From NCBI GenBank assembly GCA_041940025.1, contig JBGTSY010000001.1, positions 19,186 through 83,185 on the forward strand: a DNA stretch of 64,000 nucleotides. Direction: 5' to 3'. Below the pieces are notes generated by a model, which did not search any database, had not been told where the DNA came from, and was given only the letters and a program-made list of their open reading frames with translations. This document shows positions 1-64,000 of this stretch, in pieces (the first letter of the stretch is position 1; every line of letters begins with the position of its first letter). Made by a program: the position numbers and the translations under genes. The stretch is from Thiotrichaceae bacterium (GTDB lineage: Bacteria > Pseudomonadota > Gammaproteobacteria > UBA5859).

Positions 1-670
1 TATCACTGACTGCATGTACGCCGGCAATGGAGACAAATTGCGCGTGCAATTGGTGACAAAAGACGCGCGCCTCTTTATTGCCTTGGCCACCCGCATGTAC
101 GCGGCCACGCAAATTTCCATAGATGTGTACATTGCCATCCGCTTTTAGCTCCGCACCTTCACTCACCGCCCCGACGACAATGAGATCACAGCCGCTAGCG
201 GTCACCTGTTGGCCGGAACGAACACGCTGATTCACAATCTTGGTGGGCCGAATAGATTCTTCCGAGATGCTGGCATCATTGGCTGCCGGTAAAGCTAATT
301 TAGGTGTTTCTACCGCTACCGACTTGTCGTTCTCACCCTCTTTTAATTCATTAAAGTGCGCCAGTCCGGCATCAATGACAGATTCTTTATCTTTTTCTGC
401 CGCACCCCGAACCGCCAAAGGAATCATGCCATATTCCCGCAACAATGCGGTGAGTTGGGGAAAATCCACTTCAATCTCTTTCTTCAGCTTATCTAAACCG
501 ATCACCACCGGTGTTTGCTGAAAAAACTTAGGCGCTTGCTCTACCTTTTTAGCTAACTCTTTGCGCAGCAACTTCTCGTTGGTTGAGTGCAACTCCACCA
601 CGGTTAAGGTAAACAGATTGCACTTCAGCTGAATTGCTTGCGAATCCGATTTTGCGACTTCGGCGTCCAT
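1..670 (-). CDS. minC: Septum site-determining protein MinC (partial; start codon inside window at 668-670, 3' end runs off the window edge)
   Basis: Manual reverse-strand translation gives MDAEVAKSDSQAIQLKCNLFTLTVVELH...IVVGAVSEGAELKADGNVHIYGNLRGRVHAGGQGNKEARVFCHQL, the MinC C-terminal beta-helical signature. No stop before position 1. Not in the ORF track because it is unterminated. Confidence 0.8.
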   Translation of the reverse strand, partial: MDAEVAKSDSQAIQLKCNLFTLTVVELHSTNEKLLRKELAKKVEQAPKFFQQTPVVIGLDKLKKEIEVDFPQLTALLREYGMIPLAVRGAAEKDKESVIDAGLAHFNELKEGENDKSVAVETPKLALPAANDASISEESIRPTKIVNQRVRSGQQVTASGCDLIVVGAVSEGAELKADGNVHIYGNLRGRVHAGGQGNKEARVFCHQLHAQFVSIAGVHAVSD

Positions 671-708
671 CCCCAGAACTTCTTTTTTAGTTGGTTACAT
701 CAATTAAT

Positions 709-1647
709 TTATGTGGGTAGAGCGCTGGAAAACTCCGCTTCATACCTCTTCTTAAATTCCGTTAAGGAAAACTTGTGATTTTGCGTACCCTTGTGTTCGA
801 TTTTTATCGAACCCAATAGGGACGCCACTCTGCCAGTGGTGTGCCAATCCAATTGATTGGTTAATCCGTACAAAATGCCCGCACGATAAGCATCCCCACA
901 ACCAGTGGGATCGGCGATACGTGAGGGTGCCAGGGCTGGGATCTGAATTTCATCACCATTGGTATAAATCGTAGAGCCCTCGCCCCCTTTGGTAACAATC
1001 ACGGCTTCAAGCTGCTTCGCCATTTGCGATAAAGATTGCCCGGTGCGATCACTCAACAACTGCGATTCATAATCGTTAACAGTCAACCAGGTGGCCTGTT
1101 CAATGAAAGTAGCGAGCTCCTGACCATCGAACATGGGTAACCCCTGGCCTGGGTCAAAAATAAAAGGGATACCCGCTTCAACACACTGAGCGGCATGGTC
1201 AATCATGCCCTGTTTGCCATCGGGCGAAATGATCCCAATTGTCACATCCGCAGCATCTTGAACCCTATTTTCATGGGAGAAATTCATCGCGCCGGGGTGA
1301 AATGCAGTGATCTGATTATCGTCCCGATCGGTAGTGATATAGGCTTGGCCAGTATAAGCCCACTCTTTAACGGTGATATGAGTCTCACTGATCTGGTGGC
1401 TCTTTAACCAATCCCTGTAAGGATCAAAATCCTTTCCGACCGTTGCCATGATTTTGGGTTCCCCACCAAGCAACTTAAGATTGTAGGCGATGTTGCCGGC
1501 ACACCCTCCAAATTCCCGACGTAATTCCGGGACTAAAAAAGAGACATTCAGGATATGAACTTTGTCCGGCAAGATGTGATTTTTGAATTGATCCTCGAAC
1601 AACATGATGGTGTCGTAAGCCATCGATCCACATATCAATACCGACAT
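709..1647 (-). CDS. PfkB-family carbohydrate/nucleoside kinase (ribokinase-like)
   Basis: 312 aa. N-terminal GG motif region (CGSMAYD, GGCAGN) and C-terminal anion-hole/DPTGCGDAYRAG motif typical of the ribokinase/PfkB fold. Confidence 0.8.
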   Translation of the reverse strand: MSVLICGSMAYDTIMLFEDQFKNHILPDKVHILNVSFLVPELRREFGGCAGNIAYNLKLLGGEPKIMATVGKDFDPYRDWLKSHQISETHITVKEWAYTGQAYITTDRDDNQITAFHPGAMNFSHENRVQDAADVTIGIISPDGKQGMIDHAAQCVEAGIPFIFDPGQGLPMFDGQELATFIEQATWLTVNDYESQLLSDRTGQSLSQMAKQLEAVIVTKGGEGSTIYTNGDEIQIPALAPSRIADPTGCGDAYRAGILYGLTNQLDWHTTGRVASLLGSIKIEHKGTQNHKFSLTEFKKRYEAEFSSALPT

Positions 1648-1695
1648 TCATTCCCTTTCATTCAAACCACGCTGAAGGTTAGTGATAGTAGGTGT

Positions 1696-3141
1696 TTATG
1701 AACGCCATGCCAAGTCTAAATTTCTCGCTGCTTTTACATCATCTAATCGACGCACAGGCATGGTGTATGGTGCACCTTTAACTAGATCTATATTTTCCTT
1801 GGCCTCAGCATAAATTTTCACCATCGCTTCTATAAACTGATCCAACTGTTCCTTGCTTTCTGTTTCGGTGGGCTCTATTAATAAACATTCAGCCACCAAC
1901 AGGGGAAAATAGATAGTGGGGGCGTGATAACCATAATCCAGTAGTCGTTTCGCCATATGGGTAGCGGTTAAACCAGATTCTTTCGCCTCCTTTTTTAAGG
2001 TGACAATAAACTCATGGGACGCACGCCTCTCTGGAAAAGCCAGTTCAAACCCGTGCTGTTGTAATTTCACCATCAGATAGTTGGCATTGAGGGTGGCGAA
2101 TTCGGATACCCGTTGCATGCCCTCGATGCCAAGCATACGTGCGTACACATAAGCTCGCAGCAAGACGCCCACATTACCCATAAAGGTAGAGAGTTTGCCG
2201 ATGGAGTGTGGGTATGCGCACATCCCAGAGACGCAGTACGTCTCATCCTTCATGTCAATGCGCGGCACCGGCAGAAAAGGCGCTAAACGTTCGCTCACAG
2301 CGACGGGACCAGCACCCGGTCCACCCCCACCATGAGGAGTAGAAAAAGTTTTATGCAAATTAATGTGCATCACATCAAATCCCATGTCCCCTGGGCGCAC
2401 TTTACCCAAGATGGCATTTAAGTTTGCACCGTCATAGTAGAGCAACCCGCCGTGCTGATGCACAATCTCGGCGATTTTTTCCACCTGTCGATCAAACACA
2501 CCTAAGGTGGAAGGGTTGGTCAGCATCACGCCGGCTGTTTGTGGCCCAACCACAGCGGCCAAGGCCTCCACATCCACATCACCATCTTTACCAGTGGGAA
2601 TTTCACGCACTTTAAATCCACACATCACCGCAGACGCTGGATTGGTGCCATGAGCCGCATCGGGCACCAGAATTTCTGTTCTCTCGGTATCGCCCCGCGC
2701 TTGATGATACGCTCGTATCATTGCCACACCGACAAATTCACCCTGTGCGCCGGCCATCGGTGATAAAGAAACCGCATGCATGCCAGACACCTGCTTCAGC
2801 ATCTCTTGTAGCTCATACAAGCAGGCAAGAGTGCCCTGACTAAATTGGTCAGGAGCCAAAGGATGACGATTGAGAAATCCAGGTAAACTCGCCAAAGCGT
2901 GGCACGCACGGGGATTATATTTCATGGTGCAGGAACCCAAGGGATAGAAATGGGTGTCGATGGAAAAATTTCGCTGGGATAATCGAGTGTAGTGACGCAC
3001 CGCCTGCAGCTCAGAGACTTCCGCTAATTTTGGTGCCTCTGTGCGCAACAACTCCTGAGGAATATCCGTTACTGGCACATCAGAAAATCTGTGTGCACCC
3101 GATCCACGTCCATTTTGAGATTGTTCGAATATAAGTTCCAT
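1696..3141 (-). CDS. gcvPB: Glycine dehydrogenase (decarboxylating) subunit 2
   Basis: 481 aa. PLP-dependent P-protein C-terminal half (split GcvP form). Sits in the operon order gcvT-gcvH-gcvPA-gcvPB. Confidence 0.9.
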
Positions 3142-3155
3142 AATAATAAAGTAAC

Positions 3156-4520
3156 CTACTGCGCCAATACTTCAGCTAACTGCTGGCTAAAGTGATCTAA
3201 GTCTGCCGCTGTTTTGGTTTCGGTCGCACATACCAGCAGACAGTTTTTAAGTTCCGGATAATCTTCAGCCAACGCATACCCGGGGGAAATATCTCGGAGT
3301 ACTAGCTGATTGATCACTTCCTCTGCAGGTTTACTCAGTGAAATGACCACTTCATGGAAAAAAGGGCCGGTAAACAGCAGTTGTACACCGGAGATCTGTT
3401 TTAGCCTCGCTGCTAACTCTCGAGTGTTTTGGTGACAGTGCTTCGCCACCTGTTGGATCCCTTCTCCCCCCATAATTGCCATATAGATGGTGGCAGCAGT
3501 GACTAATAGTCCCTGATTGGTACAAATGTTAGAGGTCGCTTTGGAACGGCGGATATGTTGTTCTCTCGCTTGTAAAGTGAGGGTAAATCCACGCCTACCT
3601 TCCAGATCGTCAGTCACACCTACAATCCGACCCGGCATTTGACGAACGAGTGCATGGCGACAACAGATGAATCCAAAGTAAGGCCCGCCAGAAGAGAGGG
3701 GCGCGCCTAAGGGCTGTCCGTCACCACAAACGATATCTGCACCGTTCTTGCCCCATTCATTCGGTGGCTTCAATAATGCTAAAGCCATGGGGTTGGCCAG
3801 CGCTATCACCAAGGCATCCTGCTGATGTGCCCAATCCGTTAGAGAATCAAATGATTCAATACAGCCAAAGAAATTCGTTTGCGGGATCACCACAGCGGCA
3901 AATGGATCTGCGCACCCGTTCTTTAATTGATCTGCATCTATGACACCTGTGCTGGGATCATAGTCTATTTCAATGAGTTCAATGCCCTGACCGGACACCA
4001 GGGTTTGAGTCACCGTGCGATAAGCAGGATGCACCGTGCGAGGTATGAGAATTTTTTTTGACTGTGCTTTTTTATTTGCGCGCACCGCCATCAACACGGC
4101 TTCAGCCAGTGCCGATGCACCATCATAGAGAGAAGCATTGGAGACATCCATGCCAGTGAGGGCACACATCATGGATTGATATTCATAGAGCAACTGTAAC
4201 GTGCCTTGACTGGCCTCCGCCTGGTAGGGCGTATAAGCAGTATAGTACTCACCCCTGGCGGTAATTTGCCACACCGCCGCCGGAATAAAATGCTCGTAAG
4301 CACCTGCACCAATAAAGGAGAGCGGTTGACCATCTTCACTCGCACGCTGCTGCATTAAACGACTCACCTCAAGCTCGTTTAAGCCAGGTGGAATACCCTC
4401 TAACGTCACCTTTTGTTTCAGCGTCTGGGGGATCTCATCAAAGAGATCCTCAATGCCAGATACACCAATGGTATCCAGCATGGCTGCTATATCTTCATCT
4501 GTATGAGGAATAAAAGGCAT
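3156..4520 (-). CDS. gcvPA: Glycine dehydrogenase (decarboxylating) subunit 1
   Basis: 454 aa. P-protein N-terminal half. Immediately upstream of gcvPB. Confidence 0.9.
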
Positions 4521-4557
4521 ACTACAACTCTACTTTAAGTCGGTTGGACATGTCTGA

Positions 4558-4947
4558 CTAGTCAGATTCTGTCTGTTCTTGATAGGTTTCTGCATCAAGC
4601 AGATCGTTGACTTCAGCTGGATCGGACGGGTGCAATTTAAACAACCAACCCTCTTCAAAGGGCGATTCATTCACTCGTTCCGGCGCATCTGCCAAGGATT
4701 CATTCACCGCGCAAATTTCTCCAGAAACCGGACTGTACACATCCGAAGCTGCTTTCACGGACTCCACCACGCAACACTCTTCACCGGCAATCACCGCACG
4801 CCCAACGTCAGGTAATTCCACAAATACCAGATCCCCTAACTCACTTTGTGCAAAATCAGATATGCCCACAGTGACGGTACCGTCATCTTCTAACTTTGCC
4901 CACTCATGAGTGGCGGCGTATTTTACCGAATCGGGAAATTGATGCAT
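4558..4947 (-). CDS. gcvH: Glycine cleavage system H protein (lipoyl carrier)
   Basis: 129 aa. Lipoyl-lysine motif context [16 protein letters not shown]. Position between gcvT and gcvP. Confidence 0.92.
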
Positions 4948-4994
4948 GATTTTCTCCTCAAATATCTCGCCCTAGCGATTAGCTGCACTAAAAT

Positions 4995-6095
4995 TTAAGC
5001 GAACTCATTGGAAACTGCTTTTCCCTGCTTCACAAAACAGGGCGCAGTTAATTTAGCCGTTAGTTTCTTATCTCGAATCATCACACCCACTTCACCTTCC
5101 CAATCTACTGGAACCCGTGCCAAGCCAATAGAGAGATTTAAACTGGGTGAAAAAGTACCGCTGGTCACTTCTCCTTCCAGCGGACTGTCACTGACCACTT
5201 TTTGGTGGCTGCGCAACACACCGCGATCCCGCAATATCAATCCGGCTAGTTTATATTTGATCCCCTCATGACGTTGCTTCTCCAGAGCGGCACGACCAAT
5301 AAAATCTCTCTCTTTCGGCTCCCAAGCTACCGTCCATGCAAGATTGGATTCAAGGGGGGAGGTAGTCTCATCCATATCATTACCGTAGAGATTGAGTCCG
5401 GCCTCTAACCTTAAAGTATCTCGCGCACCCAATCCGCAGGGTTGCACACCGGCATCTAGTGCTTGCTGCCAGAGTTGAAGGGCCTCTGCGGCAGGTAAAA
5501 TCACTTCTATCCCCAATTCACCGGTATACCCAGTTGCGGCAACGAATAGATCCGCTGTTTGTAGATGATGAAAAGTCTTCAATGTGGATAAGTGATCTGC
5601 CAGATTGGAAAAAATGGGCAGTTTTTCGGCAATGCTGATCGCTTTCGGACCCTGCAACGCCAACATGCATAGATCCTCGCGTTCGTTTACCGACACTGAA
5701 TAAGCTTCCGCCTGCTCTGACATCCAGGCCAAATCTTTCTCTCGTGTCGCCGCATTAACCACCAATCGATACTGCTTAGGCGCAACATAATAGACGATTA
5801 AGTCGTCCAGAATGCCCCCTTGGCTATTGAGCATACAGCTATAAAGCGCCTGTCCGGGCGTGGTTAATTTGGCCACATTGTTTGCGAGCAACCACTGTAG
5901 ATAGAGATCAGATTGTTCTCCCGTTACGTCCACTACCGTCATATGGGAGACATCAAAAATACCTGCCTCTTGACGTACGGCCCTGTGTTCAACCATTTGC
6001 GAACCATAATGAACAGGCATCTGCCAGCCACCAAATGGCACCATTTTGGCGTCTAGTTGTACATGCTGTGAGTAAAGTGCGGTTTTTTTAACCAT
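4995..6095 (-). CDS. gcvT: Aminomethyltransferase (glycine cleavage T protein)
   Basis: 366 aa. Folate-dependent T-protein hallmarks (GIFDVSHM, GYTGE.G.E). First gene of the gcv operon. Confidence 0.92.
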   Translation of the reverse strand: MVKKTALYSQHVQLDAKMVPFGGWQMPVHYGSQMVEHRAVRQEAGIFDVSHMTVVDVTGEQSDLYLQWLLANNVAKLTTPGQALYSCMLNSQGGILDDLIVYYVAPKQYRLVVNAATREKDLAWMSEQAEAYSVSVNEREDLCMLALQGPKAISIAEKLPIFSNLADHLSTLKTFHHLQTADLFVAATGYTGELGIEVILPAAEALQLWQQALDAGVQPCGLGARDTLRLEAGLNLYGNDMDETTSPLESNLAWTVAWEPKERDFIGRAALEKQRHEGIKYKLAGLILRDRGVLRSHQKVVSDSPLEGEVTSGTFSPSLNLSIGLARVPVDWEGEVGVMIRDKKLTAKLTAPCFVKQGKAVSNEFA

Positions 6096-6517
6096 AAATT
6101 CGACTGTAAGCTTGAATCCTGAGTGGTCCCTAACCCGATGAAGTGTGGCATTGTACCGGCCATTGTCATCAGTACAAAGTCCCGTGTATCAATTCATATT
6201 CAGATAGCAGTTTAGTCTCTCTGCACTGTTTGGGTAGTGACGCCGAATTTTTTTCACCCAACACAGAGTTTGGTGACCCGGCGTCGAGGGTGTAAAATAC
6301 GCGCCGAACTCCAAGCCCAACCTGGACTAGTCAGCGTTGGCCACTTAGACTCTGTGCACTCAAGGAGTCTCTTTAAACAAGTACCAAGTGCAGTGAAGGG
6401 AAAGTGAAACTGAGCCGATGGTCCCTGAATCTACAGCAGAGCATTGGCGATTCTCTTTTGTCCCGCTGCCGAAACTTGAATTAGAACCTCGATAAAATTA
6501 ACCAGGAAATTATCTCC

Positions 6518-9199
6518 ATGTCTGACGCATATCCAGATCTCTTCGGCGCCCGCCGTAGTTTAGAAACCAAAGCTGGCAAAATTGATTACTTCGCACTGCC
6601 CAAATTGACTGAAGCGGGCATCGGTCACCTCGAAAAGTTGCCCTATTCTATTAAAGTGCTATTGGAATCCGTACTGCGAAATGTGGACGATTATGTAGTC
6701 AATCAAGACGACGTCACCAACCTAGCCGCTTGGAATGCCGCCAATCCGGCAAATACAGAGCTTCCCTTTAGCCCTGCACGGGTTGTATTACAGGATTTCA
6801 CCGGCGTACCTGCGGTGGTGGACCTCGCTGCACTACGCGCCTCTTGCGCCGCCTTGGGAGGCGATGCCGGCAAAATTAATCCACTGGTGCCCTGTGATCT
6901 GGTCATTGACCACTCAGTGATGGTAGATCATTTTGCCAGCGATGATGCGGTGGACTTAAATGCAAAAGTGGAATTCCAACGCAATAAAGAGCGTTACGCC
7001 TTTTTGAAATGGGGACAAAGCGCCTTTGACAATTTCAGCGTGGTCCCGCCTGACATGGGCATCGTACACCAGATCAACCTGGAATACCTGGCAAAAGGCG
7101 TCCTTACCCGAAATGGCATTGCTGTCCCCGATTCCTTAGTGGGTACCGACAGTCACACCACGATGATCAACGGTCTAGGCGTCGTGGGTTGGGGTGTAGG
7201 CGGCATCGAAGCAGAAGCGGTAATGCTGGGCCAACCAATTTATATGTTAACGCCAAAAGTAGTGGGCTTCCGGCTCACTGGAGAATTGACTGAAGGCGTC
7301 ACCGCCACAGACTTAGTACTCACGGTCACGCAAATGCTACGGGAAGTAGGCGTCGTGGGACAGTTCGTCGAATTTTTTGGCAGTGGCGTCAGCCAACTGA
7401 GCTTACCCAACCGCGCCACTTTGGCGAACATGGCACCAGAGTATGGTGCCACCATGGGCTTCTTCCCCATCGACAATGCCACCCTGGACTATCTGCGCCT
7501 GAGTGGCCGTGACGAAGAAACTATCGATCTAGTAGAACGCTACTGCAAAACCCAAGGTCTGTGGCGCCAAGAAAATGTAGATCCCGAATATACAAAGGTC
7601 ATCGAACTCGATATTAGTACGGTGCAACCTTCACTGGCGGGACCAAAACGACCTCAAGATCGTGTGTTGCTCTCTGAAATGAAGCCCAAATGGCACCAGG
7701 CATTGCAGGATCTTGCGAGCAGAGACGCCGATAAACCTGCCAGCAGCCCCGCTATCTTAGCTGGAAATAGTGAAGACATTAAAGATGGCGCCGTGGTGGT
7801 CGCCGCGATCACCAGTTGTACCAATACTAGTAATCCGAGCGTCTTAATTGCCGCCGGTTTGTTGGCCCAAAATGCTCAGGCGAAGGGCCTGAAGGTGAAA
7901 CCTTGGGTAAAAACTTCCTTAGCTCCTGGTAGCCGGGTAGTAACCGAATACCTAGATGCCGCCAACCTCACCGGAGCACTAGAATCTCTCGGTTTCCACA
8001 CAGTGGGTTATGGTTGCACCACCTGTATTGGTAACTCAGGTCCGCTACCTGAGCCAGTGGCCAACGCTATAAAAGAAAGCAATTTGGTCGCCTGTTCAGT
8101 GCTCAGTGGAAATCGCAATTTTGAAGGTCGCATCAGTCCGCTGGTGCGTGCCAACTACCTCGCCAGCCCACCGCTGGTGGTGGCCTACGCCATCGCCGGT
8201 ACCGTGAATATTCAATTGGATAAAGATCCCCTGGCCACAGATGCAGATGGAAAACCGGTCTATCTAAAAGATATTTGGCCCAGCAACGATGACGTGGAGA
8301 AGATCCTCAGTCAATGCGTGACCCCGGATCAGTTCCGCGCCAAATACTCCGATGTGGCCGAGGGCAGCAGCGACTGGCAGGCGATTGAAACGTCTGGTGG
8401 CGATCTCTACGAATGGGATGAGAACTCAACTTATGTGCAACATGCACCCTTCTTCCAAAATCTCAGCCTGGAACCGGGAGAAATCCAACCGATTTCCGGC
8501 GCACGCACTTTGGCGCTATTGGGAGACAGTGTCACGACCGATCATATTAGTCCTGCGGGCAACATCCCAGCCGATGGCCCAGCCGGCAAATATCTCATCT
8601 CCAAGGGTGTCGATCCGGTAGATTTCAACAGCTTCGGATCACGAAGAGGGAATCATGAGGTGATGATGCGAGGCACCTTCGCCAACATCCGCATCAAAAA
8701 CCAATTGCTCCCAGGGACAGAAGGGGGCATCACCAGGTACCTGCCAAATAACGAACAGATGAGCATTTACGATGCCGCCATGCGCTATCAACAGGATGGC
8801 ACACCGCTAGTGGTATTGGCTGGCGTAGAATACGGCACCGGCTCTTCCCGCGATTGGGCCGCTAAAGGAACCTACCTACTAGGTGTGCGTGCAGTCATCG
8901 CGCAGAGCTTTGAGCGCATCCATCGCTCCAATTTAGTCGGCATGGGCGTCTTACCCTTGCAGTTTAAAGAGGGTGAGTCCGCAGCTAGCCTGGGACTGAG
9001 TGGTGAGGAAACTTTTGATATCAACATCGATAAAGATCTCAAACCACAACAGGACGTCACTGTGATTGCGAAGGATGGTTCAGGCAAAGAGACTCAATTC
9101 ACCGCCATCTGTCGTATTGATACACCGGTGGAGATAGAGTACTACCAAAACGGCGGTATTCTGCAAACAGTGCTACGCAAAATCATCAAAGAGAGTTAA
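6518..9199 (+). CDS. acnA: Aconitate hydratase A (IRP-like aconitase)
   Basis: 893 aa. Aconitase family Fe-S cluster ligand regions ([17 protein letters not shown]) and C-terminal swivel domain. Confidence 0.92.
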
Positions 9200-9207
9200 C
9201 CGGATTG

Positions 9208-9237
9208 GGTGTCCCTCTTGGCGGAGAGGGACACCCA
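9208..9237 (+). terminator. Perfect 12-bp stem / 6-nt loop hairpin directly after acnA stop (terminator-like; no clear U-tract)
   Basis: GGGTGTCCCTCT-tggcgg-AGAGGGACACCC, read directly in the sequence. Confidence 0.45.
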
Positions 9238-9451
9238 CCCTACCAGCGCAAAATCTTCCTCGTCAAAATTTAAAGTGTTTCCGCCTATCTCTGGCCATAC
9301 CCCGTCCATCACACTCTGTCTGCTAACAGATAAATGGTAGCTTTCGCACCTAAAGATAGCGCCATTCCGACCGTTAAATTTTTCACTGCAGTTTGCAGCT
9401 TACCTTCCGGGGTGACCGAATAAATTAAAAATTTAAAAGGACGAATTACCT

Positions 9452-11197
9452 TTGCTTTACGGACGTAAGACGTTTAAAACCTTACTGATAGATCCGAGCT
9501 TTGTCGAAGTCAAAAAAATAAATAGATCGCTAAACTCTCATCTACCGGTGGATTTTCAGATTATCCACAGCACAAATTTGCCTCAACATGGGTATGCAGA
9601 ACAAAACGGAAGCGTCGATCTGTTTTTGGTGGATTTTGATGTATTGCAACAGGATGCCCGCTGGTGGCTCTGTTTCCGTCGGGAGTTGGGACAGATCCCC
9701 ATTCTCGCCTTAGCGGATAGTAACGATCCCTCCATCCAGGAAGATTTGTATCAACACCCCAATTTGGTATTTAAAGATTTCTATACCGGTGCCCTGTTGG
9801 GGGAAAAAATCCAACACACGATTAAAAACTGGAAACTGCGTCAACGGCTACGCGCCGCAGAGGTAAGGGAGACTTACCTAAATACCAGAGATCCCCTAAC
9901 CGGGTTAGCAAATCAATCTCTATTTCAACAGCTTGTCACCGAATCACTCCATAAGTGTGAAATCAATAAGCTACAGCTTGCGGTGCTGGTACTCGATATT
10001 GATGGTTTTAAAACCCTGAATAACTCCCTCGGATTTGAAACTGGCGACCAACTGTTACGGCAAGTGGCGAACAGAATCAAAAACGCGGTGCGGGAGACAG
10101 ATCCGCTGGCACGTTTAGGGGGAGACGATTTTGCGCTCTGTCTCAGCGGGATGGATAAGGTACACAATGTTGCCCAGGTGGCAGACTCTCTATTGAGCAC
10201 CGTTGCCCAAGGAATTGAAATCGAAAATATGGAGTACTTTGTTAGTTCCAGTATTGGTATTGCGCTCTATCCTGAAGATGGTGACGATGCCCGAACCCTG
10301 ATTAGCCATGCAGGCACCGCTATGCAGAATGCACGATCACAGGGACGCAACATGTACGATTTTTACACAGTGCAGATGCACCACGACGTCAAAGCACGCC
10401 TGGCCATGGAGGCAGATATCCGCCGTGCTATCGAGGAAAACCAGTTTCGCATCCATTATCAGCCACAGATCAACACTGAAACAGGAGAGGTGGTAGCAGT
10501 GGAAGCCTTGGTGCGCTGGCAACATCCACACCTGGGCCTAATATCGCCGCAGGACTTTATCCCTCTATCAGAGGATACAGGATTAATTCTGCGGCTGGGC
10601 GAATGGATACTTCGAGAGGCTTGTCTGCAAAACAGCAAATGGCAGGCAGCGGGTCTGCCCAAATTTCTTATCGCTGTGAATTTGTCCGCGCTTCAGTTTG
10701 AGCAACACAATTTTGTTGAGATCGTCATGCAGATTTTGTCTGACACCCAGTTGGATCCAGAGTGGCTAGAGCTGGAACTCACTGAAGGCACGCTGATGTC
10801 CAATACTCCTAACAGTATTGATAAATTACATCAATTAAAGGCGATGGGGATCCGCATCTCTATCGACGATTTCGGCACCGGATACTCGTCTCTTTCCCAA
10901 CTCAAGCAATTGCCAATCGATGTGTTGAAAGTCGATCAGTCTTTTGTGCGGGACGTGGTGGAAAACAGCAGCGATGCTGCCATCATCACCGCCATTGTGG
11001 CAATGGCCAAAAGCCTTTCATTAGGTGTCATTGCAGAGGGCATCGAAACATCGGCGCAGCAGCAGTTCCTGAAAAATTTGGACTGCCACTGCATGCAAGG
11101 GTTTTTCTTTGAAAAACCGCAAACCGCGGAAAACCTAATGCCCTGTCTCGCCCCTGGCTATTTCAAAAACGAACGGGCAACAGTACAACTTGTTTAA
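9452..11197 (+). CDS. Signalling protein with an N-terminal receiver-like domain, a degenerate GGDEF domain (GGDDF) and an intact EAL domain; predicted c-di-GMP phosphodiesterase
   Basis: 581 aa. RETD I-site 5 residues before GGDDF. EALVRW motif and DDFGTGYSS present. N-terminus is REC-like but atypical. The track start may be a non-ATG codon. Confidence 0.85.
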   Translation: MLYGRKTFKTLLIDPSFVEVKKINRSLNSHLPVDFQIIHSTNLPQHGYAEQNGSVDLFLVDFDVLQQDARWWLCFRRELGQIPILALADSNDPSIQEDLYQHPNLVFKDFYTGALLGEKIQHTIKNWKLRQRLRAAEVRETYLNTRDPLTGLANQSLFQQLVTESLHKCEINKLQLAVLVLDIDGFKTLNNSLGFETGDQLLRQVANRIKNAVRETDPLARLGGDDFALCLSGMDKVHNVAQVADSLLSTVAQGIEIENMEYFVSSSIGIALYPEDGDDARTLISHAGTAMQNARSQGRNMYDFYTVQMHHDVKARLAMEADIRRAIEENQFRIHYQPQINTETGEVVAVEALVRWQHPHLGLISPQDFIPLSEDTGLILRLGEWILREACLQNSKWQAAGLPKFLIAVNLSALQFEQHNFVEIVMQILSDTQLDPEWLELELTEGTLMSNTPNSIDKLHQLKAMGIRISIDDFGTGYSSLSQLKQLPIDVLKVDQSFVRDVVENSSDAAIITAIVAMAKSLSLGVIAEGIETSAQQQFLKNLDCHCMQGFFFEKPQTAENLMPCLAPGYFKNERATVQLV

Positions 11198-11261
11198 GTA
11201 GTCTACGGAACAAAATCGAAACAGGTCTTTGCTGAATACCTCGGTGGGTCCAGGAACTGTG

Positions 11262-12473
11262 TTATCCGATGCGCATCAATTCAGGCAGCTCTGCCAAAGC
11301 ACCCTCTGCGCGATGCATAAACAGGTGTTTTAGCGGTTGCATGCGATCGGTCAGGTTAAGGCCCAGATTACGCACCGCCTTCACCGATTGACCAGGATGA
11401 CCGAATAGACGTTTAAACCCTTCCATCGCCGCCATAGTGGCCAAATTATCCCCTTTACGCCAACGTTCATAGGCACGCAATGTCGCCAGTGCGCCAATGC
11501 CGCGATGACGCTGTATCGCTGAAGTGATCACTTGTGCCAACGCAGCTGCATCCTTTAAGCCGAGATTTAATCCCTGACCTGCCAAGGGGTGAATGGTATG
11601 AGCCGCGTCACCTATTAGCGCCAATCCTGGCAACACATACTGTTTACTATGGCGTAAATTTAAAGGAAAACTCGCCACTGATGAAATGGGGGACACCTTC
11701 CCCAATTCTATGCCCATGATTTCGGTCAGTTTTTCAGAGAATGCTTCAGGCGACATGGCCACCATCTGACGGGCTTCGTCTTCAGTGTGGCTCCAGACAA
11801 TAGAGCAGATGTTGGCTTCCCCCAGAGGCAGGAAAGCTAAGGGGCCAGTGGGCAAAAACGCTTGGCGCGCCACCTGCTGATGCTCTTTTTCACTCTGCAC
11901 CACAGCTACCACAGCCCTCTGTTCGTATGACCAACCAACTGATTCAATTGAAGTTTGCTGTCGAACCCATGAATTCGCCCCATCGGCCCCTACTATCAAA
12001 TCAGCGCACAGCACACTGTTATCCTGCAAGGTTAAACGCACCCGATTATCGAGCAACTCTAATGATTGCGCCAACGCCGGGCAAAACCAGCGGATAGTGT
12101 CCCTGCTCTCCAATTGATTCGCCAACGCCGCTTGAATGGCCTTGTTCTCAACAATGCTACCCAAATGGGGTTCGGCAATGCTGGCGGCACTGAATTTTAT
12201 TGCACCTGTCGCCCTGTGCTCCCAAACGTGCATGGCATCAAAATGACCACAGCGCTCTGTTGCCAAGCAGCCCGCAGCACCGAGATTTTCCAATAAACGC
12301 TCTGAGCTTCGGTTCAAGGCGGAGATCCGTAACTCATAGGGAGTAGCCAACTGATAATCCTGTGGGCTCGCCTCCACAATGGCTATCTGCAACTCACTCT
12401 CAGCTAATGCATTGGCTAGAGTCAATCCCACCATGCCACCGCCCACGATGATGAGATCAAAATCCTTGCTCAT
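11262..12473 (-). CDS. ubiI: FAD-dependent ubiquinone biosynthesis hydroxylase, UbiH/UbiF/VisC(UbiI) family (by position likely UbiI/VisC)
   Basis: 403 aa. N-terminal FAD GxGxxG (IIVGGGMVG) and C-terminal G-D motif (GDAAH). 4-bp overlap with upstream ubiH as in the E. coli pepP-ubiH-visC arrangement. Confidence 0.72.
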   Translation of the reverse strand: MSKDFDLIIVGGGMVGLTLANALAESELQIAIVEASPQDYQLATPYELRISALNRSSERLLENLGAAGCLATERCGHFDAMHVWEHRATGAIKFSAASIAEPHLGSIVENKAIQAALANQLESRDTIRWFCPALAQSLELLDNRVRLTLQDNSVLCADLIVGADGANSWVRQQTSIESVGWSYEQRAVVAVVQSEKEHQQVARQAFLPTGPLAFLPLGEANICSIVWSHTEDEARQMVAMSPEAFSEKLTEIMGIELGKVSPISSVASFPLNLRHSKQYVLPGLALIGDAAHTIHPLAGQGLNLGLKDAAALAQVITSAIQRHRGIGALATLRAYERWRKGDNLATMAAMEGFKRLFGHPGQSVKAVRNLGLNLTDRMQPLKHLFMHRAEGALAELPELMRIG

Positions 12474-13693
12474 GTTAACGCCACCCCTCTCAATAACTTC
12501 GGTAACTCACCTGCCTGACCCATTGCATGACGGGCAAACAGGCGTTTAATCGGCGGCATGAGATCGAACGCCTGGATGCCCAAGCCGCGACTATTTGCCA
12601 AGAGGCCGAAATCGGTGATAAAAATCTTCGCCAAACTATCTGTAAGCGCCACTATTTTGCGTTGATCTGGCTGGCGCAAGGCGACATATTTGCGAAGCAT
12701 TGCCTCACTGCCTAAGAAACCTTCATTGTGCTGCGTCGATTGCTGAATTAATTCAGCCAGACAAGCCACATCCCTTACTCCCAGATTAAATCCTTGCCCT
12801 GCCACCGGATGCAGACTATTGGCCGCATTGCCTATAAAAAGCGTTCGAGGACGCCTCAACTCAGAGCTGCGCACCAGTCGTAGCGGATAACTCACCCGCT
12901 TGCCAATTTGCGTGAATTCACCTAGTCGGTATCCGAAAATCTTTTGTAATTCAGATAGAAAGATTTGCTCTGGTAATTGCATGCACTCTTCTGCCACTGC
13001 TGCGTCGATCGTCCACACCACCGCGGTCCGTTGCTGACTCATGGGTAACAGCGCCAGCGGCCCATCTGCGGTAAATCGCTCAAAGGCACAATTCTGGTGC
13101 GGCTCTGAGGTGGCAATATTGGTAACCAACGCACGTTGACCATAATCATGAATAGTTTCACCCACCTGCAACATCTGTCGCACTGATGAAGATGCGCCAT
13201 CAGCAGCGACTAACAGACGGCTCACTAATTTTTTACCATCTGCCAATCGAATCTCTGCGGCATCTTCGGTGACTTCGATGTCGGTCACTTTTGCCGGACA
13301 GATAAAGGTCAGATTATCGATCTGAGGTAGACGCTGAATCAATATTTGCCCCAATTTTCGGGTCACCACCACATGCCCTAAGGCATCCACCCCCTCTTCT
13401 GCTGCACTCAAATGTGCCTTACCAAAACGCCCCTGCTCAGATACCAGGATACTGTCTATAGGATTGATTACTTCGGATAGATCAGACCAAATTTGAATCG
13501 CTTCGAACACACGACGAGTACCGCGGCCCAAGGCGATTGCCCGATCATCGAAACTGGGTTGCGCATCGCTGTCATAAGTCACGGCTTCCAGCAAGGCGAT
13601 ACGCAGCGGCAAATGTTCTAGCGCCAATGCCAAGGTGGCACCTATTAAGCCTCCACCGACAATAATCAGATCGAATTCGCTTGTATCAGACAT
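12470..13693 (-). CDS. ubiH: 2-octaprenyl-6-methoxyphenol hydroxylase-like FAD monooxygenase
   Basis: 407 aa. DLIIVGGGLIGA FAD motif and GNAANSLHP. Directly downstream of pepP as in E. coli. Confidence 0.75.
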   Translation of the reverse strand: MSDTSEFDLIIVGGGLIGATLALALEHLPLRIALLEAVTYDSDAQPSFDDRAIALGRGTRRVFEAIQIWSDLSEVINPIDSILVSEQGRFGKAHLSAAEEGVDALGHVVVTRKLGQILIQRLPQIDNLTFICPAKVTDIEVTEDAAEIRLADGKKLVSRLLVAADGASSSVRQMLQVGETIHDYGQRALVTNIATSEPHQNCAFERFTADGPLALLPMSQQRTAVVWTIDAAVAEECMQLPEQIFLSELQKIFGYRLGEFTQIGKRVSYPLRLVRSSELRRPRTLFIGNAANSLHPVAGQGFNLGVRDVACLAELIQQSTQHNEGFLGSEAMLRKYVALRQPDQRKIVALTDSLAKIFITDFGLLANSRGLGIQAFDLMPPIKRLFARHAMGQAGELPKLLRGVALT

Positions 13694-15008
13694 ATTCCCA
13701 GGCAGCCGCCATCAGTTTTTCAATCTCCTTCACGCTCTTTGGGGCATCCTTGGAGAGCACGTCATTACCAGTCCTTGTCACCAGCACATCATCTTCAATG
13801 CGCACACCGATACCCCACCATTTTTTTGCCACCCCTTTGGAGCCAGACGGGATATAGATCCCCGGCTCTACAGTGAGCACCATGCCCGGCTCTAACACAC
13901 GCCAATGCTTGTCTACTTTGTAGTCCCCAACGTCGTGTACATCCATGCCAAGCCAATGGCCAGTGCGATGCATAAAAAATCGTTTGTAACTCTCCTCCCG
14001 CAACGCCTTGGTGAGTGAGGATTTAATAATCCCCAAATCTATCAATCCCTTGGTAATGGTACGCAGCGCCGCGTTATGGGGGTGATTCCAGTGATTGCCT
14101 GGTTTCACCTGGCGAATAGCCGCCAATTGCGCCTTCAGCACGATTTCATAAATCGCTTTTTGTGCGGCTGTAAAGGTGCCATTCACAGGAAAAGTTCTGG
14201 TGATGTCAGAAGCATAGTTATCCAACTCACATCCGGCGTCAATGAGAACTAAATCCCCGTCTTTTAGCGGCATGGAATTATCTGTGTAGTGCAGAATACA
14301 CGCATTTTCGCCGCCGCCCACAATGGGCGTATAAGCCGATGCTTGAGCGCCCCTGACTCTAAATTCGTAGAGAATTTCCGCTTCCAGATGCGCTTCTGAG
14401 ATCCCAGGCTGACACACCTCCATGGCGCGAATGTGGGCCTGGGCGGAAATCTTAGCCGCACGACGCATTTTGCTGATCTCGCTGGGGCTCTTATACAAAC
14501 GTAAATCGTGAGTGAAGGGCTCTAGGGCGATTAACTCAGCAGGCGCGTGTACCCCGGTGCGCACACGCTCTTTGATGGTGTTGAGCCACTCTAACAGTTG
14601 GTGGTCGAAATCCGCTGATTTGCCCATGGTGTAATAAATTCGTTCTTTGTCTTCCAACAAACCGGGTAAAATGTCACCTAGATCTGCAATTGGAAATGCG
14701 TCATCCAACAGAAACGTCTCTACCGCACCCTCTTGACCCGCTCGTGGCCCAATCCACTGTTCCATTTCAGCATCCCGTTCACGACAAAACAGAATAGATT
14801 GAGCATGACGACGGCCTGGAATTAACACTAAAACCGCTTCTGGCTCATCAAAGCCGGTGAGATAATAGAAATCACTATCTTGACGAAATGGATATTCTGC
14901 ATCACGATTACGTATCTGGATCTGTGCAGATGGCAAGATGGCTACTGAATCAGAACCCATCATGCGCATTAATCGTTTCCGCCTTTTAACGAACTCTTGC
15001 ACATTCAT
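13686..15008 (-). CDS. pepP: Xaa-Pro aminopeptidase (aminopeptidase P II)
   Basis: 440 aa. M24B metallopeptidase metal ligands (DAGCE, HGTGHWLGMDVHD, EPG, E.D). Conserved neighbourhood with ubiH. Confidence 0.9.
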   Translation of the reverse strand: MNVQEFVKRRKRLMRMMGSDSVAILPSAQIQIRNRDAEYPFRQDSDFYYLTGFDEPEAVLVLIPGRRHAQSILFCRERDAEMEQWIGPRAGQEGAVETFLLDDAFPIADLGDILPGLLEDKERIYYTMGKSADFDHQLLEWLNTIKERVRTGVHAPAELIALEPFTHDLRLYKSPSEISKMRRAAKISAQAHIRAMEVCQPGISEAHLEAEILYEFRVRGAQASAYTPIVGGGENACILHYTDNSMPLKDGDLVLIDAGCELDNYASDITRTFPVNGTFTAAQKAIYEIVLKAQLAAIRQVKPGNHWNHPHNAALRTITKGLIDLGIIKSSLTKALREESYKRFFMHRTGHWLGMDVHDVGDYKVDKHWRVLEPGMVLTVEPGIYIPSGSKGVAKKWWGIGVRIEDDVLVTRTGNDVLSKDAPKSVKEIEKLMAAAWEYV

Positions 15009-15112
15009 CTGATTTTTTCTCCGGCATATTGCTTAGTAAACCTAACTATGAGTATGCTACCATTGTGTGAATGATGCAGGTAAATCAAAATTCCTTCTAA
15101 CAAATACTCAAG

Positions 15113-15355
15113 ATGCGATCCGCTATGAATAATTTAAAACTTGACACGGTATCGGATATAGAACACCTCGAAATACAGGTGGACGACTTACTGCGCTTCT
15201 GCAATCAGCTACAAGACGAGAATCGTTCTTTACGAGAAAAACAAAAGATACTTGTTAACGAACGCGCCACGCTGATTGAAAAAAACGAGCGGGCAAGATT
15301 AAAAATAGATGCCATGCTGACACGATTAAGATCCATGGAGCATGAACATGGCTAG
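15113..15355 (+). CDS. Small coiled-coil protein upstream of zapA (TIGR02449/ZapB-like)
   Basis: 80 aa, heptad-repeat rich. Same position as the small coiled-coil gene that precedes zapA in several gammaproteobacteria. Confidence 0.55.
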   Translation: MRSAMNNLKLDTVSDIEHLEIQVDDLLRFCNQLQDENRSLREKQKILVNERATLIEKNERARLKIDAMLTRLRSMEHEHG

Positions 15356-15659
15356 TAGTCCTGCTGTTGTTAATTTTAGAATACTGGGTAAAGACTATCG
15401 AGTTAGTTGCGCGCCTGACGAAGAGTCGGAATTGTTAAAATCGGCTCGTTATCTAGACGAACGCATGCGCGAAATTCGTGATACCGGCAAAATTGTCGGC
15501 ATGGATCGCATAGCCGTGATGGCCGCTCTGAATATTAGTCACGAATTCCTGCATCAGCACGATCAGCTTGGTGAACATGCAAATGTCTCTGAACGTATTC
15601 GTGCGCTGCAAAATAAAATTGACTTAGCATTAAATGGTGGGCGTCAACTAGAACTCTAG
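15342..15659 (+). CDS. zapA: Cell division protein ZapA
   Basis: 105 aa. NFRILGKDYRVSCAPDEE motif. Followed by 6S RNA and ygfA exactly as in E. coli and Pseudomonas. Start may be the internal Met at 15348. Confidence 0.85.
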   Translation: MNMASSPAVVNFRILGKDYRVSCAPDEESELLKSARYLDERMREIRDTGKIVGMDRIAVMAALNISHEFLHQHDQLGEHANVSERIRALQNKIDLALNGGRQLEL

Positions 15660-15664
15660 TCACA

Positions 15665-15862
15665 GGTTCAGAGGTGGTGCCTGCGGTGACCGTTTGCTGA
15701 CTGAGTACCCCTCGGGCCTTAAATTGTAATTAGGGGGCGGTCGTATGATGTTGTTGTGCAAGTCCGGAGTTGACCGGAAAGCCTGATACATCTGCCATGC
15801 TCCCACTTGAACCGATTGGTTCAGGGGCTATAGTTGGCGACGACATCTCGGGTACCATCGCC
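15665..15862 (+). ncRNA. ssrS: 6S RNA (SsrS), RNA polymerase-sigma70 regulator
   Basis: By eye, about 60 nt of the 3' half aligns with E. coli 6S RNA (CTTGAACCGATTGGTTCAGGGGCTATAGTTGGCGACGACATCTCGGGTACC vs CUUGAACCAAGGGUUCAAGGGUUACAGCCUGCGGCGGCAUCUCGGAG). The 5' segment GGTGGTGCC can pair with 3' GGTACCATC to form the closing stem. Lies in the canonical zapA-ssrS-ygfA slot. Ends are approximate. Confidence 0.75.
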
Positions 15863-15885
15863 ATTTTGTTTCTCTGTGTTGCATA

Positions 15886-16470
15886 ATGAATCAAGACTCC
15901 GTAGCGTCTTTGCGTCAACAGATGCGGCAATCACGTCGACAGCTCACTCGTGACGCGCAAGCTCATGCCGCCCTCTCCCTTCGTCAACACTTTCTAAATG
16001 AACATCGTCTGCTTAAAGCAAATAGGGTGGGGGCATATTTTCCTGCCGATGGAGAAATTAATCCAATTCCTCTATTAAATCGATTACAACAGTTAGGTAA
16101 ACAGATCTATTTGCCAAAGTTAGCCAGCTACCCAAAAAAAATGGTATTTCTACCCATGACTGGCGAATTCAAAGTGAATCAGTATGGGATTCTGGAGCCG
16201 GTTGCTGCCGCTCGGGAATTGAGATTTGCAACGGATCTCGATCTCATTCTGATGCCCTTAGTCGCTTTTGATGATCTTGGGAATCGTTTGGGCATGGGTG
16301 GCGGCTACTACGATCGAGCCTTGGCGAAATATCATCGATGTGGTTTTCTAAACCGTCCAAAATTAGTGGGATTGGCTCACTCGTTTCAACAAACGCAGCG
16401 CCTTAAATCTAATAACTGGGATGTACCCATGCATGGGGTGATTACCGAACGGTCCCTAAGTTGGTTTTAA
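15886..16470 (+). CDS. ygfA: 5-formyltetrahydrofolate cyclo-ligase
   Basis: 194 aa. YFPADGEINP and MPLVAFDDLGNRLGMGGGYYDR motifs. Co-located with 6S RNA. Confidence 0.85.
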   Translation: MNQDSVASLRQQMRQSRRQLTRDAQAHAALSLRQHFLNEHRLLKANRVGAYFPADGEINPIPLLNRLQQLGKQIYLPKLASYPKKMVFLPMTGEFKVNQYGILEPVAAARELRFATDLDLILMPLVAFDDLGNRLGMGGGYYDRALAKYHRCGFLNRPKLVGLAHSFQQTQRLKSNNWDVPMHGVITERSLSWF

Positions 16471-16819
16471 TCCATGGTCTGGCCAATGCTCGTCGACTAC
16501 CAAAGTTTTGACAGACGACTAGGCATAGAGAGCGACTAGATCAACAGCAGCAAACAGAATACTGTAGTGGTTTTCATCCAAATAATTTTTGTTCCCGCAA
16601 AATAAGTTAGCGGACAGATGTGCAAGCTGAGCCCGGTTAGTGAGTCATCCAAGTGAACTGGCCAGGCGGCTAAACACCCATGAGCGTCGTACTTGGGAAT
16701 GACTAAACATCCGACTAACTAACCTTTAATGAGATGTGATGCCTTAAAAAGAGTTCAATTCCGGTATAATGCAAGGTTCCGCCAGTTTTCTTGGCGGCTC
16801 GACACTCTGAGGATCTTGA

Positions 16820-17311
16820 TTGACAGATATGAATTATTGGCTATTTAAATCCGAACCCACCGAATTCAGTTTCGACGATCTGTTAAATATGCCCGATCAA
16901 ACTGAACATTGGGACGGCGTACGCAACTATCAGGCACGAAATTTTATGCGTGATGAAATGCGTGAAGGTGACTTAGCATTCTTTTACCACTCCAATTGTA
17001 AAGAGCCAGGAATCGTCGGCATTGTGGAAGTGGCCGCGGAAAGCTATCCCGACTTTACTGCTTTTGATGCCTCTGATCCTCATTTTGATCCGGATAGCGA
17101 TCCCGATAATCCCCGCTGGTTTATGGTAGATGTACGTTTTGTACGTCCATTGCGACGCACCATCACCCTAAAAGAATTAAAGCAGGTCAATGCGCTTAAA
17201 AATTTTCCCTTGGTGCGTAAAGGCAATCGTCTCTCTGTGATGCCGGTACAGGAAAAGGAATGGGAGACCATTCTCGACTTAGAAGAACGCCGTCAATCTC
17301 CACGAGTTTGA
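16820..17311 (+). CDS. EVE (PUA-like) domain protein
   Basis: 163 aa. NYWLFKSEP...WDGVRNY...GDLAFFYHSN...GIVGIVEV, the EVE-domain pattern. Confidence 0.8.
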   Translation: MTDMNYWLFKSEPTEFSFDDLLNMPDQTEHWDGVRNYQARNFMRDEMREGDLAFFYHSNCKEPGIVGIVEVAAESYPDFTAFDASDPHFDPDSDPDNPRWFMVDVRFVRPLRRTITLKELKQVNALKNFPLVRKGNRLSVMPVQEKEWETILDLEERRQSPRV

Positions 17312-17336
17312 ATTATCTGTATAGGCGAATGGTCTA

Positions 17337-17368
17337 GTGTCCTCAACTGGCTTGCCAGTTGAGGACAC
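17337..17368. terminator. Bidirectional intrinsic terminator hairpin between convergent EVE gene and ilvA
   Basis: Perfect 14-bp stem GTGTCCTCAACTGG-cttg-CCAGTTGAGGACAC, read directly. Confidence 0.7.
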
Positions 17369-17398
17369 AAGATTAATTCGAGGAGGATGATTTTGCCG

Positions 17399-18949
17399 CT
17401 ACTTTAAAAATAGTTGATAAGCAGGATTGCCTGTCTCTTCCCAATAGGGATAACCCACATCGTTCAAAGACTGACGAAATTGAGCACGCTCTGCCTGCGG
17501 CACTTGGATCCCCACCAAGACACGCCCAAATGCAGCACCATGGTTGCGATAATGAAACAGACTGATATTCCATCGTCGGCTAATTTTATTTAGAAAATTG
17601 AGCAGTGCACCAGGCCGCTCCGGAAACTCGAATCGATACAGCACTTCATTGTTGAGGCTGGGCGCGCGGCCACCAACCATGTGACTGACATGCAGCTTCG
17701 CCATCTCATTGTCAGACAAATCAGTCACTGCATATTCCATTTGTGCTAATCGATGCAACAAGTCTGTTTTTTCTGCCGCACCCTGCACTAACTTCACACC
17801 CACAAATACATGGGCTTCGGCATCATGAGAATAACGATAATTAAACTCCGTTACGGGTTTATTACCCACCGTTTTGCAAAACTCCTTAAAACTACCGGGA
17901 CGTTCGGGGATGGTGACCGCAAAAAAGAATTCTCGATGCTCGCCCAACTCTGCGGTTTCTGAAATATGCCGTAACCGATCGAAATTCATATTGGCGCCAC
18001 TATCGATTGCCACCAGACGTTGGTTATGGACTTGATTGCTTTCCACGTATCGTTTCAAACCCGCCAACGACAAGGCACCAGCAGGCTCGGCGATGGAACG
18101 TGTCTCATCAAATAGATCTTTAATGGCCGCACAAATTTCGTCCGCAGAAACAGTGATGACCTCATCCACATAATGTTTCAATACTGCGAAAGGCTCCTTG
18201 CCCACTTGGCGTACGGCCACACCATCTGCAAAGATACCGATATGCTTTAAACTCACCCGCCTTCCCGCATCTAATGCCGCCTTTAAACATGCCGCGTCCT
18301 CAGGCTCTACCCCAATGACCTTTATCTCCGGACGCAGGTATTTTACGTAAGCCGTAATGCCGGCAATCAAACCGCCGCCCCCTACCGGCACAAAGATGGC
18401 GTCCAGAGCGCCAGGATGCTGTTGTAAGATTTCCATCGCTATTGTGCCTTGACCGGCGATCACATCCGGATCGGCATAGGGATGAATAAAAGTGAGTTGC
18501 CGCTTCTCGGCCAATTGTATGGCGCAATCATAAGCATTGTCGTAACTATCACCGTGCAAATGTATATTGCCGCCCAAGCGTTGTACGGCTGCCACTTTAA
18601 TGTCTGGCGTGGTTTTCGGCATCACAATAGTGGCAGGAATCTTTAATGTTTGTGCGGCCAATGCCACCCCTTGCGCATGATTGCCAGCTGAAGCGGCAAT
18701 GATGCCGCCTTGTAATTGTTCCTCACTTAGCCCACTTATCTTGTTATAGGCCCCACGAAGTTTAAAGGAGAATACCGGTTGTAAATCTTCGCGCTTGATC
18801 CAAATGTCATTGCCTAATCGCTTAGACAGCAAGGGTGCTTCATCCAACGGCGTTCGCGATGCCACATCATAGACACGGGAAGTGAGTATTTTCTTCACAT
18901 AGCTGGCCAGCAATTTGGTATTCGGCTTCGATTTGGCTATTTTTTTCAT
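17399..18949 (-). CDS. ilvA: Biosynthetic threonine dehydratase (threonine ammonia-lyase) with tandem C-terminal regulatory domains
   Basis: 516 aa. PLP lysine motif SFKLRGA, glycine-rich loop GGGGL, and two ACT-like domains. Confidence 0.92.
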   Translation of the reverse strand: MKKIAKSKPNTKLLASYVKKILTSRVYDVASRTPLDEAPLLSKRLGNDIWIKREDLQPVFSFKLRGAYNKISGLSEEQLQGGIIAASAGNHAQGVALAAQTLKIPATIVMPKTTPDIKVAAVQRLGGNIHLHGDSYDNAYDCAIQLAEKRQLTFIHPYADPDVIAGQGTIAMEILQQHPGALDAIFVPVGGGGLIAGITAYVKYLRPEIKVIGVEPEDAACLKAALDAGRRVSLKHIGIFADGVAVRQVGKEPFAVLKHYVDEVITVSADEICAAIKDLFDETRSIAEPAGALSLAGLKRYVESNQVHNQRLVAIDSGANMNFDRLRHISETAELGEHREFFFAVTIPERPGSFKEFCKTVGNKPVTEFNYRYSHDAEAHVFVGVKLVQGAAEKTDLLHRLAQMEYAVTDLSDNEMAKLHVSHMVGGRAPSLNNEVLYRFEFPERPGALLNFLNKISRRWNISLFHYRNHGAAFGRVLVGIQVPQAERAQFRQSLNDVGYPYWEETGNPAYQLFLK

Positions 18950-19016
18950 AGTTGCTTGCCACCCGGATCTTAAGATTCCGTTATAATTGGCCTTTACTCA
19001 ATCGAGTGATTCTCTC

Positions 19017-19682
19017 ATGACACAGGATAGGTTAAAAAAACAGGCTGCCGAAGCAGCCGTTGCAGAGATCTCTAAAGATACCATTATCGGCGTGGGAACG
19101 GGAAGCACAGTGAATCATTTCATTGACGCCTTAGCCGCGCAACAGTTTCCCGTGAAGGCGGCCGTCGCCAGCTCCGAGGCGACAGCGAAACGCTTAACTC
19201 AAGCAGGGATCTCCTTACTTGATCTCAACGATATCGATGAGCTTGAGGTCTATGTTGATGGCGCAGACGAAGCCGACCCCAATCTCTGTTTAATAAAAGG
19301 CGGAGGCGGCGCACTGACGCGGGAAAAAATCATTGCCGCTGTGAGCAAACGATTTATTTGTATCGTCGACGAAAGCAAACTGGTGCCCACCTTAGGCCAG
19401 TTTCCTTTACCCATTGAGGTGATCCCGATGGCTCGGGAACAAGTCTGTCGTCAGTTGCGAAAATTAGGGGGCGATGCCAAATGGCGTAAGGATTTTATCA
19501 CCGATAATCAGAACCAGATTATCGATGTCCACAACCTTAAAGTAGAAGATCCCATCTCTTTAGAAACTGAGCTGAATCAAATCGTCGGCACGGTCACCAA
19601 TGGGCTGTTTGCGCAGCGCCGAGCAGATCAACTCATTGTGGCCAGCGCAAAGGGTATACAAAAAATCGCATCTGACGGTTAG
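19017..19682 (+). CDS. rpiA: Ribose-5-phosphate isomerase A
   Basis: Track ORF 18987..19682. Preferred start MTQDRLKK matches the E. coli RpiA N-terminus. GVGTGST, DGADE and [11 protein letters not shown] motifs. Confidence 0.9.
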
Positions 19683-19685
19683 CGA

Positions 19686-22082
19686 CTAACTGGCCTCCTC
19701 CAACAAGCGTTTCGCCTCTTCCATCCCTTTATACGGCGAGACATCTTTGGGCAGTGCCTTCTGTAATTCTGATTTGGCCATCTCTTTTTGTCCATTGGCT
19801 AAATAGGCCGCGCCCAAATGGTAGTGAAATACCGGATTATCTAACTCACCACGGCCCTGAAGATTTTCCAATAAGGAGATGGTCTTTTCCGGTTGGTTGA
19901 GGCGATAATATAACCAGGCGTAAGTATCGATAAAAAATGGGTTATTCGAGGATTGTAAGGATTCCGCCAGCTTGACTGCTTCTTCTAAGGAGGCTTTGTC
20001 TGTGGCGTGATCGGCTATGAGAGCGGCGAGGTTATTAATGGCTAAGAGATTATTTGCATCCTTATCCAGAACCTGTCGATAGATCGCCATTGACCCATCA
20101 TAATCTTGCATGGACTCTAACAATTGAGCTTTACCAATGAGCAACCTGGGTTGTTCCGGGAATTGTGTGAGTGCGTGATCAAAAGTAGCGAGAGCTTGCT
20201 TGGTCTTTCCTTGGGCTTTGTAAACTGAGATCAAATCCAGATAGGGAGGCAGATTTGTAGCATTGTCTTTTATCATGGCGTTAAACTGCGATTCCGCGCC
20301 AGCGTAATCCCCTTTGGCAAGCATCAGCCCACCCAATAAACCCTGGCTCACCGTGTCTGCGGGCACTTTCTTTAAACGTTGTTGAAGCAGCTTCTCTGCT
20401 TGCGCGTAGCGTTTATCGGCAATAGACACCTGTACGTATTCTGTCAGTGCATTGACGTGATTATTGTGCACATCCAATACCGCGAGATAATGTTTGGCGG
20501 CTGCAGGATAGTTGCCCATCGCTCGATACATTCTGGCTCGAGTAAAATCCACTAGCGCCCGATCTGGTGCATGTTGATCCAGTGCTTGCAGCGCCTCTTC
20601 GGCCTCTGTCCATTTTTGTTGTTTGACTAGTGCGTCGATATACATCACCCAAACCGATACATTAGCTGCATTTCGGGACAGCGTCTGACGCAAGAGTTGG
20701 GTAGCTGGCTCTAACATATCCGCAGATATCAGTTGGTGTGCTAATCCCAGTCGAATATTGTCTTCTTTTGGATTCAGTTGCAGCGCTTTGGATAGGGTTT
20801 CCTTGCGTAACTCTGGTTGCCGGTTAATGCCGTGAGCCTCTGCCAACAACAGCAGTGTGCGTACCGAATCAGGCGCTTGTTCCAGAGACGACCTTAAATC
20901 TGCAATCGCGGCATCGGTCTCGTTGCGTTTCAGTTTTAAGCCACCGAGCACCATTAATGCTTCGGCATTAGTGGGTTCCCGTTCAATCACATAGTTTAAC
21001 GCTTGCTCGGCTTCGGCCTCCCGACCACCCCGAACCTGATGCAAGGCGATTTGCACCCGCGCACGTAATGCATCCGGATTATCTTTGCCCACTTCTACTA
21101 TTTGATTGAGTACTGCAATCGCTTCGTTAGGGGAAGCGGCTAAAAATTGTGCCTTTGTGAAGAGTAGATCATAGCTTTCTGGTGATTTTTTAATCAGCTC
21201 ATCGAGTCGCTGCAAGGCTTCTTCAGGTGAGTCATGACGATAAAGAAACTGAACCAGATCAATTTGATAGCTTTGCTTGTCGGGGTGATTGTCCATGCGT
21301 TGCTGCAACCAATCGATGGCGACATCCTTTTTATCTCTGGCGATTAAATAGCGCACATAGGATTGTCCCAAGGCATGATTTTCCGGCTGCAATGCCAGTT
21401 GCTCGCGGTACTGATTCTCCGCTTCGTCATGCTGACCTGAGGTCACCAGCACTTGGAGTTTGAGAAAGATGAGTCCTTGGTTGGTCTTATCCTTGGCCAA
21501 TCCTTCATTGAGGTATTGCAATGCTTTATCAAACTGTTGTTGGCTGCCGTAGAGTGTCGCCAACACGGTAGCGGCGCTGGCGTTGCCCGGCTCCTGCTGC
21601 CAAGCGGCTAACCCGTCTTCTTCGGCACCAGCCACATTTCCCTGACGCAACTTTGTGGCGCTGCGTAAAGCCAGTGCTTCGGGATGATTGGCTTCTTTTG
21701 CTAATATGGCTTCTGCGATCTCACCAGCTTCATCCATCTTTCCTCTCAACAGGGCAAACTGTGCCTGTTTGATCTTGATGTCTATGCGTTCCGGGGCCAG
21801 CTCACCGGCTCGATTCAGTAGTGCATTCATCTCCTGCCAGTTCTGCTCCCGCTCGGCAATTTTTACGAGCAGGAAAAGAGCATCGACGTTTTGTGGTTGA
21901 ATTTGCAGACTATTTTTTGCATCCAACTGCGCTTTTTCCAGACGACCCGCTTCCAGATGGGCTTCTGCTTGTTCGATAAATTTCGCGGCTTTGGTTTCGG
22001 GACGATCGCAGGCGGATAATCCTAGAATCAATGCACCCGCCACCAATATACTTGAGAGTTGCTCTTTGAATTTAGTTTTCAT
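19686..22082 (-). CDS. TPR-repeat lipoprotein, PEP-CTERM system type (PrsT-like)
   Basis: 798 aa. Lipobox LGLSAC after the signal peptide, then >15 TPR-like repeats. Sits at the edge of a PEP-CTERM-type EPS locus where PrsT normally is. Confidence 0.7.
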   Translation of the reverse strand: MKTKFKEQLSSILVAGALILGLSACDRPETKAAKFIEQAEAHLEAGRLEKAQLDAKNSLQIQPQNVDALFLLVKIAEREQNWQEMNALLNRAGELAPERIDIKIKQAQFALLRGKMDEAGEIAEAILAKEANHPEALALRSATKLRQGNVAGAEEDGLAAWQQEPGNASAATVLATLYGSQQQFDKALQYLNEGLAKDKTNQGLIFLKLQVLVTSGQHDEAENQYREQLALQPENHALGQSYVRYLIARDKKDVAIDWLQQRMDNHPDKQSYQIDLVQFLYRHDSPEEALQRLDELIKKSPESYDLLFTKAQFLAASPNEAIAVLNQIVEVGKDNPDALRARVQIALHQVRGGREAEAEQALNYVIEREPTNAEALMVLGGLKLKRNETDAAIADLRSSLEQAPDSVRTLLLLAEAHGINRQPELRKETLSKALQLNPKEDNIRLGLAHQLISADMLEPATQLLRQTLSRNAANVSVWVMYIDALVKQQKWTEAEEALQALDQHAPDRALVDFTRARMYRAMGNYPAAAKHYLAVLDVHNNHVNALTEYVQVSIADKRYAQAEKLLQQRLKKVPADTVSQGLLGGLMLAKGDYAGAESQFNAMIKDNATNLPPYLDLISVYKAQGKTKQALATFDHALTQFPEQPRLLIGKAQLLESMQDYDGSMAIYRQVLDKDANNLLAINNLAALIADHATDKASLEEAVKLAESLQSSNNPFFIDTYAWLYYRLNQPEKTISLLENLQGRGELDNPVFHYHLGAAYLANGQKEMAKSELQKALPKDVSPYKGMEEAKRLLEEAS

Positions 22083-22687
22083 TTTTCCTTAATTTTCTAT
22101 CAGTTATGTAAAAAACAGGTGCCCAATACCACAATTTATTCTGGCTAAGCATACCACTTTTAAATGTGCACCAGGTATGTTTGACACTCTCTGTTTAGGT
22201 CTGTTCCAAATTTATCTACGTCAGCCTCTAGTACTTATGGGATTCTGACCAATAGACGTTCCCGATCCTAGCCATCGTAATACTCTCAGCGTTGTTTATC
22301 ACACGCCATAATTAATGCTCTTCGCTAACTTTAATGCTATTTTTGTAACAAATAATTAATGGGTATACTTTAATATCTCGTCTTCAGTAGAAAAAGTAAC
22401 GTCGAAATAATTTTTTTACTCACAAATGCAAATTTAAGTTTGACCACTGAAAATCTTATCATAAGAACGATATGTATGAATTAGAAAAGCAATATTTCCA
22501 ACTAGATCTACTCACGATCTTAGATAAACTTGATTGAGGTATCCTTAATAAGTGGTGTTGCTTCTGTACTGAAAATTCCACACCCGTCATAGATTAGCAA
22601 GTCAAAAAACAATACACTCCGCTGAAACATTTTTTCTCCTAGTAAAATAGGAATCGAGTACCCAATTAACTCTATGGCTTTCGTGAG

Positions 22688-23995
22688 ATGGTTCTAATTG
22701 AAAAATACGCTTCCGGCATGCGTGATCTTGCCGCCATGTTCCTGTCGAAAGGGGGTGCGATAGTCGTAGGACTGACTATGCAGTCATTACTCGCCTGGCA
22801 ACTGGGGCCAGCCACAAGAGGGCAATATGCTTTGTGTTTGGTTCTGATTTCAATTTTTTCCACATTATTACTTTTTGGCACCGACTGGAGTACTCGCCAC
22901 TACCTTGCAAAGTGGCAAGACTCCACTAATCGATTAATTACTTTCGCACTTGCATATTGCTGTGTTGCTTGTCTTGCAGCAATAGTGTTGATCCCATTCG
23001 TCTTCCAATTGGACCTAAAATTCTTTGCTCATTTACCATCTGACGTTGTATTACCTACGGTATTCTGGTGCTGTTCCAATATATTTTTCTTGATAAGTTT
23101 TGCAATTCTCGGGGGATTAAGCCAGTTTAGAGTTTTGGCGATTCTTAGTCTTGTAAAACCCACGCTAACGCTATCTCTAGCCACGCTCATGTTGTTTGGT
23201 ACACAGATCCCAGAACTGATTTCTCCCATCTTCGCAGACACCATTTCTGCTTTAACTGTTTCGTCAATAGTTTTAGTTCTGTTAGTACGTTCCATGGCAT
23301 ATCGATGGATGTTTCCAAATGTGCATCTAATCAAAACTCATCTAGATTATTGTCGAAGGTTTTTTCTCGGCTCCTTTGGCATGATCGTAAACGCTCACAT
23401 TAGCCTGATAGTTATAAGTATTTTTATAACAACAGAACAAATTGGATATTTTTCACTAGCATTTGCTTTCTTATCTCAATTAATTTCGATTACTGACGTT
23501 GTGAACAATGTCTTGCAACCTAGAGTCGCTTCCAGCATGGATGGTAGACCTAGACTCATCGCCTTATCCTCCAGAACAGTCAGTAGTGTGGCGATTGTAC
23601 TGGGTGCTTTAATTATCTGGACAGGCGAAAGCTGGATACCATTGCTCTTTTCAGAAAAATTCAATCCAACCTATTCACTGCTAGTATATTTATTACCTGG
23701 CATATGGTTAAGAATGGTAGGTAAAAGCTTATTTCCATATTTTAATGGAATTAATAAACCTGAAATCGTTTCAACTACCACCCTAATCAATCTAAGTGCG
23801 AATATAATATTCCTATTTATTTTGACACCAATATTCGAGCTTAAAGGTGCTGCTGTAGCCATCACTTTAAGTTATGCAATAAGCACCGGATACATAGTTT
23901 CAATCTACTGTAAACTCAATCCAGTATTGAAATGGTCGCTTGCTTTGATTAAACCGGCAGATATTAAGTCTTTATATGATAGTTTGCTAAAATGA
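22688..23995 (+). CDS. wzx: Polysaccharide biosynthesis flippase (Wzx, MOP superfamily)
   Basis: 435 aa. About 12 predicted TM helices. Low-GC codon usage. First gene of the glycan module. Confidence 0.8.
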   Translation: MVLIEKYASGMRDLAAMFLSKGGAIVVGLTMQSLLAWQLGPATRGQYALCLVLISIFSTLLLFGTDWSTRHYLAKWQDSTNRLITFALAYCCVACLAAIVLIPFVFQLDLKFFAHLPSDVVLPTVFWCCSNIFFLISFAILGGLSQFRVLAILSLVKPTLTLSLATLMLFGTQIPELISPIFADTISALTVSSIVLVLLVRSMAYRWMFPNVHLIKTHLDYCRRFFLGSFGMIVNAHISLIVISIFITTEQIGYFSLAFAFLSQLISITDVVNNVLQPRVASSMDGRPRLIALSSRTVSSVAIVLGALIIWTGESWIPLLFSEKFNPTYSLLVYLLPGIWLRMVGKSLFPYFNGINKPEIVSTTTLINLSANIIFLFILTPIFELKGAAVAITLSYAISTGYIVSIYCKLNPVLKWSLALIKPADIKSLYDSLLK

Positions 23996-24029
23996 CACTT
24001 TTATTTGAGCGTCACGAATACCCAAAAGG

Positions 24030-25076
24030 ATGTACGACAAGGTGACAAAATCAGAATTAAGTATTGCCATTCACAATGGGGAGGGTTGGAATTCAAGATG
24101 GAGGCAATATTGTATCGATCAGAATATCCCGTATAAAGTAGTTTGTTGTTATGATTCTGATATTCTTGATCAGATTCGAGATTGCTCAGGACTGATGTGG
24201 TTCTTTCATCATGCTCGTCCTCAGGACATTCTTATGGCCAGAAACGTTCTCAATGCCGCGGAATTAATGGGATTAAAGGTATTTCCGAATTTCCATACCA
24301 ACTGGCATTTTGACGACAAGCTTTCTCAGAAGTTTCTTTTTGAAGCATTAGATTTACCCGCCGCTCCGGCATGGGCTTTTTTTGATTTTGACAGAGCTAT
24401 GGAATTTGCTGATAGTTGCGAAATTCCTATTGTAGCAAAGCTTCGTCGTGGGGCAGGGTCTTATAATGTTCGCTTGTTAAAGTCTCGTGGGCAAGTGAGA
24501 AAATATATCAAGCGGATGTTTGGTGAGGGATATTCACCATCTCCACTACCTCTGGCTGATGCCAAGACAAAGTTTAAAGTCGCAATGAGGAAAGGCGGCC
24601 TTAAAGGTGTGCTAAATCGTTTGAAAAAGGCCCCGGAATTTTTTCGTGTTGTTACCAGAGGTAGGAAATATTTCGGCAATGAAAAAGGCTATGTCTATTT
24701 TCAGAAATTCATACCTGGAAATACCTGCGATTATAGAATAAAAGTAGTTGGTGACAGAGCATGGGGTTTTCGCAGGATGGTCCGAGAGAATGATTTTCGG
24801 GCGTCGGGTAGTGGCATTCTTGATTTTGACTATCGCAAGATACCTGCAAAAATGATACTAACAGCTTTTGAATCAGCCGATAAACTAAAAATGCAGAGTG
24901 TGGCTTTTGATTTTGTCATGGATAGAGAAGGAAAGCCGTTGATTGTTGAGATAAGTTATGGTTTTGATTTCGATGAAGGTGAATCGGATATCTGGTGGGA
25001 TAGAAGTCTTAAACAACATACAGAAACATTCGATCCAACGCATCTGATTCTCAAAACATTCTTACAGAATTTTTAA
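24030..25076 (+). CDS. ATP-grasp family enzyme (sugar-modifying ligase candidate)
   Basis: 348 aa. ATP-grasp landmarks IVAKLRRGAGSYNV, YVYFQKFIPG, DYRIKVVGDRAWG, ASGSG and LIVEISYGF, arranged like RimK/D-Ala-D-Ala ligase motifs. Confidence 0.7.
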   Translation: MYDKVTKSELSIAIHNGEGWNSRWRQYCIDQNIPYKVVCCYDSDILDQIRDCSGLMWFFHHARPQDILMARNVLNAAELMGLKVFPNFHTNWHFDDKLSQKFLFEALDLPAAPAWAFFDFDRAMEFADSCEIPIVAKLRRGAGSYNVRLLKSRGQVRKYIKRMFGEGYSPSPLPLADAKTKFKVAMRKGGLKGVLNRLKKAPEFFRVVTRGRKYFGNEKGYVYFQKFIPGNTCDYRIKVVGDRAWGFRRMVRENDFRASGSGILDFDYRKIPAKMILTAFESADKLKMQSVAFDFVMDREGKPLIVEISYGFDFDEGESDIWWDRSLKQHTETFDPTHLILKTFLQNF

Positions 25077-25431
25077 TAGTTTTTAGCAAATTCGAAAAAT
25101 TAAAAATAAGGGGTTTTGCATTTTTATAACTTAAACCTAAATTCAATTTCTCGTTGGAATTCGTTATGCAACTTATAAAAAACCTGAAATCTAAATCGTT
25201 TCTTCTCTAAACAGGATCCTTCGTAAACAGGTTCAGTTTTGGGATGGGATAATGAGCAGCTATACAGTGCAGAATCAGAAACTGAATCGTTCCAAGTAAT
25301 CATGGCGAATCCTACTTCTGATAATTTCAATCAAGTAAACCTAATAGCAGTTAACTGAAAATATCTAGTAGGAGTGTGAGTTTTAGAAATACTGTACCAG
25401 TCGATTAATCTAGAGGAAAGGGAATTGAAAA

Positions 25432-25647
25432 GTGAGTGAGAAATTTGATTTTGTAATTGATAATAGCAATAATTTCCAATTTGTTGAGATCAGTTATGGA
25501 TTTATGGGACAACCGATATATGATTGTCCCGGTTATTGGGATCAACAGCAAAACTGGCACCCAGGGCACTATTGGCCAGAACACTTTATAATTGAATCAA
25601 TTTTGAAAGTCGTGAGTAACGGGCGCGCCTCATTGTCCATTGATTGA
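25432..25647 (+). pseudogene. 71-aa ORF that is a diverged copy of the last ~50 residues of the upstream ATP-grasp protein (gene 3' remnant or small expressed peptide)
   Basis: KFDFVIDNSNNFQFVEISYGF...YWDQQQNW...HF aligns with AFDFVMDREGKPLIVEISYGFDFDEGESDIWWDRSLKQHTETFDP of the 24030..25076 protein. Has a GTG start preceded by AAGGGAA. Confidence 0.5.
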
Positions 25648-25783
25648 AATAAGCTATGGTTTTGCAATTGACGAAGGGGGATTCGATATGTATTGGATAC
25701 AAGACTGGAATAGACTTCACTCTTATTTTGATCCAAGAGACTTGAATCTTCAGGCTTTTGTGAAAACCTTAAACTTAAAATAG
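25646..25783 (+). pseudogene. Second degenerate copy of the ATP-grasp C-terminal segment, in a different frame and without an obvious start
   Basis: Manual translation gives IEISYGFAIDEGGFDMYWIQDWNRLHSYFDPRDLNLQAFVKTLNLK*, matching ...VEISYGFDFDEGESDIWWDRSLKQHTETFDPTHLILKTFLQNF. Confidence 0.45.
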
Positions 25784-25834
25784 CTAGTCGAGTTTTATGC
25801 GACTGCCATTACAACTATCTATGACCATCACAGC

Positions 25835-27241
25835 ATGAGTGGAAAATCCAGCATAACCAATTCAAGCCAAAGTGTCTGGTTATATGCTGGAGCATCTTTA
25901 TTGGGAATTACTCTCCTTGTTGCGACAAAGCAATACCTCGTTGCTTCAATACTCATTTACGCGTCAGTTATTTTATTTTCACTTAAGGACCCTGTATTAG
26001 GCGTAGTATTATCTATTGCATTTTTTACTTGTGATCAGCTCTTAATAGGGTTAGGCACAGGATATCTTGCACCAGGAAGATACTTAATATTTATAAATAT
26101 CATTTTTTGTGCAAAAGGCCTTCTCTCGAGCAAGTCCAGCAAATTCACAAGAGTCCACTTTGGCTTATATTTCTCACTGGCGGCACTAGGAGCAATGTCA
26201 CTTATCTGGGCGTCTGATGTAGATCGAGGTATATTATATTTATCTAAGCTTACAGTTCTAATTATATGGGCTCGTTTAGTTGTTCCTTATCTTTCAAACA
26301 GGAGGGCATTGGAAAATCTCTCTGCACTCATGCCGCTCGCCACTTGTGTCGTAGCTTTTAACTTAATCTTTGGCGGCGTTAGCGTAACAACTATGAGCCA
26401 TCATAGATTGATCCTAGAGGGTCTAGGGATAAATGCCGTAGCTATATCTTTTGGCTTCGTAATTATATTTTCAAGTGTTTATCTAAGTGGTAGTGCCCCA
26501 TTATGGAAAAAGTTAGTTATAGCGTTTTGCAATGTGGTTATTTATTATGCAGTGCTGAAAATGGGAACAAGATCCGTTGCTCTTGGGGTTCCACTGTCAT
26601 TATTCATTGGACTGTTATTCTTGGAAAGCAAAAAATTTCTAAAGGGAGCGGGAATCGTACTAATCTCGACAACAGTGTTAGCGATAACTCTTTATATTGC
26701 AATAAATAACAATTTGATAACCGGAAAACTAGCAGAAAGATTTACAGGGCTTACAGAAATAGACACCTACTCCGAAAATAGCCGATTTTCACTAATCTCT
26801 CATTCTCTTTCTTACGTCGCAAGAAACCCACATGGATCAGGCGTCGGGAATGAACATATGGTTTTCAAAAATTATGTTTATAAAGTGGATCTTTTTGAAA
26901 CACACAACACTTTAGTTTCTACAATGGTCCAATTCGGGGTAATTGGTTTCCTTATACAACTCATAGCCTTTGGTTATCTGGGCTACCACGCTATAACAAT
27001 AAAAAACAGCACCTATAAGTATGTCCTTCTCGCATGCCTTATTTATTTTTTTATACAAATAATGAAAGGATCGTCTTTACAAACAAGACTTTTTTGGATT
27101 CCAATGGCCGTGATATGTGGTATGTTGGAATTTCACATAGTAAACGCGATATTAAAACAACGTAGATTATCGCCTTTACTAAAACACTATAAACAAGTAA
27201 CAAAGCCAAAGAAGCTTATATCAACAAATCGTCTATCATAA
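25835..27241 (+). CDS. O-antigen ligase / Wzy-like polysaccharide polymerase family membrane protein
   Basis: 468 aa polytopic membrane protein. Wzy_C-type motif ...ETHNTLVSTMVQFGVIGFL (H-N-x-x-L...G-x-x-G). Confidence 0.7.
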   Translation: MSGKSSITNSSQSVWLYAGASLLGITLLVATKQYLVASILIYASVILFSLKDPVLGVVLSIAFFTCDQLLIGLGTGYLAPGRYLIFINIIFCAKGLLSSKSSKFTRVHFGLYFSLAALGAMSLIWASDVDRGILYLSKLTVLIIWARLVVPYLSNRRALENLSALMPLATCVVAFNLIFGGVSVTTMSHHRLILEGLGINAVAISFGFVIIFSSVYLSGSAPLWKKLVIAFCNVVIYYAVLKMGTRSVALGVPLSLFIGLLFLESKKFLKGAGIVLISTTVLAITLYIAINNNLITGKLAERFTGLTEIDTYSENSRFSLISHSLSYVARNPHGSGVGNEHMVFKNYVYKVDLFETHNTLVSTMVQFGVIGFLIQLIAFGYLGYHAITIKNSTYKYVLLACLIYFFIQIMKGSSLQTRLFWIPMAVICGMLEFHIVNAILKQRRLSPLLKHYKQVTKPKKLISTNRLS

Positions 27242-28116
27242 TGCATCGCCAGAAAATAATAGGATTGGCATTTATATTATTCCACTTCTCTGGTGCATTA
27301 GTCGCTGCAGAAATACCTATTAACCAGCGCGCAGAACACCTAAAAACAAACAAACCACGTGAATGCTATGTATGGTTCGAGACCAATAGTCCTAAATATT
27401 TAAATTTATATATAGATGAATTTTCCAGCTGGAATAAGATAGGGTTTCCCATTATATCCGCTCGAATGAGTAATGCTGAAAGGTTGACTCAAACAATATT
27501 AAATCACACCCCTTCTGTGATAACTGGTTTTAAAACTTCCGACGCATTCCAAAACCGCTCCTTTACGGACGAACGAGCATGGAAAGAGATTGCGAATCTA
27601 GCCCGAAAGCTATCAAAATTAACAGGGAATAATCCTGTTGTGCTGGAAAACGAAGGTGCAGTAAAAAAGCTTCTCGATCAAGGGGTAAAATCCATTAAAT
27701 ATAATAATCTTGTAGATTCTATATCTAAGCAAAACTGGCCAGAGGTTTGGTTTTGGTATGCTCCCCAGGGAACAAAAGAGCCGGTCCGCTCTATCGCATA
27801 TGACATCGCAAGAGCCGTGAAAGTGGGAATCCCAAACTCTCGCCTGATTGAGCCATCCTCCGCTGGCTACTCAAATTCTAGAAAAAAAGCATCATCAATA
27901 GACAACCTTCGCAGGACATATTTAATCGACTCAAATCCTATATCAATAGTCTATCTGGATGATAATCGGAAACATTTCTGGAGAGTAAGTAATGCAGGAA
28001 AAGCAGTTCAAAGCGCTGAAAGCCATACCGTAATAATTTACCCTGGTTTTAACGACCTTAAAAAAGCCCGAAAAGTTTTAGAATCGCCAGTTACAAGCCT
28101 GTGCAATAAGAACTGA
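27241..28116 (+). CDS. Secreted hypothetical protein in the glycan module
   Basis: 291 aa. N-terminal signal peptide (LAFILFHFSGALVAA). No motif I can assign. Low-GC codon usage like its neighbours. Confidence 0.6.
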   Translation: MHRQKIIGLAFILFHFSGALVAAEIPINQRAEHLKTNKPRECYVWFETNSPKYLNLYIDEFSSWNKIGFPIISARMSNAERLTQTILNHTPSVITGFKTSDAFQNRSFTDERAWKEIANLARKLSKLTGNNPVVLENEGAVKKLLDQGVKSIKYNNLVDSISKQNWPEVWFWYAPQGTKEPVRSIAYDIARAVKVGIPNSRLIEPSSAGYSNSRKKASSIDNLRRTYLIDSNPISIVYLDDNRKHFWRVSNAGKAVQSAESHTVIIYPGFNDLKKARKVLESPVTSLCNKN

Positions 28117-28152
28117 TTACATTAAAAGTCCATAAGCAACTGGATTGGTAAT

Positions 28153-28935
28153 TTATGATCGCCCGATAAGATCGTAATTCTTTAAGACGCCTTGGATAGC
28201 ATAATTAGTAAAATAATAGATGGATTTGAATAAAGATAAATGTTCAATTCGTCTATACACAATCCATTGGTACTGCGCAGCCTTAAGTTTATTGCGAGAT
28301 AACGAATTTCTACGTACCCGGTATGTAGCTAGAACATCCTCCAGACCATAAGCATATTCAACATTCTTTAAAAGTGATAACCAGATACAATAGTCTTGGC
28401 GTTTTCTAACGTCTGGCATATATACCTTCCCTCCACTTCTCTCGATATGATACATACCGGTTAAACAGGAAATGACGCAAGTTTTTAACATCCTATTGTA
28501 ACTGGTCTTTTCAGGAACAATGAATTCACCTAGATCCGCTGTTAGGTCTTCAGACAGACGGCGGTAAGAAGAATAGACGATCGCTGCATTATTTTCTGAC
28601 ATAAACTGAATCGACTTTTCAAGAAATGTTGAATCCCACAGGTCATCTGCATCTAAAAACGCTATCACATCCCCCGAAGCCAATTGAATTGATAAATTTC
28701 TAGCAGGCCCTGCTCCCGTGTTTGACTCTAATCGATTGACAATAATTCTCGGATCTTCTTTTGCGTATGACTGACAAATATCATAAGAACGATCAGTGGA
28801 ACAATCATCGGTGATCAGCATTTCCCAGTTTGTATGAGACTGATTTCGAACAGACTGCATCGTATCAGCTATATATTTTTCTGAATTAAAAACCGGAGTA
28901 ATAATCGAAACTTTTAACGTTGGTGTTGTAGACAT
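28153..28935 (-). CDS. Family 2 glycosyltransferase
   Basis: 260 aa. VSIITPVFN...TDDCSTD...LDADD (DxD) GT-A signature. Confidence 0.85.
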   Translation of the reverse strand: MSTTPTLKVSIITPVFNSEKYIADTMQSVRNQSHTNWEMLITDDCSTDRSYDICQSYAKEDPRIIVNRLESNTGAGPARNLSIQLASGDVIAFLDADDLWDSTFLEKSIQFMSENNAAIVYSSYRRLSEDLTADLGEFIVPEKTSYNRMLKTCVISCLTGMYHIERSGGKVYMPDVRKRQDYCIWLSLLKNVEYAYGLEDVLATYRVRRNSLSRNKLKAAQYQWIVYRRIEHLSLFKSIYYFTNYAIQGVLKNYDLIGRS

Positions 28936-28956
28936 TTAAAAAACCAACTACCTAAC

Positions 28957-30123
28957 CTAGTAACTCTTAATAACCAGATCTACAAACAAGTCAGTCGTTA
29001 AACCTTTTGCTCGTTGGAAACCATTCTTTATTATGTTTTTTCGTAATTCAGAGTCGTCAATCAATTTTAATATAGCCTCTGACATTGCTTCTGGATCTTT
29101 TGCCGGGACTAATAGTCCGTCATAGTAATTGGTTACGCTGGAGGGTATTCCACCAACATTAGTTGAAACCAACGGAAGACTATTTGCCCGCGCTTCAACT
29201 AAAACTCTGGGTGTTCCTTCAGAAAGAGTGGGCAACACAAAAATATCCGCATTCCTCATTAAATCCGGAGTATCCTGATATCTGACATGGCCAAGCCATG
29301 CAACCTTATCCTCTACTTCAAGTTTTTCAGTTAGACTGTCCAGCTTTTGTTGATATGCAGCGTACCTATCACGGCTCCCTGCCACTATAAGCTTGACCCT
29401 TTTTTTCTTCTTGCTCACTCTAGAAACAGCATCTATGAGGTATTCAATGCCTTTTTCCGGGCGCACAAAGCAAAGGGTTAAAATTCTGATCGTTTCATCT
29501 TGACATGTATCATCTCGCTCATATAAATCCTCAGCTGACAAAGTGGTAGAAACCGTAGTTATTGTTTTTGGTGACGAATATCGATTTGCGAGCTCCTGCC
29601 CATTGCAGATAAAGGATCCCGCAGCACGTTTACGGCCTCTAATCAGTTGTCGTTCCCAACCCCAAATATACAGCCTACCTAAATTATCCATTAAAAAATT
29701 GGATCGCTTATGTGACTTCAACAACTCCATAGAATTACCAACTAGCCAATGGCAAACAGGCTTTTGGTACTGTGTACATAATTTATACAGAGTGGATGTC
29801 TCTGCAACTGGATTACCGCGCACAAAGACAAAATCGGATTCTTGAACTACATTCTTGTAACTAGTTTTTATACCTCGAATATGTTTCACACTACCCATAG
29901 TAGTTAACCAATTGGGCTGAGGATATAAAGTTAAATTGTCAGGCAGTTTATAATCCTCCTGAGAAGAGGCCTCCGGGGCCAATGGAGAACTGAGGCAAAT
30001 ATGACTAAATCGTTCCGCAAAAGCTTCAACAATTTTCCCGAATGAAAAATGCGCGTAGAGTTTTCCTTCTCTATAACTGACCCGTCCACCAATAATGCCA
30101 AGCTTAGAGTTAATACGCATCAT
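28957..30123 (-). CDS. Family 1 (GT4-like) glycosyltransferase
   Basis: 388 aa. C-terminal GT-B motif FVLPTLSEGTPRVLVEARANSLPLVSTNVGGIP. Confidence 0.85.
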   Translation of the reverse strand: MMRINSKLGIIGGRVSYREGKLYAHFSFGKIVEAFAERFSHICLSSPLAPEASSQEDYKLPDNLTLYPQPNWLTTMGSVKHIRGIKTSYKNVVQESDFVFVRGNPVAETSTLYKLCTQYQKPVCHWLVGNSMELLKSHKRSNFLMDNLGRLYIWGWERQLIRGRKRAAGSFICNGQELANRYSSPKTITTVSTTLSAEDLYERDDTCQDETIRILTLCFVRPEKGIEYLIDAVSRVSKKKKRVKLIVAGSRDRYAAYQQKLDSLTEKLEVEDKVAWLGHVRYQDTPDLMRNADIFVLPTLSEGTPRVLVEARANSLPLVSTNVGGIPSSVTNYYDGLLVPAKDPEAMSEAILKLIDDSELRKNIIKNGFQRAKGLTTDLFVDLVIKSY

Positions 30124-30208
30124 TCAGCCACCTAATAGTAATCCGCGCGAAACATTGATGGTGTTTATCTTGTTTACAATAATGGACGTTATCTAACATC
30201 CTGAAAGC

Positions 30209-31111
30209 TTAGGATGCATCGAGCGCTATATCCACGCCGCTCCGATCTAGCACTATCTTCCTAACTTTTTCCGCCTGCTCGGTTTCAGGTACGTGTGCCG
30301 GAAATACGCCCGTCCTGGCTTTATCCTTTAACACCGCCAGAATGGTGCGCGCGCCAATGGATTTATGTTCCGCAGCATAGCCATATACCAAAGACAAATC
30401 ACACAGGGTATTGATCAAACGAGGAATACCACCGCTATGATAAAAAATGGTGGCAACAGAAAATGTGTCAAACAACGGTGCCTCTCGCCCTGACACGAGC
30501 AACCGATGCTTAATGTAATTGACGGTGTCTTGTAAACTTAAGGCTTGTAAATGGTAGTCTACACACACACGTTGCGCCAATTGTCTGAGTTCCGGCTGTT
30601 TCAATTTATCTAACAATTCAGTTTGACCCACTAACACCAACTGCAACAATGAATGTTTCCCATAATTAATATTAGACAACATTCTCAACTCCTCTAAAGA
30701 GTTGACGTTCAGATTCTGTGCCTCGTCTACGATGAGTGCCGTGCGGTAACCAGAAGCATATTGCTGCATCAGGAAGTTTTGAAAACGCTCATACAACTCG
30801 GGCTTGTCCGCACCTTGATGAGGTTGTTCAAAGGCCATCAATACCCACTTCATAAATTCACCGAACTCACTGTGGGTATTCGACACCAATCCGGCACGAA
30901 CCGTTTTATCCAGGGTATCTAAAACATGTCGTACTAAAGTCGTCTTGCCACACCCCACTTCACCAGTAATCACAGAAATGCCCGCCTCACTCTCCAAGCT
31001 ATATTCCAGAAGATTGAGCGCTATCTGATGGCTTTGACCGAAATAGAGAAATTCCGGATCCGGATTCAGATTAAAAGGTTTGCTGGCTAAACCGTAATAC
31101 TCTAGATACAT
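30209..31111 (-). CDS. ExeA-like AAA ATPase (putative secretion ATPase of PEP-CTERM/EPS loci)
   Basis: 300 aa. Walker A GEVGCGKTT and Walker B LIVDEAQNL. Located between the GTs and the BY-kinase as in described PEP-CTERM eps loci. Confidence 0.75.
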   Translation of the reverse strand: MYLEYYGLASKPFNLNPDPEFLYFGQSHQIALNLLEYSLESEAGISVITGEVGCGKTTLVRHVLDTLDKTVRAGLVSNTHSEFGEFMKWVLMAFEQPHQGADKPELYERFQNFLMQQYASGYRTALIVDEAQNLNVNSLEELRMLSNINYGKHSLLQLVLVGQTELLDKLKQPELRQLAQRVCVDYHLQALSLQDTVNYIKHRLLVSGREAPLFDTFSVATIFYHSGGIPRLINTLCDLSLVYGYAAEHKSIGARTILAVLKDKARTGVFPAHVPETEQAEKVRKIVLDRSGVDIALDAS

Positions 31112-31153
31112 TGTCTGATCCTATTGTTACATTTTTTTTATATTTATTAATAT

Positions 31154-31990
31154 TTAGTATGGATCAGGCTGTGGATCCATGGATCGATTCAGCACTGTAC
31201 CCAATAACTCCGCATCCTTTGTTAATTCCAGGCAATGGGCAACGTCCGATTCGCTCACCCCCCCCTCATCTACCACCAACAGAAAAGCATCTACCTTGGG
31301 CAACAAATTTAGCGTGTCATCAACACTTAACAAGGGTGGTGCGTCGATAATAATGAGCCTGTCCCCATACCTATTAACCGCTTCCTGAAGCCATTTTTCC
31401 ATTTCAGGACTGGCCATCCATTCTGCCGAATCGGGAATTGACTGGCCACCAGGTAACACCACTAAACGGTCTATCCCGGGATGAAACAGTATCTCTTCGA
31501 CAGTTATATTCCCTCGTACTAAATCTGCCAAGCCCATACCCAATGGATAATTAAAAAATTGATGAATGGAGGGACGACGCATATCGGCGTCCACTAACAT
31601 GACCGTGTGGTTTCTATCTCGGGCCATCGCAGCAGCTAGATTTGCCGCCACAAAAGATTTACCCGCGTTGTCTCGTGCACTCGTCACCACTAGTGTTTGC
31701 CACCCCTCAACTTGCATTTTTTGCATGATTCGAGTACGCAATATATTAAAGGCTGCGGCGCCCTCGGTCTCTTCCGATCCAACAACAATACGACTATCCA
31801 ATAGTTGTTGTGGAGTCAATGGCCATGACTGGGTGCGCCAATATTTGATTTCACTGGTGGAAAGTGGGGTCGGCGTATCAACAGCTTTCAAGCTAGGCGG
31901 CTGTGTGACCTCTCTACTCTGACCAAAGTTTAACTTTGTCTGACCTTCTTCTCTGGCTCGCTGCAACGCCTGTTCAATTGGATGCGCCAT
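31154..31990 (-). CDS. Exopolysaccharide tyrosine autokinase (BY-kinase catalytic protein, Wzc C-terminal-like)
   Basis: Walker A' SARDNAGKS, Walker B LIIIDAPP and DxD. Preferred ATG at 31988-31990 abuts the stop of the upstream chain-length determinant. The track ORF extends to 32026. Confidence 0.8.
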   Translation of the reverse strand: MAHPIEQALQRAREEGQTKLNFGQSREVTQPPSLKAVDTPTPLSTSEIKYWRTQSWPLTPQQLLDSRIVVGSEETEGAAAFNILRTRIMQKMQVEGWQTLVVTSARDNAGKSFVAANLAAAMARDRNHTVMLVDADMRRPSIHQFFNYPLGMGLADLVRGNITVEEILFHPGIDRLVVLPGGQSIPDSAEWMASPEMEKWLQEAVNRYGDRLIIIDAPPLLSVDDTLNLLPKVDAFLLVVDEGGVSESDVAHCLELTKDAELLGTVLNRSMDPQPDPY

Positions 31991-31992
31991 CG

Positions 31993-33741
31993 CTATATCC
32001 CTATCCTTTGTTGTACTACTGTCCACAAGACATCTACCGGCACCAACAAAAAGTGTGCGGCGACAGCCAATGCAATGACACCCGTCAAGCTACTGGCAAA
32101 AGTCAGTCGCTTGACTCGGAGTGCTTTCTTTTTTTCCGTGGGCGTTTTTACCACTGGGATCACGGCTAATGGGGAGGCACCTGTAATTTTGGTCAGCGAA
32201 CGAGCGCCGTATAGATTGGGATCTAAACTCTCTCTAAAGACAATGAACCCAAAGCCTGCTGCCAAAGAAAGAAACACGCCAATCAATAAGATGGAGAGCC
32301 TATTCGGGCTAACTGGACTCACGGGTAATAGCGGCGGTTCAATCAAAGAAAATCGTTCACCCTTTCTTTCCTCCTCCATAGAAGTAGAAATATCTGCTTC
32401 CATTTGTCTGGATTTCAATTCACGAAATTTGTTCACTGCGTTTTCATAGTCTCTGCTTAGGGTGCGATAGGTCTGCTCCACCGCGGGTGCAGTCAATAAG
32501 CGTCTTTCGTAGGTAGCATATTTTTCGGATAGATCGTCCAATTTGGTTTGAAGAGAAGTTTTCTCCGTGGTGACGGCATCGAGCTGTGCTTTTAAGGATA
32601 AGTACGCCGGGTTGTCCGGTACCGGGGCAACCTGCTCCGCGTCGGTTTCCAGGCTGTGGATCAACCGCAATTCTGATTTGAGTTTTTCAATCACCTGAGA
32701 CTGCGCAATGATGTCCGGATGCTTAGCCGAATATCGTTTCAGTAATCTGGCCAGTTCATTTTGTGCCACAACCAACTTTTTGTTTAATGTTTTCGTATCT
32801 ACTTGTCCGCCTGTCTGGGTCCGAAGCACGGTGATTTCATTTTCAACACGGACGAGATCTGGATGACTAGGCGCGTAACGAGACAACATACTCACTCGTT
32901 CTGCCTCCAGTAATTTTAATCGTTCACTACGGGACAGAACTCGTTCGCCTTTCTCACCCACTATTGACGCTTCCGGAGAGAGTTGAGTCAGTTCGGCCTT
33001 TAAATAGAGTTCACGTTCTGTGAGTACTTGAATTTGTCTGCGGACTTCATCAATCTGCAGTTCTGTTCGTTGCAAGATTTGCCGATTAATGACACCGTGT
33101 TCTGGTAGATTATCAGGATGTTTCTCTTTGAACTCCGCTAGGGCTTGTTCATATTCCTCTATTTGTTCACTCAATTTTTCTGTTTCCAAACTCAGAAAAT
33201 CGGACGCCTGACGAGCAGTCTGGGTACGCGCACGAAAATTTTCCTCCATAAAAAGAGAGACCAGTTCGTTGGAAACTTTTTGCGCTAACTGAGGAGAGGG
33301 ACTTTGATACCCTAATGTGAACGCAATGGTGGCTTGCACTGGCCTACCGCTACGAGGATCCACCACATCTGCACTCACCATGTCGATATGGATCTGCTCA
33401 CGCATACGCGCGAGCACAGAACTTAAAGGCGTTGTTTTTAACTCTTCCTGATAGAGATCATATTTTTGCACGATACGGCCGAGGTTACTGGTGCTCAGTA
33501 CCATTTGACTGATCATCTGAATACGTTGATCCGCATAACTGGTAACCGTTGAACGTACCAAGTCTGAGGGGATTTCTTGATGCTCGATTAAGATGGTGGC
33601 GCTTGACCGATACTGAGCCGGTATAAACAACGCCGCAGCCAAAGCTGCAATTAAGATAACCAGTGCCGGTACCACACCTTGACGCCACCGACGTTTGACG
33701 ATCTCTAACAGATCACCAAGATCCTTAACATTTTCTTCCAA
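31993..33741 (-). CDS. Polysaccharide chain-length determinant protein (Wzz/Wzc N-terminal-like, PEP-CTERM locus type)
   Basis: 582 aa. N-terminal TM, long coiled-coil periplasmic region, C-terminal TM (LSILLIGVFLSLAAGFGFIVF). Confidence 0.8.
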   Translation of the reverse strand: MEENVKDLGDLLEIVKRRWRQGVVPALVILIAALAAALFIPAQYRSSATILIEHQEIPSDLVRSTVTSYADQRIQMISQMVLSTSNLGRIVQKYDLYQEELKTTPLSSVLARMREQIHIDMVSADVVDPRSGRPVQATIAFTLGYQSPSPQLAQKVSNELVSLFMEENFRARTQTARQASDFLSLETEKLSEQIEEYEQALAEFKEKHPDNLPEHGVINRQILQRTELQIDEVRRQIQVLTERELYLKAELTQLSPEASIVGEKGERVLSRSERLKLLEAERVSMLSRYAPSHPDLVRVENEITVLRTQTGGQVDTKTLNKKLVVAQNELARLLKRYSAKHPDIIAQSQVIEKLKSELRLIHSLETDAEQVAPVPDNPAYLSLKAQLDAVTTEKTSLQTKLDDLSEKYATYERRLLTAPAVEQTYRTLSRDYENAVNKFRELKSRQMEADISTSMEEERKGERFSLIEPPLLPVSPVSPNRLSILLIGVFLSLAAGFGFIVFRESLDPNLYGARSLTKITGASPLAVIPVVKTPTEKKKALRVKRLTFASSLTGVIALAVAAHFLLVPVDVLWTVVQQRIGI

Positions 33742-33888
33742 CTTGTATGCTCCCCAGCTCTACCTAAGAAAGAATATTTTTATGGGTCGAACAATGAGTC
33801 TATGCAGCGAGACGCTTGGTTTCGCCAATTGCCTATTATAAGTATGCAGAGCAGTGAAAACTACTAAAAACCAGTTGAGTGGCGTGAA

Positions 33889-35115
33889 TTACAGACTTCG
33901 ATGATAAGGTAACCATCGGTGCTGATAATTAAATATTATCGCGTGGGCTTCCGCCTCACTGTTTTGATTATTAAACTCTTGGTATCTATATCGATAAGCA
34001 ATTGATAATGTAGATTTTTCAGATTGTCGCCAAGTCAGCCCTGGTTGCAAACTATAATAGTCCCGATCACTAGTGGCAGAGTTATTACTGACTTCCCGAT
34101 TAGTTATCCATTGGACTCGATTGGTCCATGATAATCGCCTACTCAGTCTCCCTTGCTGATTTAAACTGAAAGTATCGGATTCTAAAAATTCTCCACCACC
34201 ACTGGGCCGAGTACTCCGTTGTAACTGCAAACGCAATTGATGAGATAGAAACTCTCTGCTGATCTGCACATTTAACAGGGAACCTTGTTCATCAGACTCA
34301 AATTCCACGGGTGTCACAGTAAAAAAGAAAAAGTTTGGAACCAGGATCACCGTCTTGGTAGTGGTTTCTCGTACGCCCACAGAAAAGTTGTACTCCCAGA
34401 GTTCGTTCAGCGCACCTTGTACGCCCACGGTAATTCCAAGATTTTTAACTTCTTGTTGATTTAATTCAGTTTGATATTGTGAAAGGGACAGTGCGATAAC
34501 CGCTCGATGCGCCGGTCTAAATTGATGATGCCAATCCGTATTCAAATAATAATAGTCATAATCCACCAGTCCGGATTGCGCCGAGTCCGCATAGTCCACC
34601 TGCTGCCCATTTAGTTGCAGAGAGAGCAGATTTAATTCACTGACTGAGTATTGCCCACTCACAAAAGCGGTAGAAACTTCTCGTCGAATCTGATTTTGAA
34701 TCAGTCCGGAAACATCTAATTCGCTCACTAGAGAGGAATCGCGATTATGGCTTAGGCCAAATTGGCTACTGAACGTTGCTTGCTGCCATTGACTGTCGAA
34801 CTGCACCTTCTGGTTATCGTAGTCAAAACCATCCTGCTCTGTATAGTTGCGGGACGCCAATCCCAGACCTAGTTGATGACGCCAAATGGTACTGGAACGC
34901 TTCAGGTTAAGATCAAAATTCAGACTCTGAGTTGAATCTGAGAGCTTATCTGTTTCGGTGAGACGTATATTATCTTGATAATCTGCACCCACCCGACCAT
35001 TGGCATCCACCTGATACAAGGCGCCTAGGAGTGGGCCGTGAAAAAAAAGTGCACATAAAAAAAAAGAAAAAGTGGATAGATATCGCACGGGAGAGCTGCA
35101 CAACATAGTGGCCAT
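33889..35115 (-). CDS. Putative outer-membrane beta-barrel protein associated with the EPS export module
   Basis: 408 aa. Signal peptide, then alternating amphipathic beta-strand-like segments with abundant Y/W/Q/N. Co-located with Wza-like and Wzz-like genes. Confidence 0.55.
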   Translation of the reverse strand: MATMLCSSPVRYLSTFSFFLCALFFHGPLLGALYQVDANGRVGADYQDNIRLTETDKLSDSTQSLNFDLNLKRSSTIWRHQLGLGLASRNYTEQDGFDYDNQKVQFDSQWQQATFSSQFGLSHNRDSSLVSELDVSGLIQNQIRREVSTAFVSGQYSVSELNLLSLQLNGQQVDYADSAQSGLVDYDYYYLNTDWHHQFRPAHRAVIALSLSQYQTELNQQEVKNLGITVGVQGALNELWEYNFSVGVRETTTKTVILVPNFFFFTVTPVEFESDEQGSLLNVQISREFLSHQLRLQLQRSTRPSGGGEFLESDTFSLNQQGRLSRRLSWTNRVQWITNREVSNNSATSDRDYYSLQPGLTWRQSEKSTLSIAYRYRYQEFNNQNSEAEAHAIIFNYQHRWLPYHRSL

Positions 35116-35744
35116 TAAGGCACTATCACCACGTCACCCGCTTTTAACAGCATGTTTTGGTATAAATTTTCCCCGTCCATGACCTCCTTATACTTAAATG
35201 GGAAAACTATCTGCTTGTCTCCATTCCTTCTCAATACTTTGACTTTGTTTGATGAGCCAAAAGCAGTCAGTCCCCCCGCCATACTAAGTGCCTGCATCAC
35301 GTCCACCGGTCGATTGATGAGATAGTCCCCTGGTTTATTTACCTGACCTAACACATAGATGCGATTGCCCAATAGCTGAGTGGCACTGACAGTAATCACG
35401 GGATCGGGAATATACTGCTGCAAGGCTTCCGTTAAGCTCTGCTGCAAGGCTTCGACGGAAAGTCCGCTCGCCATCACCTGTCCCACGAGAGGAAAAGAGA
35501 TAGAGCCATCGGGTAATACCAACACCTCCCGTTGCAGATTTTCTTCCTTCCAAACTGATATCTGTAAGATATCGCCGGGGTGAATCAGATAGTGCTTTCG
35601 AGCCAGATCCTCTGTTACCGAAGATCCTAAAGTGTCGGCTTGAAGCCCAAAAGAGAGACTCAAAAGGAGTAACGGCCCGATTTTCAGAAAATGACTGCAA
35701 GCAAACAACAGCATGTTTTTCATCTGTGGCCTCATTTCCAACAA
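35115..35744 (-). CDS. Polysaccharide export protein (Wza-like Poly_export + SLBB domain, short PEP-CTERM-locus form)
   Basis: 209 aa. Signal peptide. Poly_export motif PGDILQISVW...PDGSISFPLVG and SLBB GQVNKPG. Confidence 0.8.
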   Translation of the reverse strand: MLEMRPQMKNMLLFACSHFLKIGPLLLLSLSFGLQADTLGSSVTEDLARKHYLIHPGDILQISVWKEENLQREVLVLPDGSISFPLVGQVMASGLSVEALQQSLTEALQQYIPDPVITVSATQLLGNRIYVLGQVNKPGDYLINRPVDVMQALSMAGGLTAFGSSNKVKVLRRNGDKQIVFPFKYKEVMDGENLYQNMLLKAGDVVIVP

Positions 35745-36114
35745 AATAGAAGGATTAAATTAGTTGCAGGGTTATTCGCTAATCTGTTCTGTCAGACGTT
35801 CTTTGTGTCACACGCAAGATTGAGTTCAATACCAATCCAGTAATCATGTGTGATTACATTAGATAACATGGTACTACTAATATATTACATTCCGATGTCA
35901 GAAATCCATTGCAAACTTGAAGGATGTCATTGAAATCCATGAATGATGGCGTCCAGACGTCTACCCCTGGAGATCAGAGATTAGGCAACCTGTTGTCCGA
36001 CCAAGCAAGATTAAGAAAAATCTAAGACTAAAGGGAACATGAAATCCGTATAAACCCTAGTTCCCCCAACATGCAAATAGCTCATTAGGTTTTAGTTGTG
36101 GAAACTGATTATGC

Positions 36115-36627
36115 TCACCCGACGGTATTGGTCTCAGGTTGCCTTCTGTGTCCAACTATTAGGAACCCTAACAAGGACGAAAAGAGTAACCAGATACTAG
36201 CTGGAATAGGGATGGCACTAGGATCGCTCAGTAATGAACCTTTAACTGAATAGAGGCCCCAGTCGAACAGTCCCGTATTGGCTTCACCAGTAATAGAAAA
36301 ATCATAGATTCCCGCAGCCAATACGCCGCTAAATGAATAGACTAAACCGTTTCCGGAAGTCGAAGTACTTTCTGTGAGAAATCCTAGTTCAGGAATCACG
36401 TCAAAATTATCAATGGTAGGATAGTTTTCAGTCACCACTGAAAAAGTGAGATCTACTAAGGTAGTTTGAGTCAGATCTAGTGTTCCGATATCAGAAAAAT
36501 CAGAGAAACGTAAATGTAATGAAACCACTCCATTTCCATCATCTTCAATCATGTAAGTAGCGGCATTAGAAAAAGCGGCAACAGAAAAACTCGACACTAA
36601 AAGTAATGCCTGTATAAATTTGTTCAT
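36115..36627 (-). CDS. Secreted protein with C-terminal PEP-CTERM-type sorting signal (IPIPA variant)
   Basis: Signal peptide MNKFIQALLLVSSFSVAAFS. C-terminus ...DPSAIPIPASIWLLFSSLLGFLIVGHRRQ, which is a P-x-P motif, a TM helix and an Arg cluster. Confidence 0.65.
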   Translation of the reverse strand: MNKFIQALLLVSSFSVAAFSNAATYMIEDDGNGVVSLHLRFSDFSDIGTLDLTQTTLVDLTFSVVTENYPTIDNFDVIPELGFLTESTSTSGNGLVYSFSGVLAAGIYDFSITGEANTGLFDWGLYSVKGSLLSDPSAIPIPASIWLLFSSLLGFLIVGHRRQPETNTVG

Positions 36628-37092
36628 TGTAACCATTCCCCAAAAATGTTGAATACAGCACAATTATTAAACATCCAGACAAAATAAATATTACAATGAA
36701 AATACTACTGGGTAAATTAAATACCGCTTAAAAAAATTAATTTCGCAAATAAAAACAAACTCTACTTTTGCAAGTTGATTAATTTGCATGCAATTGGTTA
36801 AGTAATAAACAATCAACCAACTTATATGTGCTGACAAAACAACCCGGAGCAATCGAGAATTTATCTACAACTGTATTGCAATCTAAAAAATGATTGGCAG
36901 AATACGTCATTGCGGATCAGAAAATGACTATAGAAATTGGTGCCAGGATACCAACCATGACTTTCCTATAAGCTTAATATAATCGATCACGCGATTTCTT
37001 TTGTTACTCTTTAGTTAATTTATCTACGCCTCCCCTTCTAAAGCCAACAGGATGTTGGCATTAAATCATTCCGTCTACGGAAGGAGGGATTC

Positions 37093-37746
37093 ATGCTATT
37101 TAAACAATCAAAGTTATCCAATTCGCTTGCACTGATGACGCTACCGGCAAGCATCTCTTTATCGGCCGCAACCATTGAACCAGGGGATTTAATCATTACG
37201 GAAGTGATGGCGAATCCTAAAGCCGTCTCCGATGCAAATGGAGAGTGGTTTGAAATATACAATGCCACCAGCAGTACCCTTAATTTAGCCAACTTAAATT
37301 TATCCGATGATGGTTCTAACAACCATACAGTAGCTAGTGATCCATTAAATCTGGCACCAAACAGTTTCTTCGTATTCGGTCGTAATGGTAATACAACAAC
37401 CAACGGTGGATACACCGCAGATTATGTCTATTCTGGTTTCACACTATCAAACGACAGTGATCAGATCATTCTTAGTCTTGGTGGAATTGTGATTGCACAG
37501 TTGGCCTATACTGGGGGATTCGTAATAAATGGAATCAGCTCTGAGTTAAAAAGTTTACCCAGTCTAGTAAGCAATTTTGGCGGCACACCTGAAGAAGCCA
37601 GTTATCTATTTGGTGATGGTGACTATGGGACGCCAGGCGCCATGAATTCCACGGACTTTACTGCCGTGCCCCTGCCTGCAGCTTTGCCGCAATTGTTATT
37701 GGCCCTGGGTGCACTATTTGGAATTAGGATAAAACAAAAAAGATAA
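37093..37746 (+). CDS. Lamin-tail-domain (LTD) protein with C-terminal VPLPA-CTERM / PEP-CTERM sorting signal
   Basis: 217 aa. LTD signature DLIITEVMANP...NGEWFEIYN...NLSD...FFVFG. C-terminus TAVPLPAALPQLLLALGALFGIRIKQKR. Strong SD GGAGGG upstream. Confidence 0.75.
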   Translation: MLFKQSKLSNSLALMTLPASISLSAATIEPGDLIITEVMANPKAVSDANGEWFEIYNATSSTLNLANLNLSDDGSNNHTVASDPLNLAPNSFFVFGRNGNTTTNGGYTADYVYSGFTLSNDSDQIILSLGGIVIAQLAYTGGFVINGISSELKSLPSLVSNFGGTPEEASYLFGDGDYGTPGAMNSTDFTAVPLPAALPQLLLALGALFGIRIKQKR

Positions 37747-37754
37747 GTCCAAAA

Positions 37755-37790
37755 CAAAGAGCCCCTCTGCAATAACAGAGGGGCTCTTTG
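37755..37790. terminator. Bidirectional intrinsic terminator between the LTD protein gene and rpsI
   Basis: Perfect 15-bp stem CAAAGAGCCCCTCTG-caataa-CAGAGGGGCTCTTTG followed by TTTG. Confidence 0.7.
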
Positions 37791-37845
37791 TTTGAATCAA
37801 TTGACGGCAATTGCATTGGAGCGGGCAAATGCCTGAAAAAAGGGT

Positions 37846-38241
37846 TTAACGTTTTGAGAATTGTGGACGCTTACGAGCTTTACGCAGTCCCACCTTTTTA
37901 CGCTCAACAATACGTGCATCTCGCGTGACATATCCAGCGCGCCGTAAAGGTTCACGCAATGATTCTTCATACTGAATCAGCGCCCGCGTGATCCCATGAC
38001 GAATCGCCCCGGCTTGACCAGTAGTGCCACCGCCATTAACGGTCACTTTAATATCGAAGTTTTCCAGATTGGAGGTGAGTTCCAAGGGCTGACGAACAAC
38101 CATTCGCGCCGTTTCCCGGCCGAAATAATCATCTAAACTGTGACGATTGATTGTGATGTCACCTGATCCAGGTTTGAGAAACACGCGCGCTACTGAAGAT
38201 TTTCTGCGCCCTGTTCCCGTATAAAGCTGTGATTCTGCCAT
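37846..38241 (-). CDS. rpsI: 30S ribosomal protein S9
   Basis: 131 aa ending ...[12 protein letters not shown]. Downstream of rplM as in the conserved rplM-rpsI operon. Confidence 0.95.
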
Positions 38242-38262
38242 AATTGATAGCTACTTATATTC

Positions 38263-38691
38263 TCAGATTTCTAAGGGTTCCGGTTGCTGCGCTTGATGTT
38301 TATGCGTTGGACCCGCATAGACATGCAATTTTCGATACATGGCTCGTCCCAATGGGTTTTTCGGCAACATACCTTTCACTGCACGCTCAATGATTCGCTC
38401 GGGCGCACGCTCCTGTAACTTATTAAAGCTGAACTGCTTCAAACCACCGGGGTAGCCCGAATGGTGGTAGTACATTTTGCCTTCAGCCTTATTTCCGGTC
38501 ACACGAACCTTTTCAGCGTTGATTACTACTATATGATCACCTGTATCCACACCAGGGGTAAATTCAGGTTTATGTTTGCCGCGTAACCGTGAGGCTACTT
38601 CGGTGGCCAACCGGCCCAAGGTTTTGTCGCTGGCATCCACCAGGTACCAACCTCGTTCTACCTCGGCAGGTTTTGCGCTAAATGTTTTCAC
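38263..38691 (-). CDS. rplM: 50S ribosomal protein L13
   Basis: GTG start giving [20 protein letters not shown], which matches the E. coli L13 N-terminus. The track ORF 38263..38763 over-extends upstream. Confidence 0.93.
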
Positions 38692-38780
38692 AAGACATAT
38701 GCTCCAGAGATCACTGGCCCACAAAAGAGGCGTAATGCTACAGAAGGATTCATCGGGTTTCAAGACAATAATTTAAGAGG

Positions 38781-38810
38781 AAAAAAAAAGCGCGGCCGGG
38801 GAGGCCGCGC
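38781..38810 (-). terminator. Intrinsic terminator (minus strand): GC hairpin followed by a U9 tract
   Basis: On the minus strand GCGCGGCC-tcccc-GGCCGCGC then TTTTTTTTT. Downstream of the ferredoxin-like gene and upstream of the rplM promoter region. Confidence 0.65.
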
Positions 38811-38969
38811 AAACCACCAAAGGAGGATGGAGCAGTTGAAATCTTTAATTCTCGTAGGGAGCAAATGAGCTCATCAAGAAAGTGATGCGTATTATACAAA
38901 CGTTGGAATATTAGTCAATAATAATAGAAAAATTTTTTATTAAGATTATATTAATAACTAATGACCCAG

Positions 38970-39311
38970 CTAAATCTGCAATCTTTCCACGATTTCACCC
39001 TTTAATAAGTGGCGTTCCACTATCTCATCCAGGTCGCTATATTGCTCATAGCGGTACCAAACGGCCTCTGGATAGACCACTAATACAGGACCGTCCACGC
39101 ATCGATCTAAACAACCTGCTTTGTTCACACGGATACGTCCAGGACCAGACTCTCCTAACTTTTTGATTTTATTCTTTATATAATCACGAGCTTGATCCGC
39201 CTGATGGTTCTGACAGCAGGGGCGTCCATCTTCACGAAAATTAGTACAAAAAAAGAGATGATGACGATAGTATGCCACGAGCAAGATCCTTGGCTTGATA
39301 AGAGTGCGCAA
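38970..39311 (-). CDS. Thioredoxin-like [2Fe-2S] ferredoxin family protein
   Basis: 113 aa. Four-Cys pattern C..C (CTNFREDGRPCC) ... C...C (AGCLDRC) with GPVLVVYP. Resembles the NuoE-like thioredoxin-fold ferredoxins. Confidence 0.55.
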   Translation of the reverse strand: MRTLIKPRILLVAYYRHHLFFCTNFREDGRPCCQNHQADQARDYIKNKIKKLGESGPGRIRVNKAGCLDRCVDGPVLVVYPEAVWYRYEQYSDLDEIVERHLLKGEIVERLQI

Positions 39312-39365
39312 TCGTAAATCGTCTAACCAGCCACTTCAAGAGAGGGGTATACCCAAAAAATTTTT

Positions 39366-40592
39366 ATGGCTAAAAATATGGTTATTGACAATGCACTTTT
39401 TTTGAAAACTGAGCAATGTGTGCGCTGTGCCAGTTGCGCACCCAGATGCCCAACATACGCATTGAGCCGCAATGAAGCGGAGTCCCCGCGAGGCCGAATT
39501 ACCATGATCGCCGGACTGGCATCCGGTCAAATTCCGGTCACAGACTCCTTGCAGCAACATCTCGACAATTGCCTCACTTGCCGCGCTTGTGAACAGATTT
39601 GTCCGGCTAAGGTTGAGGTGGGCAGCATTCTCGATCAGGGACGTGCACTGATCCTTGAACAGCAATCGCCAACCTTCTCTCGGCAGCTTTTCAATAAAGT
39701 GCTAGATCTGATCACTGCCTACCCAAAACCAGTGTCCAGATTAGTCAACTTGGTACGCCAGAAATGGATCCGTCGATCTGCACGCTCTGTTGGATTAGAT
39801 CCCTGGATCCGCGCCTTATCTGCAAGCCAACCCATGACGCCCGTGCGCTCAGACAACACTACTGAAGAGGATCTGCACAAATCAGTGCAGCTTTTTACCG
39901 GTTGTCTCGGTGAGGCGATGCAGAGCCACACACTCAATGCTGCAATTTTGTTGCTGAATCACCTGGGATTCAGCGTGCGGATCCCGAAAGAACAGATCTG
40001 TTGCGGCGCCCTTCATCAGCATCGTGGGGAAATGACTCGCGCGAGAACACTCGCCAGAAAAAACCTGGCAGTGTTCTCCGAGCCAGAAATCCCAGTGATC
40101 TATTGCGCGACCGGTTGTGGCGCAACCCTGTCAGAGTATCAATCGGAATCCTCGCAGAATTTTTCTAAGCAACTGTATGAAATCAACGAATTTATTGCTC
40201 AATCCGAAGTAGCGTCCTTAAGCTTCAGGCCACTGCACAAGAAAGTATTAATCCACGATCCTTGCTCCGCCCGCTATCCCCTTCAATGCGCTCATTTCAG
40301 CCAACAGTTACTCAGTCGAATCGAAGGATTGCACATTTATACTTTGGCAAATGATCAACACTGCTGCGGCGCTGCTGGAACTCATATGTTGTCCCATGCA
40401 AAAACAGCACAGACTCTTGCGGCACCAATTGTCGAACAGGCCGTTCGACTACAAGTTGACTATGTTGTGAGTAGTAATGTCGGTTGTGCGCTGCATCTAG
40501 GTGCCAATTTGCCAGACTCTATACATGTGTGTCATCCGGTGGAGCTTTTAGCCATGCAACTCAATGATAAAACTAAATTAGGTGTAGAATAG
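39366..40592 (+). CDS. GlcF-like (Fe-S)-binding protein: two 4Fe-4S ferredoxin motifs plus two CCG (Cys-rich) domains
   Basis: 408 aa. CVRCASCAPRCP and CLTCRACEQICP cluster motifs. CCG motifs ICCGA and HCCGAAGT. Confidence 0.75.
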   Translation: MAKNMVIDNALFLKTEQCVRCASCAPRCPTYALSRNEAESPRGRITMIAGLASGQIPVTDSLQQHLDNCLTCRACEQICPAKVEVGSILDQGRALILEQQSPTFSRQLFNKVLDLITAYPKPVSRLVNLVRQKWIRRSARSVGLDPWIRALSASQPMTPVRSDNTTEEDLHKSVQLFTGCLGEAMQSHTLNAAILLLNHLGFSVRIPKEQICCGALHQHRGEMTRARTLARKNLAVFSEPEIPVIYCATGCGATLSEYQSESSQNFSKQLYEINEFIAQSEVASLSFRPLHKKVLIHDPCSARYPLQCAHFSQQLLSRIEGLHIYTLANDQHCCGAAGTHMLSHAKTAQTLAAPIVEQAVRLQVDYVVSSNVGCALHLGANLPDSIHVCHPVELLAMQLNDKTKLGVE

Positions 40593-40598
40593 AGCCGT

Positions 40599-41240
40599 AT
40601 GCAAAGAAAATATAACTCCACTGACCGATTAGTCATTGCCTTGGATCAAGGTCTACGGACACTCTACGGCAAGCCTGACAATACTGGGCGTGACAGCCCA
40701 GCCCAAGATCTAGCCGAAACAGTTCAGTCGAAAAATGACAAACGCCACGTAGCGGGTTTGATGAGGGTCAATCATGCGGGTGAAATAGCCGCGCAAGCGC
40801 TGTACTACGGCCAGGCACTGACGGCTAAAGACGAAATTACGCGGGCTTCACTGCTGAATACCGCACGTGAAGAGGGCGATCATCTACATTGGTGCCAGCA
40901 ACGCCTAACAGAGTTAAATAGCCATATTAGTTATCTTGGACCTCTATGGTATCTGGGATCTTTAACCATCGGCGCCATGGCCGGTTCACGGGGTGACGCC
41001 TTTAGTTTGGGATTTGTTGCTGAAACAGAACATCAAGTCAGCGCACATTTAAGCAATCATCTACAACGATTACCGCGACAGGACTCCCGTAGCCGTACAA
41101 TCTTATTGCAAATGCAAGAAGACGAAGAAGGCCATGCCACACAGGCGTTACAGTCAGGGGGCAAACGGCTTCCTTGGTTGGTGCGTCGAACCATGAAAAT
41201 GACGGCGAAAGTGATGACCACTCTGGCGTATAGAATTTAA
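40599..41240 (+). CDS. coq7: Demethoxyubiquinol hydroxylase (di-iron Coq7 family)
   Basis: 213 aa. Two E..H di-iron motifs (NHAGEIAAQALY; EEGDHLHW; ETEHQ; EEGHA) of ferritin-like Coq7. 7 bp after the glcF-like gene. Confidence 0.85.
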   Translation: MQRKYNSTDRLVIALDQGLRTLYGKPDNTGRDSPAQDLAETVQSKNDKRHVAGLMRVNHAGEIAAQALYYGQALTAKDEITRASLLNTAREEGDHLHWCQQRLTELNSHISYLGPLWYLGSLTIGAMAGSRGDAFSLGFVAETEHQVSAHLSNHLQRLPRQDSRSRTILLQMQEDEEGHATQALQSGGKRLPWLVRRTMKMTAKVMTTLAYRI

Positions 41241-41260
41241 TGTGTCTGTGAAGCACACAT
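41238..41260. terminator. Hairpin between convergent coq7 and speD (terminator-like)
   Basis: AATGTGT-ctgtgaagc-ACACATT inverted repeat, read directly. Confidence 0.4.
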
Positions 41261-41261
41261 T

Positions 41262-42068
41262 CTAACGGGCAAATTCACTAATTTGATTGCGTCCGTAGAA
41301 GATCTCAACCATTTCCTCACGTAATTGCTTCTCTATATTCTCTTGTTCCTGCTGGGAGAATTCTTCCACTCCCTTGCCAAACAGAAAATTGTCGAGATCA
41401 AAATCTCTGATCATTAATTTCGTGTGATATAGCTTTTCGCTGGGATAATTGACATCTTCCATATGAAATTGGCGTTGATGTCTCTCCCCGATAAAATCTT
41501 GAATGCTGTTGATTTCATGATCTATAAAAATCTTAAAACCATTCACTGCTCGAGTAAAACCCCGTACTCGATAATCTAAGATGACTACATCCGATTCAAA
41601 ATTCTCGATGAGAAAATCCAATGCATTCAATGGAGACACCAAGCCACAAGTGGACACATCAATATCCGCTCTAAAGGTACAAATACCATTTTCCGGATGT
41701 ATCTCCGGATAGGTGTGCACCGTTAAATGACTTTTATCTAAATGCGCCACGGTGGCCTGTGGATAGGTGGCAGTCAAGGGTAATTCCGACTTATGAGCGC
41801 CTAGCGGTTCATCGGCCAACAACATGGTGACGCTAGAGCCCTGAGGTTCATAATCCTGTCGGGCAATATTCAAGATTTGCGCCCCAATCATTTTAGCCAC
41901 GGTTTCGAGGGAAGCAGTTAAGCGATCAGCATTGTAGATTTTGTCAATGTATTCTATGTATTCCCTGGATTGACTGGCTGTCGAGGTATAACAAACGTCA
42001 TAAAGATTGAAACTCAGGGATTTGGTTAGATTATTAAACCCGTGTAGTTCTAGCTTATCTTTGTGCAT
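41262..42068 (-). CDS. speD: S-adenosylmethionine decarboxylase proenzyme
   Basis: Start chosen at [20 protein letters not shown], which aligns to the E. coli SpeD N-terminus. Conserved [15 protein letters not shown] processing region. The track ORF extends to 42092. Confidence 0.88.
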
Positions 42069-42088
42069 GAGGTTAGACGACGCCTGAT

Positions 42089-42493
42089 TCAACTCAGTTT
42101 AAGTCCGGAAATCGGTGCATGAAAAATAAATTGCACCGTATTGCTGCCAGGATCCTGGCAATAAAAACTTCTGGCACCGTCTCGATGAGTTTTAGGTGAG
42201 GCAATTATCTCGACACCTGCGCTGGATAAGTATTGATGCCAGCTATCCACATCTTCCGGGGCCGACAGAATAAATCCCAAATGATCGAGACTCTGGAGAC
42301 CAGCTCTAGGTTCTTTGGCTCGATGCAATGCCAGATTATCCACTCCTGAAGTGAGATACACATTGTCTGCATCCGGACGCCACTCCACTTGCATACCTAA
42401 TAATGTGACATAAAAATGCTCACAGGACTCGAGATCGGTCACCCAAAGTGCTAAATGCCTCAATCCTTCCATTCCAGCAGGTCTTTCTTTCAA
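42089..42493 (-). CDS. VOC-family (glyoxalase/bleomycin-resistance/dioxygenase fold) protein
   Basis: 134 aa. [18 protein letters not shown]...GF..DHLGF, the paired beta-alpha-beta-beta-beta module pattern. Confidence 0.7.
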
Positions 42494-42649
42494 CTCGACT
42501 CCTCAACAGTACTCTTAATCAGGAGCCGGATTTTACCTCGATTCAAAAAAGAGACCAAAGTAATTTAAGCGCTCACAAGCAGACGCAGCCAAGCAACTTC
42601 GTTTATAATCCACGCAGTATCTGAACTCATTCATATGTAAGGTAATTTT

Positions 42650-43369
42650 ATGCGTCCCAGCGGCCGAGCGGCAGATCAGCTGCGTCAAGTCTCGATGATC
42701 CGACATTTCACTTGCCATGCAGAAGGTTCTGTCCTCATCGAGATGGGCAATACCAAAGTGCTTTGCAACGCCAGCGTGGACGATTCTGTGCCTCGATTTC
42801 TGAGAGGATCCGGCAGTGGTTGGGTCACCGCTGAATATGGCATGTTGCCGCGCTCCACCCATGATCGCATGCAACGGGAAGCAGCCCGTGGCAAGCAGGG
42901 TGGTCGCACCCTTGAGATCCAACGACTCATCGGTCGCTCCCTACGCTCGGTAGTCGATTTAGAAGCGCTGGGGGAGAGAACCATCGTTTTGGACTGCGAT
43001 GTGATTCAGGCGGATGGTGGTACCCGTACTGCGGCTATCACCGGTGCCTATGTGGCCTTAGTGGATGCAGTCACTCACCTACTTAAAAATAAATTGATCA
43101 AAAAAGATCCCATTTATGGCCAAGTGGCCGCAATTTCGGTGGGCATTTTTGACGGAGACCCTATCCTCGATCTGGATTACCAAGAAGACAGTAAAGCGGA
43201 GACAGACATGAATCTCGTGATGAATGAAGCGGGACGCTTTATTGAGATTCAGGGCACGGCTGAAGGCAATGCCTTTACTCACGAGGAGTTCCTCCAATTA
43301 CTCGAACTAGGGAAACAGGGTGTAGAACAATTAACTCAGTTACAACGCTCGACCCTAGCACAATCTTAA
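42650..43369 (+). CDS. rph: Ribonuclease PH
   Basis: 239 aa, near-collinear with E. coli Rph (MRP.GR...HAEGSVL...GNTKVLC...[14 protein letters not shown]). Confidence 0.93.
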
Positions 43370-43980
43370 TGAACAAGCTGATCGTCGCCAGCCACAACAG
43401 TGGTAAAGTTCGTGAAATAGCGAATGAACTTAGTGCATACCAAATAGACGTCTCTGCTCAATCGGAATTCGACATTGGTTCTGCCGCCGAAACCGCGCCC
43501 ACTTTTGTTGAAAACGCACTGATAAAAGCTCGGCATGCCTGTCTTCACACCGGTTTGCCTGCATTGGCAGACGATTCAGGATTAGAAGTGAATGTCCTGC
43601 AAGGACAACCAGGAATCTATTCGGCACGTTACGCGGGTGAAAATGCAACTGATGCCATGAACAATGAAAAATTACTAAAAACCTTACAGGCTGTTCCTGA
43701 AGAGAAGCGTCAAGCACGCTATCAATGTTTCATGGTGTTTCTACGGACTGTGGATGATCCCACACCTATCATTTGTCAAGGTACTTGGGAGGGGACTATT
43801 TTATCAAGCCCGCAGGGTGACGGAGGGTTTGGTTATGATCCCCTCTTTTATATTGCTGAATTAGAATGCACCGCAGCAGAGCTGGATATCAATAAAAAAA
43901 ATAAATTGAGTCATCGAGGAAAAGCCCTAAAAGCTATGTTGCCAAACATTGCAGCATATTTTCAGTCCCACCATGAATAA
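43369..43980 (+). CDS. rdgB: dITP/XTP pyrophosphatase (Ham1/RdgB)
   Basis: 203 aa. FGYDPLF and SHRG motifs. Conserved rph / rdgB-hemW neighbourhood. Confidence 0.9.
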   Translation: MNKLIVASHNSGKVREIANELSAYQIDVSAQSEFDIGSAAETAPTFVENALIKARHACLHTGLPALADDSGLEVNVLQGQPGIYSARYAGENATDAMNNEKLLKTLQAVPEEKRQARYQCFMVFLRTVDDPTPIICQGTWEGTILSSPQGDGGFGYDPLFYIAELECTAAELDINKKNKLSHRGKALKAMLPNIAAYFQSHHE

Positions 43981-43988
43981 ATGAGTCA

Positions 43989-45128
43989 ATGGTAGAACGC
44001 GCACTCTACATCCATCTGCCCTGGTGCGCACGCAAATGTCCCTATTGTGACTTCAATTCACATAGTTTCTCGAACGCTTTTCCTGAGGAAGAATACGTCA
44101 AGGCGCTTTGCCGCGATCTTGAATATGAAGCAGAACAGTTTCCAGAGACTCAAATCAGCTCCATTTTCTTTGGTGGCGGCACGCCCAGTCTGTTTGGTTC
44201 GCAAAGTATTGGCGAAATATTAAATGTCATTTATAAGCTGTTTAACCTTTCGACACACATTGAGATCACTTTGGAGGCCAATCCGGGCAGCAGTGAACAA
44301 GAAAAATTCTTCGAATTCAAACAAGCGGGAATTAACCGGCTATCCATCGGTGTGCAAAGCTTAGATGATGCCAAGTTGCAGGCACTGGGACGTATTCATT
44401 CCGCTCAAGAGGCAGAACTGGCCATTCGCGCCGCATTGAACTGCCAATTTGATAGCCTGAATCTAGATTTGATGTTTGCGCTACCTGAGCAGAGTGTCAA
44501 GGAGGCAACGATAGATTTGCAAAAAATACTTTCCTTTGATCCGCCTCACCTCTCTTATTATCAACTCACCTTAGAGCCCAATACTCTGTTTTACAACAAG
44601 CCTCCCAAATTACCTGTAGAAGAATTAAGTTGGGAGATGCAGTGTTCAGCCGAAGATAAGTTGCAGCGAAAAGGATTGATACATTACGAGGTATCCGCTT
44701 ACGCGCAGCCCGGCCATCAATGTGCCCATAACCTGAACTACTGGCACTACAAGGATTATCTTGCCGTTGGCGCCGGCGCACATGGAAAAATTTCTCGACA
44801 ATCGAACATTTTCCGCTATATGAAAATTCGACATCCCGTCAATTACATGAGACAGGCAGGCACTTCGTTATGCCGACAACAAAGCCATCAGGTGGCAAAG
44901 ATAGATCGCCCATTTGAGTTTATGCTCAATCGATTAAGACTATACTCAAAATTGGATTTGACTGAATTTAGTCAACAAACCTATCTACCCACCGAAGTCA
45001 TTAGATCTGCAATAAAGCAAGCTATAGAGCGAGATATGCTTAAATATCAGGATAGTTCCGTTGTGGTTACCGCCACAGGTAGAAAGTTTTTAAACGATCT
45101 CACTGAATTGTTTCTCCCCGATAATTGA
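43989..45128 (+). CDS. hemW: Radical SAM heme chaperone HemW (oxygen-independent coproporphyrinogen oxidase-like)
   Basis: 379 aa. CxxxCxxC (CARKCPYCDF) radical-SAM motif. Follows rdgB as yggV-yggW in E. coli. Confidence 0.9.
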   Translation: MVERALYIHLPWCARKCPYCDFNSHSFSNAFPEEEYVKALCRDLEYEAEQFPETQISSIFFGGGTPSLFGSQSIGEILNVIYKLFNLSTHIEITLEANPGSSEQEKFFEFKQAGINRLSIGVQSLDDAKLQALGRIHSAQEAELAIRAALNCQFDSLNLDLMFALPEQSVKEATIDLQKILSFDPPHLSYYQLTLEPNTLFYNKPPKLPVEELSWEMQCSAEDKLQRKGLIHYEVSAYAQPGHQCAHNLNYWHYKDYLAVGAGAHGKISRQSNIFRYMKIRHPVNYMRQAGTSLCRQQSHQVAKIDRPFEFMLNRLRLYSKLDLTEFSQQTYLPTEVIRSAIKQAIERDMLKYQDSSVVVTATGRKFLNDLTELFLPDN

Positions 45129-45310
45129 ATATAGATTCAAATCGGGCCAGCGGCCTAACAGTCGTTTAATTGGCCTTTAAAGTTTGCATTTGTATTGATT
45201 ATCCGATTATCATCTCAACTAAATTATAAGAATTTGCGGTTCATATTACTGAGCGAATCGGTAACGGCGACTGAACACTGCCAAACTCTCGGAGCGATGA
45301 TTTAATAGTT

Positions 45311-45958
45311 ATGAGTACTAATCCAAACATTTCAAATTTACGCCATGAAATACTCGGCGTTTCGGTATCACTGTTTGCTGAGGCAGGATATTCAGGCGTT
45401 TCAATGCGAGATATCGCAAAATCTGTGAGTGTGACCCCGGCGGCGCTTTATTATCACTTTCCTGACAAACAAACGCTGTATGTGGAAACCGTGCTCTTCG
45501 CCATGGAACGCAATCAAAATCAGATCGAGAAAGCGTTAGCAACCGATGGCACCCCTGAAGAGCGCTTCATGCGCTTTATTAAAGGCTACATTTTACTGAT
45601 ACATGATGATCCGGATTTTCGCAGATTGGTGCAAAGAGAGATTTTAGACACCAATGCCGAGCGCCAAGAGTTATTGTTCCAAACGGCGCTAAAAAAAGAA
45701 TACTGCACGCTGTTAGACATCGTCGGCCAAATTGCACCTTCGGTGAACGCACATATTATGGCAGTCACAGTGATTACCAGTGTGTTGTACTATTTTGAAA
45801 TGGCGCCGATTAAAAGAATGGATGCGGCTCAACTAGAAGAGCCTCTGCCGAACACTATCGCAGAACACCTTGGCCAAATCTTACTCTACGGGTTAAAGGG
45901 AAATGAAGCACAGGTTTCTAGCGAGATGTCATCTACCACACATGTAAATAAAATTTAA
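45311..45958 (+). CDS. TetR-family transcriptional regulator
   Basis: 215 aa. N-terminal HTH GYSGVSMRDIAKSVSVTPAALYYHF. Confidence 0.8.
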   Translation: MSTNPNISNLRHEILGVSVSLFAEAGYSGVSMRDIAKSVSVTPAALYYHFPDKQTLYVETVLFAMERNQNQIEKALATDGTPEERFMRFIKGYILLIHDDPDFRRLVQREILDTNAERQELLFQTALKKEYCTLLDIVGQIAPSVNAHIMAVTVITSVLYYFEMAPIKRMDAAQLEEPLPNTIAEHLGQILLYGLKGNEAQVSSEMSSTTHVNKI

Positions 45959-46113
45959 TTTGTAGTTTTTTAGTTGTCGCTTCATAATAGCCGCCATGAA
46001 TAATTCTTCCCAAAAAATGGTATGTGTCACTTTTGTCCTGCGCAAGCTATGGGCAGGCTATAGTGCGGCCATGTGGGAGCAAATGACTTAACACAAGAAC
46101 ACAATTTAATCCT

Positions 46114-46149
46114 AAAAAGCCGCACTTTAAAAAGTGCGGCTTTTTTTTT
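46114..46149. terminator. Strong bidirectional intrinsic terminator (A5-stem-loop-T9)
   Basis: AAAAAGCCGCACT-ttaaaa-AGTGCGGCTTTTTTTTT, read directly. Confidence 0.7.
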
Positions 46150-46166
46150 GCCTAAGGAAAAAGACA

Positions 46167-47105
46167 ATGTCTTTGCTCGCTGCTTACCTGACCATCATCG
46201 TGGTATGGTCAACAACACCATTGGCGATCCAATGGAGTTCTACTGATGCCGGTTTTCTATTTGGTGTGGCTGCGCGCATGTCTATTGGACTTCTCACCTG
46301 TCTCTTGTATTTGTTGCTCACGGGCAGATCTCTACCCAGAAGCAAACATGCGATACAAAGTTATCTTGCGTCTGGATTATCAATTTATGGTGCCATGTTA
46401 GCAACTTACTGGTCTGCTCAATTTATCCCCTCAGGATTGATTTCGGTGATTTTTGGGCTCTCCCCATTGCTCACCGGAGTCATTGCGGCACGACTATTAC
46501 CCAATGAAACATTCACTCTGGGCAGACTAATCGCCTCCCTAGTGGGCGTGATTGGATTACTGTTGATTTTTCAACAGGCCAATGTAGGTGATCAGATCCA
46601 CTGGTACGGCATCGTCGGCATGTTGTTCGCTGTATTAACGTACTCTGTTTCCGCAGTGTTGATCAAACGTATTGATTTTCAGGCAAGTGGATTAATCATC
46701 ACTACCGGCGGATTGCTGTTTGCGGTGCCCGCTTTTTGTGTCACCTGGTGGATCTTCGATGGCAATTGGTCCGTACAACTACAGGCGCGCAGTTGGGCAA
46801 GTATTGTCTATCTTGGGATCTGCGGATCAGTGATAGGGTTCACTCTCTTTTATTATGTATTACAGAGAATGTCTGCCAGCCGAGTTGCGCTCATCACTTT
46901 AATTACTCCAGTGAATGCGTTGATCTTAGGAACCAGCTTAAACGGAGAGACCTTTGGCGCTCACGTTCTGGTGGGTACTGCGTTGATATTATGTGCGCTG
47001 GCATTCTATGAATGGGGGGACGGCTTGATAACTAGGTTGTTTGGGAGCCGAGCTAAGTTAAGCAATAAAAAGATCAGACTGGGTTTAGGCAGTAGAGATC
47101 TGTGA
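46167..47105 (+). CDS. DMT-superfamily (EamA-like) transporter
   Basis: Start at ATG 46167 with AAGGAAAAAG SD. The track ORF starts inside the terminator at 46134. 10 TM helices. Two EamA repeats. Confidence 0.8.
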   Translation: MSLLAAYLTIIVVWSTTPLAIQWSSTDAGFLFGVAARMSIGLLTCLLYLLLTGRSLPRSKHAIQSYLASGLSIYGAMLATYWSAQFIPSGLISVIFGLSPLLTGVIAARLLPNETFTLGRLIASLVGVIGLLLIFQQANVGDQIHWYGIVGMLFAVLTYSVSAVLIKRIDFQASGLIITTGGLLFAVPAFCVTWWIFDGNWSVQLQARSWASIVYLGICGSVIGFTLFYYVLQRMSASRVALITLITPVNALILGTSLNGETFGAHVLVGTALILCALAFYEWGDGLITRLFGSRAKLSNKKIRLGLGSRDL

Positions 47106-47751
47106 TGCGATGGCCAAGTGTGATGCCACGTTGCTCAAACTTGGTCATCGGTCGCCGTAACACATCAGTTTGTATATGCTCTGGTGTGATTAGTTGTAAC
47201 CGGTGTTGTGCCGCGACTTGCTCTTTCACTGCATCAACATACGGAACCCAGTCACTGGCGAAATGCCAATAGCCCCCTGGGTTCAGCACCTCTGAAAGAA
47301 GCTGTAAGAATTCCGTCTGTACAATACGGCGCTTATGATGTCGTTTTTTAGGCCAGGGATCGGGAAACCAGAGCAGTACCGCATGCAAACAATGACGCCA
47401 TGAAGTCTGTTTCAACCACTCCATGGCGTCTCCTTCCATGACACGAACATTTTGCACACCCGTGGCATCAATTCTATTGAGCAGATGACCAATGCCCGGC
47501 CGGTGAACATCGATGCCGAGAAAATTAAATTGGTGATAGTGTGTGGCCAGCTGAATCAAAGACTCTCCCATGCCAAAACCGATTTCCAATACCAGCGAAC
47601 CTGACGCCCATCCCTCCGGCATGGAGGCATCCAGGGGCAAACCATATTTGGGAAACAGCTCTTGCAAAGACTGTTTTTGACCGCGGGTGAGGCGGCCAGT
47701 GCGACGCACGAAGCTACGCACCTGTCGCCGATGCATGCGCTCTATAGCCAC
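47074..47751 (-). CDS. trmB: tRNA (guanine46-N7)-methyltransferase
   Basis: 225 aa. LEIGFGMGESL SAM motif and FPDPWPKKRHHKRR, the TrmB hallmark. Confidence 0.9.
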   Translation of the reverse strand: MAIERMHRRQVRSFVRRTGRLTRGQKQSLQELFPKYGLPLDASMPEGWASGSLVLEIGFGMGESLIQLATHYHQFNFLGIDVHRPGIGHLLNRIDATGVQNVRVMEGDAMEWLKQTSWRHCLHAVLLWFPDPWPKKRHHKRRIVQTEFLQLLSEVLNPGGYWHFASDWVPYVDAVKEQVAAQHRLQLITPEHIQTDVLRRPMTKFEQRGITLGHRITDLYCLNPV

Positions 47752-47830
47752 TTGGGAAAATGATCCATAACCAGATAATCTTGTTGGTATTTCTAATCAG
47801 AATAAGTTAGAAATTCTGACAATTCTGCGT

Positions 47831-48649
47831 TCAAGAAATTAATCCATCGATAGGCGAGGACGCACTAGCATACAGTTTTTTTGGAATTCGGCCGGCAAGA
47901 TAGGCCTCCCGCCCCGCTGTCACCGCTTTGCCCATTGCCCTGGCCATCATCACTGGATTTTTTGCACAGGCAATGGCGGTGTTCATTAACACGCCGTCGC
48001 AACCCAACTCCATCACCTGAGCGGCGTCCGACGCTGTACCCACACCAGCATCCACTAGGATCGGCACCTTGGCCTCCTCCAGAATCATGCGGATATTATA
48101 GGGATTACAAATACCCAATCCTGAACCAATGGGCGCTGCCAGGGGCATAACCGCCACACACCCCATCTCCTCAAAACGTTTGGCTAAAATGGGGTCGTCA
48201 GAGGTATAGACCATTACCTGAAAATCTTCCTGAATCAACACCTCTGCCGCAGCTAGAGTTTCTGTCACATTAGGATAGAGTGTTTTTTGATCACCTAATA
48301 CTTCTAATTTGACCAGATTGCTGCCATCTAAAAGTTCGCGCGCCAAGCGACAGGTTCTAATCGCCTCGGCTGCGGTATAACAAAAAGCAGTATTGGGTAA
48401 AATACAGTATTTATCTGGTGATATCTTTTCTAATAGGTTGGGTTCACCCGGACTCTGCCCAATGTTCGTACGCCTCAGCGCCACCGTGACAATCTCTGCA
48501 CCAGATGCGGCTATGGCATCGGCAGTTTCTTCTAAGTCTTTGTATTTGCCGGTGCCCACCAGCAGTCGGGAGGAAAATGTGCGGCCATTTAGCTGCCAAC
48601 TCCCTATCTCATCTGTTTGCACTTGCTTGTCTTTTTGAACAGCACTCAC
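47831..48649 (-). CDS. thiG: Thiazole synthase
   Basis: 272 aa. TIM-barrel ThiG motifs (LLVGTGKY; [12 protein letters not shown]; [11 protein letters not shown]). Confidence 0.92.
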
Positions 48650-48853
48650 TTAACCACCCCCAATGGCTTGTACAATTTCGATTCTATCATCTGAGTTCAG
48701 CCTCACGTCCGCATAGGTACTGCGGGGCACGATCTCTTGATTGAGTTCCACAGCCAGTCGTTTACCTGTCAAACCCAAATCCTGAATTAGCTGATCCAAG
48801 GTCTGATTGACTTTGACCTCATGTTTGTCCCCGTTCAGAATAATTTTCATCAC
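48650..48853 (-). CDS. thiS: Sulfur carrier protein ThiS
   Basis: 67 aa ending in GG. Immediately upstream of thiG. GTG start. Confidence 0.85.
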   Translation of the reverse strand: MMKIILNGDKHEVKVNQTLDQLIQDLGLTGKRLAVELNQEIVPRSTYADVRLNSDDRIEIVQAIGGG

Positions 48854-49358
48854 GTCCCTAGATTTAACAGATTCTAAATTTTACGCTTATTATAATTCTC
48901 TGCCGAATTTTTAAACAGCACACAAAAGAAAATTCAGATCTCCCGGTCAGTTGACGCCAGCAGGTAGCACGAACAACTGCCCCAGAGACGCTTTTCACTA
49001 AAATTGCATCCCACCCTCAGATACAGACGCTATTTTTTCTAATCTCAGCTCTCACTTATCTGGCAAATGACCATCTCCGAACAATCGAACTATCTGGCTG
49101 ATGCTAAAAATGGACAATCGACAATTTCTTGGCGCAGAGGAACGGTTAGCATGGCGAGCGGAACAGTGAAAAAGCGGCTTGACGCTCTCTGCCGCCTTGC
49201 ATGCACGCACATTAAACTGTTAGTTTGAGTAATCGATTTTGGGTTTGGTGTCTAGCTTGTCAATCATTGAGATATGCGAATCACAAGCACACACCGCAAA
49301 AGTCTTGGCACGAAGAGTCAAAACATGATGACTTTGCTATCACTCATAGGTTCAATCA

Positions 49359-49997
49359 TTGTTGCCCTGGAGAATGCCAATGAGCTTCTACGACAAACAT
49401 GTATTACCTCGGTTCATTAATCTAGCTTGCGGTACAAAGCCAATCACTTATCAGCGAAAAAAAGTAGTACCTGAAGCAAGTGGACGAATTTTAGAAATAG
49501 GAATTGGACCAGGACTTAACCTGCCCTACTACGATGCCAACAAAGTAGAAATGGTTTACGGCTTGGAGCCATCGTCAGATATGCGCAAGCTGGCTGCCAA
49601 AAGGGTGAAGCAAGTGCCGTTTAAGGTGGAATTTATCGACTTGCCAGGAGAAGAAATTCCGCTGGAAAATAACTCTGTAGACACGGTGTTATTAACCTAC
49701 ACGCTATGTACTATTCCCGATGGCTTAAGCGCTTTAAAACAAATGCATCGAGTGCTGAAACCGGGAGGCAAATTGATTTTTTGTGAACATGGTGCCGCGC
49801 CCGACGATTCCGTAGAAAAATGGCAAAATCGTATCAACCCTGTTTGGAAACCCATTGCCGGCGGGTGTAATTTAAATCGCAAAATACCCCAATTGATCAC
49901 AGAAGGTGGTTTTAACATTCATAATATGGAAACGGCTTATATCCCCGGCACCCCAAAAATTGCTGCTTATAACTATTGGGGCGCAGCAACGGTGTAA
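49359..49997 (+). CDS. Class I SAM-dependent methyltransferase
   Basis: 212 aa. Motif I ILEIGIGPG and motif post-I/II (VDTVLLTYTL; LKPGGKLIF). Confidence 0.75.
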   Translation: MLPWRMPMSFYDKHVLPRFINLACGTKPITYQRKKVVPEASGRILEIGIGPGLNLPYYDANKVEMVYGLEPSSDMRKLAAKRVKQVPFKVEFIDLPGEEIPLENNSVDTVLLTYTLCTIPDGLSALKQMHRVLKPGGKLIFCEHGAAPDDSVEKWQNRINPVWKPIAGGCNLNRKIPQLITEGGFNIHNMETAYIPGTPKIAAYNYWGAATV

Positions 49998-50209
49998 CTA
50001 TAATGAAATCCTATGGCAAAAGTGAGCAGGCAGTTAAAAACTCTAGCGTCATTAAAACAGACCTATTGATAAACAGCATTATCTAACTTGATTAGTCGGC
50101 ACTCAAAATGCCAGTCAAACTGCTTATTTACACCAAACATTTTGAGCGCGACCCCTGAAAAAAGTGCAACCGGCTTTTTACGGGATCAATCAATTTTAAG
50201 GAGTCTTCA

Positions 50210-50578
50210 TTGAAATCAACAAAGCAAATCGCTCGATGGCTACCTTTTGGACAAGTAGCCGAATTATCCGCCGAGGAGCTACACAATCAAATGGATCAGG
50301 GCCAGGTACAAATCATAGATGTCCGTACTCGGCAAGAATGGCTCAGCTCTCGCATTCCAGGTGCTATCAATCTGGCCATTACTCATTTTTCCAAATCAAA
50401 TATTGAATCGCTCAACCTGGACAAAAAAATACCGACTGTTGCCATTTGCCTTTCCGCTCATCGTAGCATTCCCGCTGTGAGGCAATTACACCAGCTTGGT
50501 TTTGAAAATTGCCAACAACTAAAAGGCGGGATGCGTAGCTGGTGGAAAAATGATCTCCCCACCACAACTGGACAGTGA
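50210..50578 (+). CDS. Rhodanese-domain sulfurtransferase (single domain)
   Basis: 122 aa. IDVRTRQEW...IPGAINL and an active-site Cys loop AICLSAHRS. Confidence 0.75.
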   Translation: MKSTKQIARWLPFGQVAELSAEELHNQMDQGQVQIIDVRTRQEWLSSRIPGAINLAITHFSKSNIESLNLDKKIPTVAICLSAHRSIPAVRQLHQLGFENCQQLKGGMRSWWKNDLPTTTGQ

Positions 50579-50598
50579 AAAGTAACTCATAGACTACA

Positions 50599-51330
50599 GT
50601 GAGGGTGTCCATGCAATACGTCACTTCAGTTGTGGCTTCACTATTACGCAAGGGCAAAGGAAACCGTGCTATCGTTCGGGACACCCAACCCGAAAAACTA
50701 ATAGAGTTATATGACATGGAAGGTTGCCCTTATTGCCGTCTTGTTCGGGAATATTTAACAGAGTTAAACCTCGATGTATTGATTCATCCCTGTCCAAGAA
50801 AAAGCACGCGTAACCGGCAAAAATTAGCAGCCTTGGGAGGCAAACAACAGACGCCTTATCTGTACGATCCCAACACTGATACAGGTTTATACGCATCACG
50901 CACTATCATCGACTATCTAAATGAACAATACGATCCGCGCCGCTTGCCAAAAAAATCCTCCCTCCTATTTGTCACCTCGCTAGCGGTCTCTTTAATGCGC
51001 ACCATGTCAGGTATTTTATATCGCCCTTCCCTCCTGGTTGGTCAACCACTAGAACTGTTTTCCTTCGAAGCCAGTCCCCACTCTCGCCTGGTTAGAGAAC
51101 GGCTCACTGAGATGGAAATTTCCTACCTTTTGCGTAACTCAGCATGTACCGCCTCAGATCCCTCTAACCAACCGAGCACCCACTTTGAGTCAACTCGACA
51201 GGAACTGTTACGCCGAAGTGGTAAGTTACAAATCCCTTATCTTTACGATCCAAATATTGGAAAAGGTTTTTCTAATTTAGAAGACATATTTCAGCACTTA
51301 ACTGATACCTATTCCACACTTCAGAGTTGA
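50599..51330 (+). CDS. Tandem glutaredoxin-like protein: N-terminal domain with CPYC active site, C-terminal domain a degenerate repeat (SPHS)
   Basis: 243 aa. LYDMEGCPYCRLVREYL...TPYLYDPNT...IIDYLNEQY is repeated as LFSFEASPHSRLVRERL...IPYLYDPNI...IFQHLTDTY. Confidence 0.65.
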   Translation: MRVSMQYVTSVVASLLRKGKGNRAIVRDTQPEKLIELYDMEGCPYCRLVREYLTELNLDVLIHPCPRKSTRNRQKLAALGGKQQTPYLYDPNTDTGLYASRTIIDYLNEQYDPRRLPKKSSLLFVTSLAVSLMRTMSGILYRPSLLVGQPLELFSFEASPHSRLVRERLTEMEISYLLRNSACTASDPSNQPSTHFESTRQELLRRSGKLQIPYLYDPNIGKGFSNLEDIFQHLTDTYSTLQS

Positions 51331-51437
51331 ACTCGATCTTTTATGTCTCGGTAAAGAGTTAATCTTGTGCTTTTGCGAATCGCGCCGTTATACTGAAACC
51401 AATAGTATTAAAAATCACAAAATAGGCTCGTTAAATA

Positions 51438-51875
51438 GTGGCTATTCAAAATATATTTAAACAAATTGAAGAAATTAAAAAAGGCATTGAAAATCTCAGC
51501 GTTGAACAGCTAAAAAACGAGATCGATATCAATCCGCCTATTCTTTTGTTAGATATTCGGGAAATTCAAGAACGCATAGAACTGGGATGTATTCCGAATT
51601 CCACCCATTGCCCACGGGGCATGATGGAATTTTGGGCCAGTCCGCAAAGCCCCTACTACCGCGATTATTTCCAGGCCGATCGCAGAACCATCATCTACTG
51701 CGCCGGCGGCGGCAGAAGTGTACTTGCCACGCGAGCCCTATTGGATATGGGATTTAGCGATGTCGCAAACTTAGACACAGGGTTTAAAGGATGGCAACAA
51801 TCCGGTGAAACCATCGAAGACGTCAGCAAAACAAGTCGTTGGATGCGACGCGAGGAAAAAACACCCACATCTTGA
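51438..51875 (+). CDS. Rhodanese-domain sulfurtransferase (GlpE/PspE-like)
   Basis: 145 aa. LLDIRE..E...IP.S and an active-site loop YCAGGGRS. Confidence 0.8.
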   Translation: MAIQNIFKQIEEIKKGIENLSVEQLKNEIDINPPILLLDIREIQERIELGCIPNSTHCPRGMMEFWASPQSPYYRDYFQADRRTIIYCAGGGRSVLATRALLDMGFSDVANLDTGFKGWQQSGETIEDVSKTSRWMRREEKTPTS

Positions 51876-51974
51876 TTGATGCCCGATTGATCCTGCCCAA
51901 AATATTATCGCCATGAAGCCCACTATGGGCCATTAGGATAATCATAGACTACCTCGATAAACCTTCCCGTCCAA

Positions 51975-52125
51975 TTGGGCACGCACTTTGAGTCGACTCG
52001 ACCGCTACTTACACGCCAAAGCGCAGAGTAACACCTCCCTCACTTGACAAGACGAATGTTGGAAAAAGTTTGTCTAATTTAGAAGACATTTTTCAATACT
52101 CAACTGACACCGACTACACACGCAA
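51975..52125 (+). pseudogene. Degenerate duplicate of the 3' end (~150 bp) of the tandem-glutaredoxin gene
   Basis: 51981-52110 aligns to 51176-51330 by eye (cgcactttgagtcgactcgac... / cacccactttgagtcaactcgac...; aatgttggaaaaagtttgtctaatttagaagacatttttcaatactcaactgacacc / aatattggaaaaggtttttctaatttagaagacatatttcagcacttaactgatacc). There is an internal indel and no ORF. Confidence 0.5.
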
Positions 52126-52577
52126 CAAACGAACGGGTATTGATAATTAATCAGTACATTTATATTTTAATTTCCAGATTACTCCGTGTAGGGCAAAGCA
52201 AAACCACTATATTGAGCTAGAGCGAAAGCGCTACATGGTGTGATTTAAGTGAACCATGTGTGACCTACTCGCATTAATAGTTTGGTCAATATTTCAGCAT
52301 GATCATGGGTGCTATCCAAATCGTATCGTGCTGATCTCACAATAGAACTTTTAAATCTGTCATAGCTGATTCGCAGTCTCCGACTTAGATACCCCCCACA
52401 ATTAAACTAACATTTTGCACCAATTTGTCAGTTAAATATTGAATCAGTAATATGACAAATTGAAAATGTACTAGTATATGATTTAAACTCATGCCAACAA
52501 TTGGTGCGTGCTAATTGGTACACGCTTATCGGCCGATAAGACCCTTCACGTTCGTGAGACCCAAACACCATTCAACC

Positions 52578-52889
52578 ATGCAGATATTCCGATACAGGCA
52601 ACACAATTCTCCAGGTGTCTTGATACCAAGTTTATTATGCTTGGCCTTTGTATTTGCCCAATGGAGTAGCTTTCATCACGAACTTGAACATCCCTATCAC
52701 GAGGAACAAACAAGCTGTGAAATTTTTGTTGCATTTGGCAATATCGGCTTTTCTCAACCAACTAGCACCCTGCCCTATCTTTTTGACGCCAAACATACTG
52801 CGCCGGACGTACCCTTATTAACCTTAACTGAACAACTCACCTACAGATCACACCGAATTCGCGCCCCACCCATATCCATCACCGTTTAA
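52578..52889 (+). CDS. Possible small secreted His/Cys-containing protein (speculative)
   Basis: Internal Met of track ORF 52515..52889. MQIFRYRQHNSPGVLIPSLLCLAFVFAQW looks like a signal peptide, followed by SSFHHELEHPYHEEQTSC. No SD verified. Lies in a long AT-rich leader. Confidence 0.3.
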   Translation: MQIFRYRQHNSPGVLIPSLLCLAFVFAQWSSFHHELEHPYHEEQTSCEIFVAFGNIGFSQPTSTLPYLFDAKHTAPDVPLLTLTEQLTYRSHRIRAPPISITV

Positions 52890-53061
52890 GATCAATCAAA
52901 CAGAGTTTCCGGTTCGATCGTTTCGATTTTTTGTTGCTCAAGAGTTATTGAACCTAGTTCTAGGTTGGATTGATACGTTTCTCTACAAAATACATTTTTA
53001 GAAATAGTTTAGTGAGTGCTCTCTATTAGTTGGAGCATTCACCCAATAATTAGGTGAGTTT

Positions 53062-54312
53062 ATGAAATTTCGATCATTTTTAGCGTTAACATTTTCTTTG
53101 TTCATAGTCTCTTCTCACATTAGTCTGGCAAACACCACCGTTAAGATTACTGATAATAATTTCAATCCGGCAATCAGTCTCATTTTGGACGGACGTTATA
53201 CCGATTTAGATCATGAAGAGTTAGAACTACCGGGATTTCAGTTGGGAGGTGAGGCGGGATTAGCAGAGCCGGGGTTTTCAACTGCTCATAACGAATTAGC
53301 GTTATCTGCCTACATTGATGATAAGTTTTACGGATCTGCGACTATTCCCATAATTTACACGAATGGCGAAACTGAAGTTGAACTGGAAGAGATCTATATT
53401 GAAACCTTAGGTCTAGGACATGGCTTGAGTCTTAAAGCCGGTAAATTTTACTCTTCCATAGGCTATTTAAATAGTCACCATGACCATGCCCACGATTTTA
53501 CTGATCGCCCCCTGGTGTACGACGCGTTTTTTGGCGGACACCTGGTGGACACCGGATTACTCGCGCAATGGCTAGCGCCCACTCCTTTTTATCTGAATTT
53601 AGGATTAGAAGTCACTCGTGGAAGCGAATTTCCTGGCGGTGAAAATAAAGATAACAATGAAGGTCGAACTCTATTCATCAAAACAGGTGGCGATCTGGGT
53701 AGCAGTGCAAGTTGGCAACTGGGTCTATCTTATTTTTCAACAGAATTTGACCAACGGGAAGCCGGCGCACATCACCACGGAGATGAAGAACACGAGGGCG
53801 CAGAAAACTTAACGAATGATGGTGAAGTAGAGATCAATGGAATCGATTTTATTTACAAATGGGCACCCAATGGCAATGCCAAGGAAAGTAATTTAAAAAT
53901 TCAAGGAGAATATTTTATACGCGATGAGCAAGGCCGTGCGGAATTTTCCGAAGAAGGCAATGCTGCACAAGCTCAGTATGATGGCGAACACACTGGATAT
54001 TATCTACAAGCTGTGTACCAATTGATGCGTCATTGGAGTGTGGGTATACGTTATGATTCACTATCTGCAGACAATGAAATCACTCAATACAACAGCGCAG
54101 CCATTGCACTCGATGAATTTCTAGAAGAAGCCAATTACGCCGAAGTTGAGGATGATCCTAGCCGATACACACTCATGCTCAGTTACGCACCTAGCCACTT
54201 CAGCCGTATCAGGCTGCAATATGGCAGCCTGGACAACGGGCTGGAAGAGAACGATATTGTCTCTCTGCAATACATCATGAGCTTGGGCTCCCACGGCGCT
54301 CATAGGTACTAA
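53062..54312 (+). CDS. His-rich putative outer-membrane beta-barrel protein (metal-uptake associated)
   Basis: 416 aa. Signal peptide ending SLA-NT. His-rich stretches NSHHDHAHDF and AGAHHHGDEEHEGAEN. C-terminal aromatic ...GAHRY. Immediately upstream of znuA/znuB-like genes. Confidence 0.6.
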   Translation: MKFRSFLALTFSLFIVSSHISLANTTVKITDNNFNPAISLILDGRYTDLDHEELELPGFQLGGEAGLAEPGFSTAHNELALSAYIDDKFYGSATIPIIYTNGETEVELEEIYIETLGLGHGLSLKAGKFYSSIGYLNSHHDHAHDFTDRPLVYDAFFGGHLVDTGLLAQWLAPTPFYLNLGLEVTRGSEFPGGENKDNNEGRTLFIKTGGDLGSSASWQLGLSYFSTEFDQREAGAHHHGDEEHEGAENLTNDGEVEINGIDFIYKWAPNGNAKESNLKIQGEYFIRDEQGRAEFSEEGNAAQAQYDGEHTGYYLQAVYQLMRHWSVGIRYDSLSADNEITQYNSAAIALDEFLEEANYAEVEDDPSRYTLMLSYAPSHFSRIRLQYGSLDNGLEENDIVSLQYIMSLGSHGAHRY

Positions 54313-54320
54313 CTCCGTCT

Positions 54321-55256
54321 ATGAGGAAACGACCCATGCGACTCAAAGACATCGTCAAAGTGATCCCCTTGCTGGTACTCTTGTCGGGTCCCACTGCGGC
54401 ATTTGGAAAAATAGAAGTGCTTGCCTGTGAACCAGAATGGCATGCATTGGTACAGCAAATTGCCGGTGATAGAGTCACCAGTTTTTCTGCGACAACAGCC
54501 TGGCAAGATCCTCACTATATAGAAGCCAAACCCTCACTGGTGGCCAAAGCCAGGCGGGCCGATCTGATTTTCTGTACTGGTGCGGATCTGGAAATTGGCT
54601 GGCTACCGTTGTTAATTCGGCAATCTGGCAACAGCAAAATCAAGCCCGGGCAACCGGGCTATCTATTGGCTGCCGATTGGGTGGAAAAAATAGATGTGCC
54701 CGACCAGATCGACCGTAGATTGGGAGACATTCATGGTGCGGGTAATCCCCATGTGCATCTGAATCCCAATAATTTACTTATTATTGCCGAAGAGTTAACC
54801 GCTCGCCTGATGCTGATTGATGCACAAAATAGCAACTTCTATACACAGCAACTGACAAGCTTCCAACACCAGTGGCAAAAGCAAATGGATCAGTGGCAAA
54901 AGATGGCTGAACCCTTGAGAGGTAAAAAGGTGGTTGTGCATCACCGAAGCTTAGATTATCTGTTCCAGTGGCTCGGCATGACCACGGTTGCCGATTTGGA
55001 ACCAAAACCCGGCCTGCCGCCGACGAGTGGTCACCTGGCATCGCTGTTGACAGTCGTTCAACAAGAAAAACCGCACTTCATTGTCATCGCCGCGTACCAG
55101 AATCATAAAGGTGCCCGTTGGCTTGCGAAACGAACCCATCTACCCATCGTCACTTTGCCTTTCACCGTTGGCGGCGATGCCAAAAGTGATACTTTATTCA
55201 GCCTCTTTCCACGTTCAATCAATTTACTATTAAGCGCGGGCAAAAAAGATGGATGA
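54321..55256 (+). CDS. Metal (Zn/Mn) ABC transporter substrate-binding protein, TroA/ZnuA family
   Basis: 311 aa. Signal peptide. Metal-ligand regions (EPEWH, GDIHGAGNPHVHLNP, VVVHHRSLDY). Confidence 0.8.
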   Translation: MRKRPMRLKDIVKVIPLLVLLSGPTAAFGKIEVLACEPEWHALVQQIAGDRVTSFSATTAWQDPHYIEAKPSLVAKARRADLIFCTGADLEIGWLPLLIRQSGNSKIKPGQPGYLLAADWVEKIDVPDQIDRRLGDIHGAGNPHVHLNPNNLLIIAEELTARLMLIDAQNSNFYTQQLTSFQHQWQKQMDQWQKMAEPLRGKKVVVHHRSLDYLFQWLGMTTVADLEPKPGLPPTSGHLASLLTVVQQEKPHFIVIAAYQNHKGARWLAKRTHLPIVTLPFTVGGDAKSDTLFSLFPRSINLLLSAGKKDG

Positions 55257-56052
55257 ATTTTTGATTCAATTGTCTATCTTAGGCCCGGCGTTATTGGCGG
55301 GTATCGTGGTATTGGCTACTCATGTGATTTTGGGTCAAGAAGTGCTTCGCCGGGGCATAATATTTCTGGATTTAGCCATCGCCCAGGTAGCCGCTTTCGG
55401 TCTGATATTAGCTGGCGCATTAGGCTTGGATATGCAGCACTCGAACAGCCACACATTGCTACCGCAGATGGTTGCCTTTGCCGCCGCTATTGGCGGTGCA
55501 AGCGTTTTATACCTGTTTAGAACCTATGCCGCACAACTGCAAGAGGCGCTTATCGGTACGCTTTTTATCTTGGCAGCAACCGGCAGCGCACTATTATTAT
55601 CCAAGGATCCCCATGGTGGCGAACGCTTAAATGAAATCCTAAACGGTCAAATATTGTGGGTTGAGTATTCGTCATTAACTGGCGCAGCGATTATTTCCGC
55701 AGCCGTATTGATACTCTGGCTGGCCGGGCGTAATCAATTAGGCAACTACCTATTCTATCCCTTGTTCGCTATCGCTATTACCCTGTCTACTCAACTGGTG
55801 GGCGTCTACTTAGTATTTGCCAGCCTGATCATTCCGGCCATCGCCAGTCAAAATCGCTGCAAACCATTATTGACCGCTTATTCTGTAGGGGTACTGGGTT
55901 ATCTCTGTGGACTGGTATTATCGACGTTACTGGATTTTCCCTCCGGCCCCATGATTGCCTGGAGTCTAGCGGGCGTGGCGTTGTTAATTTATCTGATTTC
56001 TCCGAAAAATTGTCAAAATGAGGTTGGCAGCCAATCGCCTCCCATCAGTTGA
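55249..56052 (+). CDS. Metal ABC transporter permease (ABC-3/ZnuB family)
   Basis: 267 aa, about 8 TM helices. Overlaps the upstream SBP gene by 8 bp. Confidence 0.8.
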   Translation: MDEFLIQLSILGPALLAGIVVLATHVILGQEVLRRGIIFLDLAIAQVAAFGLILAGALGLDMQHSNSHTLLPQMVAFAAAIGGASVLYLFRTYAAQLQEALIGTLFILAATGSALLLSKDPHGGERLNEILNGQILWVEYSSLTGAAIISAAVLILWLAGRNQLGNYLFYPLFAIAITLSTQLVGVYLVFASLIIPAIASQNRCKPLLTAYSVGVLGYLCGLVLSTLLDFPSGPMIAWSLAGVALLIYLISPKNCQNEVGSQSPPIS

Positions 56053-56314
56053 TAGGTGTCACATGGATAACAACTTGCCTGTCCATTCTACAATCGAGCC
56101 CTGCTGGACGGCGTCTACGCCTGAACCAATATACAAATCCCACTAAACCATGACTTAAGTCAAAGTCTGCTGCATTGAATTTCGTCACCGCTTGGCGCAA
56201 CTGAATGGTCTTCGATATAGTACGATTTAGAGGCATACCCTTTCTATTGACAACCCGTTGCATTGATTTAGACTGAGTCTTAATCAATCATTCCAGCTTA
56301 CAGGAGTCACAAAA

Positions 56315-56731
56315 ATGGATCTTAAAGGAAGCAAAACAGAACAAAACCTCAAAGACGCTTTCGCTGGTGAATCTCAAGCAAACAGACGATACCTATACTT
56401 TGCGGCAAAAGCTGATGTGGAAGGCTATAACGACGTGTCTGCGGTATTTCGTTCAACAGCCGAAGGGGAAACTGGACATGCCCACGGACATTTAGAATAT
56501 CTGGAAGCAGTGGGCGATCCGGCCACTGGTTTACCCATTGGTGAAACCGCGAATAATTTAAAGGCAGCCATTGCAGGTGAAACCCATGAATATACGGATA
56601 TGTATCCGGGTATGGCTAAATCTGCTCGTGATGAAGGATTTGACGAAATCGCCGACTGGTTCGAAACTTTAGCAAAAGCCGAGCGATCACACGCCAATCG
56701 ATTCCAAAAAGCTTTGGATTCTCTCGACTAA
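56315..56731 (+). CDS. Rubrerythrin-family di-iron protein (ferritin-like domain only, no rubredoxin domain)
   Basis: 138 aa. Two E...E..H motifs (GESQANRRY; [11 protein letters not shown]; AGETHEY; AERSHANRF). Confidence 0.8.
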
Positions 56732-56813
56732 TTTTTAAGAATCGCGCTCGTTCCTGGGCTGAAGACGATTTTCTTCAGCCCAAACATGATGCAGTTCAAA
56801 ATAAAATAATGAT

Positions 56814-58211
56814 ATGGATCAGAATAACCAAAGCCCCCGCGAAGGCAGTTTGGACGCACCCACTCGACATCCCATAGATTGGCAAAATCCCCAATATTTT
56901 GACGAGCAAGATTTATTTGCAGAGCTAGAGCGCGTGTTCGACATTTGTCATGGTTGCCGCAGATGTTTCAATCTATGCCACTCGTTTCCGCTGTTATTTG
57001 ACGCCATAGATGAGTCAGACTCCGGTGAGCTGGATGGCGTCGACAAATCGGTATATTGGCAGGTAGCCGAACATTGTTATCTGTGTGACATGTGTTTTAT
57101 GAGTAAATGTCCCTATGTGCCTCCCCATGAATGGAACATAGACTTCCCTCATTTAATGTTGCGTACCAAGGCCGTGCGTTTTCAGCAAGGCAAAACAAAA
57201 TTTCGAGACACATTTCTCACTTCCACCGACAACAACGGTAAGAATCTCGCTATCCCGCTGGTGGCGCAAACAGTCAATCATGTGAATCAACAAAAGTTAG
57301 CCAGACAATTGTTGGAAAAAACCATAGGCATTCACCATCAAGCGCCCGTGCCCCCTTACCAGAGCAAACCCTTACGCAAGCGATTGAAAAAGGAGATTTT
57401 GCATTCTCCCGTAGACGCAGAGATATTATCCGCTGAAGAAAAAGAGGCCAGCCCCATTGAGCCCCCCGACGGGGTACGCCCAATTCTCGGGCGGGTTGTG
57501 CTCTTTACTACCTGTTATGGCAACTACAACGAACCCCAGTTTGGAGAAGACTTGGTAGCAGTCTTCAAACACAATGGTATTCTATTGCATCTGCCACAAC
57601 ACGAAGTCTGTTGCGGTATGCCTAAAATGGAGCTGGGTGATCTGCAGTCTGTGCATAAACTGAAAAATCAAAATGTCCCTGAATTGGTAGCTTGGATCCG
57701 AGAGGGATGGGACGTGATCACGCCAGTCCCCTCCTGCACACTGATGTTTAAACAGGAACTACCCTTATTATATAAGGGCGATTGGGAGGTGGAGACTCTG
57801 GCCAGACACGCCTTTGATCCCTTTGAATATTTGGCCCTATGGCACAAAAAGGGGCAACTGAACACCGAGTTCAAACATCCTTTGGGTAAAATCGCCTATC
57901 ATGTGCCTTGCCATTTACGCGTTCAAAACATTGGCTTGAAAACCAAAGAGGTGTTGTCCTTAGTACCAAATACCGAAGTGCAAGCCATTGAGCGCTGTTC
58001 CGGCCACAATGGCACCTATGCGGTCAAAAAAGAGACTCACGAACTTTCTGTGAAAATTGGTAAACCTGTCGCCAATCGCATTCAGAAAGTGGAAGCGGAT
58101 CACTATGGTAGCGACTGTCCGATGGCGGGCCGCCAATTGCAACATATCCTGCAAGCTGACACGCCGGCGGAGCATCCTATGAGCTTGTTACGACTCGCCT
58201 ACGGGATATAA
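56814..58211 (+). CDS. HdrD/GlpC-like Fe-S oxidoreductase: 4Fe-4S dicluster domain + two CCG domains
   Basis: 465 aa. CHGCRRCFNLC and CYLCDMCFMSKCP cluster motifs. CCG motifs VCCGMP and VPCH...C. Confidence 0.75.
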   Translation: MDQNNQSPREGSLDAPTRHPIDWQNPQYFDEQDLFAELERVFDICHGCRRCFNLCHSFPLLFDAIDESDSGELDGVDKSVYWQVAEHCYLCDMCFMSKCPYVPPHEWNIDFPHLMLRTKAVRFQQGKTKFRDTFLTSTDNNGKNLAIPLVAQTVNHVNQQKLARQLLEKTIGIHHQAPVPPYQSKPLRKRLKKEILHSPVDAEILSAEEKEASPIEPPDGVRPILGRVVLFTTCYGNYNEPQFGEDLVAVFKHNGILLHLPQHEVCCGMPKMELGDLQSVHKLKNQNVPELVAWIREGWDVITPVPSCTLMFKQELPLLYKGDWEVETLARHAFDPFEYLALWHKKGQLNTEFKHPLGKIAYHVPCHLRVQNIGLKTKEVLSLVPNTEVQAIERCSGHNGTYAVKKETHELSVKIGKPVANRIQKVEADHYGSDCPMAGRQLQHILQADTPAEHPMSLLRLAYGI

Positions 58212-58219
58212 TCTCAATT

Positions 58220-58807
58220 ATGGATCCACTAACTAAGTCCGATCTGTTTACTCTGGAACGCTATGCTGAGGTTCGACCTGAATTTCGGCAAAAAGTCCTG
58301 GCCCATAAAAAGCAACGTCATGTGGCCATTGGCAATCATCTGTCACTCTATTTTGAAGATCGCCTCACCATTCAATATCAAATACAAGAGATGTTACGAA
58401 CAGAGCGGATTTTTGAGGTCGCCGCCATTCAGGAAGAGCTAGATGCCTATAATCCATTGATTCCCGATGGACAAAACTTAAAAGCCACAATGATGTTGGA
58501 ATACAGTGATGTGGAGGACCGCAAAGCGGCACTGGAGAAACTCATTGGCGTGGAAGATAAGATTTGGTTACAGCTCGGCAATCATGAAAAAATTTACGCC
58601 ATCGCCGATGAAGATCTAGAACGAGAAAACGAACAAAAAACCTCAGCCGTACATTTCTTAAGATTCCAATTGGATGATGAATCCTATCACGCATTCAAAA
58701 ATCATGAGGCACTTGTATTTGGTTGTGACCATGAACAGATGTTTGAACACGCCCCCATAGAGTCAGAAGCCACTTACCAGTCCTTACTTGCTGATTTGGC
58801 GCCATAA
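58220..58807 (+). CDS. Conserved hypothetical protein (DUF3501-like by recollection)
   Basis: 195 aa acidic soluble protein. 8 bp after the CCG oxidoreductase. Family assignment is from memory of this protein and gene-neighbourhood type, not from a search. Confidence 0.5.
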   Translation: MDPLTKSDLFTLERYAEVRPEFRQKVLAHKKQRHVAIGNHLSLYFEDRLTIQYQIQEMLRTERIFEVAAIQEELDAYNPLIPDGQNLKATMMLEYSDVEDRKAALEKLIGVEDKIWLQLGNHEKIYAIADEDLERENEQKTSAVHFLRFQLDDESYHAFKNHEALVFGCDHEQMFEHAPIESEATYQSLLADLAP

Positions 58808-58883
58808 CCTCGTTACAATCGTCATCAGATAAGCTACATTGACAGCACATACCCTACATTCGGTAGCATGATAAGGAATTTAT

Positions 58884-61061
58884 ATGCGCTTGTTACGTCT
58901 CGCCGCTGGATTGGTCCTAGGATTTTTACTACTCACCCTCGTTGCAGTAGTCGCGATTTTTGTATTTGTCGATCCCAATGATTTTAAACCTGTTATCAGT
59001 GAGCAGGTCAAGCAGCAAACTGGACGGGATCTCACTTTTAAAGGCGACATCAGTCTCACACTGTTTCCACGTCTCGCCCTGGAACTCGGCGAATTAGAAC
59101 TGAGTAATGCCCCTGGATTTGATCAAACCACCTTCGCACAAGTGAAACAAGTATCAGTAGGCGTACAGTTAATCCCTTTACTGCGACAAGAATTGGATAT
59201 TGGCCGCATTCGACTAGATGGATTAGAACTCAACTTAGCGCGCCGCTCCTCTGGTGAAACCAACTGGGACGATCTGCTGCCTGAAACAAACACCACAGCC
59301 GATCCGTCTCAGAGTCCTTCTCCAACCCCGACTACCACCGATCCCATGACTACCAGCTTGGCTGGGTTTTCCCTGGCAGGAATTGAGATCACAAACGCAC
59401 GTTTTCTTTGGCAGGATGGAGACAACCGCTACCTGGTCGATCCTTTTGATCTGAAAACGGGGCGCATTCAGTTTAGTGAGGCGATCCCAATTGAACTATC
59501 CTTAAAGACAACACTCAGTGACCCAGAACTGACTACAGATTTAAAACTCAATTCAGAACTCACTGTTGAAGCCAACTTAGAAAAGTTTCATCTCAACGCT
59601 GTCACTCTCAAATTAATTAACCAAGGTGATCTCTTTCCTACCCAGGAAATGACCTTAGAACTCTCTAGCCAAATTCACATCGACTTGCAACAGGATCAGT
59701 TGTCGGTACCAAAACTAAAATTGACTAGTTACGGACTCACACTCAACGGCCACGCTGAGATCTCACAATTAACTGAGACGCCCCACTATGAGGTCACAGC
59801 AGAGATAGAGAGTTTTAACCCGCGGGAACTATTACACACACTAAAACTTGGATCTGAAATCCCAGTAAGCGAACCTCATCTCACTCAAGCACAAATGAGT
59901 GTGGTCGCCAGTGGAAGCACTGATTTCGTGACCATCACTCAACTCACTGCACAACTGGATCAAAGCAGTCTGATTGCTAACGCCCAGGTGAAAAATTTCT
60001 CTCAGCCCGCAGTAGAATTTGAGATTGATATTAACGAATTGGATCTCGATCCCTATTTAGTCAGCAATCAATCTGTTGAAGAGAGTTCCCCGCATCCCGC
60101 CGAACCGTCATCGACGGCTTCAGAAGAGATACTGCCTGTAGAGTTATTGCGAAATCTCAATATTGAGGGTGCTTTGAAGATTGGCAAACTGAAGGTGATG
60201 AATCTTACCACCCATAATTTGGTTGCCAATCTGGATGCGCACACAGGCAGAGTCGCGTTGTCGCCGTTGCGCTTTGACCTCTATTCTGGCCACTTTAATG
60301 CGCACTCGGTCGTTAATGTGCAAGGTAAACAACCTCGCATCTTACTCAATCAAAAATTAACCGGGATCCAATTTCAACCCTTGCTACAGGATCTATTGCA
60401 AAGTGAGTCCCCGGTGAGTGGCCGTGGAGAGATCAATATGGATGTCTCCACCACTGGCAATCAACTGAATGACTGGATCCAACGCTTAACCGGGAAGGGT
60501 GCTATTTCGATTCAAGATGGCGCACTAACCAATATCAATATTGCACATATGATTCGGCAAGCCGAAGCCGTGTTAAGCAAACAACCTCCCCCCAAAGATA
60601 GTGACTACCAACATACAGACTTCACCGCACTGAAAGGTCAGTTTGAATTTCAACAAGGACGGGCCGTCAACCCGAACCTCAGTATGGAGATGCCCTTAGC
60701 CAGAGTGAATGGACAGGGTTATCTAGATTTAACAGATTACTATTTAAACTACCAAGTGAATGCTCACCTGGCCGGAACTTCTACCGGACAAGATGGAAAA
60801 TCATTAAATGAAGTACGGGATATTCCAATTCCGATTACCATTGAAGGCCCCATTCAGGCTCTCAAGTATAAATTGGATACAGATAAGCTCCTTGGCCAAA
60901 AATTGGAACAGGAAAAAGCAAAACTGAAACAAAAAGCCGAAGAGGAAAAAGCGAAAGCCAAAGCAAAAGTCGATAAACAGATTGACGAAAAAAAAGAAGA
61001 GATCGGCAAAGAAGCAGAGAAGAAACTTAAAAAACAATTAGACAAGCTGCTGAATTTTTAA
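58884..61061 (+). CDS. asmA: AsmA-family outer-membrane assembly protein
   Basis: 725 aa. N-terminal TM anchor LLRLAAGLVLGFLLLTLVAVVAIFVFV. Long periplasmic beta-rich region. Lys/Glu-rich C-terminal tail. Confidence 0.8.
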   Translation: MRLLRLAAGLVLGFLLLTLVAVVAIFVFVDPNDFKPVISEQVKQQTGRDLTFKGDISLTLFPRLALELGELELSNAPGFDQTTFAQVKQVSVGVQLIPLLRQELDIGRIRLDGLELNLARRSSGETNWDDLLPETNTTADPSQSPSPTPTTTDPMTTSLAGFSLAGIEITNARFLWQDGDNRYLVDPFDLKTGRIQFSEAIPIELSLKTTLSDPELTTDLKLNSELTVEANLEKFHLNAVTLKLINQGDLFPTQEMTLELSSQIHIDLQQDQLSVPKLKLTSYGLTLNGHAEISQLTETPHYEVTAEIESFNPRELLHTLKLGSEIPVSEPHLTQAQMSVVASGSTDFVTITQLTAQLDQSSLIANAQVKNFSQPAVEFEIDINELDLDPYLVSNQSVEESSPHPAEPSSTASEEILPVELLRNLNIEGALKIGKLKVMNLTTHNLVANLDAHTGRVALSPLRFDLYSGHFNAHSVVNVQGKQPRILLNQKLTGIQFQPLLQDLLQSESPVSGRGEINMDVSTTGNQLNDWIQRLTGKGAISIQDGALTNINIAHMIRQAEAVLSKQPPPKDSDYQHTDFTALKGQFEFQQGRAVNPNLSMEMPLARVNGQGYLDLTDYYLNYQVNAHLAGTSTGQDGKSLNEVRDIPIPITIEGPIQALKYKLDTDKLLGQKLEQEKAKLKQKAEEEKAKAKAKVDKQIDEKKEEIGKEAEKKLKKQLDKLLNF

Positions 61062-62149
61062 TGATGTCCGTTTGCCTACCAGATCTCGAACGAGTTCGAG
61101 TCATGCAAGCGTCCATACTCAATTGGTATCGCCACCATGGACGCCATAACTTACCTTGGCAACACCCCCGTACTCCCTATCGGGTGTGGATATCGGAAAT
61201 CATGTTACAACAAACCCAGGTGCAGACTGTGCTACCCTACTTTGATACTTTTATGCACCGTTTCCCCACGATAGAGAGTTTAGCTGCAGCAAACTTAGAT
61301 GAAATATTATCTCTCTGGAGTGGATTAGGTTATTATGCGCGCGCACGTCACTTACACCGCGCTGCCAAAGAAATTGTCGAACGCTTCCATGGAGAGTTAC
61401 CCAAACAAATTGACTTGTTAATGTCGTTACCCGGTATCGGTCGCAACACCGCTGCCGCAATTGTCGCCCAAGCATGGGATCTACCCGAAGCCATTTTAGA
61501 TGGCAATGTGAAACGGGTTTTATGCCGCCTTCATCGTGTGGCTGGGCCACCAAACCACAAACAGGTGGAATCCACGCTTTGGCATTTGGCAGAAACCTAT
61601 ACACCTGAACTAGAGGTGGCAGCCTACACCCAGGCCATCATGGATTTTGGTGCGACTCTTTGTCGACGCATGCAACCGAGATGTGCACAGTGCCCACTAC
61701 AATCTCAATGTGAAGCTTATCAAATGAATCAAACAGCACTATTTCCTAATAAAATGCAACGCAATGCCCGCAGTCGTCAGTTCGCCAGTTTTCTCATGGT
61801 GCAAGATAGAGACAATAGAATTTGGCTTGAACGGCGAACCGGATCCGGGATCTGGGGTGGACTCTTTTGTTTCCCAGAATGGGATATTTGTGAAAGCATT
61901 AATGACTGGACTTTAGCCCAATTTGGCGCCAGAGTAGCCACCTTGGAACATTGGCCACAACGGCTACATCGTTTCACCCACTTTGATTTAGCCTATGATC
62001 CGGTGAAAGTGACGTTGGATCAGACAGAATTGGCAGCCGAATTGCTGCCGCACGCTTCCGGGCAATGGATGGCTCCTGAGATGAACACCCTTCCTGGGGG
62101 CGTGGCCACACCTATCAGGCAATTGATTGAAGAACTGATCGAGGCATGA
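61061..62149 (+). CDS. mutY: A/G-specific adenine DNA glycosylase
   Basis: 362 aa. HhH-GPD motif LPGIGRNTAAAI. 4Fe-4S Cys ligands C.......C..C.....C. C-terminal MutT-like domain. Followed by yggX as in E. coli. Confidence 0.9.
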   Translation: MMSVCLPDLERVRVMQASILNWYRHHGRHNLPWQHPRTPYRVWISEIMLQQTQVQTVLPYFDTFMHRFPTIESLAAANLDEILSLWSGLGYYARARHLHRAAKEIVERFHGELPKQIDLLMSLPGIGRNTAAAIVAQAWDLPEAILDGNVKRVLCRLHRVAGPPNHKQVESTLWHLAETYTPELEVAAYTQAIMDFGATLCRRMQPRCAQCPLQSQCEAYQMNQTALFPNKMQRNARSRQFASFLMVQDRDNRIWLERRTGSGIWGGLFCFPEWDICESINDWTLAQFGARVATLEHWPQRLHRFTHFDLAYDPVKVTLDQTELAAELLPHASGQWMAPEMNTLPGGVATPIRQLIEELIEA

Positions 62150-62150
62150 A

Positions 62151-62423
62151 ATGACACGAATGGTGCACTGCGCAAAATTAAACGAAGAACTTGAAGGGTT
62201 GGATCGACCACCCTATCCGGGAGAAATAGGTCAACGCATCTATAACGAAATTTCGAAACAGGCCTGGCAACAGTGGTTAGAGCACCAAACCCTAATCATT
62301 AACGAAAAACACCTAAGTATGGTCGATCCGGAGGCCAGAAAGCTGCTGGCTGAAGAGATGCACAAGTTTCTATTTGAAGGCGGCACTGAAAAACCTGAGG
62401 GGTATGTGGCGCCCGAATCGTGA
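62151..62423 (+). CDS. yggX: Fe(2+)-trafficking protein YggX
   Basis: 90 aa. MTRMVHCAKL...PPYPGEIG...ISKQAWQ.W, a near-canonical YggX. Confidence 0.85.
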   Translation: MTRMVHCAKLNEELEGLDRPPYPGEIGQRIYNEISKQAWQQWLEHQTLIINEKHLSMVDPEARKLLAEEMHKFLFEGGTEKPEGYVAPES

Positions 62424-62493
62424 TTTGCCCGTTTATTTTTCGCCAACACCTTGACTGTGTTGAGTATTCCCGATTAAATACGCTTTCTTTTAC

Positions 62494-62569
62494 GGCCAGG
62501 TAGCTCAGTCGGTAGAGCAGGGGACTGAAAATCCCCGTGTCGGCAGTTCGATTCTGTCCCTGGCCACCA
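62494..62569 (+). tRNA. tRNA-Phe (anticodon GAA)
   Basis: GGCCAGGTAGCTCAGTCGGTAGAGCAGGGGACTGAAAATCCCCGTGTCGGCAGTTCGATTCTGTCCCTGGCCACCA. 7-bp acceptor, D/T arms and anticodon loop CTGAAAA folded by eye. Near-identical to E. coli tRNA-Phe. Confidence 0.9.
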
Positions 62570-62812
62570 TTCTTTCCGGGGGTCGGCCCCTTTTCCCTAT
62601 AGGTTAAAACCTCCCTATTTTAGCCAACAGCTCTGTGAATTGGCGATTCTCTCTGAACTTCAGTGTCTGATCTTCTCCAGAATAGAGTTGATACCCGCTA
62701 ATTTGGCACCATGAGTCAAATTGGGTTTTCTGCTTCGATTCATATTTGTCACCGTCTCCTGCTACTCAAATAATGAACTGGGCAGCAGGCGACCATTCTC
62801 CTCTTAGGAATA

Positions 62813-63196
62813 GTGTTATTTGTAGAGATTCATTTCGCGCTGACTTTTGTCACCCTTGCAGAGCAAGTGCTGGCTAAAAGTGGTCTGGTTGCCGACAAAT
62901 TTCTCTTTTTACTGGCTGCCGTTGGCGGATTGAGTGCCGTCATTTATAGGCAGAGCCAAGCGAGTTCTCGAATTGTGGTCAACACCCTATTGGGCCGAAC
63001 CCGCACCTCCATGGGTAAATCAGTGTATTCTATTTGTGGCGATCTATGCGCCAACGACTATGAAGCGCTATACGCGACAATCCAGATCCCTGTAGAGTTG
63101 CCTTTACCGCATGCGCAATGGGTATGCGAACTGCTTTTTGAAACAGGATCTGGGTGTGACACATGCGCAGGAGATGCTGTCAAACACACCGGATAG
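62813..63196 (+). CDS. Hypothetical protein (weak call)
   Basis: 127 aa ORF downstream of tRNA-Phe. No recognisable motifs. Contains a Cys cluster near the C-terminus (CGDLC...C..C). Confidence 0.3.
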   Translation: MLFVEIHFALTFVTLAEQVLAKSGLVADKFLFLLAAVGGLSAVIYRQSQASSRIVVNTLLGRTRTSMGKSVYSICGDLCANDYEALYATIQIPVELPLPHAQWVCELLFETGSGCDTCAGDAVKHTG

Positions 63197-63256
63197 ACAG
63201 CGACAACTTACCCACAGCGGATTCAGTCCGTAGGTACGTTATGCCACTATCGCCTA

Positions 63257-63811
63257 ATGGCAATACCAGGATCACTTGCAAACAGGAGCCATGCCATGAT
63301 CGCCACTCAAAGTCCTGCACCCTACTTTTGTCAGATAGAGAGTCCAGTTGGACGCCTGACCCTTGAATCAAGCGAAAAAGGACTGACAGCGATCCGATGG
63401 CCTGACAGGACTGGCCCAAATAGAAGTCTTGGCTCGCGATTGAATCCACATCTAGAGCAAGCCATTGAACAACTCACTGACTATTTTGACCACACACGTG
63501 ATGCATTTGATTTATCGTTGGCGCCCGTTGGCACTCAATTTCAACTACATGTCTGGCAGGCATTGCAGCAGATCGAATTCGGTACAACGGTGAGCTATCA
63601 AGACATCGCCAAAGCGATTGGCAACCCAAAGGCCTGTCGTGCCGTAGGCAACGCCAATGGTAGAAACCCGATACCTATTGTGATTCCTTGTCATCGTGTT
63701 ATCTCCAACGATGGAAGCTTAGGGGGCTTTGCTGCGGGCCTCGAAACAAAAAGCTGGTTACTGGAACATGAACAACATCTTCAATCCAAAGAATGGGACT
63801 GGGTTGTTTAA
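63257..63811 (+). CDS. ogt: Methylated-DNA--protein-cysteine methyltransferase (O6-alkylguanine-DNA alkyltransferase)
   Basis: 184 aa. Active-site PCHRV and YQDIAKAIGNPKACRAVGNANGRNPIPIVIPCHRV, the MGMT C-terminal domain. Confidence 0.85.
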   Translation: MAIPGSLANRSHAMIATQSPAPYFCQIESPVGRLTLESSEKGLTAIRWPDRTGPNRSLGSRLNPHLEQAIEQLTDYFDHTRDAFDLSLAPVGTQFQLHVWQALQQIEFGTTVSYQDIAKAIGNPKACRAVGNANGRNPIPIVIPCHRVISNDGSLGGFAAGLETKSWLLEHEQHLQSKEWDWVV

Positions 63812-64000
63812 GATAAATTCGCATGTTCCAGTCATATCTTCACCGTCGTTTGCGATGAATATACTATTTAAAAACGGTCAAATTGACAGCAAATGAGTGT
63901 CCGAATTCCGTGTGAACGAGTCAACAACAAATATCTTAGATTTATAGGTTAGTGCCACGTAAATAGACTGATTTAGCGGCCGTTACTTTAGAACAAACTA

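Follow-up and report, generated by a model that had tools for sequence, protein, structure and literature searches.

An exopolysaccharide export locus with VPLPA-like cargo proteins, probably of the XrtD type, has no linked exosortase

The DNA analysed here, a single stretch of 64 kb (the window), carries an exopolysaccharide (EPS) export locus at 19686-37746. We consider it probable, at about three chances in four, that a strain-specific EPS is made and exported from this locus by the Wzx/Wzy route, that its matrix is decorated with two sorted proteins, and that the export-and-cargo part belongs to an XrtD/VPLPA-CTERM system. Gene content, family relations, the architecture and conservation of the cargo tails, and a link between the cassette clade and XrtD in other organisms are the observations behind this reading. 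The preliminary description of this DNA had named an exosortase-type EPS locus, and all of its parts were found where it had placed them. We refine the type to XrtD rather than XrtA because scores against the XrtA-associated models are below cut-off, because the exosortases linked to the clade are XrtD, and because the TPR protein falls in a group of ~800-aa proteins. The features of the locus are as follows.

19686-22082, minus strand: PrsT-like TPR lipoprotein, 798 aa, lipobox LSAC; PrsT model TIGR02917, 283.3 bits, E 3.5e-84 (cut-off 312.2)
22688-23995, plus strand: Wzx-type flippase, 435 aa, ~9 TM; PF01943, 31.8 bits (cut-off 28.2)
24030-25076, plus strand: RimK-like ATP-grasp enzyme; TIGR00768, E 6e-9, below cut-off
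25432-25783, plus strand: two decayed ATP-grasp C-terminus remnants, inside a 760-bp gap
25835-27241, plus strand: Wzy-type polymerase, 468 aa, ~12 TM; homologs match PF04932 (Wzy_C)
27241-28116, plus strand: protein of 291 aa, hydrophobic leader at the N-terminus; no family match
28153-28935, minus strand: TuaG-like GT2 glycosyltransferase; NF047683, 273 bits (below cut-off 400)
28957-30123, minus strand: GT4 glycosyltransferase; many GT4 families match, E down to 8e-29
30209-31111, minus strand: ExeA-like AAA ATPase; TIGR03015, 270.2 bits (cut-off 324.5)
31154-31990, minus strand: cytoplasmic BY-type tyrosine autokinase, 278 aa from ATG 31990 (listed ORF from GTG 32026); TIGR03018, 166 bits (cut-off 230.65)
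31993-33741, minus strand: polysaccharide co-polymerase (chain-length determinant), 582 aa; TIGR03007, 277.3 bits (cut-off 278.85)
33889-35115, minus strand: predicted outer-membrane beta-barrel, partner of the short OPX; TIGR03016, 26.5 bits (cut-off 90.85)
35115-35744, minus strand: short Wza-like OPX, ~202-209 aa; TIGR03027, 134.2 bits (cut-off 180); EpsY model NF041843, 101 bits
36115-36663, minus strand: small secreted cargo, likely start ATG 36627; IPIPA, helix and HRRQ tail; ends ...AIPIPASIWLLFSSLLGFLIVGHRRQPETNTVG
37093-37746, plus strand: lamin-tail-domain (LTD) cargo; VPLPA, helix and RIKQKR tail; ends ...AVPLPAALPQLLLALGALFGIRIKQKR; PF00932, 57.2 bits (cut-off 34.3)
37752-37793, no strand: perfect 18-bp hairpin (inverted repeat I2, 100% complementary) separating rpsI from the LTD cargo gene

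The six export and TPR proteins were compared with the NCBIfam models for XrtA-associated proteins (TIGR03007, TIGR03015, TIGR03016, TIGR03018, TIGR03027 and TIGR02917) at their curated cut-offs. An XrtA-associated model was the best match for all six, yet all six scored below the cut-off. The TPR lipoprotein had been called PrsT-like. TIGR02917 is its best match, but canonical PrsT proteins (~920 aa) are only distant matches to it, and it aligns over its full length with the 822-aa TPR protein of the XrtD-bearing locus L040 (27% identity, E 5e-68). By sequence comparison it is not a canonical PrsT but one of a group of ~800-aa proteins, a member of which is encoded in an XrtD locus.

The remaining cassette proteins have close or widespread relatives. 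The ExeA-like ATPase is 93% identical in L002, the kinase is called at the same 278 aa in L001 and L005, and the clade of the chain-length determinant, at 40-49% identity, is widespread. A structure model of the barrel has 18 strands at moderate confidence (pLDDT 71), with AlgE among its structural matches, and barrel homologs were present in the other related cassettes tested. PF02563 and SLBB domains are recorded on a near-identical ortholog of the OPX protein, which is itself too short to have room for an outer-membrane-spanning domain. A composite translocon of the Wzx/Wzy-dependent pathway calls for an OPX of at most 280 aa with a PES motif, encoded beside an 18-strand outer-membrane barrel. 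The locus agrees with this in its short OPX, in the modelled barrel next to it, and in having both Wzx (by PF01943) and Wzy (through its homologs).

The connection to XrtD comes from relatives of this cassette. Alignment of the chain-length determinant was used to collect 80 metagenome loci of the clade, 27 of which are at least 12 kb long. An exosortase was present in two of the 80 (L040 and L063), and the direct linkage of the clade to XrtD is confined to these two loci. Both enzymes score well above the cut-off of 400 bits on TIGR04152 (567.6 and 610.7 bits), the model for XrtD, which is the exosortase specific to VPLPA-CTERM. Both also have a fused EpsI domain, and the chain-length determinant of the window is 42-43% identical to those of the same loci. 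The gene order in L040 is VPLPA cargo, short OPX, barrel, co-polymerase, kinase, ATPase, TIGR03790 protein, XrtD, WecA-like transferase and 822-aa TPR protein. The window locus resembles L040 at both ends, with TPR proteins that align end to end, and a Wzx/Wzy/glycosyltransferase block fills its middle. The proteins tested from the cassettes of Methylotuvimicrobium sp. KM1 (L012), L018 and L040 also matched XrtA-associated models best and scored below cut-off, with the barrel and the L040 TPR protein as exceptions; likewise, the chain-length determinant and ATPase of L063 matched XrtA-associated models best and fell below the cut-offs. Together, these cassettes form a coherent sister clade.

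The C-terminus of both cargo proteins consists of (V/I)P(L/I)PA, a membrane helix and a basic cluster, and they are the sole ORFs of at least 40 aa in the 64 kb with this combination. They had been described as VPLPA-type cargo, one with a lamin-tail domain. The domain is clearly there, and TIGR03370 (VPLPA-CTERM) is the best model for both tails, though the small cargo (21.9 bits) and the LTD cargo (17.5 bits) score below the cut-off of 25.35. The LTD tail has Pro-Gln within the start of its helix, and TIGR03370 covers 17 of its 25 positions. Scores for cargo beside homologous cassettes ranged from 10.8 to 46.4 bits, some above the cut-off, and those of the window fall within this range; cargo beside XrtD itself gave 28.8 bits (L063) and 15.5 bits (L040). 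Tails with VPxPA, a helix and a basic end adjoin homologous cassettes in L006, L013, L019 and L020 and in 19 of the 80 metagenome loci, and in L020 the cargo gene adjoins the TPR gene. The tail of the small cargo is ~87% conserved in L002 (56% for the whole protein), and in a relative with 83% identity in the chain-length determinant, conservation is stronger in both tails than over the remainder of the cargo proteins. The LTD cargo is conserved in L002 and L005, while the bodies of small cargo proteins are non-homologous between lineages and align in their tails only.

The family resemblance of all six proteins, with a chain-length determinant 1.6 bits short of its cut-off, could also be read as a canonical XrtA/PEP-CTERM (EpsH) locus under PrsK/PrsR and sigma54 control, with the XrtA gene elsewhere. 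We regard this as unlikely. The below-cut-off scores extend to the whole clade except the L040 TPR protein, and the exosortases linked to the clade reach 181-187 bits on the XrtA model (cut-off 208) against 568-611 on XrtD. The tails fit VPLPA-CTERM better than PEP-CTERM (TIGR02595, cut-off 16), which gave 13.3 bits for one tail and no match for the other. The PrsK/PrsR pair and a sigma54 site 5' of cargo genes are features of the XrtA/EpsH system (Haft 2006, PMC1569441). No PrsK or PrsR was found in the 64 kb or in flanks of ~10 kb (left) and ~8 kb (right) taken from near-identical contigs, and the window ORFs include neither a sigma54 activator nor a PrsK-like kinase. No TGGCAC-N5-TTGC site lies upstream of either cargo gene; similar matches in the search numbered 3, against 3.4 expected by chance.

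The preliminary description was also right that the window contains no exosortase. None of the four polytopic ORFs in the window, which are the Wzx flippase, an EamA transporter, a ZnuB-like ABC-3 permease and the 468-aa protein, matches one. A real exosortase (L004:1978-3039; TIGR02602 182.8 bits, cut-off 105.55) used as a query with phmmer --max against all six-frame ORFs of the window returned nothing below E 8. The check beyond either edge that it had proposed found no exosortase in the two flanks, so that ~82 kb in total, including the window, is free of one. The left flank holds minCDE, an ABC transporter and thiE; the right flank holds MGMT, response regulators and a DnaE-type polymerase cassette. 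Full-text literature searches on VPLPA-CTERM gave nothing relevant, and those on exosortases in Thiotrichaceae or Methylotuvimicrobium gave nothing useful.

These ~82 kb, the sub-threshold tails, and the precedent of the Chlorobium tepidum genome, with two PEP-CTERM proteins and no EpsH (Haft 2006, PMC1569441), would be compatible with a lineage that has no exosortase at all and in which the VPLPA-like tails are plain membrane anchors, relics, or substrates of an unrelated protease. We think this improbable, since the tails are conserved above the remainder of the proteins across ~20% DNA divergence, the window contains no alternative intramembrane protease, and the sortase is usually unlinked in this clade (absent from 25 of the 27 long metagenome loci and from all five other long loci). 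There is a similarly small chance that the lineage kept the XrtD-type cassette and the two cargo proteins and lost XrtD, the tails now being permanent inner-membrane anchors or processed by something other than an exosortase; if true, sorting signals would here be at work in nature without their sortase. Aquincola offers a precedent for split systems, with one locus each for pepA-prsT, epsB2-prsK-prsR and the EPS cluster (PMC9850573). Since XrtD lies within 10 kb in only 2 of the 27 clade loci that reach 12 kb or more, an unlinked sortase is much likelier here than a non-canonical one. By analogy with the relatives, the sortase would be an XrtD and is most likely encoded elsewhere in this genome.

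A locus for a generic capsule or O-antigen, unconnected with protein sorting and with two tails by chance, is very improbable: Wzx, Wzy, glycosyltransferases, co-polymerase and OPX are common to all Wzx/Wzy loci and the central block is exchanged between strains as in capsule loci, but the only two tailed ORFs of the window both abut the cassette, the association of tails with the cassette recurs across unrelated lineages and is joined by XrtD in relatives, and an ExeA-like ATPase with a TPR lipoprotein marks exosortase-type loci.

The central block contains the polymerase candidate, in which an O-antigen-ligase motif had been noted. The motif stood up through homologs but not by direct detection. 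The 468-aa protein matched no Pfam or NCBIfam model and no PDB sequence, and BLASTP found no similarity to the Wzy_C protein of L013. An exhaustive homolog search recovered 82 relatives, and 38 of the 41 that were aligned match PF04932; the assignment as Wzy was settled by this search alone. Residues R246, R302, R317, G334, G336 and H357 are invariant in the family alignment. The ATP-grasp enzyme is probably a glycan-modifying ligase. The GT2 gene is 84% identical at the DNA level to a GT2 gene of strain L005. No priming phosphoglycosyl transferase (PF02397 or PF00953) is encoded within the window and no nucleotide-sugar genes are present at the locus; the relatives L020, L040 and L063 carry a WecA-like transferase.

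From these parts we infer all of the biochemistry of the pathway. The GT2 and GT4 enzymes would assemble repeat units on undecaprenyl phosphate, primed by a transferase encoded outside the locus and perhaps modified by the ATP-grasp enzyme. Wzx would flip the units and Wzy polymerise them, under the control of the 582-aa co-polymerase, the separate tyrosine kinase and the ExeA-like ATPase. The polymer would leave through a composite translocon of the short periplasmic OPX and the adjacent 18-strand barrel. The two cargo proteins would be secreted by Sec and retained in the inner membrane by their C-terminal helices until XrtD, encoded elsewhere, cleaved them at (V/I)P(L/I)PA, after which they would pass to the cell surface or the EPS matrix.

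Compared with known XrtD/VPLPA-CTERM systems (TIGR04152, TIGR03370), the locus has tails that match the same cargo model best, and its export cassette and TPR gene are homologous to their counterparts in L040 and L063 and follow the same order. It differs in having no XrtD, TIGR03790 protein or WecA-like transferase, with the Wzx/Wzy/glycosyltransferase block instead, and in tails that score below the curated cut-off. The order of genes in the window is OPX, barrel, co-polymerase, unlike the XrtA-type order of OPX, co-polymerase, kinase, barrel. XrtA/PEP-CTERM/EpsH loci (PMC1569441) share the parts (short OPX, barrel, chain-length determinant, kinase, ExeA-like ATPase and TPR lipoprotein), the tailed cargo genes that stand alone behind a long upstream region, and the coupling of EPS export to sorting; their motif is PEP rather than VPLPA or IPIPA, and the window differs further in its sub-cut-off scores and in having neither PrsK/PrsR nor a sigma54 site. 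The locus resembles the composite translocon of Myxococcus EpsY/EpsX (PMC9601211) in its Wzx/Wzy-dependent pathway and in an OPX of ~205 aa encoded beside a predicted 18-strand barrel. In the libraries used, no sequence relation between the window barrel and EpsX could be detected; the window further differs in having kinase and co-polymerase as separate proteins and in its additional ExeA-like ATPase and sorted cargo. In the PepA-PrsT floc system of Aquincola and Zoogloea (PMC9850573), EPS is kept attached to cells by a small tailed protein. Our small cargo has a tail with a weak resemblance to the floc_PepA model, and the spread over several loci and the cargo gene beside the TPR gene in L020 are further likenesses. 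PepA is, however, RpoN-dependent and of XrtA type, and the body of the window cargo is unrelated, with alignment in the tail alone.

The consequences for basic biology are small, as curated models already pair XrtD with VPLPA-CTERM and exosortase systems split over several loci are known. The XrtD-associated cassette, with most of its TPR proteins, does form a widespread clade in methanotrophs, Thiotrichaceae-like bacteria, Chromatiales and soil and sediment metagenomes. Because its members score just under the XrtA-model cut-offs, they are annotated merely as 'GumC family' or 'TPR protein' and the link to sorting is lost. The glycan block is exchanged between near-identical strains and the export and TPR modules around it are fixed, an arrangement like that of a capsule serotype locus, which suggests that the surface polymer is under diversifying selection while the sorted proteins are retained.

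Neither IS ends nor repeats flanking the variable block turned up in a repeat search. Within it, the ORF fragments ...FVEISYGF... and MIEISYGFAIDEGG... at 25432-25783 resemble the 3' end of the ATP-grasp gene, and direct repeat D1 joins 24896-24924 in that gene to 25434-25462 in the gap. An Rfam scan of the whole window returned tRNA-Phe and 6S RNA alone, with no regulatory RNA at the locus. The hairpin at 37752-37793 is likely a two-way terminator at the edge of the locus.

The locus (19686-37746) lies in housekeeping surroundings, flanked by rpiA (18987-19682) and rpsI/rplM (37846-38763). Its genes are listed below in order from the rpsI side.

Genes of the locus (window coordinates, strand, product)
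37093-37746, +, LTD (lamin-tail domain) protein, cargo; first gene
36115-36663, -, small secreted protein, cargo
35115-35744, -, short Wza-like OPX protein
33889-35115, -, outer-membrane protein, 408 aa
31993-33741, -, chain-length determinant (co-polymerase), 582 aa
31154-31990, -, BY-type kinase
30209-31111, -, ExeA-like ATPase
next after the ATPase, GT4 then GT2 glycosyltransferases
between GT2 and the 468-aa protein, 291-aa protein without assigned family
between the 291-aa protein and the ATP-grasp remnants, 468-aa polytopic protein
25432-25783, two ATP-grasp remnants, short ORF fragments
24030-25076, ATP-grasp enzyme, between the remnants and Wzx
between the ATP-grasp enzyme and the TPR gene, Wzx flippase
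19686-22082, -, TPR lipoprotein, 798 aa; last gene

The C-terminal motif of the ATP-grasp gene (EISYGF...) recurs in both remnants, which are decayed paralogs in an otherwise empty 760-bp gap.

The best NCBIfam match was an XrtA-associated model for the TPR protein, ATPase, kinase, chain-length determinant, barrel and OPX protein, and all six matches fell below the curated cut-off. The VPLPA-type tails assigned to the two cargo proteins in the preliminary description were borne out in that VPLPA-CTERM (TIGR03370) was the best model for both, although the scores (21.9 and 17.5 bits) were below the cut-off of 25.35. The lamin-tail domain assignment is solid (PF00932, 57.2 bits). A scan of all ORFs of at least 40 aa in the 64 kb for Pro-x-Pro, a hydrophobic stretch and a basic end found none besides the two cargo proteins.

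No exosortase is encoded in the 64-kb window, whose four polytopic ORFs are the 468-aa protein, Wzx, a ZnuB-like permease and an EamA transporter. As a positive control we used the exosortase at L004:1978-3039 in a comparison locus, which passes TIGR02602 (182.8 bits, cut-off 105.55); as a phmmer --max query it had no match in the window. Near-identical contigs extended the search beyond both edges, to about 10 kb on the left (minCDE, an ABC transporter, thiE) and about 8 kb on the right (MGMT, response regulators, a DnaE-type polymerase cassette), and neither Pfam nor phmmer found an exosortase there. PrsK/PrsR genes were likewise absent from the window, and no sigma54-type site was found upstream of the cargo genes. 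The original observation of an exosortase-type EPS locus lacking an exosortase and PrsK/PrsR in the window is confirmed. Its interpretation is also supported, with one refinement: the system is of the XrtD/VPLPA-CTERM kind, not the XrtA one.

The link to XrtD, the VPLPA-CTERM-specific exosortase, came from metagenome contigs scanned with a chain-length-determinant alignment, which gave 80 loci, of which 27 span 12 kb or more. All six-frame ORFs of these loci were searched first with the control exosortase and a second time with an HMM made from the resulting matches. Only L040 and L063 carried an exosortase, in each case a bona fide XrtD with a fused EpsI domain. The two score 567.6 and 610.7 bits on TIGR04152 (cut-off 400) but only 181-187 bits on the XrtA model (cut-off 208); the chain-length determinants of these loci were below the XrtA cut-off too. 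The order in L040 is VPLPA-tailed cargo, short OPX, barrel, co-polymerase, kinase, ATPase, TIGR03790, XrtD, WecA-like transferase and an 822-aa TPR protein, the last of which aligns over its full length with that of the window (27% identity, E 5e-68). The window therefore holds both ends of an XrtD locus, with a Wzx/Wzy/GT block where L040 has TIGR03790/XrtD/WecA. The TIGR03790-family protein of L040 (11016-12065; 178 bits, cut-off 67), between the ATPase and XrtD, has no window counterpart. VPxPA tails occurred in 19 of the 80 loci. Cargo beside XrtD scored 28.8 bits on TIGR03370 in L063 (a pass) and 15.5 bits in L040 (below cut-off), so the window's sub-threshold tails are inside the range of real XrtD loci.

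The TPR protein had been called PrsT-like. That name is fair, but the version is that of XrtD loci, because outside the lineage it is closest to proteins of about 800 aa (25-33% identity; labelled plain "TPR protein" or "PilF" by their sources), canonical PrsT of about 920 aa is much more distant (E 1e-15 to 1e-24), and one such relative, in comparison locus L020, is directly downstream of a VPIPA-tailed protein. L020, which is from a distant relative, also has a short OPX protein, a barrel and a WecA-like transferase. Upstream of its pair of cargo and TPR genes lies a sigma54 activator whose N-terminal domain is VpsR-like (L020:5272-6720), which may represent an alternative to PrsK/PrsR control in the cassette clade.

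Relatives of the chain-length determinant number in the thousands, with a dense group at 43-49% identity that includes gammaproteobacteria (Methylotuvimicrobium sp. KM1, Methylicorpusculum, Chromatiales) and is annotated merely as "GumC family". The OPX-barrel-co-polymerase-kinase unit was present in all four long records (L012, from strain KM1, and L013, L018 and L019), followed by the ATPase in all except L013; beyond the cassette lay variable sugar genes, or housekeeping genes in L012, and no exosortase lay within 10 kb in any of the four. Barrel genes were homologous throughout the related cassettes compared. XrtA models were again best for L012 and L018 proteins, all below cut-off, and the L012 barrel gave no match at all. 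Tails of VPxPA, helix and basic end adjoin these cassettes: L006 has three such proteins in succession, the one of L013 passes TIGR03370 with 35.0 bits, and others are in L019 and L020. In the complete genomes of L018 (2580-8054) and L019 (802-6203), a conserved block not in the window precedes the cassette: a DUF2341-LamG-MotA/ExbB fusion, ExbD, a proline-rich TonB-like protein, Porin_5 and a coiled-coil protein.

A missing sortase is the usual state in this clade: XrtD was nearby in 2 of the 27 long metagenome loci, and five other long loci had no exosortase close by. XrtD is probably encoded elsewhere in the source genome (a probability of roughly three in four), and dispersed exosortase systems are documented (PMC9850573). 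Haft (2006) reports that EpsH lies close to EPS genes in 90% of cases and that one genome encodes PEP-CTERM proteins yet lacks EpsH (PMC1569441); true absence of an exosortase from the present genome is improbable. The value of the locus is chiefly for annotation.

The 468-aa protein is a Wzy-type polymerase: an exhaustive HMMER search gave 82 relatives, PF04932 was matched by 38 of 41 aligned, and Arg and His residues are invariant. The OPX protein (about 205 aa) matches the EpsY model, and the adjacent 408-aa protein was modelled as an 18-strand barrel (pLDDT 71, shallow alignment). This predicted pair fits the composite short-OPX/barrel translocon of Myxococcus EpsY/EpsX, a design widespread in other bacteria (PMC9601211).

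G+C content is 38-39% at 22-30 kb compared to 44-51% in the surroundings. Contig ERR4801157_1044 (222,849 bp) matches the window at 99.7% identity over 52-64 kb but at only 96.6% across 30080-45081, and after the ATPase it carries a different set (GT4, hexapeptide acetyltransferase, GT2, methyltransferase). Thiotrichaceae bacterium UBA5859, whose chain-length determinant is 83% identical, retains both cargo genes and five export genes at the same site adjoining rpsI, followed by different sugar genes. The small cargo proteins of the window and UBA5859 share 56% identity overall and about 87% in the tail; the tail of the LTD cargo has likewise hardly changed. Because both relatives keep the export and cargo modules and vary the sugar genes, the former are fixed and the glycan block is exchanged between strains in the fashion of capsule loci. 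The block (22100-30080), with other genes in a strain otherwise 99.7% identical and reduced identity in the adjoining conserved genes, looks like a recombination hot spot.

Elsewhere in the window, the 6S RNA gene (ssrS, 15675-15858) and, immediately downstream of it, the 5-formyltetrahydrofolate cyclo-ligase gene (15886-16470) form the classic ssrS-ygfA pair. A tRNA-Phe (GAA; 62494-62569) follows mutY and yggX-like genes and precedes a 127-aa ORF (62813-63196) with no assigned function. At 53062-56052, znuA-/znuB-like genes are preceded by a gene for a 416-aa protein that carries a signal peptide and matches no family; this protein may serve the zinc transporter as an outer-membrane partner. 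Immediately beyond the right edge of the window, on near-identical contig L014 (17169-20273), two genes without Pfam match (221 and 485 aa) followed by a DnaE-type polymerase look like an imuA-imuB-dnaE2 mutagenesis cassette.

Follow-up and report, generated by a model that had tools for sequence, protein, structure and literature searches.

The 758-bp gap between an ATP-grasp ligase gene and a Wzy-like polymerase gene in this genome very probably consists of three stacked, non-functional gene remnants, which successive rounds of recombinational replacement left in the variable core of an XrtA/PEP-CTERM exopolysaccharide locus. The window, by which we mean the whole 64-kb stretch of DNA that was analysed, carries a Wzx-like gene, the ATP-grasp gene and the Wzy-like gene in that order, with glycosyltransferase genes beside Wzx and Wzy, and the same Wzx, ATP-grasp, Wzy order is present in the distant loci L004–L010; just 24–126 bp separate the ATP-grasp gene from Wzy in distant loci. 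The features of the region are as follows:

22688..23995, + strand, Wzx-like flippase gene (Pfam Polysacc_synt, E 1.2e-7; 97.9% amino acid identity to the relative L091), resident backbone
24030..25076, + strand, intact chimeric ATP-grasp ligase gene of 348 aa, with codons 1–31 of B type (resident) and 32–348 of A type (imported)
24122..~25471, + strand, imported block of ~1350 bp, in place of ~790 bp of resident B-gene sequence (L091 ~2154–2943)
25166..25373, + strand, decayed 5′ remnant of ~70 codons, GH123_cat / PF13320-like, located by tblastn with the GH123-like protein of L004
25432..25647, + strand, 71-aa ORF with a GTG start lying over fragment 1, with FVEISYGF encoded from 25483 and an SD-like GGAAAGGG 9 nt upstream of the GTG
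25435..25633, + strand, fragment 1, 3′ remnant of the displaced B-type allele, ~65 codons (25435–25471 divergent and B′-like, 25472–25633 resident B)
25633..25634, + strand, point within the B stop codon at which the B allele meets the C-type stub
25634..25783, + strand, fragment 2, 3′ remnant of a third, C-type allele, ~48 codons, at the left edge of the Wzy-p291 module
25640..25783, + strand, 47-aa ORF with LIEISYGF at its start
25835..27241, + strand, Wzy-like polymerase gene, 468 aa, multi-pass membrane protein (94.7% amino acid identity to L091)

A tblastn search of the entire 64-kb window with the 348-aa ATP-grasp protein returns, besides the gene itself, matches at 25640–25765 (40% identity over 42 aa, residues 305–346, E 9.4e-6) and at 25435–25608 (34% identity over 58 aa, residues 290–346, E 1.5e-4), and no further match in the window, the next best having an E value of at least 1.7. 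An earlier note on this DNA had described two diverged copies of the enzyme's tail downstream of 24030..25076, and they are present where it placed them. Its description of them as protein-level homologues rather than nucleotide repeats, lying in shifted frames, also holds; nucleotide similarity between the live gene and the stubs is confined to stretches of 23 nt (91% and 83%) and 53 nt (74%), and the ATP-grasp, 71-aa and 47-aa ORFs occupy three different forward frames. The similarity on which that description depends is significant in the whole-window search, and it is far higher against other members of the family: fragment 1 matches residues 295–356 of the 357-aa homologue P0021 with 85% identity (E 1e-40), and fragment 2 matches the last 42–47 residues of family members, the best being P0028 (45% over the last 42, E 3e-10). 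Over 23149–28398 the window is matched at 100% identity by two independently assembled Logan contigs, L092 and L093, and the layout is therefore not an artefact of assembly.

The earlier note overlooked that the 355-bp "spacer" separating fragment 1 from the ATP-grasp gene contains a third remnant, which derives from the 5′ end of a GH123-like gene. Residues 2–25 of the L004 GH123-like protein correspond to 25168–25239 and residues 27–70 to 25242–25373 in a different frame, with E values of 1e-13 in a local search and 2.5e-11 against the entire window; the stub carries a frameshift and two in-frame stop codons. Searches for more ATP-grasp homology in 25077–25431 or on the minus strand gave only noise (E at least 0.008), no Rfam match to a structured RNA was found in 24900–25900 at E ≤ 1, and a promoter and terminator scan gave sites no more numerous than in shuffled sequence. 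Repeats that could mediate inversion or conversion, including flanking direct or inverted ones, are limited to short examples of chance size.

The relatives of this locus reveal what the region looks like without some or all of the remnants. The contig L091, which is 95–96% identical to the window in the flanks, has an intact 361-aa B gene ending in SLSID and a stop codon, followed by fragment 2 and then by the same Wzy, p291 and GT2 genes as in the window; the last 65 codons of this single B-type gene are fragment 1. L094 belongs to the same species as the window (98.5% identity over 10 kb of the left flank and 98.4% in the right flank), and its B gene is intact; a different block of 3.6 kb comes next, without fragment 2, and the entire Wzy module is missing. 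L001 and L012 match the window DNA at 95.5% to about 24183 and at 92.7% over 25444–25620; we note that the syntenic contig L012 is from Thiotrichaceae bacterium UBA5859. As would be expected of a scar, fragment 1 corresponds to the 3′ end of a B gene that stands intact at the same position in L091, L094, L012 and L001, and sequence identity changes abruptly at the edges of the remnants. The breakpoints lie at 24121/24122, ~25471/25472 and 25633/25634, the last being where homology to L094 and L012 ends.

The ATP-grasp gene is itself divided by the first of these breakpoints. Residues 1–31 are identical at 29 of 31 positions to P0021 (B type) and at only 13 of 31 to the A-like P0002, while residues 32–296 are 75–85% identical to P0002 and 55–62% identical to B; because the foreign block brings in A-type codons 32–348, the live gene is a B(1–31)::A(32–348) chimera. 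It keeps all 37 invariant columns of its family, and its AlphaFold model (mean pLDDT 87.4, pTM 0.84) has ArgX, LysX, RimK and Ddl as its best Foldseek matches in the PDB (E 2e-13 to 1e-11, probability 1.00, TM 0.6–0.75). The protein is thus predicted to adopt the three-domain ATP-grasp fold of the RimK/LysX-like ligase superfamily. No Pfam model matches it, and its match to NCBIfam rimK_fam, with an E value of 6e-9 and 35.6 bits, is below the cut-off of 143; since no curated model is passed, we regard it as a member of a divergent subfamily outside any named equivalog. A profile of the family finds RimK among PDB sequences at E 1.4e-5, and many homologues have a precomputed PF08443 match. Variability in the family is greatest over the C-terminal ~50 residues, where 23 of 52 are identical to the closest relative, against ~80% identity elsewhere.

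Near-identity to L091, L094, L012 and L001 stops at 24121 and restarts at 25472, with patches of ~70% identity between; L094, for example, has 11 differences from the window in the 2157 nt up to 24121 and ~30% divergence beyond. The block so delimited contains the A-type codons 32–348, a stop codon, ~90 bp of intergenic DNA and the decayed GH123-like 5′ stub. A search for its donor found none; the best protein was P0002 (74% identical), whose gene is followed by Wzy and by no GH123-like gene; the best A-type candidates were 63% identical in a scan of JGI metagenomes and 60% identical in a scan of species-representative genomes, a collection without the window's own species.

Fragment 1 has 91% amino acid identity with the 3′ end of the intact L091 gene, and its similarity to that gene is uneven. 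The window and L091 differ at 13 positions in 25437–25471 and at none of the 133 nt of 25472–25604; the binomial probability for this mismatch step near 25472 is 6e-11, as calculated from a hand count of 14 mismatches in 41 nt. There are four synonymous and two non-synonymous differences from L091 in fragment 1, which say nothing either way about selection on it because the L091 comparator stretch is part of a live gene. Fragment 2 is present in L091, downstream of the intact gene, and absent from L094, L012 and L001; it differs from its L091 counterpart by no synonymous and five non-synonymous changes and a 6-bp indel, small numbers that may reflect relaxed constraint, and for comparison the pN/pS values for wzx and wzy are 0.28–0.35. 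Neither fragment has an internal stop codon and both are still open reading frames. Only residues ~290–346 (fragment 1) and ~303–346 (fragment 2) of the live protein are represented, corresponding to the strands at 290–297 and 303–309 and the terminal helix at 336–346 of the model; the N-terminal, central (lid) and ATP-binding parts are missing from both, with no family homology upstream on either strand. Among 5.8 billion proteins no full-length source or close relative of fragment 2 was found.

In L094, L012 and L001 the B gene ends in TTA TGA, and its stop codon shares bases with the ATG that starts the following gene, whereas in the window and L091 it reads TCA T/TG TCC ATT GAT TGA, with the junction at the slash, so that the B frame gains four codons. 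We see no homology across the 25633/25634 join, which connects the B stop codon to C codon ~300. To its right lies the module with the Wzy-like gene, whose product is 26–30% identical to those of the genes directly after the ATP-grasp gene in L011, L014, L018 and L019; Pfam gives no match for the window's own Wzy-like protein, and Wzy_C is matched by the gene at the Wzy position in L004–L010. The Wzy-like gene probably arrived together with fragment 2, as its downstream partner. There is also evidence of the same cassette moving between lineages with flanks that are only 83–85% identical.

The homology blocks, the breakpoints, the chimerism and the intact genes of the relatives are direct observations, and from them we propose that the region was assembled in two steps; the order and direction of these steps, the recombination mechanism and the remnants' lack of function are inferred. 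In the older step, common to L091, the Wzy-p291 module would have been joined to the end of the resident B-type gene, inside its stop codon, bringing with it the last ~48 codons of the C-type gene that preceded it in the source locus, which became fragment 2. In the second step, confined to the lineage of the window, ~1350 bp of foreign DNA would have overwritten B codons ~32–294, importing A-type codons 32–348 with their stop codon, the ~90 bp of intergenic DNA, the GH123-like 5′ stub in an already decayed state, and apparently a short B′-like piece. Entry would have been by homologous crossovers at both sides, the right one at ~25472, and would have left the resident B 3′ end stranded as fragment 1, 3′ of a complete chimeric gene. 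That the B′-like piece came along suggests that a composite scar already existed in a donor. We note for fragment 2 that a deletion from a B–C tandem would produce L091 and L094 states identical to those left by truncation during import of the Wzy module.

The earlier note had offered as one explanation that the copies are stubs of paralogs deleted from a former tandem array of ligases, and a part of this stands, both fragments being 5′-truncated 3′ ends of the same family. In the full form of this alternative, two or three full-length ATP-grasp genes (A, B, C) stood side by side at this locus, each with its own way of decorating the polysaccharide, and internal deletions cut away the 5′ parts of B and C. 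Such arrays of the family do occur in other metagenomic loci, with at least three full-length copies in L113/L114 and two each in L098 and L116, and in L057, a Marinobacter MAG, a full ATP-grasp gene is followed by a 5′-truncated copy that is 53% identical, and then by a polymerase; the observed join would also result, for fragment 2 taken by itself, if a deletion had run from the B stop codon to C codon ~300. For fragment 1, however, the comparison of related genomes that the note had called for went against a tandem: L091 and L094 each have one intact gene at this position, a resident allele whose 3′ end survives in the window as fragment 1. The live gene moreover joins a B-type 5′ end (29/31, its DNA matching L094 to 24121) to an A-type body, and because the B 5′ end is fused to the A body, A was never complete here and the middle of B was lost to insertion rather than simple deletion. 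The block to the right of B is wholly different in L091 and L094, a pattern of cassette replacement, and we consider a local array improbable. A variant of the replacement account, in which the ATP-grasp gene, as the sole conserved gene between divergent wzx and wzy, is the preferred recombination anchor for exchange of the polymerase module, and its hypervariable tail travels with the downstream polymerase by Rhs-like displacement, might apply, with an equally low probability. We note that the stub starts are no more than 13 codons apart, that L057 has a like layout and that the tail is the least conserved part, which is compatible with an anchor but, coming from two lineages, is not evidence for one.

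Two readings would give the stubs a function. Efficient RecA-dependent exchange requires roughly 20–30 nt of identity, and this bears on the suggestion that they are silent 3′ cassettes, donors in gene conversion of the C-terminal tail that would vary the glycan in the style of pilS/pilE, vls or orphan Rhs/CDI systems. The tail is indeed where the family varies most, a stretch coding for EISYGF is common to all three copies, and the layout resembles the strings of displaced 3′ ends at Rhs/T6SS loci (PMC5361080). But the longest exact matches between the live gene and the stubs are 11 and 10 nt, the 3′ side has no conserved block, there are no flanking repeats beyond chance size, the same junctions recur in the two further assemblies (L092 and L093) with no alternative ones in the assemblies examined, the changes in fragment 2 relative to L091 are exclusively non-synonymous plus an indel, and just one comparable stub occurs among 133 other loci of the ATP-grasp family. 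This suggestion of the earlier note is not borne out, and we find it hardly credible. The other reading has the 71-aa ORF (25432–25647) translated, and acting on the enzyme or its partners, for instance as a mimic of an oligomer interface. It offers 71 open codons behind the SD-like element and GTG, was predicted as a protein (P0132) by one gene caller, in one Logan assembly only, and is probably transcribed with the operon, since the terminator scan found no + strand terminator-like site from the ATP-grasp gene to Wzy. Against this, its start codon and SD-like GGAAAGGG sit in junction and imported sequence and were created by the junction, in the window lineage only; the peptide would comprise just the last two β-strands and tail of the fold (model residues ~290–348); Pfam and NCBIfam give no matches for it; and it forms no family of its own, P0132 clustering at 90% identity with full-length B-type enzymes. 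A function for this peptide seems very unlikely, and the ORF is probably a junction by-product and not a gene.

Scars of this kind have precedents. Gene remnants mark recent recombination in the O-antigen loci of Salmonella and E. coli, examples being the pieces of wzy that lie between wbaV and wbaU in groups B1 and D1 of Salmonella and the anomalies termed "gene remnant" in the corresponding clusters of E. coli (PMC3715488, PMC7685785). As in those O-antigen and capsule loci, truncated pieces of polysaccharide genes lie between intact genes in a low-GC recombinogenic cluster, with an intact gene in related strains; unlike them, the present locus has two stubs of one family behind a live chimera, with a further stub from a gene outside that family, is part of an uncultured gammaproteobacterium's XrtA/PEP-CTERM exopolysaccharide cluster, and has no IS or H-repeat at the junctions. 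At T6SS effector and Rhs loci serial displacement leaves 3′ ends behind (PMC5361080): the conserved 5′ part of a gene is where recombination with incoming DNA takes place, the old 3′ end is pushed downstream, and repetition gives an age-ordered string, as with Rhs and CDI genes. The order here is of the same type, with the younger remnant nearest the gene: the live gene, then fragment 1 (window lineage only), then fragment 2 (also in L091). The displaced pieces here are however tails of a biosynthetic ligase, with no toxin or immunity gene and no selective reason for retention, and are almost without conserved core sequence for re-activation; toxin/immunity pairing is absent, in that the ORFs between the fragments have no Pfam or NCBIfam matches and the neighbours are Wzx, Wzy and glycosyltransferases.

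With respect to mechanism, at least one join, that at 25633/25634, is without homology across it and so has the signature of homology-facilitated illegitimate recombination (HFIR) in transformable bacteria (PMC3240628, and the references within PMC5361080), but the right end of the younger event resembles a homologous crossover within a pre-existing B′-like stub. Because this end looks homologous, the window lineage may have obtained a ready-made scar; double homologous exchange of a pre-formed scar, or HFIR, could account for the events. The promoter-less partial copies of a variable region near an expressed copy also recall pilE/pilS and vlsE. Those systems rely on long conserved flanking tracts, on a large number of cassettes and on mosaic products that can be demonstrated. 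The present locus has none of the three, and of conserved tracts on both sides of the variable segment we find only the short exact matches on one side and nothing 3′.

As the product of successive replacements, the odd layout is explained as ordinary pseudogene debris, a known kind of scar that calls for no new mechanism. We recommend that neither the 71-aa nor the 47-aa ORF be annotated as a gene, and that the annotation of the live enzyme record that it is a B::A chimera. The region illustrates cleanly, and in a datable way, the module-by-module rebuilding of an exopolysaccharide locus in its variable core, with three successive states, those of L094, L091 and the window, kept in near-identical genomes, and it may be of use for typing such loci or reconstructing their evolution.

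The ATP-grasp gene at 24030-25076 lies in a low-GC island (GC 0.35-0.41 at about 22-30 kb of the window, compared with 0.44-0.54 elsewhere) within an XrtA/PEP-CTERM exopolysaccharide locus. Members of this locus also include GT2 and GT4 glycosyltransferases and a PEP-CTERM-associated ATPase; the features that concern us here are:

19686-22082, minus strand, PrsT
22688-23995, Wzx-like flippase
24030-25076, forward strand, ATP-grasp gene, an intact 348-aa ORF
25835-27241, Wzy-position protein, 468 aa, multi-pass membrane
27241-28116, p291, a 291-aa protein of unknown function

Distant metagenomic loci keep the order Wzx, ATP-grasp, Wzy, with 24-126 bp before Wzy, compared to 758 bp between the ATP-grasp and Wzy-like genes in the window; this gap has no terminator-like site on the + strand, and an RNA family search of the region gave no match. 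Wzy_C proteins occupy the Wzy position in related loci, and the window protein has no match to Pfam Wzy_C. The p291 start codon overlaps the stop of the Wzy-position gene; a search with p291 matched no family, and its counterpart in L012, a related locus of Thiotrichaceae bacterium UBA5859, is 35% identical.

The gap holds a 71-aa ORF with a GTG start (25432-25647) and a 47-aa ORF (25640-25783), which together with the live ORF occupy three different forward frames. In a tblastn search of the whole window, the 348-aa protein matches 25640-25765 (40% over 42 aa, E 9.4e-6) and 25435-25608 (34% over 58 aa, E 1.5e-4), with no further significant place (next best E at least 1.7); both matches cover the far C-terminus, from residues ~290 and ~305 up to ~346. 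The two diverged, frame-shifted tail copies of the earlier note are thus borne out, as is their description as protein-level homologues and not nucleotide repeats: nucleotide similarity to the live gene is limited to 23 nt at the EISYGF codons (91%/83%) and a 53-nt stretch (74%), and exact matches run to at most 11 and 10 nt. We consider it very likely that these copies, fragment 1 (25435-25633) and fragment 2 (25634-25783), are scars of serial cassette replacement.

The live gene belongs to a large family scattered across the phylogeny (4079 protein-search matches, and 256 confirmed loci in a scan of species-representative genomes). Its predicted structure (pLDDT 87) has the ATP-grasp fold seen in ArgX, LysX, RimK, and Ddl, with a weak sequence-level match to RimK. 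Residues 1-31 are identical at 29 of 31 positions to P0021, a 357-aa B-type relative with 56% overall identity to the window enzyme, but at only 13 of 31 to A-like relatives, whose leader is shorter. Over residues 32-296 identity is 75-85% to the A-like P0002 against 55-62% to B, and the live gene is therefore a B(1-31)::A(32-348) chimera; it keeps every invariant family residue. The public protein P0001 begins at GTG 24042 (344 aa), while ATG 24030 gives 348 aa; the B-type proteins P0021 and P0134 use the start equivalent to ATG 24030, with the first 20 residues identical, and the P0001 annotation probably misses four codons at its start. E-x-N is found in many ATP-grasp enzymes at the metal-binding position corresponding to the last core strand motif, which here is E-I-S (E307-I-S309, 24948-24956); E307 and S309 are invariant in 25 diverse members, and the motif may be peculiar to this family.

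Fragment 1 shares 85% identity with P0021 residues 295-356; P0021 is encoded on L001-L003, contigs from beach-sand metagenomes. These match the window DNA at 95.5% from within wzx to about 24183 and at 92.7% over 25444-25620, with patchy similarity of about 70% between. An exact-sequence look-up places the 71-aa ORF in a 90% cluster together with four full-length enzymes, two of them on informative contigs. L091 (Logan SRR26541420, 8.3 kb) shares 95-96% identity with the window from 21969 to about 24121 and again over 25444-28917, and has one intact B-type gene of 361 aa, the 3' end of which is fragment 1; this is followed by fragment 2 and then by the same Wzy (94.7% aa), p291 (98.6% aa), and GT2. 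L094 (Logan ERR4801157, a 223-kb contig) is of the same species as the window (flank identity 98.5% across 10.3 kb on the left and 98.4% across 3.9 kb on the right) and also has one intact B-type gene.

The A-type import is the younger event, with breakpoints as follows. On the left, only 11 of 2157 positions differ between the window and L094 up to 24121, with dense differences from 24122; on the right, ATP-grasp homology returns at about 25435, and comparison with L091 gives 13 mismatches in 25437-25471 followed by none in 25472-25604 (binomial P 6e-11, computed on a hand count of 14 mismatches in 41 nt). The mismatches in 25437-25471 recur in alignment against L012 and L001. We read the 37-nt piece as part of a B'-like allele that differs slightly, joined at about 25472 by a homologous crossover; on this reading a composite of A-type gene, GH123 stub, and B' stub would have been pre-formed in a donor and have entered this strain by ordinary double homologous exchange. 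Alternatively, the piece could reflect error-prone repair at an illegitimate junction.

The 25077-25434 spacer contains a third remnant, a 5' stub (25166-25373) resembling GH123_cat/PF13320. The N-terminal 70 residues of the product of gene 7335-8945 in L004, a related locus, align to 25168-25239 and then, in another frame, to 25242-25373 (E 1e-13 locally, 2.5e-11 against the whole window), with two in-frame stops and a frameshift. GH123-like genes are regular cluster members in L004 and two other related loci (L006, L009), and there is no intact one within the whole window. Because about 210 bp of this stub are so decayed, beside perfect identity to L091 over 25472-25604, the scar appears to be older than its arrival in the present backbone.

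Fragment 2 reflects a separate join, shared with L091 and probably older. Homology of both to the B-type loci L094, L012, and L001 ends at 25633, within the stop codon: B-type loci have TTA TGA, with ATGA doubling as the start of the next gene, while the window and L091 have TCA T/TG TCC ATT GAT TGA (slash at the end of homology), which lengthens the B frame by four codons and leads directly into (C)PLIEISYGF. Rightward of the join L091 has fragment 2, Wzy, and p291 (2.6 kb), whereas L094 has a 3.6-kb block that is unrelated and contains a methyltransferase as well as ORFs of 154, 113, and 319 aa; homology returns in GT2. Fragment 2 thus forms the left border of a Wzy module that can be exchanged. 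It is the tail of a C-type ATP-grasp gene that stood ahead of this Wzy in the source, a gene either truncated on import or cut down by deletion in a transient B-C tandem. A search of the protein collection gave no close relative of fragment 2, and its best family matches are 45% identical. Between the window and L091 it shows five substitutions, all non-synonymous, and a 6-bp indel, compared to pN/pS of 0.28-0.35 for wzx and wzy; this fits neutral drift, although on small numbers. In L094 (11052-12412) the 154-aa ORF overlaps the B-type stop (ATGA) and the 113-aa ORF lies 550 bp further on; the product of the latter matches Pfam Wzy_C at the end of the model (E 4e-4), and the two ORFs could be parts of a single polymerase gene that was disrupted.

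Identity also changes abruptly or by stretches elsewhere in these loci. The central exopolysaccharide block is 95-97% identical between L012 (9249-17868) and L094 (9237-17372), but the flanks (window 14020-23299) are only 83-85% identical, which points to a recent transfer of the entire variable cassette from one diverged lineage to another. Window 28918-30080 is a second block that was replaced: L091 and L094 carry a hexapeptide-repeat acetyltransferase and a different GT4 there, and the window has a GT4 alone (28957-30123, minus strand, with patchy 67-73% identity to theirs); identity is back to about 98% at 30080, within the 5' end of the GT4 gene, and no stub is left at this block. Over 25535-28917 the window differs from L091 by about 6 per 100 nt up to about 26700 and hardly at all over 26700-28500, with divergence climbing again toward 28917, a pattern that suggests further crossovers inside the Wzy-like gene and GT2.

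The earlier note offered stubs of deleted paralogs from a tandem array, silent 3' cassettes, or an expressed tail peptide. That the copies are stubs of former ATP-grasp genes stands, but for fragment 1, decay of a local array is contradicted by the live gene's chimeric 5' end and by the single intact gene in each of L091 and L094. It may hold for fragment 2, and the family does form arrays elsewhere: L113 (36-3266) and L114 have three or more full-length copies, with about 40% identity to the same references, and L098 and L116 have two. Silent cassettes are argued against by the want of usable homology tracts with the live gene, by three assemblies without heterogeneity, by apparently relaxed constraint on fragment 2, and by the rarity of the pattern, found among 133 loci with downstream sequence only in the window lineage and one Marinobacter MAG (L057, 10001-11518), where a full gene precedes a 5'-truncated copy (53% identical, last ~135 residues) just upstream of an EpsG-type polymerase. 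The 71-aa ORF is probably not an expressed peptide: the junction gave rise to its start codon, it corresponds to just two strands and one helix of the enzyme's three-domain fold, and its homologues are full-length enzymes only.

Remnants of genes within O-antigen clusters count as a textbook mark of recent rearrangement, as with wzy in Salmonella groups B1 and D1 (PMC3715488), and are counted among the 'anomalies' of E. coli clusters (PMC7685785). T6SS effector modules and Rhs genes are reported to undergo sequential displacement, with homology-facilitated illegitimate recombination proposed (PMC5361080), a process itself described in PMC3240628. The window likewise stacks displaced 3' ends behind a complete gene, but it has no toxin or immunity genes and is therefore not a member of those systems. 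It adds a new case to a kind of scar already known, and its main point of note is that three successive states persist in near-identical genomes.

Follow-up and report, generated by a model that had tools for sequence, protein, structure and literature searches.

The closest described counterpart of the locus reported here is the rubrerythrin-RFO-DUF3501 system (Cardenas, Quatrini & Holmes 2016; PMC5114695). Its COG0247/CCG protein, RFO, is the proposed electron source of rubrerythrin, a di-iron protein of the ferritin-like superfamily. The function of RFO is itself only predicted. In the mycobacterial protein EtfD, two CCG and two [4Fe-4S] clusters form a linear wire that leads from a soluble partner to quinone (PMC13083937). 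A comparable need for electrons exists in the eukaryotic COQ7 and Coq6 systems, which share with bacterial Coq7 the requirement that two electrons per turnover reach a ubiquinone ring hydroxylase. Coq6 requires a dedicated Fe-S ferredoxin couple (PMC7615680), namely ferredoxin and ferredoxin reductase (Yah1/Arh1, FDX2/FDXR), whereas the eukaryotic COQ7 system employs NADH and COQ9. In animals, NADH reduces COQ7 via the quinone substrate and does so slowly, with a kcat of 1.2 per min (PMC7615680), and an Fe-S partner is not involved. Coq6 works with a flavoprotein and a [2Fe-2S] ferredoxin of the adrenodoxin type, neither of which is related to CCG proteins such as the one described below.

For bacterial Coq7, the literature that we searched contains no defined electron donor and no description of an Fe-S partner or of the gene pairing reported here, in agreement with the initial annotation of this DNA, which had called an Fe-S module for bacterial Coq7 undescribed. 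The large genomic surveys of ubiquinone hydroxylases that we consulted have left gene neighbourhoods aside (PMC5069965, PMC10597321).

A GlcF-like Fe-S gene lies directly upstream of coq7

We analysed a stretch of 64,000 nucleotides from a Thiotrichaceae bacterium, which is referred to as the window. At 39366..41240 it encodes a GlcF-like Fe-S protein, called class A in what follows, and the ubiquinone hydroxylase Coq7. The features of this region are:

38970..39278, minus strand: thioredoxin-like [2Fe-2S] ferredoxin, 102 aa with a corrected GTG start, divergent from the class A gene
39279..39365, no strand: 87-bp intergenic region from which the ferredoxin and class A genes diverge
39366..40592, plus strand: GlcF-like Fe-S protein of class A, 408 aa, from the open reading frame and Pfam/NCBIfam profiles
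40599..41240, plus strand: Coq7, di-iron demethoxyubiquinone (C6) hydroxylase, 213 aa, from NF033656 and PF03232

The GlcF-like reading frame exists next to coq7 as the initial annotation had described it, and a 6-nt spacer separates the class A stop codon (TAG, 40590-40592) from the coq7 ATG at 40599. A search of this junction for terminator-like sites found none, and we infer that the two genes are co-transcribed in many Gamma- and Betaproteobacteria. The downstream product scores 278 bits against NF033656 (cutoff 180) and 131 bits against PF03232, and its di-iron ligands (E62, E92, H95, E144, E176 and H179) are invariant in an alignment of 21 homologues. The two flavin hydroxylases that had been placed at 11262-13693 are both there, encoded in a pepP-ubiH-ubiI operon; UbiH (12470..13693) exceeds its cutoff of 384 with a score of 460 bits, and the second protein, a UbiI-like hydroxylase (11262..12473), passes only the UbiH/UbiF/VisC/COQ6 subfamily cutoff.

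The class A protein contains a Fer4_8 domain and two CCG domains, as identified by Pfam search. Its N-terminal part carries two CxxCxxCxxxCP [4Fe-4S] motifs (C18-C28 and C69-C79), and its C-terminal part carries the CCG domains, whose cysteines are C180/C212/C213/C251 and C300/C333/C334/C374 and which PF02754 matches in two stretches with 82.8 bits. All 16 cysteines are kept across the class A alignment, and the architecture is that of an HdrC-HdrB-type fusion. The protein has no transmembrane segment (the Kyte-Doolittle maximum is 1.07 in a 19-residue window), and its closest homologue in a named genome, from Thiotrichaceae bacterium UBA5859, is 71% identical. Foldseek matches an AlphaFold2 model of the protein (pLDDT 87.6) to LutA, EtfD and HdrB, and a profile search of PDB sequences likewise returned HdrB, HdrC and EtfD. 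With two copies of the CCG motif and an HdrB-like fold in the model, the protein belongs to the COG0247/CCG-domain oxidoreductases.

Comparison with the described CCG proteins reveals a common core and different surroundings. EtfD (PDB 9ojn) shares its fold and cofactor module with class A (Foldseek TMq 0.66), but it is extended by a membrane domain of five helices that carries haem b and by a long C-terminal region; class A lacks a transmembrane segment and would have to reach the membrane or quinone in some other way. The HdrBC proteins of heterodisulfide reductases have the cofactor-binding module in common with class A, as the HdrB matches indicate, but the Hdr enzymes reduce a heterodisulfide and have HdrA as a partner. 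These matches raise the question of whether class A is itself an HdrB-like thiol/disulfide reductase, in which the non-cubane CCG clusters would reduce a small-molecule or protein disulfide. Among proteins of solved structure, HdrB and HdrC come closest to it in sequence, and the CCG cysteine pattern is conserved throughout; however, HdrA, any other Hdr-type partner and thiol-metabolism genes are absent from all of the neighbourhoods examined, and relatives with the same architecture (GlcF, GlpC and EtfD) perform quinone-linked electron transfer, not disulfide reduction. We therefore consider a disulfide reductase very unlikely.

A rubrerythrin-RFO-DUF3501 cluster is present in the window at 56315..58807. 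In it, as in the class A-coq7 pair, the gene of a ferritin-like di-iron protein adjoins that of a COG0247 CCG protein, the association is drawn from gene neighbourhood, and the CCG protein is the predicted donor. RFO, however, is GlpC-like, unlike class A, scoring 226 bits with the GlpC model and 35 bits with the GlcF model, and the 18% identity between the two proteins covers the CCG region only. The di-iron partner is a peroxidase in the RFO system but a hydroxylase in the case of class A, DUF3501 is part of the RFO system but does not adjoin class A, and RBR, RFO and DUF3501 co-occur almost exclusively, whereas the link between class A and Coq7 is looser. The segment 39366..41240 is thus best viewed by analogy, resembling the rubrerythrin-RFO-DUF3501 system in design and not in membership.

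Class A proteins are distinct from GlcF

Like GlcF, class A has two CxxCxxCxxxCP motifs and two CCG domains within about 400 aa, and GlcF (NF008434) is the best NCBIfam match of the window protein. The score of this match is 187 bits, under the equivalog cutoff of 333; the window protein and five other class A proteins range from 140 to 239 bits, as compared to 535-538 bits for proteobacterial GlcF proteins linked to glcDEF and 303-331 bits for GlcF proteins from distant phyla. In a neighbor-joining tree calculated without bootstrap, class A forms a clade apart from canonical GlcF (class B), and the E. coli protein and two gammaproteobacterial, glcDEF-linked GlcFs (L096 and L124) group with class B and the GlcFs of other phyla. 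Canonical GlcF contains near-invariant H, H, Q and P residues at sites corresponding to positions 301, 304, 306 and 312 of the window protein, just past the first cysteine of the second CCG domain, and these residues are lost in class A, which retains all 16 cysteines of the shared architecture.

The gene neighbourhoods differ in the same way. The initial annotation had viewed the protein as an orphan without GlcD or GlcE, and this is borne out: tblastn searches with the E. coli GlcD and GlcE sequences (E<=1e-5) found neither in the 64-kb window, and glcD/glcE homologues do not appear beyond the operon either, as none lies within 3 kb of the class A gene at any of 49 loci. In contrast, GlcD/E genes adjoin 28 of 34 canonical (class B) GlcF loci, none of which has coq7 as a neighbour; class A genes never have glcD/glcE neighbours and are instead followed by coq7. 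GlcD-like matches near class A at three loci (L036, L047 and L101) were rejected, as they are part of a YdiJ-like fusion of ~1,280 aa and do not represent free GlcD. This fusion, composed of DUF3683, FAD oxidase, Fe-S and CCG portions, is self-contained and has a CCG module of its own.

These data bear directly on whether class A could be the true GlcF of a split glcDEF system, i.e. a component of a glycolate or D-2-hydroxyacid dehydrogenase whose GlcD and GlcE are encoded elsewhere. That GlcF is the top-scoring curated family and has an identical domain architecture is compatible with such a system, as is the fact that many class A hosts are Calvin-cycle autotrophs, which need phosphoglycolate salvage, and that canonical glcDEF occurs in the rplM-coq7 neighbourhood at two loci (L096 and L124). 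However, class A scores below even the GlcFs of distant phyla, falls outside the clade of the proteobacterial canonical proteins, lacks the signature residues near the second CCG domain and is never adjoined by GlcD/E; moreover, the only GlcD-like matches in its vicinity belong to the YdiJ-like fusion, and the class A-coq7 pair is also found in heterotrophs, such as Rhodanobacter and Dokdonella. A split glcDEF system is therefore highly improbable, and class A is not GlcF. Literature on glcDEF in Nitrosomonas was uninformative, the matches concerning Cupriavidus and Comamonas. Judged by its sequence, class A is a previously unnamed subfamily of the GlcF/GlpC/HdrCB (COG0247) Fe-S proteins. Thousands of proteins that are labelled ‘glycolate oxidase iron-sulfur subunit’ or ‘(Fe-S)-binding protein’ can now be separated from true GlcF, a distinction that matters for reconstructing phosphoglycolate salvage in chemolithoautotrophs.

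The class A-coq7 pair recurs in two bacterial groups

Conservation of the pair was assessed at 47 non-redundant class A loci with sufficient downstream DNA. A coq7 gene is located on the same strand within 300 bp downstream of class A at 34 of these loci and within 3 kb at 37, while 10 loci have no coq7. The arrangement recurs across Gammaproteobacteria and Nitrosomonadales, and the adjacency is thus not confined to a single genome. At two loci (L112 and L121) coq7 is inverted in place and convergent with class A. An apparent 656-aa class A-Coq7 fusion at L134 proved to be an artefact, as an in-frame stop separates the genes, and no fusion was found among 56 same-strand pairs.

The reverse sample comprised 80 loci picked solely by Coq7 similarity. 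Here class A turns up beside coq7 more often than any other gene (22 loci), ahead of Fdx (16), Crp (15) and SpeD (12). Single-linkage clustering had suggested a GlcF-like neighbour at 35 Coq7 loci, but the extra cases are spurious antisense reading frames, which leaves 22 class A neighbours and 2 canonical GlcFs. Upstream DNA of 1.5 kb or more is available for 53 loci, and in 15 of these (~28%) class A lies within 3 kb of Coq7, so that many Coq7 genes have no class A neighbour. A comparison of Coq7 proteins with (n=60) and without (n=38) such a neighbour found no residues that tell the two groups apart.

The looseness of this link makes it a realistic possibility that class A is a housekeeping Fe-S oxidoreductase that works independently of Coq7 and lies beside it only through an old syntenic block and a shared transcription unit, by operon hitch-hiking; such an enzyme might couple the quinone pool to a small ferredoxin or to an unlinked dehydrogenase. 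In Gammaproteobacteria the pair is embedded in a conserved block that has undergone modular losses (rpsI-rplM-fdx, classA-coq7 and speD-glyoxalase-osmC-crp), and speD, which has no known functional tie to coq7, is beside it in 12 of the 80 loci; gammaproteobacterial adjacency alone is therefore weak evidence of a functional relationship. Several of the 10 class A loci without coq7 keep the divergent ferredoxin (L015, L036, L048, L021 and L041). Methylobacter retains a class A gene in the equivalent slot, directly beside speD-osmC-crp, and Coq7 is reported to be missing from its order, the Methylococcales (PMC10597321). The absence of partner-specific residues in Coq7 also fits a passive association. 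Coq7 is, furthermore, functional in E. coli, which to our knowledge has no class A protein. When expressed there alone, heterologous Coq7 proteins from several classes restore UQ8 in the dubiF strain, some to near wild-type levels (PMC5069965, PMC10597321).

The Nitrosomonadales argue against a purely positional explanation. At 11 Nitrosomonas/Nitrosospira-type loci the pair is constant, but its flanks vary by genus and rplM, speD and the ferredoxin are missing; the survival of the pair when every flank has changed is unexpected under passive synteny. Also at odds with a passive association are the shared strand and short gaps at 34 of the 47 class A loci, the rank of class A as the commonest single neighbour of coq7, and the result that no other recurrent partner of class A was found within 10 kb.

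The divergent ferredoxin and the intergenic region

The divergent ferredoxin gene had been drawn at 38970..39311. Its presence and orientation are correct, but translation almost certainly begins with the GTG at 39278 and not with the TTG at 39311, because its relatives are 102 aa long and the database holds an identical 102-aa protein (P0241); with this start, the divergent intergenic region measures 87 bp. The protein scores below cutoff against PF01257 (2Fe-2S_thioredx; 18.2 bits, cutoff 24.8) and against the NCBIfam models NF041612/NF041613 (67 bits for fdxn_Clost against a cutoff of 150, and 51 against 195). Its cysteines C11, C21/C22, C56 and C60 do not vary among 20 homologues and fit the pattern C-x(10-12)-C ... 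C-x3-C. At 21 of the 47 class A loci the ferredoxin gene is located upstream, no more than 400 bp away, and in Betaproteobacteria it is either the first gene of an ABC-2 transporter operon or a solitary gene. Only one syntenic block, that of Gammaproteobacteria, ties it to coq7, and it is uncertain whether it forms part of a class A-coq7 module.

The region 39279..39365 presumably holds a bidirectional promoter. A consensus scan detected no sigma-70-like match in it, and no FNR, CRP, Fur, IscR, OxyR or ArcA boxes are found there. Such regulator boxes (FNR/ANR, CRP, Fur, IscR, OxyR and ArcA) were also considered in 48 orthologous class A upstream regions and rejected, as they are not enriched relative to shuffled controls.

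Class A as a candidate electron-transfer partner of Coq7

We tentatively favor a role as an accessory electron-transfer partner of Coq7 as the most likely function of class A. Class A is a soluble or peripheral protein, in which the two cubane [4Fe-4S] and the two CCG-type clusters would constitute a four-cluster electron wire. As an accessory reductase, it would pass single electrons to the carboxylate-bridged di-iron centre of Coq7, either directly or through the substrate DMQ in its quinone/quinol form. The electrons might be drawn from the quinol pool or from a small ferredoxin. Class A would then speed re-reduction of the di-iron centre, which proceeds slowly in the animal enzyme when NADH is the sole reductant, and raise Coq7 turnover without being essential for it. 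In this scheme we infer which way the electrons flow, which donor supplies them and any physical contact with Coq7. The more specific proposal, that class A is the physiological reductase of bacterial Coq7 and wires the quinol pool or the small ferredoxin to its di-iron centre, is possible but doubtful.

The initial annotation had gone further and envisaged a dedicated Fe-S electron-delivery module for ubiquinone C6 hydroxylation. The conserved adjacency to coq7, the absence of glcD/glcE and the rubrerythrin-RFO analogue speak for a module of this general kind, but a dedicated or required role is overstated. Class A accompanies only ~28% of the Coq7 loci sampled by similarity, Coq7 works by itself in E. 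coli dubiF (PMC5069965, PMC10597321), Methylobacter keeps class A although Methylococcales reportedly lack Coq7 (PMC10597321), the tie of the ferredoxin to coq7 is confined to a single block, and Coq7 proteins with and without a class A neighbour are alike. Class A is clearly not indispensable for Coq7.

If class A does serve Coq7, it would add a new accessory factor to aerobic ubiquinone biosynthesis and, together with RFO and rubrerythrin, would suggest a general rule by which aerobic bacteria use COG0247/CCG proteins as dedicated donors to their ferritin-like di-iron enzymes. A redox link would match the rubrerythrin-RFO case and point to a recurring way of feeding such enzymes. The two-gene unit represents a concrete, testable candidate for the re-reduction of Coq7 at each turnover. 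Cultured hosts of the class A-coq7 pair include Nitrosomonas, Nitrosospira and Rhodanobacter.

A GlcF-like Fe-S protein is encoded directly upstream of coq7

The three genes named in the initial annotation are all present in the window:

39366..40592, + strand: GlcF-like Fe-S protein, 408 aa, with a Pfam 4Fe-4S dicluster domain at the N terminus plus two CCG domains
40599..41240, + strand: coq7 (NF033656, 278 bits against a cutoff of 180)
38970..39311, divergent from the GlcF-like gene: small ferredoxin

The second gene encodes a true Coq7, the di-iron demethoxyubiquinone (DMQ) hydroxylase; when 21 homologues are aligned, the residues that bind the di-iron centre do not vary. Only 6 nt separate the TAG stop codon of the GlcF-like gene (40590-40592) from the ATG of coq7, with no terminator-like site found between the genes. 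Downstream, the 21 nt that separate coq7 from the convergent speD gene (41241..41261) are taken up by a short inverted repeat (TGTGT...ACACA), unscored by the terminator scan. GlcF is the best curated family for the 408-aa protein (187 bits, under the equivalog cutoff of 333), and, as had been claimed, it lacks GlcD and GlcE companions: tblastn with the E. coli proteins gave no match in the 64-kb window. UbiH and a UbiI-like flavin hydroxylase do lie elsewhere in the window, in a pepP-ubiH-ubiI operon (11262..15008). No transmembrane segments were found in the GlcF-like protein, Coq7 or the ferredoxin. Relatives retain C18-C28, which supports the start at 39366 and the 408-aa length. A public gene call (P0001, 362 aa) on a sequence from the same organism (L175:113-1201, 100% identical over 1,450 bp) begins at an internal ATG, and the first [4Fe-4S] motif is lost.

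The GlcF-like protein belongs to a subfamily paralogous to GlcF

A search of 5.8 billion proteins returned two close relatives of the window protein (95% and 71% identity) and, beyond them, a broad set at ~40% identity that, where named, are called '(Fe-S)-binding protein' or 'glycolate oxidase iron-sulfur subunit'. One genome per species was scanned using an alignment of these relatives as query, and the 80 loci obtained were scored by tblastn with the window Coq7, ferredoxin, SpeD and RplM and the E. coli GlcD, GlcE and GlcF. The loci split into class A, closer to the window protein than to E. coli GlcF, and class B, closer to E. coli GlcF. Class A hosts are Gammaproteobacteria (Thiotrichaceae, Methylococcaceae, Chromatiales, Acidiferrobacteraceae, Sedimenticola, Xanthomonadales and Nevskiales) and Betaproteobacteria (Nitrosomonas and Nitrosospira); class B proteins come from other phyla. 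In a neighbour-joining tree without bootstrap, class A forms a separate clade, and E. coli GlcF groups with class B together with two gammaproteobacterial GlcFs linked to glcD/glcE (L096 and L124). Scores against the NCBI GlcF model are 535-538 bits for proteobacterial glcDEF-linked proteins, 303-331 bits for distant-phylum GlcFs beside glcDE and 140-239 bits for class A. The cluster-binding cysteines (16/16) are kept in both classes, and the near-invariant H, H, Q and P of canonical GlcF (window positions 301, 304, 306 and 312), directly past the first cysteine of the second CCG domain, are not preserved in class A. The nearest solved relatives are HdrB, HdrC and mycobacterial EtfD, and an AlphaFold2 model of the class A protein (pLDDT 87.6) matches LutA, EtfD (TMq 0.66) and HdrB. 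Taken together, these results make class A a paralogous subfamily within the COG0247/CCG Fe-S proteins rather than a displaced GlcF.

The gene context separates the classes as well. GlcD/E is next door in 28 of 34 class B loci (coq7 in 0/34), and the absence of GlcD/E noted at the outset extends beyond the operon, with none within 3 kb of class A in 49 loci. A split GlcDEF, which the family assignment might suggest, is improbable against this background. Little probability also attaches to an HdrB-like disulfide reductase, which the HdrB and HdrC relationships would accommodate; EtfD contains the same four-cluster module, resolved there as a linear electron wire (PMC13083937).

Canonical glcDEF operons (GlcF at the 535-538 bits mentioned) occur in the rplM-coq7 neighbourhood of two Coq7 loci, L096 (about 3260-5830, opposite strand, in the very interval that separates rplM from coq7) and L124 (about 1460-2700), which may be a clue to how a GlcF paralogue arrived next to coq7 or a coincidence (2/80 loci). 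Three class A loci (L047, L036 and L101) carry, upstream of rpsI-rplM, a YdiJ-like fusion of ~1,280 aa, with a DUF3683-like N-terminal region, a GlcD-like FAD oxidase, 2x[4Fe-4S] and 2xCCG (L047 about 2180-6024, - strand).

The class A-coq7 pair is conserved across genomes

Adjacency recurs beyond this genome: among 47 non-redundant class A loci with sufficient downstream DNA, coq7 lies within 300 bp downstream on the same strand in 34 and within 3 kb in 37. Where unrelated genes are inserted between the pair (L004-L007 and L014, ~40% identity), coq7 is still 1.6-2.4 kb downstream. The Nitrosomonadales are the most telling case: there the pair is constant in 11 loci while the upstream (rimM-trmD-rplS, a GDT1-like gene, others) and downstream flanks (yqgE-ruvX-pyrR-pyrB, osmC, others) vary, and rplM, speD and the ferredoxin are all missing.

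The reverse test used 80 metagenomic loci picked solely by Coq7 similarity (47-57% identity), 53 of them with at least 1.5 kb of upstream DNA. Class A is adjacent to coq7 in 14 of these 53 and within 3 kb in one more; the ferredoxin is directly divergent from coq7 without class A in six, rplM is directly upstream in five, canonical glcDEF is nearby in two, and 25 have none of these arrangements. When the neighbours of all 80 loci were clustered, class A was commonest (22), followed by the ferredoxin (16), Crp/Vfr (15), SpeD (12), RplM (11) and OsmC (10), and no substitute redox protein was found where class A is missing.

The divergent ferredoxin is only weakly tied to Coq7

The small divergent gene encodes a thioredoxin-like [2Fe-2S] ferredoxin; it scores under the family cutoffs, and C11, C21/C22, C56 and C60 are invariant in 20 homologues. 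Its presence and orientation are as first described, and its start is most likely GTG 39278 (102 aa), since relatives are 102 aa long and one recorded protein of that length is identical; with this start, 87 bp lie between the two divergent genes. The protein is highly conserved (62-69% identity reaching into Betaproteobacteria) and lies at most 400 bp upstream of class A in 21/47 loci. Its link to Coq7, which rests on one syntenic block, is weak because the ferredoxin is missing from the Nitrosomonadales and Xanthomonadales class A-coq7 pairs and is found elsewhere without coq7. It is first in an operon with an ABC-2 transporter (ABC_tran + ABC2_membrane, overlapping stop/start codons) in Sulfurimicrobium lacus, a Burkholderiales MAG and a gammaproteobacterial MAG (L169:6001-8011, L171:6001-9896 and L004:5908-7916) and stands alone in Sulfuricella; no coq7 lies near it in the S. 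lacus, Burkholderiales MAG or Sulfuricella loci. In S. lacus, ubiE-ubiJ-ubiB lies ~3 kb upstream of the ferredoxin-transporter operon.

Limits on a dedicated Coq7 module

The initial annotation proposed that the GlcF-like protein and ferredoxin form a dedicated electron-delivery module for Coq7. The conserved adjacency upholds part of this proposal; seven observations weaken it, and several argue against an obligatory role for class A. Class A is missing beside coq7 in the majority of the Coq7 loci sampled. Coq7 alone from P. aeruginosa, A. ferrooxidans or R. rubrum complements E. coli dubiF, as do most of 20 further Coq7s, some reaching near wild-type UQ8 (PMC5069965, PMC10597321). Ten class A loci lack coq7; in Methylobacter, class A is directly beside speD-osmC-crp with the coq7 slot empty, as if excised (L018:1457-2662; L032:9983-12067), and Methylococcales are reported to use UbiF in place of Coq7 (PMC10597321). 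A MAG labelled Methylococcaceae (L011) still carries class A followed by coq7. In L112 and L121, coq7 is inverted in place, convergent with class A, and the fdx, rplM and speD order is kept. No class A-Coq7 fusion occurs among 56 pairs, and no group-specific residues separate Coq7s with the neighbour (n=60) from those without (n=38). Finally, the pair sits in an old gammaproteobacterial syntenic block (rpsI-rplM-fdx, classA-coq7, speD-glyoxalase-osmC-crp) in which the functionally unrelated speD is likewise a persistent coq7 neighbour. Such a block would suit the main alternative, in which class A works independently of Coq7 as a quinone- or ferredoxin-linked oxidoreductase and has stayed next to coq7 through operon and synteny inertia; the Nitrosomonadales pairs speak the other way, and we consider it somewhat less likely than the reading favoured below.

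A possible electron-transfer role and its precedent

The best-supported reading, which we favour tentatively, gives class A an accessory role as an electron-transfer protein that serves Coq7. Single electrons from the quinol pool or from a ferredoxin would pass along its two cubane and two CCG-type clusters and reach either the di-iron centre of Coq7 or DMQ in its quinone form. The case for this link is comparative throughout: that the two genes are co-transcribed, what the donor is, which way electrons flow and whether the proteins touch are matters of inference. Animal COQ7 is slowly reduced by NADH via its substrate (kcat 1.2 per min; PMC7615680), and no defined electron donor for bacterial Coq7 appeared in the literature searched.

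A precedent lies in the same window:

56315..58807, + strand: complete, aerobic-type RBR-RFO-DUF3501 cluster

This is the cluster of Cardenas, Quatrini & Holmes (2016; PMC5114695), who proposed that the COG0247/CCG protein RFO replaces a lost rubredoxin domain of rubrerythrin (RBR) and donates electrons to its di-iron site. It encodes a 138-aa rubrerythrin (PF02915, 105 bits), a GlpC-like RFO of 465 aa (GlpC model 226 bits, under its cutoff of 278 bits) and a DUF3501 protein (238 bits); the second CCG motif of the RFO reads C-S-G rather than C-C-G. Rubrerythrin and Coq7 share the ferritin-like superfamily, and RFO and class A are paralogues, albeit distant (18% identity across their CCG regions). 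By analogy, class A and Coq7 are thus a second instance of this design, in which the RFO role is itself proposed. The 64-kb window contains two pairs in which a CCG Fe-S protein accompanies a di-iron protein.

The pairing does appear undescribed: no account was found in the literature on Coq7 with GlcF, CCG, heterodisulfide reductase, gene neighbourhood or Fe-S partners, and the largest genomic study of ubiquinone hydroxylases contains no gene-context analysis. The kind of protein (COG0247/CCG) is already known; the new elements are the subfamily itself, the line drawn between it and GlcF, and the conserved way in which it is coupled to coq7. For work on ubiquinone biosynthesis the pair offers a specific candidate that can be tested rather than an established system, and the class A/GlcF split is a useful annotation correction.

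Other features of the window

22001..30000: low-GC stretch (0.38-0.39 against about 0.46-0.50 elsewhere)
22688..23995: Polysacc_synt family gene, inside that stretch
35115..35744: polysaccharide export gene, within 33889..37746
36115..36663, - strand: small secreted protein
37093..37746, + strand: LTD-domain small secreted protein
49359..49997, + strand: class I SAM methyltransferase, 212 aa

The low-GC stretch is probably a horizontally acquired polysaccharide-biosynthesis island. Both small secreted proteins have C-termini resembling a PEP-CTERM sorting signal, and the genes of 33889..37746 also lie next to rpsI-rplM-fdx in L001, the closest relative. The methyltransferase has weak UbiE/COQ5 similarity (53 bits against a cutoff of 216), and we are not confident that it is a ubiquinone biosynthesis gene.

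Follow-up and report, generated by a model that had tools for sequence, protein, structure and literature searches.

A 246-nucleotide scar downstream of a rhodanese gene as the probable trace of a gene-order change in a Thiotrichaceae bacterium

In a 64,000-nucleotide stretch of a Thiotrichaceae genome (hereafter, the window), genes for a methyltransferase (MTase), a rhodanese (rhod1), a two-domain glutaredoxin (tandem Grx) and a second rhodanese (rhod2) follow one another, and a decayed copy of the 3′ end of the glutaredoxin gene lies on the far side of rhod2. How did a piece of one gene come to rest beyond the next? The initial annotation held that rhod2 had been inserted and had split a duplicate of the Grx gene; its more general point, that the repeat implies a history of duplication or recombination, is borne out. 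From comparison with a sister lineage, we consider it quite probable that a deletion left a 246-nt scar of an older MTase–(rhod1)–Grx copy and that the 150-nt repeat forms its right half. On this reading, a repeat that resembles the footprint of an insertion would in fact be the footprint of a deletion.

The four intact genes

The open reading frame list and Pfam searches confirmed the four co-oriented genes that had been described, all of them on the plus strand (as are all the features given below). The first, at 49380..49997, encodes an intact class I SAM-dependent methyltransferase of 205 aa (Methyltransf_11, 75 bits); its ATG start is at 49380, and position 49359, from which the gene had initially been read, is an upstream TTG. 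It is followed by rhod1 (50210..50578; 122 aa; loop CLSAHRS), the intact tandem glutaredoxin/GST-N-like gene (50611..51330; 239 aa) and rhod2 (51438..51875; 145 aa; loop CAGGGRS). Each rhodanese has a single domain and a catalytic Cys loop; the matches to PF00581 score 66.2 (rhod1) and 64.6 bits (rhod2) against a Pfam gathering cut-off of 22.2. They reached only 33 and 25 bits to the NCBIfam GlpE family (cut-off, 102) and likewise fell below the cut-off of every other named rhodanese family. Homologues of rhod2 with 65 to 70% identity are widespread, in unrelated contexts.

The tandem Grx matched Pfam GST_N_3 in two stretches (92 bits) and Glutaredoxin at 30.1 bits (cut-off, 22.9), the first domain carrying CPYC at residues 39 to 42. 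In the second domain SPHS stands in place of CPYC, and there is no cysteine in the second thioredoxin fold. The initial annotation was thus right that the CPYC site is absent, but not that it has been lost locally: the S-P-x-S/A form is present in 23 of the 24 members of our family alignment (42 to 61% identity to the window protein), the remaining one having N-V-K-S. For annotation, a cysteine-free second domain is a trait of this family and not a sign of decay. Compared with the family, the second domain of the window's protein is shorter by about 17 residues and has YAS in place of a YES motif. An AlphaFold model (pLDDT, 87.8; pTM, 0.87) consists of two thioredoxin folds, the first showing the β-α-β-α-β-β-α arrangement. 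Its best Foldseek matches were the N-terminal domains of GSTO1 and SspA (probability 1.0, about 90 to 110 columns), which aligned with one domain only; no PDB chain spanning both domains was found (TM, 0.25 to 0.33). We considered, and rejected, assignment of the protein as an ordinary dithiol glutaredoxin, which has one domain of about 85 to 110 aa, as opposed to 239 aa and two domains here. It is not a canonical glutathione S-transferase either: where a helical GST_C domain would be expected, the model has a further thioredoxin fold, and Pfam found no GST_C match in the protein. The sole NCBIfam match was GlrX_YruB, at 20 bits against a cut-off of 88.6.

The MTase fell far under the cut-offs of all named NCBIfam families. 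Arsenite methyltransferase ArsM was rejected (35.3 bits versus 263 for NF008823, and 43.4 versus 510), as was a UbiE/MenG quinone methyltransferase (53.2 bits versus 216, and 50.8 versus 158; NCBIfam/TIGRFAM cut-offs). Its nearest solved structures are uncharacterised methyltransferases and a phospholipid N-methyltransferase. The two families are large, with more than 7,600 close homologues for the 205-aa MTase and more than 800 for the tandem Grx. Our searches found no characterisation of either, and full-text literature searches on this gene combination or on tandem glutaredoxins returned nothing relevant.

Upstream of rhod2 lie 79 nt of its own (51359..51437) that are conserved with the sister lineage, homology with the sister-lineage sequences L092 and L180 starting exactly at 51359. 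Within them, TTGTGC–18 nt–TATACT is a candidate rhod2 promoter; both hexamers are conserved with the sister lineage in the alignment, and the spacer between them varies. A promoter and terminator scan gave background level only, and Rfam yielded no match in 48800-53100, either at gathering thresholds or at E ≤ 1. An 18-nt inverted repeat flanking the cluster (49347/52939) was dismissed, since we estimate that chance alone would give about two to three pairs of this kind in 4 kb.

A scar in two halves downstream of rhod2

The decayed copy of the Grx 3′ end reported by the initial annotation is real, with its true coordinates lying 4 nt to the left of those first given. In a BLASTN search of all 64 kb, the live segment (51168..51319, Grx codons 187 to 236) aligned with 51971..52121 over 152 columns, with 75.7% identity and a single gap (E = 8.5e-25, 104 bits); the next best match had E = 0.004. 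A repeat finder returned the same pair as two blocks, of 70 nt (73%) and 79 nt (80%), at offsets of 803 and 802. The remnant starts 96 bp beyond the rhod2 stop and is clearly dead: the Leu-206 codon has become TAA, 1 nt is deleted at 52041-52042, and no ORF of at least 40 aa crosses it on either strand. Differences from the live gene are spread evenly over codon positions 1, 2 and 3 (13/9/13; chi-square p = 0.67) and four of eight family-invariant residues have been replaced, which together indicate neutral decay. The sequences 3′ of the live Grx and 3′ of the scar share no homology. The scar arrangement recurs in three independent Logan assemblies (ERR4801157, SRR32696358 and SRR35794075) at 99.6 to 100% identity and so is not an assembly artefact, although the SRR32696358 locus stops at 52014 and thus covers only the first third of the Grx remnant. 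Between assemblies of this one species, the scar differs by one SNP.

The sequence between rhod2 and the Grx remnant proved to be the other half of the scar. In the sister lineage, represented by metagenomic contigs from five samples (four with P0248, one with P0249), the order is rhod2, 47 bp, MTase and rhod1, rhod1 lying downstream of the MTase as in the window, and the junction from rhod2 to the MTase is present in L092 and L178 too. Protein identities to the sister lineage are 89% (MTase), 84% (rhod1) and 87% (rhod2). Window positions 51359-51958 align with L180 5199-5796 as one HSP (84.8%, 600 columns) that begins upstream of rhod2 and runs on through this gene and the spacer into the first 34 nt of the MTase. 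What follows rhod2 is therefore the ancestral rhod2–MTase spacer (51876..51924), in which the ribosome-binding site GGAG has become GAAG, and then a dead MTase 5′ end of codons 1 to 11 (51925..51958; ATG GGC CAT TAG…) whose fourth codon is a stop. When this left half was compared with the 80 nt that follow rhod2 in L092, the Smith-Waterman score was 20, which 0 of 1,000 shuffles reached. Elsewhere, L180 5742-6932 aligns with window 49358-50585; both L180 alignments contain the MTase start, so the MTase 5′ end occurs twice in the window. The second alignment, together with a three-way alignment, places the left edge of the intact copy at the 22 nt upstream of the live MTase start (49358..49379), which are homologous to the last 21 nt of the sister-lineage spacer and contain the GGAG ribosome-binding site.

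MTase homology stops at 51958 and Grx homology begins at 51971, leaving 12 nt (51959..51970) assignable to neither gene as the apparent deletion junction, the position of which is uncertain by those 12 nt. An apparent match of 51941-51962 to the end of Grx domain 1 ("IIDYL"), taken as a second piece of Grx, was equalled by 14 of 300 shuffles, and this reading was dropped because the stretch is the MTase 5′ end in another frame. The whole scar (51876-52121) measures 246 nt, with coding leftovers of 11 and 50 codons. It combines significant homology to intact genes with a broken frame, no ORF and no coding constraint, as a gene remnant should. In annotation terms, the 1.2-kb "empty" stretch after rhod2 holds dead genes.

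A proposed history of the locus and its rivals

Gene order is permuted between the window (MTase-rhod1-Grx-rhod2, then the scar) and the sister lineage (rhod2-MTase-rhod1). Since the spacer and the dead MTase start are collinear with the sister lineage, the older MTase…Grx copy presumably lay directly downstream of rhod2, and the adjacency of MTase and Grx in outgroups (L005-L012) suggests that Grx was part of the ancestral block. We propose that the ancestral order was rhod2 → MTase → rhod1 → Grx and that a second MTase–rhod1–Grx copy arose upstream of rhod2 in the window's lineage, its edges lying 22 nt before the MTase ATG on the left and within 28 nt after the Grx stop on the right. The redundant copy at the original place would then have been lost by a single deletion, about 1.75 kb long when the live copy is taken as the measure, that fused MTase codon 11 to Grx codon 187, and the stump would have decayed neutrally, picking up two stop codons and one frameshift, with its ribosome-binding site mutated as well. 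Overall, this would be a swap of the duplication-and-loss type, from rhod2 / MTase-rhod1-Grx to MTase-rhod1-Grx / rhod2. As judged from the sequence, what moved or duplicated is the MTase–rhod1–Grx block and not rhod2. No Grx or Grx remnant was found after rhod1 in the sister lineage, so the joint presence of rhod1 and Grx in the lost copy is presumed and not seen. As to the source of the second copy, we lean towards tandem duplication within the genome, at somewhat better than even chances, with lateral acquisition as the lesser but serious contender. The left flank of the cluster in the window (thiS-thiG) is unrelated to that of the sister lineage (DUF389).

The chief rival to this history, less likely in our view yet deserving of attention, is that all of the live MTase–rhod1–Grx block, or its MTase portion at least, came from a related, co-occurring lineage by recombination upstream of rhod2, whereupon the resident copy became redundant and was deleted to a scar, with no duplication inside the genome. 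The MTase stump agrees with the L180 MTase start at 28 of 34 positions and with the window's own live MTase at 23 of 34, and at codon 2 the stump and the sister lineage share Gly, as opposed to Ser in the live copy and the outgroups, although a 34-nt comparison of this kind is not statistically significant. Synonymous divergence from L180 is also far higher for the live MTase (dS, 1.58) than for rhod1 (0.51) or rhod2 (0.44), with only 10 of 34 third positions matching in the first 100 nt. The high dS and the stump's closeness to the sister gene would be in keeping with a live copy that is foreign or mosaic, at least in its 5′ part. Allele mosaics at gene borders occur here: L092 and L180 are 97.4% identical through rhod2, yet differ in the spacer and the MTase start, and in the contig L178 a window-like Grx end is joined to a sister-like rhod2. 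Lateral replacement would likewise account for the absence of any trace of a first rhod2 copy. Such a trace upstream of the live MTase is predicted by tandem duplication with random loss, and none was detected in 48854-49379 by Smith-Waterman comparison with the window's rhod2, by nhmmer (six-sequence profile, E < 100) or by tblastn; a Smith-Waterman comparison of this region with the L092 rhod2 was borderline, 14 of 500 shuffles scoring as well. Against such a replacement, the dS of rhod1 is like that of rhod2, and most of the live block therefore looks vertically inherited. Moreover, the Grx remnant, at 76% in DNA, lies far nearer to the Grx of the window itself than to that of L005 or L009, with which its alignment is not significant, and it shows no third-position excess, as expected if the two copies were near-identical when one of them died.

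Two further readings concern the repeat itself. That rhod2 was inserted into a duplicated Grx gene and split it, leaving the 150-nt segment as an orphaned 3′ end, accounts for the position of the remnant downstream of rhod2, and we nevertheless find it barely credible. The 95 nt that separate rhod2 from the remnant consist of rhod2–MTase spacer and MTase stump, not Grx; the sister lineage keeps rhod2→MTase→rhod1 with the first adjacency intact; and the conserved 79-nt upstream region accompanies rhod2 in both lineages. Nor is there an orphaned Grx 5′ part, the MTase–rhod1 intergenic region (49998-50209) being without Grx similarity (129 of 300 shuffles scored as well). Alternatively, the decayed copy may persist because it has taken on another function beyond rhod2, such as that of a structured 3′ UTR or a small RNA. 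Its best-conserved stretch (52056-52099) folds to a hairpin of -12.8 kcal/mol (z = -2.3), the homologous stretch of the live gene lacks such a fold (-5.7 kcal/mol, z = -0.2), and the scar as a whole has z = -2.2. These z-scores are modest, however, no T-run follows the hairpin, substitutions are evenly spread, and Rfam gave no match there even at E ≤ 1; with the comparison limited to one species and one SNP in the scar, we regard a new role as very improbable. We thus retain loss of an older MTase–(rhod1)–Grx copy as the probable origin of the scar, and the locus serves as a worked example of a gene-order change that can be read from 246 nt and a single sister lineage.

Function and likeness to known systems

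The initial annotation described the locus as a sulfur-transfer-like cluster; the gene set is as it stated, but its reading as a functional module is weak. Among 79 genome loci with a tandem Grx and 19 metagenome loci with the MTase, the partner genes hardly ever lie side by side. Pairwise links are confined to near relatives (MTase–Grx in L005-L012, rhod2–MTase–rhod1 in L180-L184 and Grx with a rhod1-like gene in L013/L014), with none in the other 77 Grx loci or the 19 MTase loci. The neighbours of the tandem Grx in the 79 genomes reflect lineage-bound synteny only (fadA/fadB and similar). The idea of rhod2 as part of a mobile cassette was set aside, its native contexts being diverse and unrelated (DUF389, TauD/SelO, EAL/GGT). 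From these comparisons, the four-gene set appears to be lineage specific, and because the MTase and tandem-Grx families usually occur alone, a dedicated sulfur or selenium pathway is weakly supported. Very tentatively, the loop cysteines of rhod1 and rhod2 may bear sulfane sulfur, with the CPYC domain of the tandem Grx as a possible thiol-disulfide partner, and the MTase might act on a small-molecule or lipid substrate. One bolder possibility, which we regard as doubtful, is that the recurring pairwise links mark an undescribed thiol pathway, in which the rhodaneses would hand sulfane sulfur or selenium to the two-domain CPYC/pseudo-Grx protein and the 205-aa MTase would methylate the product, and that the locus is a hot spot of allele exchange between co-occurring lineages, with the scar and the mosaics as its footprints. 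The biological gain would be larger only if the association of rhodanese, MTase and tandem Grx proves to be a real pathway.

The genes can be compared with known systems. The MTase, like the ArsM/UbiE-like Se-methyltransferases, is of class I and SAM-dependent, lies beside thiol-redox genes and gives weak matches to ArsM-type profiles (E, 1e-8 to 1e-11); unlike them, it reaches 35 to 43 bits against cut-offs of 263 to 575, and with its 205 aa it is without the extra ArsM domains. In the tandem Grx, each half is a thioredoxin fold, as are glutaredoxin and the GST N-terminal domain (Omega-class GST, SspA, Grx2), and domain 1 has a CPYC/CPFC site like that of dithiol glutaredoxins, but a cysteine-free thioredoxin fold (S-P-x-S) takes the place of the helical GST C-terminal domain. 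The rhodaneses recall the GlpE/PspE type of E. coli, single-domain enzymes with thioredoxin or glutaredoxin partners: rhod1 (122 aa) and rhod2 (145 aa) have the six-residue Cys loop (C-x4-R-S), and a CPYC protein of thioredoxin fold is encoded alongside. A tandem Grx followed by a rhod1-type rhodanese is found also in Acinetobacter sp. Ac_5812 (L013). In contrast to the E. coli systems, the redox partner in the window is a two-domain protein with no solved equivalent.

The locus as a whole is most like gene-order changes by tandem duplication with random loss, in that the rhod2 and MTase-rhod1-Grx blocks are swapped relative to the sister lineage and a decayed partial copy marks the old position. 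It differs from them in that only one of the two predicted scars is detectable, no rhod2 remnant lying upstream of the live copy; this single scar, together with a left flank unlike that of the sister lineage, may point to more than a single event or to a copy of lateral origin. In its decay, the scar matches the remnants of bacterial pseudogenes: it is truncated, it carries stop codons and a frameshift, its ribosome-binding site is gone, and its substitutions are independent of codon position. The rearrangement is an ordinary kind of bacterial genome change.

The four genes and the decayed Grx copy

As described in the initial annotation, four co-oriented genes are present: a class I SAM methyltransferase (MTase; 205 aa; 49380-49997), whose ATG start at 49380 is consistent with all homologues; a rhodanese with the loop CLSAHRS (rhod1; 122 aa; 50210-50578); a tandem glutaredoxin with two GST-N/glutaredoxin-like domains (Grx; 239 aa; 50611-51330); and a second rhodanese with the loop CAGGGRS (rhod2; 145 aa; 51438-51875). 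Both rhodaneses are ordinary single-domain proteins with Cys loops six residues long. They share only 26% identity, and both fall under every named-family NCBIfam cut-off. One Logan assembly (SRR35794075) lacks 1 nt of the A7 run in the MTase at window position 49457, which leaves a called product of 189 aa; the gap is probably an assembly error at the homopolymer, not a true frameshift.

The same annotation reported a degenerate copy of the Grx 3′ end after rhod2, and our analysis bears this out. When the Grx 3′ region was compared with the whole window by BLASTN, 51168-51319 aligned with 51971-52121 at 75.7% identity (152 columns, one gap), with an E value of 8.5e-25 that rules out chance similarity as the source of the repeat. 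This was the sole strong secondary match, the next (E = 0.004) reflecting similarity between the Grx domains themselves, and a repeat search returned the same two blocks at offsets of 803 and 802. In the reading frame of Grx, a TAA replaces the Leu-206 codon and 1 nt is missing; no ORF of at least 40 aa covers the copy. Its 35 differences from the live Grx are evenly spread over codon positions (13/9/13; p = 0.67), and four of the eight family-invariant residues of this stretch have been lost (G204A, D213K, L230S and Y234D). Judged by its sequence, 51971-52121 is a neutrally decaying pseudogene fragment corresponding to Grx codons 187-236. The gene arrangement recurs in three independent Logan assemblies at 99.6-100% identity (one of which stops at 52014, within the Grx remnant), and the observation is therefore real and not an assembly artefact.

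A probable deletion scar after rhod2

The history of this remnant emerges from comparison with relatives. The closest contig with a rhod2 homologue and usable flanks (L092; 83% rhod2 protein identity) shares homology with the window beginning at 51359 (79 nt before rhod2) and running through the end of rhod2, and has an MTase gene start (VGLYDKHVLPR) 47 nt after rhod2. After rhod2 in the window, 51925-51957 reads ATG GGC CAT TAG GAT AAT CAT AGA CTA CCT CGA. Smith-Waterman alignment of 51876-51975 with the 80 nt following the L092 rhod2 gave a score of 20, reached in 0 of 1000 shuffles (mean, 7.2; maximum, 13); the alignment spans the spacer and continues into the MTase start. A search with the MTase (89% protein identity) further identified a sister lineage on contigs from five different samples (L180 to L183 with protein P0248 and L184 with P0249), in which the order is DUF389, rhod2, 47 nt, MTase, 179 nt and rhod1, followed by a convergent redoxin gene. 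A single uninterrupted stretch of L180 matches the window in two places that lie apart: 5199-5796 aligns with 51359-51958 (84.8%, 600 columns), from the sequence upstream of rhod2 through rhod2 and the spacer to MTase nt 34, and 5742-6932 aligns with 49358-50585 (78.6%), from the final 21 nt of the spacer through the MTase and the MTase-rhod1 intergenic region to rhod1. The MTase start is therefore present twice in the window, live at 49380 and dead at 51925, the dead copy having a TAG at codon 4 and a ribosome-binding site altered from GGAG to GAAG. Only 12 unassignable nt (51959-51970) lie between the dead MTase start and the dead Grx end.

We interpret 51876-52121 as the deletion scar of a whole MTase-to-Grx copy that once lay directly downstream of rhod2, in the place where the sister lineage keeps its MTase. 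The deletion would have removed approximately 1,754 bp (49414-51167, as measured on the live copy). The live MTase-rhod1-Grx block is found ahead of the conserved 79-nt leader that belongs to rhod2 itself, and the left edge of the block, 49358, falls within the former rhod2-MTase spacer. Overall, gene order would have been swapped in the manner of duplication and loss: rhod2 kept its position and the surrounding operon copy died. The initial annotation had instead proposed insertion of rhod2 into a Grx duplicate. With rhod2 fixed and the MTase-to-Grx copy dead, that idea is unsupported; what precedes the remnant is the rhod2-MTase spacer and the dead MTase start. No trace of Grx was found at the sister-lineage locus, from which the gene has since been lost; in outgroup relatives (L005 to L012; 84-86% protein identity to the window for MTase and 57-59% for Grx), MTase and Grx are adjacent without a rhodanese, which supports the view that Grx has long belonged to the block. 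Setting the Jukes-Cantor distance between scar and live Grx (0.28) against the dS between the window and sister lineages (0.44-0.51 for rhod2 and rhod1), we estimate, on a rough clock with wide error, that decay set in roughly when the two lineages separated.

The results do not support a new RNA role for the scar, there being no Rfam match and only modest folding z-scores. Within the dead Grx end, the best-kept part folds into a hairpin (52056-52099; −12.8 kcal/mol, z = −2.3, versus −5.7 kcal/mol, z = −0.2, for the homologous live-Grx stretch) whose stem is reinforced by several substitutions; no T-run follows it. Across the window, Rfam and ARAGORN returned a 6S RNA (67.7 bits; 15675-15858) and tRNA-Phe(GAA) (62494-62569) and nothing further; the minus strand of 48854-49379, upstream of thiS-thiG, gave no TPP riboswitch or other Rfam family at E ≤ 1. 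The roughly 940 nt downstream of the scar (52122-53061) are lower in G+C (40.6% for 51876-53061 versus 45.8% for the whole window) and lack a convincing gene, the 124-aa ORF at 52515-52889 having no Pfam match; they may contain further gene debris. Beyond them, 53062-56052 encodes a 416-aa His-rich secreted protein (HHDHAHDF, HHHGDEEHEG) with only faint β-barrel porin matches, followed by ZnuA-like and ABC-3 permease genes; together they resemble a metal-uptake cluster (zinc?) that includes an undescribed outer-membrane component.

Origin of the second copy

The second MTase-rhod1-Grx copy may have arisen by duplication within the genome or may be of lateral or mosaic origin. The Grx remnant is 76% identical in DNA to the window Grx, much more than to that of any relative, and its differences show no third-position excess, both of which favor in-genome duplication; so does the dS to the sister lineage, which is the same for rhod1 of the live block (0.51) as for rhod2 (0.44). 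Pointing instead to a lateral or mosaic source, no remnant of a first rhod2 copy was found upstream of the live MTase, and the MTase stump matches L180 at 28 of 34 positions versus 23 of 34 for the live gene, a difference that is not significant alone. The live MTase (49380-49997) also has a dS of 1.58 against L180 5763-6380, while the flanking rhodaneses stand at 0.44-0.51 with equal dN (0.07), and saturation is essentially complete over its first 100 nt (10 of 34 third positions identical). The high dS and this saturation suggest allele exchange within the MTase gene.

Mosaics are evidently common at this locus, to judge from the related contigs. Two sister-lineage contigs, L092 and L180, share 97.4% identity across DUF389 and rhod2 and diverge sharply once past the rhod2 stop, in the spacer and MTase start (25 of 33 identical in the latter), a further mosaic boundary at a gene border. 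An 855-bp scaffold (L178; ENA SUMM22-1, SAMN21164805, scaffold_28042) aligns to window 51079-51935; its positions 1-405 are window-like (Grx end; 3 mismatches in 405 nt), positions 281-855 are sister-like (rhod2; 96.7% identity to L180), and the MTase start at its end, ATGGGCCTTTA, looks intact. The scaffold may represent a natural Grx-rhod2-MTase intermediate or recombinant, or else a chimeric assembly. Another MAG of the same species (GCA_041941165.1, JBGTQR010000011.1) equals the window through MTase-rhod1-Grx up to 51464, where rhod2 is cut at codon 10 and unrelated DNA begins, with a small minus-strand ORF and then pepA; it lacks rhod2 and the scar at this place. The break reflects a genuine rearrangement in this strain or else faulty joining within AT-rich sequence.

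Gene families and a possible module

The tandem-Grx family (about 250 aa) is widespread; most of its 841 matches at E ≤ 1e-3 come from Gammaproteobacteria, among them Alcanivorax, Halieaceae and Nevskiales. In an alignment of 24 members, domain 1 has CP[YF]C and an invariant PCP, and the corresponding motif of domain 2 is S-P-x-S/A in 23 (the exception, P0002, has N-V-K-S); a cysteine-free domain 2 is thus a family trait. The AlphaFold model (pLDDT 87.8, pTM 0.87) has two thioredoxin folds, and a Foldseek search of the PDB matched single GST N-terminal domains only (GSTO1 and SspA; TM about 0.3), with no solved protein spanning both domains. The window Grx is the most divergent of its clade: about 17 residues of the domain 2 loop are missing, domain 1 has YAS instead of the family YES motif (GSH-binding type), and identity to the nearest relatives is only 57-59%, versus 84-89% for the adjacent MTase. 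Grx may be under relaxed constraint in this clade. The MTase family is very large and highly conserved (>7,600 matches at E ≤ 1e-40), with 65-70% identity even to alphaproteobacterial members. The window MTase is far under all named NCBIfam cut-offs, UbiE, ArsM and PmtA included, and the solved structures closest to it are those of uncharacterised MTases and a phospholipid N-methyltransferase.

Among 79 genome loci with a tandem Grx, none has the MTase, and a rhod1-type rhodanese adjoins Grx in only two, from Acinetobacter sp. Ac_5812 and a near-identical MAG contig. There the order is an unknown 176-aa protein, Grx, rhodanese and GMC oxidoreductase; in the former (L013 4471-7610) these form an apparent operon, the stop of the 176-aa protein overlapping the Grx start, with a LysR regulator upstream and dsbC convergent. 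The link between Grx and rhodanese is independent here, and the gene order differs. Neither Grx nor rhodanese was found in 19 metagenome loci with MTase relatives (53-69% identity), and the genomic contexts of rhod2 homologues at 68-70% identity are unrelated. Three different pairwise links among close relatives lend some support to a functional association of these genes; they do not support a conserved system, and the cluster appears to be lineage-specific. By analogy with GlpE-thioredoxin, and from family knowledge, our best guess, with low confidence, would be a thiol or persulfide relay in which a rhodanese Cys-persulfide works with the CPYC domain and the MTase acts on some unspecified substrate. 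The feature itself, a duplication and deletion scar recording a local gene-order change, is of a known kind and is well explained as such.
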